Shown here piece after piece: positions 1-32,000 of a stretch of DNA of 32,000 nucleotides (positions are counted from its first letter, which is position 1; each line of letters begins with the position of its first letter). A model generated the notes under the pieces. It saw nothing but the letters and a program-made list of their open reading frames with translations. It ran no database searches and was not told the DNA's origin. This DNA is from Candidatus Saccharimonadota bacterium (GTDB taxonomy: Bacteria > Pseudomonadota > Alphaproteobacteria > CAJXXZ01 > 1604HC): assembly GCF_008189285.1 (NCBI RefSeq), contig NZ_CP043315.1, positions 240,001 through 272,000 of the forward strand, in the 5' to 3' direction. A program made the position numbers and the translations under genes.

Positions 1-70
1 AAAGCAAATAAATGTACAAAAATAAAATAGACAAGTCTTTGAAAAAAAATAATAGAAACAGCACAGAAAA

Positions 71-733
71 ATGAAGCTATACCCATCCATATTTGCATTT
101 AAGGATCTTAATATTGGCAATGAGATCTCTAGATTTGATGGCATTTCATCAGGATTGCATGTTGATATAATAGATGGAAAATATATAAATAATTTCGGAT
201 TCCCAATATATATGACCAAAATGCTCAAACAATACACAAACAAGTCAATTCATATTCATGTAATGGGATTTATCGATGATTTAATAGGCGAAATTATTTC
301 ATGCAATCCTGATGTGGTTTTTTTTCATGCAGATTCAACATCGAGCCCTCAAAACATTATAAATATTCTGCAAAGTAATAATATACAAATAGGCTTGGCA
401 GTTTCAGATTTCAAAAAAGAGATTTCTTTGCACGATGAGATTGATTTATGTAAAAATTCTTACAAAAATAAAATAGTTGATTTATATAAAGTAAATAATT
501 TAAATTATCTTTTATTTATGACTGTAAATCCAGGAAAATGCGGACAAAAATTTATTGAAAGTAAAAAGCTAGAATTACAGCAATTAAATGAGATTTTTCC
601 AAATGTCAAAATCATAATAGATGGAGGAGTAAATCCTGATATATTAAAACAAGAATGCATTAAAAATAATGTATATGGAGCAGTAATTGGTTCAGCGCTC
701 TATAAATATAATGTTTCTCATTTTAAACAATAG
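71..733 (+). CDS. rpe: ribulose-phosphate 3-epimerase (divergent)
   Basis: 220-aa ORF. By-eye match to Rpe landmarks: PSI near the N-terminus, HVDIIDG (H-x-D metal site), HIHVM, FFH, LLFMTVNPGKCGQKFI (cf. MSVNPGFGGQ.FI), IIDGGV, GSALY. Carries an apparent insertion around aa 120-150. Confidence 0.7.
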   Translation: MKLYPSIFAFKDLNIGNEISRFDGISSGLHVDIIDGKYINNFGFPIYMTKMLKQYTNKSIHIHVMGFIDDLIGEIISCNPDVVFFHADSTSSPQNIINILQSNNIQIGLAVSDFKKEISLHDEIDLCKNSYKNKIVDLYKVNNLNYLLFMTVNPGKCGQKFIESKKLELQQLNEIFPNVKIIIDGGVNPDILKQECIKNNVYGAVIGSALYKYNVSHFKQ

Positions 734-802
734 ACTTTTGTTAAATAAAAATAAGCATGCTATAATACAAGATGAATACAAACAAACTATTATTATCAGT
801 TT

Positions 803-1990
803 GTGCAATCTATTGTTGCGACACCAGACCAAGCAATGCTTGATGAGATGAGAGCAGACATAGAAATATATAAAAAAGTTAGAAAAGAAAATGATGAATG
901 TGACAAAGCTATAGCATTGAATAGAAGGCATATTATGCCATTTATGTTTTATATAAGCAGAAAACAGGTTGAAGTAGAAACAAAAGATGAAAAAGGAGCT
1001 ATAACAAAAGCTGAAGAGCATATTATAAATGCAGATAATGCAAAAGATGTTATTTCTTTCTTAACAGGAGATGGCCTTTTCTATAAAATTGATCCAAGTA
1101 ATCCAAATTATGTAGAAAACGAAAATTATAAATTAAGCTATCCATTTGATGCATTGAAATATAATCTTGCACACTATATTGATGTTAATGAATTTAGATT
1201 TGAAAACATACAAAAATGTGCAAGCAGTGGAATATTACATATTAGAGGAAAGGAGCAATACTTTTCTATGAAGTATGTCTCTATGCATGATGACGAAGTG
1301 AAAAAGAGCTTAGGGTGCTTGCAACTTCTTACTCTAAGTGGTTATATAGTTCCTTCACTTGAAAAAGGAGTATTTGAAGGATTGGATAGCTTAAATACTC
1401 TTGGGTTATCATGCAGAAGCCTGCGTTCAATTGATCTTGGAGCATTTAATGGACTAAATAATTTGAAAGAGCTTCACATGTCACGCACCTCATTATCAAG
1501 TTCATTGAAACCAGGATTATTTGCAGGATTAAGCAATTTGATAAAGCTGAATCTATCGCATAATAAATTCACTTCACTTAAACCAGGATTATTTGAAGGA
1601 TTGAGTAGTGTGATAAAACTTAATCTATCAGACAATCAAATCACTGAAATTGAACAAGGGGTATTTGAAGGATTGAGTAGTGTGACAAAACTTAATCTAT
1701 CAGGCTGTAAACTTACTTCACTTGAACCAGGAGCATTTGCAGGATTGAGTAGTGTGACAGACCTTGATCTATCAGACAATCAAATCACTGAAATTGAAAA
1801 AGGAGTATTTGAAGGATTGAGCAGTTTGAAAAGCCTTGCTCTATATGAAAATCAAATCACTGAAATTAAACCAGGAGCATTTGAAGAATTAAGTAGCTTG
1901 ACAGAGCTTAATCTATCACGCAATAAAATCAATTTTTCACCTTTAGAAGCTCTAAGAGAAAGATATCAAAATATAAAAATTGTAAGTTAG
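803..1990 (+). CDS. LRR-family paralog A (head domain, about 8 LRR units, cap); N-terminal signal peptide disrupted by a frameshift
   Basis: 395-aa ORF (GTG at 803) with the family head motifs (DIEIYKKVRKEN, FYKIDPSNPNYVENENYKLSYPFDALKY, YFSMKYVSMHDD) and 24-aa LxxLxLxxNxIxxIxxGxFxGL units. The family-type ATG (MNTNKLLLS) with its TGCTATAAT box is at 772 in a different frame, which stops at about 841-843. Confidence 0.8.
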   Translation: MQSIVATPDQAMLDEMRADIEIYKKVRKENDECDKAIALNRRHIMPFMFYISRKQVEVETKDEKGAITKAEEHIINADNAKDVISFLTGDGLFYKIDPSNPNYVENENYKLSYPFDALKYNLAHYIDVNEFRFENIQKCASSGILHIRGKEQYFSMKYVSMHDDEVKKSLGCLQLLTLSGYIVPSLEKGVFEGLDSLNTLGLSCRSLRSIDLGAFNGLNNLKELHMSRTSLSSSLKPGLFAGLSNLIKLNLSHNKFTSLKPGLFEGLSSVIKLNLSDNQITEIEQGVFEGLSSVTKLNLSGCKLTSLEPGAFAGLSSVTDLDLSDNQITEIEKGVFEGLSSLKSLALYENQITEIKPGAFEELSSLTELNLSRNKINFSPLEALRERYQNIKIVS

Positions 1991-2057
1991 AATCTGCTTT
2001 AAAGTAAATTTTAGATTGAAATTAACAATAAATGATTTAAAAAATTCCAAACAACTA

Positions 2058-2609
2058 TCAAACAGGCATATAAATATACAAAGGCTCTTTTATGCAATTT
2101 GCATGATTTTCATTTATAGAATTCATGAGCTTTCCTGCATTTTGTATTAATTCTATTTTCATATCATTAAGATCATCAATCAAATTCATTTCTTTCTCAT
2201 ATATCATCTTATACTCTTGATCGATATCTAATTCTTTTCGAAATTTTACTTCCCATTTATTGTCAAAAACAAGAAATATATTTCTATTCAGCCTGATTAG
2301 TAAATTCTTAGGATTGTCAAGCAAATCTTCCATATTATGAGATGAAAAATTAATATGCAAAAATACTCTTTTAAGTGCCGATAAAGTGCTATATGCAATG
2401 CGTATGCTAGAAAATGATCCAGGGCCGCTTATAGAATTGAAATGAGACAAATCATTCATAGATAAATCATGTCTTTTCAATAATATTCCAATGCATTCAA
2501 GCAAATTATTTGATGGGGTCTTAACATGCATTTTCCCTGTGAAATCACTACCATGCCATAATTCAATAAAAAATTCTCTTTGTATGAAAAATATATTCAA
2601 CCTATACAC
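2058..2609 (-). CDS. tsaB: tRNA threonylcarbamoyladenosine biosynthesis protein TsaB (YeaZ family), short form
   Basis: 183-aa ORF with the YeaZ/TsaB hallmark SGPGSFSSIRIAYSTLSAL (cf. GPGSFTGVRIGI..A.GLA) and a C-terminal EPLYIY (cf. EPVYLR). Confidence 0.6.
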   Translation of the reverse strand: MYRLNIFFIQREFFIELWHGSDFTGKMHVKTPSNNLLECIGILLKRHDLSMNDLSHFNSISGPGSFSSIRIAYSTLSALKRVFLHINFSSHNMEDLLDNPKNLLIRLNRNIFLVFDNKWEVKFRKELDIDQEYKMIYEKEMNLIDDLNDMKIELIQNAGKLMNSINENHANCIKEPLYIYMPV

Positions 2610-2679
2610 TTAATAATACTAAGCAATTTATGTGCATCAAGCTAGTTTGTATTGGGTTTGTAATATATAATTTGATATT

Positions 2680-5409
2680 ATGAATCAAATTCAAATAGAT
2701 CAAATGGAACAATCAATTAAGAAGCTTTGGAAAGAAAGTAATTTATATAAATCTGAAATTTCTTCTAAGCCATCATATTGTATTTTAGATTTTTTCCCAT
2801 ATCCAAGTGGAATTGGACTTCATGTAGGGCATACAATTGGTTATATTTCTACTGATATTTTTGCAAGATTCAAGCGAATGCAAGGAAATAATGTGCTTTA
2901 TGCAATGGGATTTGACTCTTTTGGATTGCCAGCAGAACAATTTGCAATACAGACAAATCAACATCCTGAAATTACAACTCAAACCAATATAAAAAACATG
3001 AAAGCACAGTTAGAAGCTTTGTCTTTAAGTCATGATACAGACAAATCTTTTTCTACAACTGATCCAAAATATTACAAATGGACTCAATGGATATTTACTA
3101 AATTATATAATAGTTATTTCAATAATATTGAGAAAAAAGCAGAAAATATAGAAGAGTTGCGTAAAAAGCTGAAATCAAAAACATTCTCTGTGGAAGATGG
3201 GGAATTGATAGAAAAATCTAATAATTATTCCCAAAAAGAAATAAGTCAACTTATTAATGAAATGCGATTAGCTTATTTGGATGATATTGAGGTAAATTGG
3301 TGCCCAATGCTTGGAACAGTTCTTGCTAATGAGGAAGTGAAAGATGGGAAAAGTGAGCAAGGTAATCACCCTGTAGAGAAGCGCCCAATGAAACAATGGA
3401 TACTAAGAATTACAAAGTATGCAGACAGATTGCATGATCAATTAGATCAGCTAAATTGGCCAAGCAATATTATTACTATGCAGAAAAATTGGATTGGGAG
3501 AAATGAAGGAGTTAAAGTATATTTTGATAGCAAATATGGAAAAATAGAAATCTTCACAACTCGTCCAGAGACAGTTTTTGGAGTAACATTTATAGGAATT
3601 TCACATAATCATCCTATCTTGCAAAAAGCTGGGATCAAATCCGATAAAGAGCAAAAAATTGGCTATGCGATTCATCCTTTAACTCAAAAGGAAATCCCTA
3701 TTTGGACAACAGATTATGTAATTCAAGAATATGGAACTGGGGCCGTAATGTCAGTTCCTGCTCATGATCAAAGAGATTATGAATTTGCAAAAAAGCATAA
3801 TATTGAATTTAAATCTGTAATTAAAGCTCCATATTTATGGTTGAAAGAAAATAAATCTGAATGCATATCTGATAGTAAATTATTAGATGAATGGAAAGAA
3901 AATCCTTGCAAATTTAAATCTGCATTTGAGAATAAAGCCCCTTTATTTGCTCCGCAACAGTTTGAAATTCATGAAGATATGTCTGTTAAAAATCAAATTA
4001 AACAAGTGATTCAATTTTTGGAAGAAAATAAAGTTGGTAAAAAAACTACAAATTATAGATTGCGTGATTGGTTATTTAGCAGGCAAAGATATTGGGGAGA
4101 ACCATTTCCAATTGTTTTTGATGAATCAGGAAATGCATATTCAATACATGAAAGTTGTTTGCCAATTACTTTGCCAAAACAATATGACTTCAAACCAGCT
4201 TTAAATCAAGAAAATGCAGAGCCTCCACTTGCAAAGGCTAAAGAATGGAAATCTGTTAGAGGAATTGTCATGGATGATGGAAGTGTTAAAACTTTATCTG
4301 ATTCAGATCCTAAAAATCCTGATGAGCAAATTTTCAAACGAGAATTAAATACAATGCCAAACTGGGCTGGATCATGCTGGTATTATTTAAGATACATGGA
4401 CCCTCACAATGATTCTTCAATTGCGTCCCAAGAAGCATTAAAATACTGGTCATGCAATGATATTGGATCTGTAGATATGTATGTTGGAGGAGCTGAACAT
4501 GCAGTATTGCATCTATTATACGCGCGATTCTGGCATATGGTTCTTTTTGATTTGGGGCATGTGCCAAACCCAGAGCCTTTCAACAAGCTTGTAAATCCTG
4601 GAATGATGACTGCAGATGCTTATAGCAATTCTCGTGGATTTTATATAGATATAGAAGATGTAGAGCTGAAAAATAAAAGTGCATTTCAAATTTCTACTGG
4701 TGAAGAATTAAATATTGAGCCAGGAAAAATGGGCAAAAGATATAAAAATGGACTGGATCCACGAAAAGCATGCGATAAATATGGAATTGATATATTTAGA
4801 ATGCACGTAATGTATATGGCGCCAATTACGCAAAGTAGATCATGGGATGTATCAAATATCAAAGGAATGGAGAGGTTTTACAGATCAATTCATGCAAAAA
4901 TAGCAAAATGCATTCAGAATTCAGAAAAATCTACTGATAATCCAACTAAACTGCATCAAACTATTAAATTTATTACAGAAGAAATGTCAAATATGAGATA
5001 CAATACTTCAATTGCAGCGTTAATCAAATTAAACAATGATGCAGAAAAGTTTTCTCTTGATGATTCAGTTAAAGTTTTGCAAATGTTATACCCTTTTGCC
5101 CCTCATTTGAGCGAACATTTATATCAGGAAATTAAATTAATTAATAATATTGAGCATAATTGCATAGAGCAGATCGAATGGCCTCAATATGATCCAAATC
5201 TACTGCAAGATGATACAACTAAATTACCAATCAATATTAATGGGAAAATAAGAGATGTTTTGGAAGTTAGCGTAGATATTGTTGATGAAGAGATAAAAAA
5301 TTTGATAAGCAAAAGCGAAAAAGCTGCAAAATATATATCGTCCGACATAAAGAAATACATTATTATTAGAAAAAATAATAAACCTATTATCGTTAATATA
5401 GTTTGTTGA
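2680..5409 (+). CDS. leuS: leucyl-tRNA synthetase
   Basis: 909-aa ORF. Motifs: PYPSGIGLHVGH (HIGH), TTRPETVFG and YGTGAVMSVPAHDQRDYEFA (CP1/editing), RLRDWLFSRQRYWGEPFP, KMGKRYKN (KMSKS variant). Confidence 0.95.
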   Translation: MNQIQIDQMEQSIKKLWKESNLYKSEISSKPSYCILDFFPYPSGIGLHVGHTIGYISTDIFARFKRMQGNNVLYAMGFDSFGLPAEQFAIQTNQHPEITTQTNIKNMKAQLEALSLSHDTDKSFSTTDPKYYKWTQWIFTKLYNSYFNNIEKKAENIEELRKKLKSKTFSVEDGELIEKSNNYSQKEISQLINEMRLAYLDDIEVNWCPMLGTVLANEEVKDGKSEQGNHPVEKRPMKQWILRITKYADRLHDQLDQLNWPSNIITMQKNWIGRNEGVKVYFDSKYGKIEIFTTRPETVFGVTFIGISHNHPILQKAGIKSDKEQKIGYAIHPLTQKEIPIWTTDYVIQEYGTGAVMSVPAHDQRDYEFAKKHNIEFKSVIKAPYLWLKENKSECISDSKLLDEWKENPCKFKSAFENKAPLFAPQQFEIHEDMSVKNQIKQVIQFLEENKVGKKTTNYRLRDWLFSRQRYWGEPFPIVFDESGNAYSIHESCLPITLPKQYDFKPALNQENAEPPLAKAKEWKSVRGIVMDDGSVKTLSDSDPKNPDEQIFKRELNTMPNWAGSCWYYLRYMDPHNDSSIASQEALKYWSCNDIGSVDMYVGGAEHAVLHLLYARFWHMVLFDLGHVPNPEPFNKLVNPGMMTADAYSNSRGFYIDIEDVELKNKSAFQISTGEELNIEPGKMGKRYKNGLDPRKACDKYGIDIFRMHVMYMAPITQSRSWDVSNIKGMERFYRSIHAKIAKCIQNSEKSTDNPTKLHQTIKFITEEMSNMRYNTSIAALIKLNNDAEKFSLDDSVKVLQMLYPFAPHLSEHLYQEIKLINNIEHNCIEQIEWPQYDPNLLQDDTTKLPININGKIRDVLEVSVDIVDEEIKNLISKSEKAAKYISSDIKKYIIIRKNNKPIIVNIVC

Positions 5410-5639
5410 TTTAGTAGAGGTGATTTTGTAAAGAAATATTAAGATTTAGATATGCTTTTTACAGTTTCATATTTATAATTGCAACTTTGCTTCAATTTGT
5501 GTTTGCATAAACATTTTATTTAAAGATGAATTTCTTCTAAATTAGATGGTTTTTTAAACATTTCCGATCTGATATAAGAAATTATATCATATGATATATA
5601 AATCTTTTTCAAGTATTTAACTTATAAATGTTTCAGGCT

Positions 5640-5857
5640 GAAATTCAACAATTTTCTTTCTTATATATGGATTTATTGGATAGTTTATAAAACTCATTTC
5701 TGTTTGCTTTTATAAAGAATGAGGCGATATAATTTTCGACACTATTTGTTATTAGCCAATTTGCTTGTTTATCATATCTACTATTTGGCTTTTCATGAAT
5801 TACAGATTGCATCTCGCAAAATACAATTGATAGAAATATTTTAATTTATAATTACAT
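5640..5857 (-). pseudogene. decayed relic of an LRR-family gene (promoter, 5' end and part of the head), in tandem downstream of paralog B
   Basis: The minus strand reads ATGATATAGTCTA-ATG-taattataaattaaaatatttctatcaattgta...ATGCAATCTGTAATT, which aligns by eye with the family 5' end (TGATATAATgcataATGaatataaacaaattattactatcaactataatcATGCAATCTATGATT). Further on, ..YIASFFIKANRNEFYKLSNKSIYKKEN resembles paralog B VILSFLTTKNRSEVYRIDPKDPYYKKIKN. Several stops follow. Boundaries are approximate. Confidence 0.4.
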
Positions 5858-5906
5858 TAGACTATATCATGATTTTGCACATTAATAATTAATCAACAAA
5901 TTAATT

Positions 5907-6899
5907 TTATAAATCAATATTAATATTTGGATATACCTCTTTTAGCTTTACTAAATATTCCTTGGATTTGTAGTCTAATGGATTGTCATTTAAATTTATA
6001 TTTTTCATAATATGAAAATCAATTCCTTTAAATGTCTCTGAATTAATTGAAGTAATTTTATTTCTACATAAATCAAGTTTTATTAAATTTCTTAATCCTG
6101 CAAATACTCCTGAATTTATTGAAGTTATCATGTTATTATCCAATTGAATTTTTTTCAAACTATTCAATCCCTCAAATAATTTTGGCCTAAGTTCAACAAT
6201 CTGGCTATTTTGCATATAAAGCCTTGTTAGGCTATTTAACCCTTTAAACACTCCTTCTTCAAGATCAGTAAACTGACCATTTTGAAGATAAAGCCATTTT
6301 AAGTTATTTAGGCCATCAAATATCCCTGGCTCAATTTCAATCATTTTATTATTCTTTAAATTTAATTCTCTTAAATTATTTAATTGCATATTTGTATCAT
6401 CATCATGCAAGGAAATATAGCGCATATAAAAATACTCTTCTCCAGCTCTTGTTTTGCTACAGCAAACATTTTCAAACTTATCTGCATCTATATATCTTGC
6501 AAATTCATATTTGAATTTGTCAAAAGGATAATTTAATGCATAATTTTTTATTTTTTTATAATATGGATCTTTTGGATCAATCCTATAAACTTCACTTCTG
6601 TTTTTTGTTGTTAAGAAAGAAAGAATAACTTTTTTAATATCTTCTCCTATAGAGCTAATGCTATTGAATATTATTTTATTTATTTCTCTATCTCTTGTTA
6701 TGCGATCTCTTGTTATGCAATCCTGAAGTAGATTATTGTATTTTTTGTTTTTAGACATTTCCTCCATTTCTTCTTTATTTTCTTTTCTAACTTTGTTGTA
6801 AATTATAATATCCTGCCGCATATTATCAGTATATGCATCATATCCTGCTGCTATATATTTCATAAGAATAGATGTCAATAACAATTTATTTACATTCAT
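5907..6899 (-). CDS. LRR-family paralog B (most divergent; about 5 LRR units plus cap)
   Basis: 330-aa ORF. MNVNKLLLTSILM signal-like start; head motifs IIIYNKVRKEN, VYRIDPKDPYY, NYPFDKFKYEFARYID, YFYMRYISLHDD; 24-aa LRR units; cap NPLDYKSKEYL. TGATATAAT lies at 6905-6913, 5 nt upstream of the ATG. Confidence 0.85.
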   Translation of the reverse strand: MNVNKLLLTSILMKYIAAGYDAYTDNMRQDIIIYNKVRKENKEEMEEMSKNKKYNNLLQDCITRDRITRDREINKIIFNSISSIGEDIKKVILSFLTTKNRSEVYRIDPKDPYYKKIKNYALNYPFDKFKYEFARYIDADKFENVCCSKTRAGEEYFYMRYISLHDDDTNMQLNNLRELNLKNNKMIEIEPGIFDGLNNLKWLYLQNGQFTDLEEGVFKGLNSLTRLYMQNSQIVELRPKLFEGLNSLKKIQLDNNMITSINSGVFAGLRNLIKLDLCRNKITSINSETFKGIDFHIMKNINLNDNPLDYKSKEYLVKLKEVYPNINIDL

Positions 6900-6933
6900 G
6901 CTGTATTATATCATAACTTTATTGGATCGCGAA

Positions 6934-6956
6934 AATTAATTAATTAATTAATTAAT
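6934..6956. repeat. (AATT)5 tetranucleotide microsatellite
   Basis: aattaattaattaattaattaat read directly. It begins 24 nt upstream of the putative -10 of paralog B. Confidence 0.85.
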
Positions 6957-7296
6957 AAAATAAATTTAAATAAAAAAATTTAGAATTTTATATAATTCTT
7001 TTTTCAGATTTCCTAAACAATGCACTAATTCATTTTCCAAACAATGTACATTTAATATAATTTTAACCATTTGGAATTAATATGTATTTGCTACCAAACA
7101 CACAACCCTGGTAGCTTTTTCATTCATATTCATTTTTCTAATCATTAATATAAGTTTGGTTAAGTGAATAAAACATATTTATTTGTAAATTCATAAAAAA
7201 CTATTGAATAATTGAAATCTCTTTTCTTAATATGATTTTTGTATATGATTCTTTAGAAATTGTATTATTGATTTATCATTTTGGATTTTTAATCAG

Positions 7297-7734
7297 TTAT
7301 AATTTTGAGTATAAATGAGGATCAAAGTATATTATTTTCCCTTTAACATCAATTTCATCTATATTAGGAATTTCCTTCAAATCCGGAGAGAATTCTAATG
7401 AAAAATTATCGGAAGGATCTGTAATATACATCAATGCATTAAATGGAACAGATATATCATATTTTATTCCTGAAAATGTTAAATTCACAGAAAATCCTTG
7501 ATTAGAAATTTCTAGATTTTCAAATTCATTTTGTAACACAATAGTCATAGTTTTTGGGTATTTTTCTTTAAAGCTATCCGGTATTGAAACATTTGGATGT
7601 TTTGTAGAAAAAGCTATGTAAAGATGTTGCTCTCCCTGCAATCCATGCTTTATAACATCTCTAAGAATATCTCTAACAAACAGCCTCAAATATTCTTGTA
7701 ACTTTTTTTTGTAGTTTTGCATCACAAGCCTCAT
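7297..7734 (-). CDS. sspB: ClpXP adaptor SspB, alphaproteobacterial type
   Basis: 145-aa ORF. GLQGEQHLYIAFSTKHPNVSIPDSFKEKYPKTMTIVLQNEFENLEI...FSVNLTFSG....ISVPFNALMYITDPS matches by eye the Caulobacter SspB-alpha pattern GLPGEHHFYITF.T...GV.VP..L...YP.EMTIVLQHQ.WDL.....F.V.L.F.G....L.VP..A...F.DPS. Confidence 0.7.
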   Translation of the reverse strand: MRLVMQNYKKKLQEYLRLFVRDILRDVIKHGLQGEQHLYIAFSTKHPNVSIPDSFKEKYPKTMTIVLQNEFENLEISNQGFSVNLTFSGIKYDISVPFNALMYITDPSDNFSLEFSPDLKEIPNIDEIDVKGKIIYFDPHLYSKL

Positions 7735-7839
7735 AATAAATGTAACAAGTATTTTTCTGTTAGTCTATAATATGAATGATTTAACTAGCAAATACAAACA
7801 AAGTAAAATTTTTATTTTTATATCATTTATAAAATTTGC

Positions 7840-8125
7840 AGAGTTTCTGTTGCTCGGCACTCTACAAGCCGCATGCTTATTTGACTTGCTTATATTTTAA
7901 AATCAATTAAGCGAACGCAAGCTCTGAACTAACATTACTGTTTGCTGCAGATTGCGGGTTAAATACATTATTTGCATTTATTATTTAGTTTATTCCGGTC
8001 ACAACACCGAGTAAAAATCAAATCTTTCAATTCACGTCGATCCTAATTCATCCCCATATGGTGGAGATGTCGGGTTCTGCCCCCGAGTCCGCTAAACCTA
8101 TTAAATTTAATGTTTATTACTATAT
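7840..8125 (-). ncRNA. ssrA: tmRNA gene, circularly permuted (two-piece) alphaproteobacterial form; outer boundaries approximate
   Basis: The minus strand reads ..GCGGAC-TCGGG-GGCAGAA-CCCGA-CATCTCC-ACCA (T-arm, 3' acceptor strand and encoded CCA at 8059-8086), then TAT, then GGGGATGAATTAGGATCGACGTG (5' acceptor strand from 8055, with the conserved GGAT(T)CGACG). GGGGATG pairs with CATCTCC and gives the G3:U70 alanine identity pair. A tag reading frame lies downstream. No second CCA end lies downstream, so the gene order is permuted. Confidence 0.75.
7907..7975 (-). other. tmRNA tag-peptide reading frame: (A)NNVFNPQSAANSNVSSELAFA-stop
   Basis: Minus strand: GCA AAT AAT GTA TTT AAC CCG CAA TCT GCA GCA AAC AGT AAT GTT AGT TCA GAG CTT GCG TTC GCT TAA. 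An alternative in-frame resume codon would give AANSNVSSELAFA (cf. Caulobacter AANDNFAEEFAVAA). The resume point cannot be fixed from sequence alone. Confidence 0.6.
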
Positions 8126-8233
8126 TTACAGACTAGCTGTAACTTTTTAATTCTATATCTTTATATTCATAAATTCAATCAATCACAACAATTCCACTTA
8201 TCAATATATTTCTCATGCAACCTAATAAAGTTA

Positions 8234-8242
8234 TGATATAAT
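8234..8242 (+). promoter_or_regulatory. extended -10 box TGATATAAT, 5 nt upstream of the paralog C ATG (example of the family-wide arrangement)
   Basis: TGATATAAT-gcata-ATG. The same spacing occurs at A 758-766, B 6905-6913(-), relic 13187-13195(-), D 15133-15138(-), E 21718-21723, and F 26007-15(-). Confidence 0.4.
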
Positions 8243-8247
8243 GCATA

Positions 8248-9648
8248 ATGAATATAAACAAATTATTACTATCAACTATAATCATGCAATCTATGATTGC
8301 AGCACCAGATAAAGTAATGCTTGATGAAATGAGAGCAGATATAGAAGTATATCAAAAAGTTAGAGAAGAGAATGATAAGGATCGTGAAATTGTATCGGGA
8401 AATAGAGAGTTTGCTATTTCTTTTATGTTTGATCTAAAAGCGAAAAGCAAGGGTAAAGAAGCATCGTACTTAAAAGATAATATTAATAAAGACATTATGA
8501 ATATTATTGTCTCTTTCTTAATTGGAAACGGTTTTTTCTATAGAATTGATCCAAGCAATCCATATTATGTAGAAAATGAAGATTATAAATTAAGCTATCC
8601 ATTTGATTCATTGAAATACTGTCTTGCAAAATACATTGATGTTAATAATTTTGAATACGTAGATCATGATGGCAGATTTATGAGAAAAGAATACTTTGGC
8701 ATGAAGTATATTTCTATGCATGATGATAAAATAGAAAAAAGTTTGAATGGCTTGATAGAGCTTGATCTATCGCGTAATAAAATCACTTCAATTGAACCAG
8801 GAGCATTTGCAGGATTGAGTAGTTTAACAAGGCTTGATCTATCAGAAAATCAAATCACTTTAATTAAGCCAGGAATATTTGAGGGATTGAGTAGTTTGAC
8901 AGAGCTTGGCCTAGCACACAATCAAATCACTTCACTTGAACCAGGAATATTTGAAGGATTGAGTAGTTTGACAGAGCTTGGTCTAGTATGTCATCAAATC
9001 AAATCACTTGAATCAGGGGCATTTGTAGGATTAAGTAGTTTGACAGAGCTTAGTCTATCAGACAATCAAATCACTTCAATTACAAGAGCATTTGCAGGAT
9101 TGAGTAGTTTGACAAAGCTTAATCTATATAGAAATCAAATTGCTTCAATTGAACCAGGAGCATTTGAAGGATTGGGTAGTTTGACAACGCTTGATTTATC
9201 ATTGAATCAAATCACTTCAATTGAACCAAGAGTATTTGAAGGATTGAGTAGTTTGACAAAGCTTGATTTATCATTGAATCAAATAACTTCAATTGAACCA
9301 GGAGCATTTGCAGGATTGAGCAGCTTAACAGAGTTTTATCTATCGTATAATAAAATCACTTTACTTGAACAAGGAGCATTTGCAGGATTGAGTAGTTTGA
9401 CAAAGCTTAATCTATCAGGCAATCAAATCACTTCACTTGAAAAAGTAGCATTTGAAGGATTGAATAGCTTAACAGAGCTTGATCTATCAAAAAATCAAAT
9501 CATCTCACTTGAATCTGGAGCATTTGAAGGATTGAGTAGTTTAGAATGGATTGGCTTAAGTTGCAATCCTATAGATGATAAATCTAAGGATTTTTGTAAA
9601 TTTAAATTCAATTCCAAACAACTATTAAACAGGCATATAAATATATAA
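8248..9648 (+). CDS. LRR-family paralog C (11 LRR units plus cap; C-terminus runs into a tsaB relic)
   Basis: 466-aa ORF. MNINKLLLSTIIMQSMIAAPD signal-like start, full head, eleven units of consensus LTELxLxxNQITS(L/I)EPGAFAGLSS (one is a 23-residue variant ..ITSITRAFAGLSS), cap NPIDDKSKDF. Confidence 0.9.
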   Translation: MNINKLLLSTIIMQSMIAAPDKVMLDEMRADIEVYQKVREENDKDREIVSGNREFAISFMFDLKAKSKGKEASYLKDNINKDIMNIIVSFLIGNGFFYRIDPSNPYYVENEDYKLSYPFDSLKYCLAKYIDVNNFEYVDHDGRFMRKEYFGMKYISMHDDKIEKSLNGLIELDLSRNKITSIEPGAFAGLSSLTRLDLSENQITLIKPGIFEGLSSLTELGLAHNQITSLEPGIFEGLSSLTELGLVCHQIKSLESGAFVGLSSLTELSLSDNQITSITRAFAGLSSLTKLNLYRNQIASIEPGAFEGLGSLTTLDLSLNQITSIEPRVFEGLSSLTKLDLSLNQITSIEPGAFAGLSSLTEFYLSYNKITLLEQGAFAGLSSLTKLNLSGNQITSLEKVAFEGLNSLTELDLSKNQIISLESGAFEGLSSLEWIGLSCNPIDDKSKDFCKFKFNSKQLLNRHINI

Positions 9649-9743
9649 AGGTTCTTTTATGCAATTTGCATGATTTTCATTTATAGAATTCATAAGCTTT
9701 CCTGCATTTTGTATTAATTCTATTTTCATGTTATTAAGATTAT
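9625..9743 (-). pseudogene. duplicated 3'-terminal fragment of tsaB (about 38 codons)
   Basis: 9611-9743 aligns with 2044-2176 (the 3' end of tsaB plus 14 nt of downstream flank) with about 7 mismatches in 133 nt by eye. No upstream part of the gene is present. Confidence 0.7.
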
Positions 9744-9764
9744 TTATTTTTATTGAAGTTTATA

Positions 9765-9838
9765 CACGCCCGAGAAGAGTCGAACTCCTAACCTTCAAAT
9801 CCGTAGTCTGACGCTCTGTCCAATTGAGCTACGGGCGC
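9765..9838 (-). tRNA. tRNA-Arg (anticodon ACG)
   Basis: Minus strand: GCGCCCG-TA-GCTC-AATTGGACA-GAGC-G-TCAGA-CTACGGA-TTTGA-AGGTT-AGGAG-TTCGACT-CTTCT-CGGGCGT-G. Folds as a cloverleaf with anticodon loop CT-ACG-GA. CCA is not encoded. Confidence 0.9.
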
Positions 9839-9846
9839 AGTCCAAA

Positions 9847-9928
9847 TACCCACTGCCGGACTTGAACCAGCACGACCATAGGTCTGCAGATTTTAAGTCT
9901 GCTGTGTCTACCATTCCACCAAGTGGGC
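9847..9928 (-). tRNA. tRNA-Leu (anticodon UAA), class II with long variable arm
   Basis: Minus strand: GCCCACT-TGGTGGAATGGTAGACAC-A-GCAGA-CTTAAAA-TCTGC-AGACCTATGGTCGTG-CTGG-TTCAAGT-CCGG-C-AGTGGGT-A. Closely parallels E. coli tRNA-Leu(UAA), including G1:U72. CCA is not encoded. Confidence 0.9.
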
Positions 9929-9938
9929 TACAAACTAA

Positions 9939-9967
9939 ATTGTAGTATTTTATGCAGAAAAAATCAA
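9939..9967 (-). promoter_or_regulatory. candidate sigma-70 promoter for the tRNA-Leu/tRNA-Arg pair
   Basis: Minus strand: TTGATT-17 nt-TACAAT, with the -10 ending 10 nt upstream of tRNA-Leu G1. The AT-rich background makes chance matches likely. Confidence 0.4.
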
Positions 9968-10239
9968 TTAATTTTTTAGATTATTTTATATGTATAGTTT
10001 AAATATTATTATGAAATGAATTATATGCATAAAGTATTTATTGCTATTATGTCTTATTTATGTTTTTTGAAATCTTATTAAATAAGGAAAAGTTGAGAAT
10101 TATATTATTTTAAATTTGATTAAATTGTTAATTAAATTGAGAAAGTTGATGGTTATGTATATTTTGAAAAATTGAGAAATTTAATAATTTATATAGTTTT
10201 TTATATTAATTTACATGATTTTTTGTAATATTGAAGATT

Positions 10240-11334
10240 TTATTTATCATTTGCATGATTTTCGTTATATATAATTTTCGCCGCAAACAATCCTCCATGA
10301 ACTGGCATCCATTTTCCAAGCGCTTCTGATTTTTGCTGAAGCTCTGAATTTATATTTGCATTTGAAGAATTTGATAATTTTTCATTTTTTATTTGCTTTT
10401 GTTCCATTTCATTCATTAAGTTAGTTATGAAATTTTTTAAATAGCTAGCGGTAAATTCATGCTCTGGAGCCCACCATCCTCCTCCGCTGTTAGTCCACCA
10501 TTGAGCATTGTATTTTTGATGATTATCTTTTGCATTTGCCCATGGAATTAATAGCCCTGGTCGCATAGAAGCTGTTAGATCGCTAATAGTTCCCATTCCT
10601 GCTCTTGCAATAACCAAGTTGCTCCATGGAAGAGCTTTAGAGGTGTCTACAAATTCTTCCAATACAACTTTTTTCAATTGAATTTCTTGATAAGATTTTG
10701 CAAAATAATTTTTATCCTCACCAACTTGTTGATGTATGCTTATTCTTTGCAAAATTTCTTTTGGTAAATTATGAAGAGCTGATGGGATCACTACTTTCCA
10801 AAATGCGCTTGATAAACTTCCTCCCATAATTAGGATTTTCAGTTCATTTTCAGTTTCTATTGGGTAGGAGATTATATTTGATCTTGGAATCAATCCTACG
10901 CACTCTGCTTTTTGATGATGGATTGCATATGAAGTTGTGAAGATTTTTTTCGCCATATAGGAAAGTAATTTATTTGCTTTTCCTATTAATTGATCTGCTT
11001 GATACAAATAAAGAGGATTTTTCATAACCCAAGCCATTATGCAAGTTGGAAGAGAGGCGTATGATCCAAATCCTACAACAGGACTCTTTTTATATTTTTT
11101 TAGCTCTTTCCAACTTTTTATAAAACTTTTCACGAAGCTATACATGTTAAATAAAATGTTATTTTTTACAGGCAAAACATGTATTTCATCGAATAAATTC
11201 TTATCTATGTATTTTTCTCCACGCTTGTCTGTGAAGATGATTTTGCGCGTATTTACATAGTATGCCATGCCATTTGCAGCAAATACATGACCAGCAGTTC
11301 CTCCTGCTACGAATATAGTTGTTGAGTTTTTCAT
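10240..11334 (-). CDS. murG: UDP-N-acetylglucosamine--N-acetylmuramyl-(pentapeptide)-pyrophosphoryl-undecaprenol GlcNAc transferase
   Basis: 364-aa ORF. N-terminal IFVAGGTAGHVFAA (cf. GGTGGH), GG(S/Y).S, and the C-domain ARAGMGTISDL (cf. RAGA.T..E) motif. Confidence 0.85.
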   Translation of the reverse strand: MKNSTTIFVAGGTAGHVFAANGMAYYVNTRKIIFTDKRGEKYIDKNLFDEIHVLPVKNNILFNMYSFVKSFIKSWKELKKYKKSPVVGFGSYASLPTCIMAWVMKNPLYLYQADQLIGKANKLLSYMAKKIFTTSYAIHHQKAECVGLIPRSNIISYPIETENELKILIMGGSLSSAFWKVVIPSALHNLPKEILQRISIHQQVGEDKNYFAKSYQEIQLKKVVLEEFVDTSKALPWSNLVIARAGMGTISDLTASMRPGLLIPWANAKDNHQKYNAQWWTNSGGGWWAPEHEFTASYLKNFITNLMNEMEQKQIKNEKLSNSSNANINSELQQKSEALGKWMPVHGGLFAAKIIYNENHANDK

Positions 11335-11356
11335 AAAATAGCCTTATTTTTTCAGT

Positions 11357-13099
11357 ATGTCAAAAAAACAATACAGAAGCAATTATTGCATGGACTTAAA
11401 TTCAGACTATATAGACAAAGAAGTTAAATTAGCAGGATGGATTAGAAAGAAAAGAGATCATGGAAATATGATTTTCATAGATTTGAAAGATCATACTGGG
11501 GTTGTTCAATGTGTCATTGATACAAAAAATGAAAACTTTGAAAACATTAATCAGCTGTCTGTTGAAAGTGTTATTTCTTTAGAAGGAAAAGTTATTGCAA
11601 GGCCAAGCGACTCTATAAATGATGGATTAGAGTCAGGAAAGGTGGAGATTGATATTAAAAAAATAACCATTTTATCTAAAGCTCAAACATTGCCTTTTGC
11701 TATGCATCAAGATGATTTAGGGGAAGAATTGAGATTGAAATACAGATTCTTAGATCTTAGAAGAGATGAGATGCAATATAGATTAAAGTTGAGATCAGAT
11801 GTTATCAAGGAAATAAGAGAAATTATGGAAGAAAAAGGATTCATGGAAGTTCATACTCCAATTCTAACTTCAAGTTCCCCTGAAGGTGCGAGAGATTATG
11901 TTGTTCCAAGTAGATTGAATCCAGGGAAGTTTTATGCTTTACCTCAAGCTCCACAACAATTTAAGCAATTGCTGATGGTTTCTGGGGTTAGCAAGTATTA
12001 TCAAATAGCTCCTTGCTTTAGAGATGAAGACACAAGAGCGGATAGAGCTCCTGGGGCTTTTTATCAGCTAGATATGGAAATGGCATTTGCAACTCAAGAG
12101 GAAGTTTTTGAAGTTATTGAAGATGTGATGTTTTCTGTGTTTTCTAAATTTAGATCAGATATGGAGATTTCCAATAAGCCATTTGTAAAAATTCCTTACA
12201 AAGAAGCGATTTTAAAATATGGAAGCGATAAGCCTGATTTGAGAATTCCATTTCATTATCATGATATTACTCATTTGTTTGCTGAGAATTGTCCAAAAAT
12301 ATTTAAATCTATTGTGGAGGGAGGGGGTAAAATTTTGATGCTTCCTGTGAAAGGTTTGAGCAATCAAACGAGGAAATTCTTTGATAGCATGCAGAAATTT
12401 GCTCAGGATCATGGGGCATTTGGTTTAGGTTATATGCTTGTTGGGGAAGGGAAAAGCGGCCCTTTAGCGAAGATATTATCTGATGAAGTTTCCAATGTTG
12501 TTAGAGAAAAAGCAGATGGAGCATTTTTTATTGCTGATTATGAAGTTAATTTGCCCAAATATGCTGGACCTGTATTGAAAAAAGTAGCAGAAGAAATGAA
12601 TTTGATAAACAAAGATAAATACGAATTTTGTTGGATTATTGATTATCCTATGTATGAAATAAATGAAGGAAAATGGGATTTTTCACATAATCCATTTTCT
12701 ATGCCTCAAGGAGAAATGAATGCATTTGAAAAGGACCCTGGAGAAATTATGGCCTATCAATATGATTTAGTTTGCAATGGAATTGAATTAACCAGTGGCG
12801 CGATTAGGAATCATGATCCAGAAATTATGTACAAAGCATTTGAAGTTGCAGGATATTCAAAAGAAGATGTTGATAGAGAGTTTGGCGCAATGATTAACGC
12901 ATTTAAATATGGAGCTCCTCCACATGGTGGATCTGCGCCAGGAATTGATAGAATGATAATGCTGTTAGCTGATACTGAAAATATTAGAGAAATTATACCT
13001 TTTCCACTAAATCAACAAGGTCAAGATTTAATGATGAATGCACCTTGTGAGATTTCAAACAAACATCTTAAAGAGCTTGGAATTAAAATAGAAGAATAA
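11357..13099 (+). CDS. aspS: aspartyl-tRNA synthetase
   Basis: 580-aa ORF. RSNYC...VKLAGWIRKKRDHG, FYALPQAPQQFKQLLMVSG..KYYQIAPCFRDEDTRADR (motif 2), GIELTSGAIRNH, PPHGGSAPGIDR (motif 3). Confidence 0.95.
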   Translation: MSKKQYRSNYCMDLNSDYIDKEVKLAGWIRKKRDHGNMIFIDLKDHTGVVQCVIDTKNENFENINQLSVESVISLEGKVIARPSDSINDGLESGKVEIDIKKITILSKAQTLPFAMHQDDLGEELRLKYRFLDLRRDEMQYRLKLRSDVIKEIREIMEEKGFMEVHTPILTSSSPEGARDYVVPSRLNPGKFYALPQAPQQFKQLLMVSGVSKYYQIAPCFRDEDTRADRAPGAFYQLDMEMAFATQEEVFEVIEDVMFSVFSKFRSDMEISNKPFVKIPYKEAILKYGSDKPDLRIPFHYHDITHLFAENCPKIFKSIVEGGGKILMLPVKGLSNQTRKFFDSMQKFAQDHGAFGLGYMLVGEGKSGPLAKILSDEVSNVVREKADGAFFIADYEVNLPKYAGPVLKKVAEEMNLINKDKYEFCWIIDYPMYEINEGKWDFSHNPFSMPQGEMNAFEKDPGEIMAYQYDLVCNGIELTSGAIRNHDPEIMYKAFEVAGYSKEDVDREFGAMINAFKYGAPPHGGSAPGIDRMIMLLADTENIREIIPFPLNQQGQDLMMNAPCEISNKHLKELGIKIEE

Positions 13100-13104
13100 T
13101 TTTT

Positions 13105-13181
13105 CCACACATTTGTTCGCTTGGTGTTGCAATCATAGATTATGCAAGTATAGCTGATAGTAATAGATTATTTATATTCAT
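13105..13181 (-). pseudogene. 5' relic of an LRR-family gene (promoter plus first 13 codons, in-frame stop, rest deleted), in tandem downstream of paralog D
   Basis: Minus strand: TGATATAAT-acaat-ATG AAT ATA AAT AAT CTA TTA CTA TCA GCT ATA CTT GCA TAA TCT ATG ATT GCA ACA CCA.. This is nearly the 5' end of paralog E (MNINKILLSAILMQSMVAAP). Homology ends at the aspS stop codon. Confidence 0.65.
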
Positions 13182-13222
13182 ATTGTATTATATCATACTT
13201 ATTTTGATTTAATAAATATCTA

Positions 13223-15127
13223 TTAAGATGAGATTGCAATATTTGAGAGCATCTTTTTTAGCTCTTCCAAACAATCCTTAGATTGTTCATCTAAAGCATT
13301 ATAGCTTAATTCAAGTATTTGTAAGCTGCTCAATCCTTCAAATGCTACTTTTTCAAGTGAAGTGATTTGATTTCCTAATAGATCAAGGTCTGTCACACTA
13401 CTCAATCCTGCAAATGCTCCTTGTTCAAGTAAAGTGATTTTATTATACGATAGATAAAGCTCTGTTAAGCTGCTCAATCCTGCAAATGCTCCTGGTTCAA
13501 TTGAAGTGATTTGATTCCATGATAGATCAAGCTTTTTCAAACTACTCAATCCTGCAAATACTCCCGGTTCAATTGAAGTGATTTGATTTTCTGATAGAAA
13601 AAGCTCTGTCAAACTACTCAATCCTGCAAATACTCCTGGTTTAACTGAAGTGATTTTATTGCTATATAGATTAAGCTCTGTAAAACTACTCAATCCTGCA
13701 AATACTCCTGGTTCAATTGAAGCAATTTGATTTTCTGATATATCAAGCTTTATCAAACTACTCAATCCTGCAAATGCTCCTGGTTTAATTTCAGCGATTT
13801 TATTTCCTAATAGATTAAGCTCTGTCAAACTACTTAATCCTGCAAATACTCCTGGTTCAAGTGAAGTGATTTGATTGCCTGATAGACCAAGCTCTGTCAA
13901 ACTACTTAATTCTGCAAATACTCCTGGTTCAAGTGAAGTGATTTGATTTCTATATAGACCAAGCTCTGTCAAACTACTCAATCCTGCAAATGCTCCTGGT
14001 TCAAGTGAAGTGATTTGATTGTCTGATAGATCAAGCTCTGTCAAACTACTCAATCCTGCAAATGCTCTTGTAATTGAAGTGATTTGATTGTCTGGTAGAC
14101 TAAGCTCTGTCAAACTACTCAATCCTTCAAATGCCCCTGGTTTAATTTCAGTGATTTTATTGCTTATCAGAAAAAGCTCTGTCAAACTACTCAATCCTTC
14201 AAATGCCTCTGGTTTAATTTCAGTGATTTTATTGCTTATCAGAAAAAGCTCTGTCAAACTACTCAATCCTGCAAATACTCCTTGTTCAAGTAAAGTGATT
14301 TGATTGGCTGATATATCAAGCTTTTTCAAACTATTCAATCCTTCAAAAGCTCCTGGCTTAATTGAAGTGATTTGATTCCATGATATATCAAGCTTTGTCA
14401 AACTACCCAATCCTGCAAATACTCCTGGTTCAAGTGAAGTGATTTGATTTCCTAATAGATTAAGCGTTGTCAAACTACTCAATCCTGCAAATGCCCCTGA
14501 TTCAAGTGAAGTGATTTTATTACACGATAGATCAAGTATTGCTAAGCCACTCAATCCTTCAAACATTCCTGGTTCAAGTGAAGTGATTGAACTGCGTGGA
14601 AGATAAAGCACTTCCAAACTATTCATGCTTCCTTTAGCTTCGTCATCATGCATAGAAATATACCTTATGCAAAAGTATGCTTTTTCTATAAATCTACCAT
14701 CATGATCTACGTATTCAAAATTATTAACATCAATGTATTTTGCAAGACAGTGTTTCAATGAACTTGATGAATCAAATTCATAATTCAAATTATACATGTT
14801 TTCAGAATAATACGGATTATCTGGATTAATTTTATAGAAATCTCCTTTTTTTACTAAGAAAGAGACAATAATATTCATAATGTCTTTATTAATATTATCT
14901 TTTAAGTACGATGCTTCTTTACCCTTGCTTTTCGCTTTTAGATCAAACATAAAAGAAATAGCAAACTCTCTATTTCCCGATACAATTTCACGATCCTTAT
15001 CATTCTCTTCTCTAACTTTTTGATATACTTCTATGTCTTCCTTCATCATAGCAATATCTTGATCACTTGGCGCTGCAACAATAGATTGCATGATTATAGT
15101 TGATAGCAATAATTTGTTTATATTCAT
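13223..15127 (-). CDS. LRR-family paralog D (18 LRR units plus cap; largest copy)
   Basis: 634-aa ORF. MNINKLLLSTIIMQSIVAAP, a head that is part-identical to C/F, eighteen 24-aa units (one is the 23-residue variant shared with C), cap NALDEQSKDCL. Confidence 0.9.
   Translation of the reverse strand: MNINKLLLSTIIMQSIVAAPSDQDIAMMKEDIEVYQKVREENDKDREIVSGNREFAISFMFDLKAKSKGKEASYLKDNINKDIMNIIVSFLVKKGDFYKINPDNPYYSENMYNLNYEFDSSSSLKHCLAKYIDVNNFEYVDHDGRFIEKAYFCIRYISMHDDEAKGSMNSLEVLYLPRSSITSLEPGMFEGLSGLAILDLSCNKITSLESGAFAGLSSLTTLNLLGNQITSLEPGVFAGLGSLTKLDISWNQITSIKPGAFEGLNSLKKLDISANQITLLEQGVFAGLSSLTELFLISNKITEIKPEAFEGLSSLTELFLISNKITEIKPGAFEGLSSLTELSLPDNQITSITRAFAGLSSLTELDLSDNQITSLEPGAFAGLSSLTELGLYRNQITSLEPGVFAELSSLTELGLSGNQITSLEPGVFAGLSSLTELNLLGNKIAEIKPGAFAGLSSLIKLDISENQIASIEPGVFAGLSSFTELNLYSNKITSVKPGVFAGLSSLTELFLSENQITSIEPGVFAGLSSLKKLDLSWNQITSIEPGAFAGLSSLTELYLSYNKITLLEQGAFAGLSSVTDLDLLGNQITSLEKVAFEGLSSLQILELSYNALDEQSKDCLEELKKMLSNIAISS
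14103..14246. repeat. 72-bp tandem duplication (2 copies, 1 mismatch) inside paralog D
   Basis: 14103-14174 and 14175-14246 differ only at gcccctgg versus gcctctgg. They encode LTELFLISNKITEIKP(E/G)AFEGLSS twice. Confidence 0.9.
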
Positions 15128-15462
15128 CTTGTATTATATTATAATTTTTTATTGCTTGCAAATAATATAAAGTATGTTGCAAGTTGATAAATTATGCATT
15201 AATTACTCTATTAAGAGAATTATTTTAAATTTTTGTTATGTTTATTTCTTTTTTCATGCAAATGCAACTGTGTATTTCTATTTAAACAAGAATCTCAAGT
15301 AATTTTATAATTATTTCTTATATTGCTTTAAATACTTTGGATTATATATTTGTTAAAATTTATAATCAATATGCGCATTTTAGGAGAAAATTGCCTATAT
15401 TTTTTTACGCCAAAAAACAAGTCTTTAGATTATTGTTATTTTTAGTTATGATGATTGGATAG

Positions 15463-18400
15463 ATGAACTATACTGTAAAAGATAGAAATAATAACAAAGT
15501 TACCGTTGAAGTGAGAAAGAAATTCTCAAAATCGGGAACGACGGACTCTAAGAAATCTGGAGGATTTAATTCTCATGCCCAAGATAGAAGTAGAGTTTTG
15601 GAAGAAAGCTTTAATAAAGTTAGAGAAAATAGCATAAATAGATTTAGCTCTCCGTTTAGCGCAAAGAAAGAGGTTAATGTTAACAATGATAGCAGAAGCC
15701 AATCTAGCAGCGAAAACAAGAGCCCTGTTAGAAAGAGTCCTGTTAATAACGAAAGCAAGAATTCTTCTACTAGTGAAAATAGAAATTACTCTAATCGCCA
15801 GAAAAGTTATGCTGGAATAGATAGAAGCAAAGCTTATTCTGCTATTGGTAGTGAAAATAGGAGCTATGTTCGTAATAATAACTATGCTGGCCCTGGAAAT
15901 AATAGAAGCTATACTGGTCCTGGTGAAAGAGGGTATGTTGGTAATCGAAATGATTCTAGTTCAAACAGGGTAGATAGAAATAAAAGCTATGTTGGAAATG
16001 ATAGGCCTCCAAGAAAAGTAAATTTTAATCAAGAAGCTATAGGAAAAGTCACTGAAATGAAAAGAGATTTATTGAAAGGAGCTATGGGCAGCAGCTTAAA
16101 TCCTTTGAATAAAATCTTGAATACAGGAGAGAAGAAAACAGAATTCAGAACTTATACTCCAAACAGATCTCAAGGATCATTTAACAGAAATAGACCTGAT
16201 TCTGGAGGCAGATTTGGTCCTGGAAATAACAGATTCAGCAGCGGAGGCGGAGGATTTGGCGGAAACAGATTTAACAACAATGGCGGCGGATTCGGTGGAA
16301 ATCGATTTAACAACAATGGCGGCGGAAATGGATTTGGTGGAAATCGATTCAATAATAGCGGCGGAGGCGGCGGATTTGGTGGAAATCGATTCAATAACAA
16401 TAGTGGAGGCGGATTTAATAGGCCTGGCAATTTCCATAGAAAAGATGATAGCAGGCCATCATTTAGACCTGGCTCTGAATCTAGATTAAATGCTTTCAAA
16501 TTATCAAAAGGAAGAGCATTTATACCATCTGATAAGAAGCCATTCCAGAAATCATTTTCTTCATTTGCTCCATCTTTTATGTCCAAGTCAAGCGAAGGAA
16601 GAAAGTTTGCTACTAAAAAGAAGTTTTTCAAGCAGGATGGCGATAAAAAGCAAAATAGATTTAGACAAGAAGAGGGTCCATCTGAAGAGAGATTTTCTCA
16701 TCAATTCCTTGGAAAGATTAATTCTGCTGAGGATATAGAAATTGATTCAAACATGTACTTTAACAAGAGATTTAGAAATTCACAAAGAGTTAAAGATGCT
16801 GTAGTAAGAAATGTAGAAATTCCTTTTGAAGGAATCGATCCTATGAATCTTGCTAATCAAATGGCGGTTAAGTTGAATGTTCTTCATGCAAAATTAGAAA
16901 GCCTTGATCTATCTAAATCTGATATTATAGAACCTGAAATGGCTTTGATTATTGTTGAAGAAATGGGTCATAAAGCTGAAGTTATGACCAATAAAGATAT
17001 GGAAATTATTCCAGATGTAGGGAATGAAGATGATTATGAGCCTAGATGTCCAATTGTTACAATAGTTGGTCACGTTGATCATGGAAAAACATCCTTGCTT
17101 GATGCGTTAAGAAAAACAAATATAGTTTCTGGGGAATCAGGCGGAATTACTCAAGCAATTGGTGCATCTCAAGTATTCTTAAATGAGAATAAATTTGTTA
17201 CTTTTGTTGACACTCCTGGACATGAAGCGTTCACCTCTATGAGAGTTAGAGGAGTTGAAATTACTGATATAGTTGTTTTGGTTATTGCTGCAGATGACGG
17301 AATTAAAGATCAAACAGTAGAAGCTATTCAGCATATACAGAATGCAAAGGTTCCATTTATTGTTTGTTACACAAAAATTGATAAGCCAGATTCTAATATT
17401 GATAATATAAGGCAAAAATTACTTATTCATAACATAGTTGTGGAGTCTATGAGTGGAGAAATTCTAGAAGTAGAAGTTTCTGCAATGAAAAACAAGAACT
17501 TGGACAAGCTTTTGGAGATGTTGTTATTGCAAGCAGAAATGTTAGAGTTAAGAGGTAATAATAAGTGCAAAGCAAGTGGTATTGTGATTGAATCTAGATT
17601 AGATAGGCATAAAGGTCCAGTTGCAACTGTTTTGATTAAAAATGGTAAGCTTGATTACGCTGATCACTTTATTGTTGGTGATACATATGGAAAAATTAGA
17701 AATATGACATTGCCAAATGATAAAAAAACAAAATCTGCAACTACCTCTATTCCTGTAGAAATTATGGGTTTGAATGATGTTCCAAGTCCAGGAGATTTGT
17801 TAATTGAAGTTGATAGCGAAAAAGAAGCTAGATCGATTTCAGAATATAGAGTAAATTTGAAGAAGAGAGTTGTTGTTAAAAAGAAGGAGGTCGATATCTT
17901 GGCATATTTCAATGAAGAAAAAGCGAAAAATATTAACTTAATTGTAAAAGCTGATGTTGCGGGGTCTTTGGAAGCAATTGTTGCTGCTGTATCAAAGATT
18001 GAGTACGAAAGCATTGATATTAATGTTGTAGGAAAAGGAAATGGAGCCTTAACAGATAGTGATGTATTATTAGCTAAAACAAGTGATTCTACTATTATAT
18101 GCTTTAAAGTTAATATTCCATCTTCAGTTGCTGGTTTGGCAAAAGAGCATAATATTAAAATCAAAAGATTTTCTGTTATATACGAGCTAATAGATTATGT
18201 TAAAAGTATGGCTGAAGGAATCCTCGCTCCAACAGAAGAAGAGAAAATTCTTGGAACTGCAGTTATTAAAGAAATTTTTGTTAAAAAGAAAATTGGAACT
18301 ATTGCAGGATGTGGAGTTGAAGAAGGTATTATTAAGGTCAAGACAAAGGGAAGAGTTATCAGGAATGGAAAAGAAATTTACATTGGAGATATATTGAGCT

Positions 18401-18546
18401 TGAAGCAAAGACAATACGATAAAGTTGAAATTCCAGCTAACCAAGAATGTGGTATTATCATGGAAGGATTCACTGATTTCCATATTGGAGACCAAATTGA
18501 AAGCTTTATAATTAAAAATATCGCTAAAAAAGATATAGACGAATAA
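15463..18546 (+). CDS. infB: translation initiation factor IF-2 with an extended low-complexity N-terminal region
   Basis: 1027-aa ORF. G domain IVGHVDHGKTSLLDALR, DTPGHEAF, TKIDK; C-terminal IF-2 domains (VKADVAGSLEAI, GCGVEEG). The first ~480 aa or so are S/N/R/G-rich with internal repeats. Confidence 0.95.
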   Translation: MNYTVKDRNNNKVTVEVRKKFSKSGTTDSKKSGGFNSHAQDRSRVLEESFNKVRENSINRFSSPFSAKKEVNVNNDSRSQSSSENKSPVRKSPVNNESKNSSTSENRNYSNRQKSYAGIDRSKAYSAIGSENRSYVRNNNYAGPGNNRSYTGPGERGYVGNRNDSSSNRVDRNKSYVGNDRPPRKVNFNQEAIGKVTEMKRDLLKGAMGSSLNPLNKILNTGEKKTEFRTYTPNRSQGSFNRNRPDSGGRFGPGNNRFSSGGGGFGGNRFNNNGGGFGGNRFNNNGGGNGFGGNRFNNSGGGGGFGGNRFNNNSGGGFNRPGNFHRKDDSRPSFRPGSESRLNAFKLSKGRAFIPSDKKPFQKSFSSFAPSFMSKSSEGRKFATKKKFFKQDGDKKQNRFRQEEGPSEERFSHQFLGKINSAEDIEIDSNMYFNKRFRNSQRVKDAVVRNVEIPFEGIDPMNLANQMAVKLNVLHAKLESLDLSKSDIIEPEMALIIVEEMGHKAEVMTNKDMEIIPDVGNEDDYEPRCPIVTIVGHVDHGKTSLLDALRKTNIVSGESGGITQAIGASQVFLNENKFVTFVDTPGHEAFTSMRVRGVEITDIVVLVIAADDGIKDQTVEAIQHIQNAKVPFIVCYTKIDKPDSNIDNIRQKLLIHNIVVESMSGEILEVEVSAMKNKNLDKLLEMLLLQAEMLELRGNNKCKASGIVIESRLDRHKGPVATVLIKNGKLDYADHFIVGDTYGKIRNMTLPNDKKTKSATTSIPVEIMGLNDVPSPGDLLIEVDSEKEARSISEYRVNLKKRVVVKKKEVDILAYFNEEKAKNINLIVKADVAGSLEAIVAAVSKIEYESIDINVVGKGNGALTDSDVLLAKTSDSTIICFKVNIPSSVAGLAKEHNIKIKRFSVIYELIDYVKSMAEGILAPTEEEKILGTAVIKEIFVKKKIGTIAGCGVEEGIIKVKTKGRVIRNGKEIYIGDILSLKQRQYDKVEIPANQECGIIMEGFTDFHIGDQIESFIIKNIAKKDIDE
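16225..16430 (+). repeat. in-frame 36-45 bp repeats encoding (G)3-5FGGNRFNN(N/S), 4 to 5 copies, within infB
   Basis: The translation reads GGGGFGGNRFNNNGGGFGGNRFNNNGGGNGFGGNRFNNSGGGGGFGGNRFNNNSGGGFNRPGNF. Confidence 0.85.
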
Positions 18547-19633
18547 CAGATAAAGTTCATAAATATGAATTTGATTGCTGAATTAGCAATTTCATAGACA
18601 AATTTATTGTCGAAGTAATTTAAAATCAATTTATTCATTAAGATTTCAGATAGAGATCAAAATTACATTTAAATTATACTGATACATAAGTCATATAATA
18701 GTATTGATATAGAAATTATATGCTTATTCATTTATGGCAAATAATTAGAAATAAAATCAAAAAATTCATTAAACAATGTTGTGAAATAAAATTTAAAACT
18801 TGAAATATTATATCAAAATGCAATATTGTTAAATCATTTAAAATATAAAATTACATTGTTTGGAAAAATATAGAAATCAAGATAAATTAGCAATGAATCT
18901 ATTTGTAAAATATAAATTCTAAAGAAATTTAGAATTATATTTAAATTGCATTGATATAAAATTGTAGTTATTGAAGAAAATTCTGCTTAATGAGCAATGT
19001 AATAATTTATAATTAAGCACATAATTTAAAAAAGATGCAATTTGCAAAAATCAAAATGATGTATATCAATAATTAATAGCGCTTCTAATGATTAATAAAT
19101 ATACCAATAGTTATGATTGACAAATTATTATTTGGAAATTTTATTATAGTTATTTCTTAATTGCAAAATATTACTAATAATTAATTCAAATATTTTTTGT
19201 TTTGCATGGGTTTTCAAGTGGCTTAAAAAGCAATAGTTTAATAAATATTTATATGTTTAATTTTTATGTTGCAGTGATTTATAAGGTAGGGCAAGAAATA
19301 TTTAAATATTAATGACTTTAATGTATAGTTGCATAGCAAATTTCTATTTAATTATATTTATACTTACTATTTATTTAAAAACTCAAAACTGTGTATAAAT
19401 CCTACTTATTCTGTTGGTATTTGCTATTTATTATACATTTAAAACATTATTTATTTAAATTTGTTTAAAAACTAAAAAATCATATTAATGAATTTAGAAA
19501 TTGAATGAAACAATCATTAATTTTTTATTTTTGCTTTGATTTAGGAAAGTGTTTGATTAAATTAATGCAGTCAAAAAACAATGCAATTCTTTAATGTGGA
19601 AAATATGCTTAGATTTGTTATAATAAAGTTACT

Positions 19634-20971
19634 ATGAAATATAAACAAATAATTTTATCTATGATTTGCATGTTAAGCAGCGTAAATTCTGTTTTTGAAA
19701 AGCCAAAGCCATTTCAAAATACTGTAAAAGAATCTCAAGGAGATGGAAAAGATATAGCTGTCTTTTGCAATATGAATCTTATTCCAGATGATAAAGTTTT
19801 TATTGCAAAATTCATAAAAGCTTGGTCTGATAAATTGCATAATCTGAATGGAAGTATTGTTTTAAGAAATCTAAATAGCAATATAGATTTGCCTGATCTT
19901 GGCTGTGCTGAGTTGGTCATTTTTGATTATTTGCCAGAAAATAGTGGGGAAATGGGTTCATCTAATAATTTTTATAAGTATGTTGAGAATACATTGAGAG
20001 AACTTCAATACAAATCAGTTGTTTTTGCTAATAATATAGCTCCATTTGATATAGAATCTATGATTAACAGTGAATCTTTTAAATATTATAGGTTAGGATT
20101 CACCTTATCTCATGAATTTGATTGCATGGAATTTTGCTTATCTATGATAGATCTTACCAATAAATTTGATGATTTGAATGATACATATTTTAAAGCGATG
20201 CGCTATAATGAATCAATGCTCATTAAGTCCTTATTGAAAAAAGGCGTTGCCATGATAAATGAAAAAAATCATAAGTATAAACGCGTATGCAAAAAAGAGG
20301 GTGTTTTCAAATGCACTGATACTGATGGTGAAGTTGTAAGAAAATGCATGATTTCCTCTGATGAGAATGAGAAATTAATTTATGCAAAAGAATTATTCAC
20401 AATTAATGGAAACAAATCTGTTATTAATGTGCTTGCTAAGAATGATTCATGGATCGAAGAAATGTGTAAGCAGGGCATGCTAGAAACTGTCATAGTTGAT
20501 GATGAATTGTCTCTAAAAGCAAAGTTTGAAAAAATTACACAACAGTATGAAAATATGTTTTTATGTTATTTAGAAAATATTTTATTAAAATTTACTTATG
20601 AGCAAAAAGCAGAAGAAACATCTAAAAAAATATTAAAAATGAAAGATGAAAATGGCTTGATTGATAAAAGAGAGCATAGCAAAATATTAGATGAAGATAT
20701 GCATGATATATCTGAAATTATGATTCCTTTTAAGAAAGAGCTTGCGCTTATATTTGATGAGAAATATGGAGATAAGGTTGATATTGATTCCTTTTCTTAT
20801 CATTCTGATGAAGTAAAAGGAAAATTTTTTGAAGAATTAAAACGTATTGTAGCTGATATTATTGAAAGCATGAAGAAGTTAGCCAACTTACAAAAAAATT
20901 TAATTTTAGTTTCTGTATCAGATATAGATAACAAAATTAGCTTTATTGATAAAGTAATTGCTGAGCTTTAA
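19634..20971 (+). CDS. orphan hypothetical protein with a predicted signal peptide; Cys-containing N-terminal half, K/E-rich C-terminal third
   Basis: 445-aa ORF. MKYKQIILSMICMLSSVNSVF looks like a Sec signal. I recognise no family. It is the only long ORF in a 3.1-kb stretch that is otherwise non-coding or decayed. Confidence 0.6.
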   Translation: MKYKQIILSMICMLSSVNSVFEKPKPFQNTVKESQGDGKDIAVFCNMNLIPDDKVFIAKFIKAWSDKLHNLNGSIVLRNLNSNIDLPDLGCAELVIFDYLPENSGEMGSSNNFYKYVENTLRELQYKSVVFANNIAPFDIESMINSESFKYYRLGFTLSHEFDCMEFCLSMIDLTNKFDDLNDTYFKAMRYNESMLIKSLLKKGVAMINEKNHKYKRVCKKEGVFKCTDTDGEVVRKCMISSDENEKLIYAKELFTINGNKSVINVLAKNDSWIEEMCKQGMLETVIVDDELSLKAKFEKITQQYENMFLCYLENILLKFTYEQKAEETSKKILKMKDENGLIDKREHSKILDEDMHDISEIMIPFKKELALIFDEKYGDKVDIDSFSYHSDEVKGKFFEELKRIVADIIESMKKLANLQKNLILVSVSDIDNKISFIDKVIAEL

Positions 20972-21268
20972 CAGTAAATTTATTTTATAATTCCATTGTT
21001 TAAATTTCAATAAGAATAGCAATTCACTATGCAGTGATGATTTTTTATTAGTGAGTAGAAATATTAATTTCAATACAAGCAAATTAAATTTATTAAAAAT
21101 CAAAACTAGGAAATTTATTGCAAAATTTTTCATAAGCTTACACAATTTAATATAAATATGCTACTCATATAATGCATTGTAGTTTTTAAGTGGTTTATGA
21201 TGAATTTTAATCTGGAATTTATTCTAAAATATATTCAATAATTGTAGATTTAACGAAATTATGCAACA

Positions 21269-21645
21269 TTATGAAAAAGATGTTTTGATGTTATTTAGAA
21301 AATATTTTACTTTCAATTTATAAAATAATTCCTGGAGATTTGCAATATATAATTTGAATGAGATTATATGCGGACATGTCTTTCTTAGTTCTTCTAAATA
21401 ATTTTTAGATTTATCATTAATAGCGTTTCGATCTAAATTAAGTATTGTCAAACTGCTTAATTCTTATAAGCATTCTCAGTTCGAATGAAGTTATTTTGTT
21501 ATGATGCGGATCAATTGCTTCTAAATTCAACCCTTCAAATATTTCTGATTTAGTTGAAGTAATTTGATTATATGAAAGGTCAAGCATTGTTGCATTATTC
21601 ATACTTTCTTCTGTTTTATCATAATGTATAGAAATATTTAATTTA
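21269..21645 (-). pseudogene. decayed LRR-family relic (head deleted, about 3 LRR units, frameshift, cap)
   Basis: The minus strand translates ISIHYDKTEESMNNATMLDLSYNQITSTKSEIFEGLNLEAIDPHHNKITSFE.. (the ISMHDD tail of the head plus LRR units). After a stop and frame change it reads SSLTILNLDRNAINDKSKNYLEELRK (family cap). The ORF-track entry 21269-21451 is its 3' part. Confidence 0.65.
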
Positions 21646-21728
21646 CAATTTTTCTTTTTGCATAATTTATAAATTTACAATATGGTTTATATTATTTATA
21701 AACAACAAAATTATAGGTATAATACAGT

Positions 21729-22770
21729 ATGAATATAAATAAAATATTACTATCAGCTATACTTATGCAATCTATGGTTGCAGCACCAGATGAAGTAATG
21801 ATTGATATGATGAAGGAAGACATAGAAGTATATCAAAAAGTTAGAGAAGAGAATGATGCAAATCATCAAGCTATTGCATTGAACAGAAAGAGTGTTCTTC
21901 CATTTATGTTTTGTGCAAGCAAAAAACAAGTTGCAATAGAAACAAAAGATGAAAGAGGGGTCATAACAAAAACTGAAGAGATTATTATATGCGAAGATAA
22001 TGCAAAAGATGCAATTTCTTTTTTGATAGGAAAAGATCTTTTCTATAGAATTGACCCAAGTGATCCAAATTATGTAGAAAACGAAGAATATAAGCTGAGC
22101 TATCCATTTGATGCATTGAAGTATAGTCTTGCAAGCTATATTGATGTTAATAATTTTGAATACGTATATCATAATGGCAGATCTATGAAAAAAGAATACT
22201 TTGGCATGAAGTATATCTCTATGCATGATGATGAAACAAAAGAAAGCATGAAAGGTTTGGAAAAACTTGATTTGCGTAATGCGTTCATCACCTCACTTAA
22301 ACCAGGAACATTTGTAGGATTAAGCTCTCTTGAATCAATTCTACTATATGGAAATCAAATCACTTCAATTGAACCAGGAGCATTTGTGGGGTTGGATAGT
22401 TTGAAACAAATTGACTTAAGGGCCAATAAAACCACCTCACTTAAACCAGGAACATTTGTAGGATTAAGCTCTCTTGAATCAATTCTACTATATGGAAATC
22501 AAATCACTTCAATTGAACCAGGAGTATTTGTGGGGTTGGATAGTTTGAAACAAATTGACTTAAGGGCCAATAAAACCACCTCACTTAAACCAGGAACATT
22601 TGTGGGATTAAGCTCTCTTGAATCAATTCTACTATAGTGGAAATCAAATCACTTCAATTGAACCAGGATCATTTGAAAAATTTAGCAATTTAACAAATCT
22701 TGATTTGGATTTCAATGCTCTAGATGATGAATCTAATAATTATTTAATGAAATCATTTACAAGAATATAA
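21729..22770 (+). pseudogene. LRR-family paralog E, interrupted by a 1-nt insertion (premature TAG at 22635-22637)
   Basis: A 302-aa ORF ends at ctactaTAGtggaaatc, where the two preceding repeat copies read ctactatatggaaatc. The +1 frame from 22639 continues GNQITSIEPGSFEKFSNLTNLDLDFNALDDESNNYLMKSFTRI-stop (22768-22770), which restores a normal unit plus the family cap. Confidence 0.8.
22289..22640. repeat. 144-bp tandem repeat (two LRR units per copy), about 2.4 copies, about 99% identical
   Basis: Copies start at 22289, 22433 and 22577 (cacctcacttaaaccagg..). I see one or two mismatches between copies (gagcattt versus gagtattt; tgtagga versus tgtggga). Confidence 0.85.
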
Positions 22771-22877
22771 AAATCTAAAAATTAGATTGTAAAATGTAAA
22801 TTCTAGTGTTTATTTTAATCAAATAAGTCGTAAATTTATTAATTTATAAAAAATTTCTTTCTATGCAAATAATTTAA

Positions 22878-24422
22878 CTAGCTTATCTTGCTTTGAATTA
22901 ATTTTATACTTTCTTCTTTTCCATATAATTCGAAGAATGGTCCTAATCTTGGACCTGTTTCTTCTCCAAATAAGACAGTATATATAATTTTAAACCAAGC
23001 TTTCAGATCTTCTATATCTCTATTTTCTACAGCTTCATTCCCTAATGCGTACAAATATGTTTGCATATCAAGTCCATTTGATAAATTAGGCATATTGTCC
23101 AAAAATCTCTGAAAATATTTATTCAACCAAGATGGAGCAGGAATTGATTCTGTTTTATGGTGCTCTGCAAATCTATAAACACACTCAACTAATTTTTCCT
23201 CTGTGTCATTTAATTGACCATGTTGCTTGATGATAAAACTTCTAAATGTATCATAATCAGGGCTTCTTAATCCTTTTTGAAGATTTAGCAGTAGAGCATA
23301 TGACAAATTTGTTGATGATGGCAAATTACTTTCATTTTCATGAACAAAAAAGATTGGGTTATCATGTCTTCTATCATCATTTTCTGCAACTTGCTTATGA
23401 TATCTATCTAAATCTTTCAAATACGCATCAACATATCTATGCAAATCCATAATGTCTAATCGCTTTGCTCGCTCTGGATTCAAGAACAAAAAATGCTTCA
23501 TGCTGGCAATTGGAGTGAAATTTAGCCAATCTTCCAAACTAACTCCATTTCCTTTGGATTTGGATATTTTTTTATTATCCCCATCAAGAAAAAGCTCATA
23601 AACCATATTTAATGGAGCCTTTGAACCTAATGCTTTGCATATTGGTTTTGAAGCAGAAAAAGAATCTATCAAATCTTTTCCATACATTTCATAATCAACT
23701 TTTAATGCATGCCATTGCATTCCCCAATCCACTTTCCATTGCAGTTTACATTTCCCATCAGTTACTTCAGACTCAACTAATTCGCCTTCATCATAAAAAG
23801 TAATTTTACCTTCATCAACTTTATATTCCTCTATTTTAACTTCCAAAACCTTGCCACTTTTTTGTGAGATAGGAAGAAAAGGGCTGTATGTTTTTCGCCT
23901 TTCCTCTCCAAGAGTTGGAAGCATGATTTTTAGTATTTTTTCATGATTTTTCAAAGTTTTCAGCAAAGCTTCGTTGAATTCTCCAGGCAAATATTTATCA
24001 CTAGATTTCACAACTTCAACATGTTTTGTTAATCCAAATTGTTCAATTAGTTTATTTAATTCATTTATGTTATGATCTGCAAAATTGTCACAACAATCAA
24101 ATGCATCTGGAACTTTGAATAATGGCATTCCTAAGAATTGCTGTAAAAATTCTTGTTTTGGAAGATTGGAAGGAACTTTTCTGAATCCATCCATATTATC
24201 TACAAACACGATAATTTTCCCTTTGCATCCTAGAAATTCTAAAGCTCTTTGAATCATTCTTGTTCTGATTATTTCTGCAATTGTTCCAAGATGAGGTAAT
24301 CCAGAAGGGCCATATCCAGTTTTTAATACAACAATTTTCGATTTATCATTTGATCTTTCATCAATTATTTTTTTTGCATTTTGCATAGGCCAAGAACGAT
24401 AAGACATGCTCAATATTATCAT
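22878..24422 (-). CDS. lysS: lysyl-tRNA synthetase, class I
   Basis: 514-aa ORF. GYGPSGLPHLGTIAEIIRT (class I HIGH-like region) and KISKSKGNG (KMSKS), about 515 aa long as in spirochaete/alphaproteobacterial LysK-type enzymes. The start could instead be the internal MSYRSWPMQ methionine. Confidence 0.9.
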   Translation of the reverse strand: MIILSMSYRSWPMQNAKKIIDERSNDKSKIVVLKTGYGPSGLPHLGTIAEIIRTRMIQRALEFLGCKGKIIVFVDNMDGFRKVPSNLPKQEFLQQFLGMPLFKVPDAFDCCDNFADHNINELNKLIEQFGLTKHVEVVKSSDKYLPGEFNEALLKTLKNHEKILKIMLPTLGEERRKTYSPFLPISQKSGKVLEVKIEEYKVDEGKITFYDEGELVESEVTDGKCKLQWKVDWGMQWHALKVDYEMYGKDLIDSFSASKPICKALGSKAPLNMVYELFLDGDNKKISKSKGNGVSLEDWLNFTPIASMKHFLFLNPERAKRLDIMDLHRYVDAYLKDLDRYHKQVAENDDRRHDNPIFFVHENESNLPSSTNLSYALLLNLQKGLRSPDYDTFRSFIIKQHGQLNDTEEKLVECVYRFAEHHKTESIPAPSWLNKYFQRFLDNMPNLSNGLDMQTYLYALGNEAVENRDIEDLKAWFKIIYTVLFGEETGPRLGPFFELYGKEESIKLIQSKIS

Positions 24423-24441
24423 TCATTATAGAGAAATACAA

Positions 24442-26001
24442 TTAATTGCTTTCTTGATATAAAATTATAATACTTGTATCTTTGTCTTTTATATTTTTCA
24501 AACTTTGTTTAACTTTGTCATCTAAGTTGTTAGACATAATATTTAGCTCTTGCATATTTTTAAAATTTTTCATTTGAGATATTTTTTTTTCAATGCTTTG
24601 TATTTGATTTTCTTGCAAATAAAGCTTTATCAAACTACTTAATCCTGTAAATGATTTTAGTTTAATTGAAGTGATTTTATTTCCTGATAGATCAAGCTTT
24701 ATCAAACTACTCAATCCTGCAAATGCTCCTGGTTTAATTTCAGCGATTTTATTTCCTAATAGATTAAGCTCTGTCAAACTACTTAATCCTGCAAATACTC
24801 CCGGTTCAATTGAAGTGATTTGATTTTCTGGTAGAAAAAGCTCTGTCAAACTACTCAATCCTGCAAATACTCCCGGTTCAATTGAAGTGATTTGATTTTC
24901 TGGTAGAAAAAGCTCTGTCAAACTACTCAATCCTGCAAATGCTACTTTTTCAAGTGAAGTGATTTGATTCCATGATAGATCAAGCTTTGTCAAACTACTC
25001 AATCCTTCAAATACTCCTGGTTCAAGTGAAGCAATTTGATTGTCTGATAGATCAAGCTTTATCAAACTACTCAATCCTTCAAATGCCCCTGGTTCAAGTG
25101 AAGTGATTTTATTGCTTATCAGAAAAAGCTCTGTCAAACTACTCAATCCTTCAAATGCCCCTGGTTCAAGTGAAGTGATTTTATTTTTTGATAGATCAAG
25201 CGCTGTCAAACTTTTCAATTCTTCAAATGCTACTTTTGCGATCGAAATGATTTCATTGCTTTTAAGATTAAGCTCTTTCAACTTACCTAATCCTGCAAAT
25301 GCTCCTGATTCAAGTGAAGTGATTTGATTGCCTGATAGATCAAGCTTTGTCAAACTACTCAATCCTGCAAATGCCCCTGGTTTAATTTCAGTGATTTTAT
25401 TACACAATAGATAAAGCTTTGTCAAACTACTCAATCCTGCAAATACTCCTGGTTCAAGTGAAGTGATTTGATTGTCTGGTAGACTAAGCTCTGTCAAACT
25501 ACTCATACCTCTTTTCATTTTATCATCATGCATAGAAATATACTTCATGCCAAAGTATCCTTTTCTCATAGATATGCCATCATGATCTACGTATTCAAAA
25601 TTATTAACATCAATGTATTTTGCAAGATAGTATTTCAATGAATCAAATGGATAGCTTAATTTATAATCTTCATTTTCTACATAATATGGATTGCTTGGAT
25701 CAATTCTATAGAAAAAACCGTTTCCAATTAAGAAAGAAACAATAATATTCATAATGTCTTTATTGATATTATCTTTTAAGTACGATACTTCTTTACCTTT
25801 GCTTTTCGCTTTTAGATCAAACATAAAAGAAATAGCAAACTCTCTATTTCCCGATACAATTTCACGATCCTTATCATTCTCTTCTCTAACTTTTTGATAT
25901 ACTTCTATGTCTTCCTTCATCATATCAAGCATTACTTTATCTGGCGCTGCAACAATAGATTGCATGATTATAGTTGATAGCAATAATTTGTTTATATTCA
26001 T
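24442..26001 (-). CDS. LRR-family paralog F (13 LRR units plus cap)
   Basis: The ORF track starts at 26016 (MIECIM..). The family start MNINKLLLSTIIMQSIVAAPD is the ATG at 26001, preceded by the family box TGATAGAAT-gcata. Full head about 98% identical to C, thirteen units, cap NNLDDKVKQSL. Confidence 0.9.
   Translation of the reverse strand: MNINKLLLSTIIMQSIVAAPDKVMLDMMKEDIEVYQKVREENDKDREIVSGNREFAISFMFDLKAKSKGKEVSYLKDNINKDIMNIIVSFLIGNGFFYRIDPSNPYYVENEDYKLSYPFDSLKYYLAKYIDVNNFEYVDHDGISMRKGYFGMKYISMHDDKMKRGMSSLTELSLPDNQITSLEPGVFAGLSSLTKLYLLCNKITEIKPGAFAGLSSLTKLDLSGNQITSLESGAFAGLGKLKELNLKSNEIISIAKVAFEELKSLTALDLSKNKITSLEPGAFEGLSSLTELFLISNKITSLEPGAFEGLSSLIKLDLSDNQIASLEPGVFEGLSSLTKLDLSWNQITSLEKVAFAGLSSLTELFLPENQITSIEPGVFAGLSSLTELFLPENQITSIEPGVFAGLSSLTELNLLGNKIAEIKPGAFAGLSSLIKLDLSGNKITSIKLKSFTGLSSLIKLYLQENQIQSIEKKISQMKNFKNMQELNIMSNNLDDKVKQSLKNIKDKDTSIIILYQESN
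24767..24910. repeat. 72-bp tandem duplication (2 copies, 1 mismatch) inside paralog F
   Basis: 24767-24838 and 24839-24910 differ at one base (acttaatcc versus actcaatcc). They encode LTELFLPENQITSIEPGVFAGLSS twice. Confidence 0.9.
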
Positions 26002-26108
26002 TATGCATTCTATCATAACTTTATTAAGTTAGAAGAGAGATTAATTAATTGCGTTATCTGTCTAAATGCGTTTCAAATTGATTAAATTTACACTCCTTTA
26101 ATTATAAT

Positions 26109-26152
26109 TAATTTCCCAAAAATCCAATTTTAATTTCCCAAAAATCCAATTT
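26109..26152. repeat. perfect 22-bp tandem direct repeat (taatttcccaaaaatccaattt, 2 copies)
   Basis: Read directly. Lies in the PBP/paralog F intergenic region, 108-151 nt upstream of the paralog F ATG. Confidence 0.9.
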
Positions 26153-26240
26153 TATACTTTATCATGCTACGAAAATAATGATCATTATTCTAAGAATTCT
26201 AACTATATTTCAAAAGCTTAACTTTGTATTTCTTATTGAA

Positions 26241-28070
26241 TTAATTGTTTTTCTCTAAAAATCCAACTTTGTATTTTTTATTATCTTTGAAAAAATCATT
26301 CCACTCTTTTATTTCCTCTTCTGTTGGGTTTGTTTTCAATGCAAAATCTCTCCATGCCATGACGCTTGGATTTGGTCCAGGATTTAGTTTCATTGGTTTT
26401 AAATAATCATCATTTCCGCACCAAGTTCCTATTAGAAGGTTAGGGGTGAATCCCACAAACCAAAAATCTCGATATTCTTGAGACGATCCACTTTTTCCAG
26501 CAGCTGGGTACGAAAGTTTTATTCTTTTCCCCGTCCCTCTAGAAATGATTTGTTGCATAATAACTCCCATTTCTCTTGCTGTATCTTCTTCAACAACTTG
26601 ATCTGATGACTCTTGAGATGATTCAAATAATACTTCATCATTTTCTTTATTTATTATTTTTTTGATTCCATATAATTGAAAATACTTGCCTTTGTTTGGG
26701 ACAACTCCAAATGCTTTTACTAGCTCTAATAAACTTGCGCTTGAGCTGCCCAACGATACAGATAAATTATTAGGTATGTCATCTGATAGCTCTAATTCAT
26801 GAGCAAGATCTATAATATCATCAATACCTATATGATGAGCCAATCTAACTGTTATTCCATTTATAGATTTTATTAACCCTTCTTTCATTGGCAAAAACCC
26901 TGATTCTTTGTGATAGTAGTTGCTTGGAGCCCATCCATTAATATTTGGACATGAATCATCAACAAGAGTTTCTGGGTTAATTCCATTTCTCAACGCTGAA
27001 AGATAAACAAAAAACTTAAATGCAGATCCAGTTTGTCGCATTGCTTGTGTTGCTCTATTGAATCCACCGCTAGAATAACTGACTCCTCCTACCATAGATT
27101 TGATTGCACCATGATGATCAGAAGCGATCAGAGAAATATGCTCAACATTCCATTTTTGCTGATTTTTGCTATGTGTATCTAATATTGTTTTATATGCATG
27201 CTGCTGCATATTTATATCTATAGTTGTAATAATTTCTAGATTTGCTTTCATGTCTATAATCCAGCTTGGTATTTGATTTCCAACAATCCAGTCTGTAAAA
27301 TAATATATAGAACTATAATGTGTTTGATGCATTAAATGAGATTTATTTAGCAATGCAACTTCTTTTTGCTCATTAGTTATATATTCTTGCTCTACCATAT
27401 TCTTTAAAGCGCTGTTTATTCTTATATTTAATTTTTCTTGATCAGATGCATATCTTGAAGGGGCTTGAAGCAAACTAACTAAGCATGCGCATTCGAATAA
27501 AGTTGCATTTTTTACTGATTTTCCAAAATATTTCCAACAAGCAGCATTTATTCCATAAGTTCTACTGCCAAAGTAAACTCTATTTAGATAAAAATTAACA
27601 ATCTCTCTTTTTGTAAATTTTCTTTCCAATTTTAGCGCTAACATAGCTTCCCTTATTTTTCTTATATAGGATCTTTTTGGTATTTTCCCACTTTGATGAA
27701 GTAATAAGTTTTTTGCTAATTGTTGTGTGATTGTGCTTCCACCTTCAACAATTTTTTTAGATGATAAATTTTTAAAAAGCGCTCTAAAAATACTAAATAT
27801 ATCTATTCCAAAATGGTGAAAAAATCTCCTATCTTCTAAAGAAATCAATGCATTTATGAGATCTTGAGGCATTTCTTCCATCGAGATATCTTCATATTTA
27901 ATATCTCCATATGTTGCGATTAAATTTTCTTTTTCATCTTTAAAAATTATGTAAGGCTCTAGATTCATCTGAAAAACATTGTCCACATTAGGGAGAGTTA
28001 TATTAATCAATATAAGTGATATTGATGAAATAAAAAGTGTGTGTAATGTAATTTTCCAGATTAATTTCAT
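26241..28070 (-). CDS. mrcA: class A penicillin-binding protein (glycosyltransferase plus transpeptidase), short form
   Basis: 609-aa ORF. N-terminal membrane anchor; GT51 motifs EDRRFFHHFGID, GGSTITQQLAKN, RKIREAMLALKLE; transpeptidase motifs SAFK (SxxK), SIN (SxN), KSGSS (K[ST]G). Confidence 0.85.
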   Translation of the reverse strand: MKLIWKITLHTLFISSISLILINITLPNVDNVFQMNLEPYIIFKDEKENLIATYGDIKYEDISMEEMPQDLINALISLEDRRFFHHFGIDIFSIFRALFKNLSSKKIVEGGSTITQQLAKNLLLHQSGKIPKRSYIRKIREAMLALKLERKFTKREIVNFYLNRVYFGSRTYGINAACWKYFGKSVKNATLFECACLVSLLQAPSRYASDQEKLNIRINSALKNMVEQEYITNEQKEVALLNKSHLMHQTHYSSIYYFTDWIVGNQIPSWIIDMKANLEIITTIDINMQQHAYKTILDTHSKNQQKWNVEHISLIASDHHGAIKSMVGGVSYSSGGFNRATQAMRQTGSAFKFFVYLSALRNGINPETLVDDSCPNINGWAPSNYYHKESGFLPMKEGLIKSINGITVRLAHHIGIDDIIDLAHELELSDDIPNNLSVSLGSSSASLLELVKAFGVVPNKGKYFQLYGIKKIINKENDEVLFESSQESSDQVVEEDTAREMGVIMQQIISRGTGKRIKLSYPAAGKSGSSQEYRDFWFVGFTPNLLIGTWCGNDDYLKPMKLNPGPNPSVMAWRDFALKTNPTEEEIKEWNDFFKDNKKYKVGFLEKNN

Positions 28071-29923
28071 TGAGATCTACGTAAAACTTTAAGAATTGCT
28101 TTTTGAGAAACTACAACTTTTCCAGCCATAAATTCTTTCATTTTCTTCTTACCTTTCTTTTGTTTTTTCAGTAGCTTCATTTTTCTACTCACATCTCCAC
28201 CATAGCATTTTGCAGTAACATCTTTTCTAAGAGCTGACACTGTTTCTCTTGCTATGATTTTTCCACCAATAGCTGCCTGTATTGCAATTGGAAATAATTG
28301 TCTATCAAGGGATTCTTTAAGGGATTGGCAAACCCACCTTCCATAAGCTTCTGAATTTCCCTTAAATATCATACTTCCTATTGCTTCAACTGTTACTCCA
28401 TCAACTAATATACTCAAAGGAACTATGCTAGCTTCTTCATACTTATCATCTTCATATTCAAAGCTTCCATATCCTTTTGTAATGGATTTTAATTTATCAT
28501 GGAAGTTAAAAATAATATCTGACAAAGGGAACCTGTAGTTTAAAATACATCTTTTAGAATGCTCATTTAATCCCTCTAAATAATCTACCCCAATTTGCTT
28601 TCCTCTTTTTTCATCACATAGAGTCATCGTAGGGCCTGTATATTCTTCATTGATAATAATGCTAACTTTTACCCAAGGTTCCTCAATTTTTTCAATATAG
28701 TTTCTTTCAGGCATTTCAGAAGGGTGATTTACATAAATAACATCGCCATCAACTTTAGTGATTTTGTATCTCACAGAAGGGGCTGTCATAATTACATTTA
28801 AATCGAATTCATCTTCCAATCTTTGCTGTATGACTTCCAAATGAAGCAATCCCAAAAATCCACATCTAAATCCTGCTCCTAAACTAGGCATATTAGAATG
28901 TTCTATAACTAAACTTCCATCATGAAGCTTTAATTTTTCTAAAGATACTTGAAGAATTTTATAATCAGAGCTATCAACAGGATAAATACAACAAAATACA
29001 ACTGGCTTTACAGCTTGAAACCCTTCAAGAGGCTCAGTGATTAAGCTGCTTTTCTCTACAACTGTATCTCCAAGCATAACGTCAGACAATGTTCTAATGT
29101 TTGCAATTATGAATCCAACCATTCCAGCTTTTAAGACATCTAAATTTTTTCTTTTTGGAGTAAAGACACCAACATGATCTATGCTATAAGATGCGTCAGT
29201 ATGCATCATTCTAATATGCATTCCAGCTTTTAATTGTCCATCAATAATTTTTACTAATAGAACAACTCCAAGAAATTGATCGAACCATCCATCAACCAAT
29301 AAAGCTTTTAATTCTTTTTCTGAGTCTCCTAGTGGGTCAGGAACATTTGCTATAACCTTCTCAATAACTTTATCTACCCCTAATCCAGTTTTAGCAGAAA
29401 TCTGCAATGGAACTTCATCAATCCCTAAAACATCTCTTACTTGAGCGGTGGCTCCTTCAGGATCAGATGATGGTAAATCTACTTTATTTAAAACAGGGAT
29501 TAAAACTAAATCTTCCTCTATGGCTTTGTAGATATTAGCAATTGTTTGCGCTTGAACTCCTTGGCTAGCATCAACTAAAACAATAGCTCCTTCACATGCT
29601 TTAAGAGACCTTTTGACCTCATAACTGAAATCAACATGACCAGGAGTGTCAATAAGATTTAAGGTATACTGTTCACCATTTAATTTATATTGCAAAGAAA
29701 CAGCTTGCGCTTTTACTGTGATTCCTCTTTGTTTTTCAACGTCAAGAGAATCAAGTAATTGAGCTTTCATATCTCTCATCTCAATTCCACCACACACTTC
29801 AATCAATCTATCAGAAAGAGTTGATTTGCCATGATCTATATGCGCTATGATTGCAAAATTTCTAATGTTCTTAGATTTTTTTTGGTCATCTATAGTTTTA
29901 TTTGTTTCTAAATTATCATTCAT
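28067..29923 (-). CDS. lepA: translation elongation factor 4
   Basis: 618-aa ORF. IRNFAIIAHIDHGKSTLSDRL, DTPGHVDF, NKVDL, plus the LepA-specific C-terminal region. Shares an ATGA overlap with the PBP start. Confidence 0.95.
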   Translation of the reverse strand: MNDNLETNKTIDDQKKSKNIRNFAIIAHIDHGKSTLSDRLIEVCGGIEMRDMKAQLLDSLDVEKQRGITVKAQAVSLQYKLNGEQYTLNLIDTPGHVDFSYEVKRSLKACEGAIVLVDASQGVQAQTIANIYKAIEEDLVLIPVLNKVDLPSSDPEGATAQVRDVLGIDEVPLQISAKTGLGVDKVIEKVIANVPDPLGDSEKELKALLVDGWFDQFLGVVLLVKIIDGQLKAGMHIRMMHTDASYSIDHVGVFTPKRKNLDVLKAGMVGFIIANIRTLSDVMLGDTVVEKSSLITEPLEGFQAVKPVVFCCIYPVDSSDYKILQVSLEKLKLHDGSLVIEHSNMPSLGAGFRCGFLGLLHLEVIQQRLEDEFDLNVIMTAPSVRYKITKVDGDVIYVNHPSEMPERNYIEKIEEPWVKVSIIINEEYTGPTMTLCDEKRGKQIGVDYLEGLNEHSKRCILNYRFPLSDIIFNFHDKLKSITKGYGSFEYEDDKYEEASIVPLSILVDGVTVEAIGSMIFKGNSEAYGRWVCQSLKESLDRQLFPIAIQAAIGGKIIARETVSALRKDVTAKCYGGDVSRKMKLLKKQKKGKKKMKEFMAGKVVVSQKAILKVLRRSQ

Positions 29924-32000
29924 ATTTACATCCTAATTGCTCAAGAATTTTAATTAATTCAGAGCATTTCCCTTCTATTTCTTCAGAAGTTTTTGTTTGT
30001 TCAAGATTCTCCCAAATCATTCTAATTCCTACAGATTTATCTTTAGATAGAATTTTAGTTGGGTATATATCAAATATTTTAATTGTAATATTTTGATCAA
30101 ACTCGCTTTTAATTCTATTCATGATTGTTGATATTTCTACTTTCTGCGGAATGTTAAATGACAAATCCTTATAAATAACATTATGCATTGAAATTTCATT
30201 AATTGCATTATCTTTATTTTCACTGTTTAGTCTATGAGCTAAATCTAAGTTAATTTCAAATGCGAATGCTTTATGTTTAATTTTAAAATGCTTCATCATA
30301 TTTTTATCTACTTCAATCAATTTGCATATTGATTTGTCTTGAATAATCCATTCGCATCCATTATATAGATTTTTTTGTGAATCACATCTTACATTATTCA
30401 TTTTTAGGAAATTTTCCACTTCCAACTTACAATCAAAGAAGTCTTTTTCTTTTGATTTCCAGTCTTCTAATTTGTTAATCCAAACACACCCTAAAGAATT
30501 TGATTCATATTTTTTTGCATTCTTTGAAAATATTTTACCAATTTCAAAAATTCCATCGCATTGCCAGTTGTATCTTAAATATTTGCTAATCATATGTAAT
30601 AGCCCAGGAAGCAAGGAAGGGCGCATACTGTGTTGTTTTGATGTCATGGGATTATTTACATTAACTAATTCGTGATTAAATAGCTCAGAATCTTTTTTAT
30701 CCATAAATGAATTATTTAAAACTTCATAAAGGCCGCGTTGAGTCCAAAATTTCCTCATGTCAAAGTCATTATTATTGCTAAATGTTACTTTGCTAAATGG
30801 CAAATCCTTTGAAGGTATGTTGTTAATTCCATAATACCTAATTATTTCCTCTATTAAGCAATGAGGGTCTTTTATGTCATTTCTTCTCCATATAGGAGCA
30901 TCAACACTTATTTTATCATCATCATTTTGCATAATTTTAAATCCAAAATCTTGCAAAGCTTTGATTACATTGTTTTTGGCGTATTCATGACCTGAAATAT
31001 CCGATATTTGATCAAAATTCAAATGAATAATATGTTCATTTAATTGTTTGATGCATTTTATCCCTGAAATAAATTTATATCCCAAATATTTTTCTAATAG
31101 TTCAGATAAATAATTTACTGCGATTTCTAAATTTGAAGAATCTCCATAAGAATATTTTAAATTACTTTTTTCGCAATTAAACGATATTGCATAAATGTTG
31201 ATATTGTTTTTATTTTTACTGTTCTCATCTCTAGCATCGCTATTTTCATTGCCAATATTTATGTCATCTTTTATTTCTACCCTTAAATCAGAAATGTTTT
31301 TATCAGATTCATGAAAAATATCTATGGTATTTTTTGCCTCTAATTTAACCTCAGATTTAACCTCAGAAATATCTTTGTCAGATACATAAAAATTATATCC
31401 AAAAGCATAATGAACATAATTTACAATATTTTCCATTGCGCTATCTGTAATTTTAGCCCCAATCTCACTTAAGCGATTTAATATGAAAAATGGAGTTTTG
31501 TTTGATTGGTCATTTTTTGAATCTTTGTTTGTGTTTCTACTCATAGTGATTTGCGCATAATCAATATCTTGACTCGCATCAAAAGGAGTTTTTGATAAAT
31601 CTGAATCTTTCAACGAATTTTTGTTTTTATATAATTCAAATTTGGAATCTGAAGAATCTGCAAACCCTGCTGAAGTTTCTCTAGCAATTCCAGCAATATT
31701 TAAAACATCTTTTCTATTTGCTGTTACTTCTATGTCAAATAAATCTCCGTCATCAAATAAATCTCCCACAGAATCTTCAATATTTGCATATTCTGTTATA
31801 TCTAATATTCCATCAGAATCGCCATTATTTATATTTAATTCATCAGCAGAACAAAGCATTCCGCAGCTTTCAATTCCTCTTATTTTAGCTTTTTGAAGAA
31901 CGAAGTTATCTCTAGGAATTTTTGCTCCTATGCGCGCTAAAATAACTCTCATTCCTAAATATAAATTTGATGCGCCGCAAACAATTTCATATTTTTCATT
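29916..32000 (-). CDS. pheT: phenylalanyl-tRNA synthetase beta subunit (5' end beyond the window)
   Basis: The ORF is open to the window edge (..NEKYEIVCGASNLYLGMRVILARIGAKIP = tRNA-binding domain region). B3/4, B5 and C-terminal FDX-ACB-like regions follow. Overlaps the lepA start by 8 nt. Confidence 0.9.
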   Translation of the reverse strand, partial: NEKYEIVCGASNLYLGMRVILARIGAKIPRDNFVLQKAKIRGIESCGMLCSADELNINNGDSDGILDITEYANIEDSVGDLFDDGDLFDIEVTANRKDVLNIAGIARETSAGFADSSDSKFELYKNKNSLKDSDLSKTPFDASQDIDYAQITMSRNTNKDSKNDQSNKTPFFILNRLSEIGAKITDSAMENIVNYVHYAFGYNFYVSDKDISEVKSEVKLEAKNTIDIFHESDKNISDLRVEIKDDINIGNENSDARDENSKNKNNINIYAISFNCEKSNLKYSYGDSSNLEIAVNYLSELLEKYLGYKFISGIKCIKQLNEHIIHLNFDQISDISGHEYAKNNVIKALQDFGFKIMQNDDDKISVDAPIWRRNDIKDPHCLIEEIIRYYGINNIPSKDLPFSKVTFSNNNDFDMRKFWTQRGLYEVLNNSFMDKKDSELFNHELVNVNNPMTSKQHSMRPSLLPGLLHMISKYLRYNWQCDGIFEIGKIFSKNAKKYESNSLGCVWINKLEDWKSKEKDFFDCKLEVENFLKMNNVRCDSQKNLYNGCEWIIQDKSICKLIEVDKNMMKHFKIKHKAFAFEINLDLAHRLNSENKDNAINEISMHNVIYKDLSFNIPQKVEISTIMNRIKSEFDQNITIKIFDIYPTKILSKDKSVGIRMIWENLEQTKTSEEIEGKCSELIKILEQLGCKYE

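Follow-up and report, generated by a model that had tools for sequence, protein, structure and literature searches.

Expanded sets of repeat proteins are known from several host-restricted bacteria. Amoebophilus asiaticus carries LRR, ANK and TPR/SEL1 sets and the diplonemid endosymbionts carry LRR sets, and both are read as host interaction. LRRs are mentioned throughout the diplonemid endosymbiont genomes (George et al.), and all such repeat-protein genes of A. asiaticus are expressed (PMC8831229). The LRR family analysed here, from Candidatus Cytomitobacter indipagum, resembles these repertoires but differs in that it has one orphan head, resides in a 628-kb genome, has its own promoter for each copy and bears direct traces of gene conversion.

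Internalins of Listeria are also alike: a Sec signal (in the present family a Sec-like N-terminus) and an N-terminal cap domain precede an LRR array whose length varies, each genome has many paralogs, and the concave LRR face binds host receptors, as it may do in C. indipagum. An internalin is built from LRRs of 22 residues, a helical cap whose fold is known and an Ig-like inter-repeat region, and carries an LPXTG or GW anchor. Membership of the C. indipagum family among the internalins was rejected, because its units have 24 residues, a profile of the head matched no PDB chain (internalins included) at E <= 10 and Pfam revealed neither an IR domain nor an anchor. The best sequence and structure matches of the LRR part are typical LRR ectodomains (LGR4/5, IGFALS, TLR3/13, Nogo receptor, chondroadherin and lamprey VLRs); phmmer gave E = 1.6e-66 for LGR4 and 4e-66 for IGFALS, and Foldseek gave probability 1.00 and rmsd 0.5-1.1 Å over ~90 residues to VLR, NgR and chondroadherin. 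The concave strand positions hold most of the variability, which is also the case in VLRs. Unlike these ectodomains, the family is bacterial, has a Sec-like leader and lacks Cys-rich LRRNT/LRRCT caps, and the matches never reach the head. The eukaryotic LRRNT/LRRCT-capped class was rejected, since no paralog matched PF01462 or PF01463 at E <= 0.01.

The closest database relatives of the LRR array are PEP-CTERM-anchored LRR proteins of uncultured environmental bacteria (top hits P0125-P0139), which are 45-59% identical over the repeat region and have units such as NQITSIESGDFxGL in common with it. Their N-termini are unrelated and their C-termini bear VPEP...RRR sorting signals, whereas the C. 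indipagum arrays are preceded by the orphan head and followed by a short anchorless cap. The MgPa/RepMP and vlp/vsp families of Mycoplasma are alike in that much of a tiny genome is taken up by a single family of exported proteins (in C. indipagum probably exported) whose genes recombine, with partial copies or relics and gene conversion. The Mycoplasma families are lipoproteins or adhesins for antigenic variation against the immune system, whereas the C. indipagum copies lack a lipobox and the host is a protist. No expression-site/archive arrangement is evident, because every full copy has its own promoter. Compared with published work, the new features are the head, which is an orphan restricted to one species, the promoter-plus-start cassette of each copy, gene conversion and ongoing gain and loss. 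In our view the family is real and takes a well-known theme of host interaction in a fairly unusual direction.

Members of the family and their promoters

AspS encoded in the window (the whole stretch of 32,000 nucleotides analysed) is 100% identical to an NCBI protein of C. indipagum (628,024-bp contig). C. indipagum is a Holosporaceae endosymbiont of a diplonemid, a marine protist, and its genome of 628 kb with 30% GC agrees with the small AT-rich genome expected from the letters alone. The window contains six LRR paralogs (A-F) and three relics. All six had been proposed in the original prediction and were found where it placed them, as tblastn, the six-way alignment and Pfam LRR_8 agree; heads compared copy to copy by tblastn against the window gave E = 1e-24 to 1e-112. 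The family was said to occupy ~8.8 kb or ~27% of the window, and merged blastn matches cover 8,740 bp (27.3%). The prediction of at least three relics was borne out at 13110-13181, 21365-21665 and 2035-2057. Each paralog consists of a -10 box, a short Sec-like N-terminus, a head of ~145 aa, 6-19 LRRs by our recount (5-18 had been given) and a short cap. The features are as follows.

758-1990, +: paralog A (QEK37957.1), annotated from GTG 803; 8 LRRs, B-like cap
2035-2057, +: relic, C-type 3' tail downstream of A, reading ..KNSKQLSNRHINI
2035-2176, +: duplicated segment of 144 bp, 93% identical to 9600-9743
5907-6913, -: paralog B (QEK37960.1, 330 aa), intact; 6 LRRs; cap NPLDYKSKEYL
8234-9648, +: paralog C (466 aa), intact; 12 LRRs; cap NPIDDKSKDF
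9649-9743, +: duplicated tsaB-like 3'-end fragment, carried along with the 3' end of C
13110-13195, -: relic, 5' end of a further paralog; -10 box TGATATAAT at 13195-13187, ATG at 13181
13223-15138, -: paralog D (634 aa), intact; longest array, 19 LRRs; cap NALDEQSKDCL
21365-21665, -: relic, LRR array and cap, frameshifted and with stops, reading ..LDLSYNQITSTKSEIFEGL.. and ..LNLDRNAINDKSKNYLEELRK..
21718-22770, +: paralog E (QEK37969.1, 302 aa as annotated), with an A/E-subtype head
24442-26015, -: paralog F (519 aa from ATG 26001), intact; 14 LRRs; cap NNLDDKVKQSL

As predicted, the copies sit between unrelated housekeeping genes. The neighbours are rpe, a tsaB-like gene, leuS, sspB, tmRNA, tRNAs, murG, aspS, infB, class-I lysS, pbp1a, lepA and pheT, and D is placed in the aspS-infB gap. 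Four of the six copies are intact (B, C, D and F; 330-634 aa) and two are frameshifted (A and E). Paralog A had been given a start at 772 or 803 and, like all copies, a Sec-like signal. A 5-bp deletion within the signal peptide breaks this signal, and the frame from ATG 772 is a stub that ends after 23 codons. The GenBank start of A is GTG 803, and the annotated protein has no signal. The head and 8 LRRs of A are otherwise intact, and A is probably a recently inactivated copy. In E, a +1 insertion at ~22636 leads to a TAG, and the last LRR and the cap (22639-22770) are readable in the next frame. B is the most divergent copy (head identity ~40%), and the heads of F and C are 92% identical. The conserved promoter and start place the true start of F at ATG 26001, not at 26016. 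The relic at 13110-13181 (-) is a signal-peptide fragment, MNINNLLLSAILA*SMIATPSEQM, with an in-frame stop.

The box TATGATATAATACA, located 5 nt before the ATG, is conserved in all six genes and one relic. It is kept even in B, despite only ~40% protein identity. The box reads TGATATAAT in B (6913-6905) and C (8234-8242) and TGATAGAAT in F (26015-26007). A has an extended -10 box, TGcTATAAT, at 758-766 with the ATG at 772; TATAAT is found at 21718-21723 in E and at 15138-15133 in D, where TTGCAA lies 17 nt upstream. A promoter scan placed those of A and D among its best sigma-70 matches. The scan gave 89 hits across the region versus 98 expected from shuffled sequence, which is no excess, and the promoter argument therefore depends on conservation alone. 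Because the -10 box is only 5 nt from the ATG, transcription would start at or next to the ATG and the mRNAs are probably leaderless.

Repeat array, head and N-terminus

Pfam LRR_8 (PF13855) matched all six paralogs with E = 2.8e-50 to 5.3e-196 (168-635 bits against a cutoff of 27). TRF detected a 72-bp period in the arrays, and AlphaFold pLDDT was 80-92 over the LRR part. There are 57 units of exactly 24 residues, in which L1, L4, L6, N9, I11, F19 and L22 are conserved at 88-100%. Their consensus, LxxLxLxxNxIxxIxxGxFxGL, indicates that the family belongs to the 'typical' (T) LRR subclass (LxxLxLxxNxLxxLxxxxFxxLxx), and the best PDB matches of the LRR part are ectodomains of this class. Two other LRR classes were rejected. 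BspA-like/TpLRR proteins have units of 23 rather than 24 residues, and LRR_5 matched five of six paralogs (not B) with E = 7e-11 to 2e-57, far below LRR_8. NEL/IpaH-SspH-SlrP proteins and YopM have units of 20-22 residues, a C-terminal NEL E3-ligase domain (in the IpaH class) and an N-terminal T3SS signal, and the paralogs have no C-terminal domain and a Sec-like N-terminus. The cap, N(P/A/N)(L/I)D..SK..L, is 20-35 aa long with at most one Cys, and no domain lies C-terminal to the array. Unit entropy peaks at positions 3, 5, 7 and 8 (2.5-3.5 bits) versus <=1.9 bits on the convex side. Between-unit pN was 0.48 at concave, 0.24 at other and 0.10 at scaffold positions, and dN/dS was 1.3 at concave, 1.1-1.3 at all non-scaffold and 0.26 at scaffold positions, values that compare repeat with repeat, not orthologs. 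By these values, the repeats vary most on the concave LRR face. A non-scaffold dN/dS near 1 is as compatible with relaxed constraint as with diversifying selection.

The head is present in every copy and is always N-terminal. The six-way head alignment has 40 invariant columns, which include the motifs of the original prediction; among the invariant residues are D, K, R, E, N, H, D and D as well as 9 Tyr and 4 Phe. The central 45 residues are entirely different between subtypes. The last of these motifs, MKYISMHDD, fits the pattern LxxLxLxxN. It may represent the first LRR strand in degenerate form, a reading that the structure model neither supports nor refutes. Searches of the head against Pfam, NCBIfam, PHROG and PADLOC gave no match better than E ~0.01 and none common to more than three of the six copies. 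A head profile search of 1.84e9 (1.84 billion) protein representatives gave four matches, all from C. indipagum, and a head scan of GTDB genomes and JGI metagenomes gave no hits. Foldseek with the head gave a best E of 2.2 with probability 0.04. This fold test is weak because the head model is of low confidence (AlphaFold pLDDT 40-66). By these searches the head is found in no organism searched other than C. indipagum. Thus, the earlier suggestion that the head lies outside named domain families stands in the profile searches, PDB included, and structure prediction with Foldseek also gave no known family, although at low confidence. Head dN/dS between copies is 0.32-0.69, and pairs with the old copy B have a head pN of ~0.40 versus a pS of ~0.65, which indicates that the heads are under purifying selection. 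Decay of all copies had been named as evidence against a role in the host. Two of the six copies and the three relics are decaying; however, because four copies are intact and the heads appear to be under purifying selection, the family is not decaying as a whole.

A Sec signal is recognised by a positive n-region, a hydrophobic h-region of 7-15 residues and small residues at -3/-1. Crude hydropathy analysis revealed that the N-termini of C, D, E, F and P0156 have K5 followed by 15-16 uncharged residues ending in I/V-A-A-P, with a 12-residue hydropathy of 1.9-2.1 (~2.0). They resemble the PBP1a anchor and the orphan orf445 and differ from every cytoplasmic neighbour. The signal is weaker in B, which has a Lys (K14) inside the hydrophobic core, and is destroyed in A. 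Therefore, the Sec-like signal claimed for all paralogs applies to C, D, E and F, but is lost in A and interrupted by Lys in the core of B. The cleavage site is uncertain because of this Lys in B and because Pro follows the AA motif. Past the N-terminus, neither a membrane or cell-wall anchor nor a known secretion motif was found in the paralogs by Pfam and sequence. Published signal-peptide counts (Phobius/SignalP) are 106 for C. indipagum versus 60 for C. primus, which is only indirectly consistent with export of the family. The C. primus locus includes a secretin gene, and a reduced T2SS/T4P has been reported for the genus Cytomitobacter (bioRxiv 10.1101/719211).

Gain, exchange and loss of copies

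Beyond base 2057, the segment 2035-2176 belongs to the tsaB-like gene (2058-2609, -), of which it forms the 3' end. The 144-bp repeat of this segment in 9600-9743 marks a segmental duplication that took flanking DNA. A tract of 180 nt is identical between C and D, inside heads whose dS is 0.24, and indicates gene conversion. The array of E contains a 144-bp tandem repeat (2.7 copies, 97% matches) and thus expanded recently. Sequence comparison shows that segmental duplication places new copies in the gaps that separate housekeeping genes, that gene conversion moves sequence between copies, that tandem LRR duplication changes array size and that frameshifts lead to the loss of copies.

C. primus has murG, aspS and infB side by side, with an aspS-infB gap of only 150 bp; the 21.7-kb region around these genes contains no head and no LRR. 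Downstream of lepA-pbp1a, neither C. primus nor either of two related MAGs has a member of the family, and none was found in two further 22-kb MAG loci. The proposal that the family is expanded agrees with the published LRR_8 matches, 22 in C. indipagum versus 3 in its sister species C. primus (George et al.). These counts give LRR_8 totals without a description of the head. C. indipagum also has the most pseudogenes (16) of four published genomes.

Possible roles of the family

We lean towards the reading that this is a species-restricted birth-and-death family in C. indipagum, whose members are probably Sec-exported LRR binding proteins facing the host. The N-terminus would direct Sec export into the periplasm, from where the folded protein would pass on to the bacterial surface or into the host cytosol, most plausibly through the reduced T2SS/T4P-secretin apparatus of the genus. 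The concave LRR face, the part most variable between repeats, would bind host proteins, perhaps those of mitochondria or the cytoskeleton. For the head, we propose an N-terminal module peculiar to this lineage that would serve in capping, anchoring or recognition for export, rather than a known enzyme. It is possible, but rather doubtful, that the head is a new fold born in the C. indipagum lineage, a dedicated module for export or host-organelle targeting, and that together with the leaderless cassette, gene conversion and change of repeat number it makes up a diversity-generating binding repertoire under diversifying selection. If so, this would be a diversifying repertoire functionally like VLR and internalin sets, in a class of genomes usually seen as static and only eroding.

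Several other roles were weighed against host-facing binding. The proteins may be exported but retained in the envelope, as periplasmic or outer-membrane-associated scaffolds that serve the cell's own envelope, for example by organising peptidoglycan or transporters. A Sec-type N-terminus alone delivers only to the periplasm, no second-step secretion signal or anchor is recognisable, and two copies lie by cell-wall genes (C near murG, F adjoining pbp1a). We regard this as unlikely, since a housekeeping role should be conserved, whereas the head was found neither in the sister species nor in any database searched, copy number is 22 versus 3 between sister species, and adjacency to murG and pbp1a is not kept in C. 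primus. Hypervariability of the concave face and copy turnover are also atypical of housekeeping scaffolds. A role between bacteria or in the modified T6SS, for example as T6SS-linked adaptors or effectors directed against a co-resident symbiont, would fit a review that names a second symbiont in the same host strain. However, no T6SS gene is found within the window and none of the six copies adjoins VgrG or an immunity gene. T6SS cargo is not known to carry Sec signals, whereas the family N-termini are Sec-like, and this role seems very improbable.

About as improbable is that the head itself acts, as an enzyme or toxin domain of a new kind, and that the LRR array only targets it. The 40 invariant columns, polar and charged ones included, persist across copies with dS >1 in a head that every copy carries at its N-terminus, and candidate catalytic residues (H-D-D, D-x-x-x-Y-x-K-V-R-x-E-N and Y-P-F-D) are among them. 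However, no enzyme family matched by sequence or fold, the many invariant aromatic residues suggest a structural core, the HDD motif is within the segment that fits the LRR strand pattern, and the central 45 residues differ wholly between subtypes. The family might also be a mostly non-functional, recombination-prone cassette, spread by segmental duplication under weak selection in a small population and now decaying. This would account for the two frameshifted copies and three relics, a head dN/dS of 0.3-0.7 that is high by free-living standards, a non-scaffold LRR dN/dS of ~1.1-1.3 and the 16 pseudogenes of the genome. We consider it improbable, because four frames of 330-634 aa are open in a 30% GC genome where stops arise easily and the old B pairs keep pN well below pS. 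Furthermore, the promoter box and the invariant head columns are retained across copies with dS >1, and the scaffold positions of the repeats are strongly conserved (dN/dS 0.26).

Architecture and members of the family

Candidatus Cytomitobacter indipagum carries a cassette made of a hydrophobic N-terminus, an orphan head and an array of typical leucine-rich repeats (LRRs); within this one species its copies have multiplied by duplication, exchanged sequence by conversion, changed in length and in part been lost. A tblastn search of the window with three head queries found all six paralogs of the original prediction in place (E = 1e-24 to 1e-112); the observation is confirmed, far beyond chance expectation. 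Blastn-merged family DNA comes to 8,740 bp, in agreement with the expected share of about 27%, and the three relics are also present. The family span had been drawn to 26016; paralog F starts at 26001. Copies (promoter regions included) and relics are as follows.

758-1990 (+), paralog A, promoter region 758-771, 8 LRR units, QEK37957.1
5907-6913 (-), paralog B, promoter region 6900-6913, 6 LRR units, QEK37960.1
8234-9648 (+), paralog C, promoter region 8234-8247, 12 LRR units
13223-15138 (-), paralog D, promoter region 15128-15138, 19 LRR units
21718-22770 (+), paralog E, promoter region 21718-21728, about 6 LRR units, QEK37969.1
24442-26015 (-), paralog F, promoter region 26002-26015, 14 LRR units
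13110-13195 (-), relic, promoter (region 13182-13195) and signal-peptide stub with a stop
21365-21665 (-), relic, LRR and C-terminal cap, frameshifted
2035-2057, relic, C-type 3' tail

The repeat numbers correct the earlier range of 5-18. A, B and E are labelled in GenBank only as 'leucine-rich repeat domain-containing protein'. Two copies are disrupted. The ATG at 772 had been offered as a start of A, but its frame ends after 23 codons, with a 5-bp deletion inside the signal peptide. E is present at 21729-22770 as described, but its frame is broken by a +1 insertion that makes a TAG at 22635-22637; its last repeat and cap can be read one frame over. Outside the window, C. indipagum has P0156 (QEK38072.1, 326 aa), with a head and seven LRRs, and P0004 (QEK37952.1), a 74-aa fragment encoded a few genes upstream of A. 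The copies are interleaved with core genes, and housekeeping neighbours from rpe to pheT were identified: rpe, a tsaB-like ORF, leuS, sspB, tmRNA, two tRNAs, murG, aspS, infB, class-I lysS, pbp1a, lepA and pheT.

In C, D, E, F and P0156, K5 is followed by 15-16 uncharged residues ending in (I/V)(V/I)AAP, and Kyte-Doolittle hydropathy over 12 residues peaks at 1.9-2.1. B has a Lys within the hydrophobic core, and A has lost the segment. This N-terminus resembles the membrane anchor of PBP1a and the N-terminus of orf445, a 445-aa orphan of the window, and is unlike those of all cytoplasmic neighbours. No lipobox is present in the family N-termini. A Sec signal is a plausible reading of these features.

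The LRR array is confirmed by Pfam LRR_8 at 168-635 bits (cutoff 27). It contains 57 units of exactly 24 residues, with the consensus LTELDLSxNQITSIEPGAFEGLSS, and the family belongs to the 'typical' class of the LRR superfamily. The best solved relatives of this part are LGR4, IGFALS, TLR13/3, LINGO-1 and the Chlorobium Roco LRR, and its best structural matches are VLRs, the Nogo receptor and chondroadherin. The closest database sequences (45-59% identity) are PEP-CTERM-anchored LRR proteins of uncultured bacteria, whose N-termini are unrelated to those of the family. Pfam found no LRRNT, LRRCT, NEL, Ig-like region or anchor in the family proteins. The family would work like the internalins but lacks their defining features, as it lacks those of IpaH/YopM effectors, BspA/TpLRR proteins and cysteine-capped eukaryotic LRR ectodomains. 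It would also work like the LRR and 'eukaryotic-like protein' repertoires of intracellular bacteria such as Amoebophilus (PMC8831229).

An orphan head domain

The head belongs to no named family, as had been suspected. It has no match of weight in Pfam, NCBIfam, PHROG or PADLOC, and its profile matched no PDB chain at E <= 10. When the profile was searched against all 1.84 billion cluster representatives, four proteins were found (E, A, B and P0004), all from C. indipagum. We relied on this exhaustive search, since a word-index query of 5.8 billion proteins with the C head returned no match, C itself included; the family is apparently missing from that index. Head patterns gave 213 matches in GTDB (one genome per species) and 513 in JGI metagenomes, none of which was confirmed by tblastn.

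All head motifs named in the original prediction were reproduced in the six-copy alignment, in which 40 head columns are invariant. One of them, MKYISMHDD, is there in sequence but matches the pattern LxxLxLxxN, and could represent a degenerate first repeat rather than a head motif. The heads fall into at least four subtypes (C/D/F, A/E, B and P0156) with conserved flanks in common, but the central ~45 residues are completely different. Structure prediction and Foldseek, proposed earlier for the head, found no match. AlphaFold2 with the six-sequence alignment gave pLDDT 51 for the head alone and 64.6 overall for the head plus four LRRs (head 40-66, LRRs 80-92). The best Foldseek E with the head was 2.2, and the low confidence of the model makes its matches meaningless; matches to the longer model cover only about 90 LRR residues. 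The secondary-structure prediction for the head is consistent, though of low confidence: after a long N-terminal helix come two or three short ones, with a beta-hairpin spanning FYRIDPSNPYYVEN and a further helix at SLKYCLAKY. As a clean orphan domain with paralog-level conservation, the head suits structure determination.

Two other, unrelated orphans were compared with the head.

19634-20971 (+), orf445, WP_172618990.1, NCBI hypothetical, 445 aa, signal-like N-terminus MKYKQIILSMICMLSSVNSV
7296-8729 (-) of the C. primus locus L047, p477, signal-bearing orphan of the sister species, 477 aa

Residues 156-179 of orf445 (FTLSHEFDCMEFCLSMIDLTNKFD) and 267-293 of p477 (EYKILNYPFENMHNYNNNAFIDNIYFE) align to one head segment, YKLSYPFD..YID..F (YKLSYPFDSLKYCLAKYIDVNNFE). 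Homology was rejected, as hhalign gave E ~0.1 and a probability of 0.5% for each, which is not significant. The two alignments could be due to chance or be the remnant of a shared module that evolves very rapidly. orf445 has no Pfam match; its only match, to the NCBIfam model of the chlamydial inclusion protein InaC, is sub-threshold (E = 0.016, 15 bits with the cutoff at 200). orf445 may likewise be an exported protein specific to this lineage.

Promoter-start cassette, turnover and species restriction

A TATGATATAATACA-like sequence lies immediately upstream of all copies, the divergent B and the relic at 13181 among them. Its -10 hexamer stops 5 nt short of the ATG, an extended TGn is frequent, and no Shine-Dalgarno sequence is present upstream of the family copies. 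The A and D sites rank among the best sigma-70 matches in a region-wide promoter scan. Because that scan was not enriched over shuffled sequence (89 matches vs 98 expected), the promoter evidence is the conservation of the -10 box across paralogs, not the match score. With the usual spacing from -10 box to start, transcription is expected to start at or beside the A of the ATG, and we infer from this arrangement that the family mRNA is leaderless. Since the box is conserved in every copy, the duplicated unit consists of promoter, start and ORF. In several window genes, all family members included, a TATAAT box ends just 2-9 nt upstream of the ATG; such boxes also precede leuS (2680), orf445 (19634) and lysS (24422). 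No recognisable Shine-Dalgarno was seen for any gene in the window. Leaderless or near-leaderless mRNAs may be common across this genome. The family is a natural test case of leaderless expression cassettes in an AT-rich genome apparently without Shine-Dalgarno sequences.

Duplication, conversion, two fresh frameshifts and three relics make this a birth-and-death family. The C and D heads share an exact tract of 180 nt, while dS is 0.24 elsewhere in the heads; such a tract is very unlikely to have arisen at this divergence without gene conversion. The E array contains a 144-bp tandem duplication (97% matches). A further 144-bp segment occurs twice (2035-2176 and 9600-9743, 93% identity) and joins a C-type gene end to a tsaB-like 3' end, so the duplication copied flanking DNA. 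We saw no sign of a transposase, of terminal inverted repeats or of target duplications and rejected a mobile-element origin; the sole duplicated flank is a piece of an adjacent gene, which speaks for segmental duplication.

AspS (11357-13099) shares 100% identity with the C. indipagum protein, 77% with that of C. primus and 63% with that of Nesciobacter abundans, and LepA is 80% identical to its C. primus counterpart. C. primus has murG, aspS and infB side by side, and its aspS-infB gap is 150 bp vs 2.4 kb here, where D and a relic lie. No head or LRR was found in this 21.7-kb C. primus locus. Where F sits downstream of lepA-pbp1a, other genes are found in C. primus and in two related MAGs of 620 kb. 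The family is absent from two further 22-kb MAG loci, which carry their own Pfam-less orphans in the same housekeeping-gene gaps. Gaps around murG, aspS and infB hold different Pfam-less orphans in related Cytomitobacter-like genomes, and they seem to be genus-wide hotspots for lineage-specific genes.

L048, 11861-14391
L049, 12035-12923 and 16481-21575
L047 (C. primus), 7296-8729

Both the organism and its LRR surplus had been published before, and the counts listed by George et al. (bioRxiv 10.1101/719211) are as follows.

Published counts in four symbionts (bioRxiv 10.1101/719211)
C. indipagum: LRR_8 22, signal peptides 106, pseudogenes 16
C. primus: LRR_8 3, signal peptides 60, pseudogenes 7
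N. abundans: LRR_8 0, signal peptides 44, pseudogenes 8
S. namystus: LRR_8 3, signal peptides 63, pseudogenes 9

Neither George et al. nor the 2025 Holosporales review describes the common head, the cassette structure or the turnover, and the review does not mention LRRs. What is new is a head restricted to one species, a cassette of promoter and start, and active turnover in a genome of only 628 kb (contig 628,024 bp). Part of the surplus of 'signal peptide' and 'hypothetical' genes published for C. indipagum is probably due to this family. Strongly reduced genomes of endosymbionts are generally portrayed as static and losing DNA; in this one, copies of a single putatively exported family are still being made, reshuffled and lost, and the sister species is without that family.

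Possible function and genomic setting

We consider it somewhat probable that these are exported, host-binding LRR proteins made from a self-promoting, species-restricted cassette. A leaderless mRNA would be made from the cassette, Sec would export the protein, and onward passage would take it to the surface or the host cytosol. The likeliest route would be the reduced T2SS/T4P-secretin system that the genus is reported to have (bioRxiv 10.1101/719211); a secretin gene lies within the C. primus locus. The head could be a lineage-specific module for capping, export recognition or anchoring, and the variable concave LRR face would bind host proteins. Unit entropy peaks at positions 3, 5, 7 and 8 (2.5-3.5 bits), which are solvent-exposed concave strand positions, and is <= 1.9 bits at convex positions. 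Between units, pN is 0.48 at concave, 0.24 at other non-scaffold and 0.10 at scaffold positions, and dN/dS is 1.3, 1.1 and 0.26, respectively. This pattern is expected of a diversifying binding surface and is also compatible with relaxed constraint, the comparison being of repeats and not of orthologs.

A mostly non-functional expansion driven by drift is unlikely in our judgement. Head dN/dS among copies is 0.32-0.69, and the pairs of B with other copies, which are the oldest, have a pN (~0.40) clearly lower than pS (~0.65), so the head has been under purifying selection, relaxed as usual in endosymbionts. We give the same low weight to a role within the bacterial envelope. LRR proteins occur beside T6SS effectors and throughout these genomes (George et al., bioRxiv 10.1101/719211); T6SS-linked or inter-bacterial use of this family is nevertheless improbable, with the Sec-like leader of its proteins and the lack of T6SS genes in the window both standing against it. 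Slightly less probable still, and the least likely of these readings, is a head that is a novel enzyme targeted by its LRRs. As host-binding proteins, the family members would be concrete candidate molecules for the long-open question of how diplonemid symbionts interact with their host. These symbionts adjoin mitochondria and cannot be cured from the host.

The two-piece tmRNA and the GC content of ~30% in the window fit a Holosporaceae endosymbiont of the diplonemid Diplonema aggregatum. This permuted tmRNA (tag ANNVFNPQSAANSNVSSELAFA; 7816-8154 (-)) lies directly upstream of sspB (7297-7734 (-)), which encodes an adaptor for tagged proteins, and both are kept despite genome reduction. The tsaB-like ORF (2058-2609 (-), 183 aa, GTG start) has a weak partial TsaD/TsaB-family match below cutoff (E = 0.0044) and may be a degenerate tsaB; a dead copy of its C-terminus lies downstream of C. 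infB (15463-18546 (+)) has an unusually long low-complexity N-terminal extension, in which 36/42-bp tandem repeats (16246-16416) encode GGGFGGNRFNN repeats that recall RGG/FG-type sequences; InfB is 1027 aa here vs 996 aa in C. primus. Between pbp1a and the paralog F promoter there is a perfect 22-bp tandem duplication, TTAATTTCCCAAAAATCCAATT (26108-26154, 2.1 copies).

Follow-up and report, generated by a model that had tools for sequence, protein, structure and literature searches.

The variable lymphocyte receptors (VLRs) of lamprey and hagfish generate diversity somatically, by assembling silent cassettes into an incomplete germ-line gene, and carry LRRNT and LRRCT caps and a stalk. In NLRs, an NB-ARC (or NACHT) domain lies N-terminal to the leucine-rich repeats (LRRs), and variation exists among alleles or among the paralogs of large clusters. 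The internalins of Listeria comprise an N-cap, 22-residue LRRs, an Ig-like inter-repeat domain, and an LPXTG or GW anchor. Among amoeba-associated bacteria, the Parachlamydiaceae have the expanded LRR families NEX1 and PEX1 (Domman et al. 2014, PMC4209131), for which overall purifying selection was reported with a gene-wide dN/dS of 0.29-0.63, repeat positions lying outside that analysis (PMC4209131). In LRR proteins, residues of the xxLxLxx β-strand/β-turn segment make the concave face, which is the usual ligand-binding side (PMC3138743).

Here, we analysed an LRR gene, D, and its paralogs in Ca. Cytomitobacter indipagum, a 628-kb endosymbiont of the marine protist Diplonema (a diplonemid). 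In the window, i.e., the whole 32-kb stretch of DNA under study, we found six LRR paralogs (A to F) that have an orphan N-terminal domain in common and occupy ~8.1 kb, about a quarter of the stretch. The copies are dispersed among aminoacyl-tRNA synthetase and translation-factor genes; the LepA encoded there is 80% identical to LepA of C. primus, and one 445-aa ORF of the window has no Pfam family. We conclude that D is probably a member of a young, lineage-restricted LRR family, the concave face of which is selected to differ between repeats and paralogs.

Gene D (13223..15127, minus strand), recognized from the ORF list and Pfam LRR_8, encodes a 634-aa LRR protein with, in order, a signal-peptide-like N-terminus, an orphan domain of ~150-170 aa, 18 LRR units, and a C-terminal cap. 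Its array (13253-14617, minus strand) consists of 18 regular 24-residue units and a cap unit. Based on unit extraction, TRF, and codon alignment, units 1-18 (13325..14617, minus strand) are 72 nt each except unit 8 (14045-14113), which has 69 nt and 23 aa, and their consensus is LTELDLSxNQITSLEPGAFAGLSS. TRF reported a 72-nt period with 17.5 copies and 83% matches at 13329-14588, and parallel arrays in other paralogs. Unit 19, a degenerate capping repeat, is followed by a C-terminal helical tail (LQILELSYNALDEQSKDCLEELKK...) (13253..13324, minus strand); its cap type, N-x-L/I-D-x-x-S-K, also ends paralogs B, C, E, and F, and residues 581-632 are modelled by AF2 as helices with low confidence. 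D belongs to the leucine-rich repeat superfamily, as the LRR_8 profile (PF13855) matched over multiple tandem repeats (E = 5.3e-196 in 14 stretches; for C, F, and B, 4.6e-92, 1.8e-189, and 3.8e-53, respectively). The array is of the "typical" LRR class, given its 72-nt period, 24-residue consensus, and AF2 strands at unit positions 3-5. The N-terminal region (aa 1-170; 14618..15127, minus strand), delimited by alignment, comprises the orphan domain and the start MNINKLLLSTIIMQSIVAAP, which, judged by eye, resembles a signal peptide, as its basic n-region leads into ~12 hydrophobic residues and its c-region consists of small residues; AF2 predicts a helix at residues 3-17.

Among the other paralogs, A (803..1990, plus strand; 395 aa, GTG start, ~9 units) is identical to the NCBI protein P0079 of Ca. 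Cytomitobacter indipagum, and its conserved upstream ATG is out of frame, indicating that the signal-like segment was lost. B (5907..6899, minus strand; 330 aa, 5 units) is the most divergent member. C (8248..9648, plus strand; 466 aa) has 11 regular units and a cap, with units at 8752-9612. E (21729..22773, plus strand) has 5 units before a frameshift caused by a 1-nt insertion at ~22637 (TAT GGA -> TAG TGG A); its last repeats and cap are still encoded downstream in the shifted frame, and it contains a 144-nt two-unit super-repeat with 97% identity. F (24442..26016, minus strand) encodes 524 aa if read from its first ATG (the start that is conserved in the family is at 26001) and has 12 regular units, a degenerate unit, and a cap, with units at 24562-25497. 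Unit number ranges from 5 in B to 18 in D, as the initial annotation of this DNA had stated. ORFs are complete in four of the six copies and frameshifted in the other two. We regard the family as one of birth and death, in which damage has already reached two of its six members.

A promoter-like TTGCAA-17-TATAAT sequence lies upstream of D (15128..15161, minus strand), its −10 box ending 5 nt before the ATG, and each of the six paralogs has the conserved motif (TG)ATATAAT-ACAnn-ATGAAT upstream, with no Shine-Dalgarno sequence. Transcripts are accordingly predicted to be leaderless. In a consensus scan, promoter sites were no commoner than expected by chance in the AT-rich DNA of the window; it is only the conservation of the motif that suggests a promoter function.

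Variability along the unit is unevenly distributed. In D, entropy is highest at positions 8, 5, 7, and 3 (3.02, 2.33, 1.99, and 1.88 bits, respectively) and at most 1.4 bits elsewhere; pooled over the 41 units of C, D, and F, positions 8, 5, 7, and 3 have 3.35, 2.30, 2.17, and 1.87 bits, and the others at most 1.7. The core observation of the initial annotation, a near-uniform scaffold with variable x positions, is thereby confirmed in D and in the pooled units, and it listed the residues at positions 5, 7, and 8 correctly. Its statement that variation is confined to these positions is only partly right: all three are among the top four, but position 3 (E/K/T/V/I/D/R/A), which is as variable as position 7, was missed, and scaffold positions 10 (Q/K), 14 (L/I), 15 (E/K), 18 (A/V), and 20 (A/E) each toggle between two residues. 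xxLxLxx has five x positions, and the four positions of highest variability all fall on these (probability for a random pick of 4 from 24, 5/10626).

The AF2 model of the LRR region of D has a pLDDT > 90, and DSSP assigns a strand to positions 3-5 of each unit. Taking solvent exposure from this DSSP register together with canonical LRR geometry, the strand at positions 3-5 argues that positions 3, 5, 7, and 8 line the concave face of the predicted solenoid. The model places the variable positions in the β-strand/β-turn segment rather than away from the concave face, in agreement with the initial annotation. Using Foldseek, the best fold matches were the solenoids of InlA, LGR4, and LRIG1 (TM up to 0.78 on the target for LRIG1/LGR4), with InlA among the top matches only because both proteins are LRR solenoids, and the best PDB sequence matches were IGFALS (E = 8e-88) and LRRC15. 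The 41 units carry 32 distinct concave signatures, and unit pairs that differ at 1/60 scaffold nucleotides have a mean of 2.8 differences at the 12 concave-codon nucleotides.

In a maximum likelihood codon model of the 41 units of C, D, and F from this one genome, fitted on a single NJ tree from 72 nt, ω was 0.19 for the core, 0.89 for the remaining scaffold, and 3.96 for positions 3, 5, 7, and 8 (LRT 42.9, P = 6e-11). Gene by gene, the concave ω was 4.6 in D, 3.6 in C, and 4.3 in F (all P < 2e-4); column by column, it was 13 at position 8, 4.0 at position 3, 3.0 at position 7, and 1.9 at position 5. These estimates are to be read with recombination between units in mind, which is evident, violates the codon model, and can inflate ω. 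Per-site dN/dS in the codon-level alignment is, like entropy, clearly higher at the variable positions than in the scaffold. Moreover, unambiguous single-step changes in the concave codons comprise 42 nonsynonymous and 4 synonymous ones, in addition to 29 multi-step differences. The hydrophobic core is under purifying selection, while non-core scaffold sites drift almost neutrally. Altogether, these data support diversifying selection among repeats at positions 3, 5, 7, and 8, with the caveat that ω is 2.0 and borderline relative to ω = 1 (LRT 3.78, P = 0.052) if the concave class has its own overall rate; because the four concave codons hold too few silent sites, rate and selection are not cleanly separable. 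Local hypermutation was considered and ruled out by the unambiguous single-step silent counts, which amount to 1.8 synonymous changes per site in concave codons versus 2.16 pooled; the Nei-Gojobori pS of 0.41 inside the variable codons is a path-averaging artefact of multi-hit codons. Pure synonymous diversity is ~0 at codons 3, 4, and 5, which likewise argues against a local mutation hot spot.

The scaffold is near-identical even at silent sites because the arrays grew recently by duplication and by exchange of units and tracts. Scaffold pS between units is 0.14-0.15, similar to dS among the N-terminal domains of C, D, and F (0.09-0.24). Unit D12 equals F11 at the DNA level, D8/C5, D15/F9, and D17/C9 differ by 1 nt, and the order of units in D is scrambled relative to F. 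An identical 180-nt tract is common to the N-terminal domains of C and D, and the longest identical inter-paralog tract within the arrays has 111 nt. Codon bias was considered as the cause of scaffold uniformity and rejected, since the codon used depends on the position in the unit and is often a non-preferred one: all Thr codons are ACA at position 2 and ACT at position 12, the genome using the two about equally (45/44%), and Leu at position 4 is encoded by CTT throughout even though the preferred codon is TTA. We conclude that scaffold uniformity mainly reflects the youth of the units and their exchange and not strong constraint. The scaffold that had been described as nearly invariant is indeed near-uniform, but it is not a strongly conserved framework (pS ~0.15, non-core ω ~0.9).

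The N-terminal 170 aa of D matched no Pfam family at E ≤ 0.1. A word-indexed search of 5.8 billion proteins and pattern scans of GTDB genomes and JGI metagenomes returned no relatives of this domain, and an exhaustive HMMER profile search of 1.84 billion representatives gave four matches only, i.e., paralogs E, B, and A and P0123, an unplaced 74-aa fragment. The AF2 model of the domain alone was unusable (pLDDT 36). C. primus and two related MAGs (OZ247501 and OZ247489) lack the LRR gene at their syntenic loci; because their LepA-PBP1 neighbourhoods contain none where paralog F lies in C. indipagum, the insertion of F is lineage-specific. We regard the D family as a set of lineage-restricted, recently expanded LRR proteins.

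We propose that 72-nt units were duplicated in tandem and that units and tracts were exchanged between paralogs, so that the arrays would have grown recently. On this young scaffold, replacement substitutions would have accumulated at positions 3, 5, 7, and 8 at ~2-4 times the silent rate. The predicted ligand-binding concave face would then have been selected to diverge among repeats and among paralogs, a suggestion made because replacements there outpace silent changes while the core is purified and the rest is near-neutral. Such divergence would be ordinary adaptive change in the germ line, with a binding surface diversifying once repeats and genes had been duplicated. Most likely, the proteins would act as exported binding modules for proteins of the diplonemid host or another partner. 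George et al. noted that these genomes encode LRR proteins, many proteins predicted to be secreted, and reduced T2SS/T4P and T6SS systems (bioRxiv 10.1101/719211).

The foremost alternative, which we regard as unlikely yet worth serious weight, is that the x positions are merely the unconstrained surface of any LRR protein, that the scaffold is uniform through recent duplication and gene conversion, and that ω > 1 stems from recombination, tree error on 72-nt sequences, or a somewhat higher local substitution rate. The same entropy profile, with positions 3, 5, 7, and 8 ranking highest in the same regular 24-aa scaffold, occurs in a comparison set of unrelated bacterial and metagenomic LRR_8 proteins, e.g., in the Planctomycetia protein P0017 and also in P0003, P0002, P0008, and P0016; the view of the initial annotation that the pattern is unusual for a bacterium is not supported. 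The borderline result with a free local rate, the already near-neutral non-core scaffold, the recombination visible in mosaic units, and the older paralogs A, B, and E, in which the concave ω is 1.2 and not significant, are all consistent with this alternative as well. However, neutral sites cannot exceed the silent rate, whereas replacements at positions 3, 5, 7, and 8 are 2-4 times the silent changes per site in three genes independently and ~4 times commoner than at the interleaved near-neutral scaffold sites. In addition, the third positions of codons 3, 4, and 5, which lie within and between the variable codons, are almost invariant, so that neither a hot spot nor an older coalescence explains the excess, and conversion tracts cannot skip single codons. 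These points lead us to favor selection on the concave face.

A more elaborate version of selection would add combinatorial diversification, in which unit shuffling together with a host arms race or target-tracking makes the family a symbiont-side, germ-line counterpart of VLR and NLR repertoires; we consider this doubtful. Programmed diversification, in the form of cassette gene conversion (antigenic or phase variation), VLR-like assembly, or targets of a diversity-generating retroelement, could account for units and tracts being shared and reordered across paralogs, for the many concave signatures, and for six copies lying inside 32 kb. We nevertheless judge it very improbable: all six copies keep the promoter-like motif and a start codon, none being promoterless or resembling a silent cassette; identical inter-paralog tracts in the arrays are short; and PF01462 and PF01463, the LRRNT and LRRCT caps, matched none of D, C, F, and B. 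Neither a reverse transcriptase nor a template repeat was found in the window, all ORFs of at least 100 aa having been inspected, including the 445-aa one that matches no Pfam family, and the variation is not adenine-specific but includes consensus G and C, with codon 8 (GGC consensus) varying at all three positions and codon 5 at G. Finally, errors in unit order and number could be present since the arrays come from an assembly of Illumina reads (bioRxiv 10.1101/719211, methods) and repeats are on average 83% identical, but it is scarcely credible that chimeric or mis-ordered 72-nt units created spurious combinations, as the frame is open and the 72-nt register exact across the 11-18 units in all arrays, the ~10/72 nt that differ between units suffice to place 150-300 nt reads uniquely, and mis-assembly shuffles units and does not produce a codon-specific replacement excess.

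Gene families are usually lost from highly reduced endosymbiont genomes, whereas this one has kept and expanded an LRR family. Because an orphan-domain family fills such a share of the window and its predicted binding face shows signs of adaptation, its members are prime candidates for molecules mediating the Cytomitobacter-Diplonema association, and unit positions 3, 5, 7, and 8 offer specific targets for mutagenesis or interaction screens. On a broader level, the "invariant scaffold" of a repeat protein can mirror the youth of its repeats instead of constraint.

Compared with "typical" LRR_8 proteins (IGFALS, LRRC15, LRIG1, LGR4/5, TLR3, and those of Planctomycetia and metagenomes), the D family has the same repeat length and the consensus LxxLxLxxNxIxxIxxGxFxGLxx; it differs from them in having neither cysteine-rich LRRNT/LRRCT caps nor transmembrane or Ig domains and in an N-terminal domain unique to this genome. 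D is set apart from the internalins by its 24-residue unit, and no internalin-specific Pfam domain was reported for it. With lamprey and hagfish VLRs and plant NLRs, it shares variability on the concave β-strand and a dN/dS excess on a regular LRR scaffold. However, what was measured here is how repeats and the six paralogs of a single bacterial genome differ from one another, not how alleles or cells differ, and the N-terminal 170 aa gave no Pfam match to NB-ARC or NACHT at E ≤ 0.1. The resemblance to VLRs and NLRs that was noted initially therefore stands only as an analogy of pattern: LRRNT/LRRCT caps, NB-ARC, silent cassettes, and a reverse transcriptase were all missing from the window, and in the D family the orphan N-terminal domain and a short helical tail serve as caps. 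The GALA type III effectors of Ralstonia solanacearum are likewise a bacterial multi-paralog LRR family studied by codon-level repeat alignment, and their scaffold, too, is conserved with ω > 1 at some positions (Kajava, Anisimova and Peeters 2008, PMC2244805); they differ in having an F-box, CC-type LRRs, and selected positions on the convex/helical side (PMC2244805), as opposed to "typical" units and the concave side here. NEX1 and PEX1 of the Parachlamydiaceae are also lineage-specific in obligate intracellular protist symbionts, evolve by birth and death, and are presumed to function in host interaction. As in the D family, their N-terminal region is conserved and is followed by C-terminal LRRs whose number varies greatly, from 1 to 39 in those families (PMC4209131) and from 5 to 18 here. 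Their N-terminal domains are eukaryote-like F-box, BTB, or RING/U-box domains (PMC4209131), whereas the D family has an orphan domain with a signal-peptide-like start, in which Pfam matched no F-box, BTB, or RING, and the C. indipagum genome is approximately four times smaller than those of the Parachlamydiaceae. Altogether, the D family reveals no new diversification mechanism; rather, it is a clear case of a known type of protein, the expanded LRR host-interaction families of protist endosymbionts.

Among the six paralogous LRR genes in the window, young repeat arrays have exchanged units between paralogs; their core is under purifying selection, their convex and loop surface is near-neutral, and replacement is accelerated at the concave positions. 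The genes (paralog A, 803-1990, +; B, 5907-6899, -; C, 8248-9648, +; D, 13223-15127, -; E, 21729-22637, +; F, 24442-26016, -) are interspersed among the housekeeping genes of an AT-rich window (G+C ~30%) and total ~8.1 kb, or 25% of its 32 kb, in a genome of 628 kb. These housekeeping genes include those for LeuRS, AspRS, IF2, and PheT, recognised by inspecting the translations; LepA, assigned by homology; and, based on Pfam, class-I LysRS, a class A PBP, MurG, SspB, and ribulose-phosphate epimerase. IF2 carries, in its N-terminal region, tandem GGGFGGNRFNNN repeats with a 36/42-nt period (16246-16416, +), an RGG/FG-like low-complexity insertion. ORF A is matched exactly by the database protein P0079, which NCBI assigns to Candidatus Cytomitobacter indipagum under the name leucine-rich repeat domain-containing protein, and LepA of the window shares 80% identity with its counterpart in Ca. 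C. primus and 77% with the LepA proteins of two Rickettsiales MAGs (~620 kb). Ca. Cytomitobacter are Holosporaceae endosymbionts of Diplonema. The Cytomitobacter genome paper describes LRR proteins "throughout" the genomes and adjoining T6SS genes, along with numerous proteins predicted to be secreted and a reduced T2SS/T4P, and mentions the LRR proteins without further analysis (bioRxiv 10.1101/719211).

Tandem Repeats Finder detected 72-nt arrays in five of the six paralogs, the array of B scoring under its threshold. The D array (17.5 copies; 13329-14588; 83% matches), within which the interval singled out in the initial annotation falls, corresponds to 18 regular units of 24 residues (13325-14617) plus one degenerate cap unit (13253-13324), and D matches Pfam LRR_8 with E = 5e-196. 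One residue is missing in the eighth unit of D (D8) and likewise in its counterpart in C (C5), and, as initially noted, the paralogs differ in unit number, from 5 (B) to 18 (D). The initial annotation held that variation is confined to unit positions 5, 7, and 8 of a nearly invariant scaffold. These positions are indeed the most variable, with the residues it listed, both in D (entropies of 3.02, 2.33, and 1.99 bits at positions 8, 5, and 7) and over the 41 regular units of C, D, and F (3.35, 2.30, and 2.17 bits), which carry 32 distinct concave signatures. However, position 3 (1.88 and 1.87 bits, respectively) had been overlooked, and several scaffold positions alternate between two residues (Q/K, L/I, E/K, A/V, and A/E); the remaining positions have at most 1.4 bits in D and 1.7 bits in the pooled units.

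In an AlphaFold2 model of D based on 34 aligned sequences, the LRR region (~residues 170-560) has a pLDDT above 90, and DSSP assigns a strand to unit positions 3-5 in every repeat, with the register kept across the 23-residue unit. From this register, L4 and L6 would be core residues, with side chains 3, 5, and 7 directed at the concave surface and the ascending turn starting at position 8; the strand register thus places the variable positions on the concave face, as had been proposed. The five x residues of the xxLxLxx "beta-strand/beta-turn" segment are the usual ligand-binding face of LRR proteins (PMC3138743). Foldseek matched D to the solenoids of internalin A, LGR4/5, LRIG1, Roco-LRR, SHOC2, and TLR3, while the nearest solved proteins by sequence are IGFALS and LRRC15.

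The uniformity of the scaffold reaches silent sites. In the codon alignment, Thr is always ACA at position 2 and always ACT at position 12, Leu at position 4 is CTT in 40/40 units with Leu there, and Ser is nearly always TCA at position 13 and AGT/AGC at positions 23 and 24. The window's housekeeping genes use ACA and ACT at 45% and 44%, respectively, prefer TTA for Leu, and use ATC, the codon of position 11, for only 12% of Ile. Codon bias as the cause of the uniform scaffold is ruled out by this position-specific choice; rather, codons track repeat position and not the amino acid, which means that the units share a recent ancestor or have been homogenised. Scaffold synonymous diversity (pS = 0.14-0.15) is comparable to the dS of 0.09-0.24 among the N-terminal domains of C, D, and F. 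Exchange of units between paralogs is evident: D12 is identical to F11, the pairs D8/C5, D15/F9, and D17/C9 each differ by 1 nt, D16-D18 are colinear with C8-C10, and the F-like units of D occur in scrambled order. Moreover, despite an overall N-terminal dS of 0.24, C and D share an identical 180-nt tract in this domain (aa 32-92; 8341-8520, +, versus 14855-15034, -), which points to gene conversion between dispersed paralogs; RecA/RecFOR are reported to be retained in the genome (bioRxiv 10.1101/719211). In E, a 144-nt (two-unit) super-repeat with 97% identity (22289-22675, +) is a very recent tandem duplication of two units.

At positions 5, 7, and 8, pN is 0.51, versus the scaffold pS of 0.14-0.15 (Nei-Gojobori). 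Minimum-spanning-tree counts, which took only unambiguous single-nucleotide codon differences, gave 42 replacement and 4 silent changes at the concave codons (3, 5, 7, and 8), in addition to 29 multi-step differences. The resulting omega is 0.23 for the core, 1.2-1.5 for other positions, and at least 2.0 for the concave codons, or 3.4 with each multi-step difference taken as one replacement. A codon model (custom GY94-type, F3x4 frequencies, fixed NJ tree, predefined site classes) gave an omega of 0.19 for the core, 0.89 for the rest, and 3.96 for the concave class (versus 1: LRT 42.9, P = 6e-11). By column, omega is 13 at position 8, 4.0 at position 3, 3.0 at position 7, and 1.9 at position 5, and is not significantly >1 in any other column. 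Gene by gene, omega_concave is 4.6 in D (P = 5e-7), 3.6 in C (P = 1.5e-4), and 4.3 in F (P = 6e-5); in the older paralogs A, B, and E, it is 1.2 and not significant.

If the concave class is allowed its own overall rate, this rate is 2.1, omega is 2.0, and the test of omega = 1 becomes borderline (LRT 3.78, P = 0.052); the extra parameter is itself unsupported (2ΔlnL = 2.7). Silent changes per silent site amount to 1.8 in the concave codons versus 2.16 pooled; silent sites of the concave codons are no faster. A mutation hot spot or an older segment is countered by pure synonymous diversity (same-amino-acid pairs), which is 0.00, 0.00, and 0.016 at codons 3, 4, and 5 and ~0.3 at codons 6, 7, and 8, equal to scaffold codons 17, 22, and 1. 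Conversion tracts are unable to skip single codons. Unit pairs with 1/60 scaffold nucleotides different differ at 2.8/12 concave-codon nucleotides. Altogether, the codon-level, per-site dN/dS excess at the concave positions over the scaffold is real; an omega strictly >1 is well supported as long as the silent rate is shared, and marginal once the concave class is given a free rate, the most permissive alternative.

The N-terminal domain of the family (~170 aa) is an orphan, with no Pfam match, and no match in a word-indexed search of 5.8 billion proteins; neither GTDB genomes nor JGI metagenomes contain a locus for it, and its AlphaFold2 model was unusable. When 1.84 billion representatives were searched exhaustively with a profile, only four matches came up: E, B, A, and P0123, a 74-aa fragment with this domain (MTQCSMNISKLLLSDILMQSMVTAPDEVMIDMMKEDIEVYKKVREEND...). 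Because P0123 is not encoded in the window, the family has at least seven members, the seventh lying elsewhere and probably truncated. Another orphan is a 445-aa ORF (19634-20971, +) between the genes for IF2 and paralog E; it matches no Pfam family, opens with a signal-peptide-like segment (MKYKQIILSMICMLSSVNSV), and possibly encodes an exported protein. In the syntenic LepA-PBP1 neighbourhood, neither C. primus nor the two MAGs have the LRR gene that is found there in the window. Downstream of PBP1, C. primus (locus L001, 13903-15675) and the MAGs (loci L002 and L003) have other genes where the window has paralog F, LysRS, and E, among them an unrelated 590-aa ORF in C. primus and an EamA-like membrane protein; therefore, the LRR genes were inserted or lost at sites particular to a lineage, with conserved housekeeping genes around them.

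Two copies are damaged, which fits birth-and-death turnover. In A (760-810, +), the ATG conserved across the family (MNTNKLLLSI...) is retained but does not share the reading frame of the annotated ORF, which starts at GTG; the signal-peptide-like segment has therefore been lost through a frameshift. In E, a 1-nt insertion (TAT GGA to TAG TGG A; 22630-22773, +) gives a stop and a frameshift, and the shifted frame still encodes the last repeats and cap (GNQITSIEPGSFEKFSNLTNLDLDFNALDDESNNYLMKSFTRI, then a stop); unless the insertion is a sequencing error, E is a very recent pseudogene. All six paralogs are preceded by a conserved TTAT(G)ATATAAT-(A/G)CAnn-ATGAAT motif (15128-15161, -; upstream of 803, 6899, 8248, 21729, and 26001), i.e., an (extended) -10-like box ending 5 nt ahead of the start codon, and no Shine-Dalgarno sequence is present upstream of them, which suggests leaderless transcripts.

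We infer that unit and gene duplication was followed by selection for changes that distinguish each repeat's share of the binding groove, which would give each paralog a distinct binding surface. The LRR proteins are predicted to be exported, based on a Sec-type N-terminus judged by eye, possibly onward via the reduced T2SS described in the genome paper (bioRxiv 10.1101/719211), and may bind host or other partner proteins. There is no indication of programmed or somatic diversification. These data are chiefly of value for narrowing the candidate host-interaction proteins and residues of the Cytomitobacter-Diplonema symbiosis to a short list.

The observation of variability in the initial annotation is confirmed and its interpretation partly supported. 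The pattern is not unusual for a bacterium: the LRR-domain matches include bacterial and metagenomic proteins that share the 24-residue scaffold (LTxLxLxxNQITSLESGAFxGLGN in P0017 from Planctomycetia), and in five of these database proteins (P0017, P0003, P0002, P0008, and P0016), the most variable positions are likewise 3, 5, 7, and 8. The suggested likeness to VLRs and NLRs finds no defining feature in the family, which lacks LRRNT/LRRCT caps, silent cassettes, and NB-ARC; the features of DGR targets (RT, adenine-specific changes) are absent in the window. The family comes closest to the expanded LRR families of Parachlamydiaceae associated with protists, in which a conserved N-terminal region is combined with 1-39 LRRs; those families are under gene-wide purifying selection and, unlike the family described here, carry F-box, BTB, or RING domains (PMC4209131). 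The GALA effectors of Ralstonia were likewise analysed repeat by repeat; however, their selected sites are on the convex side (PMC2244805), while the fast-changing positions of the present family are concave.
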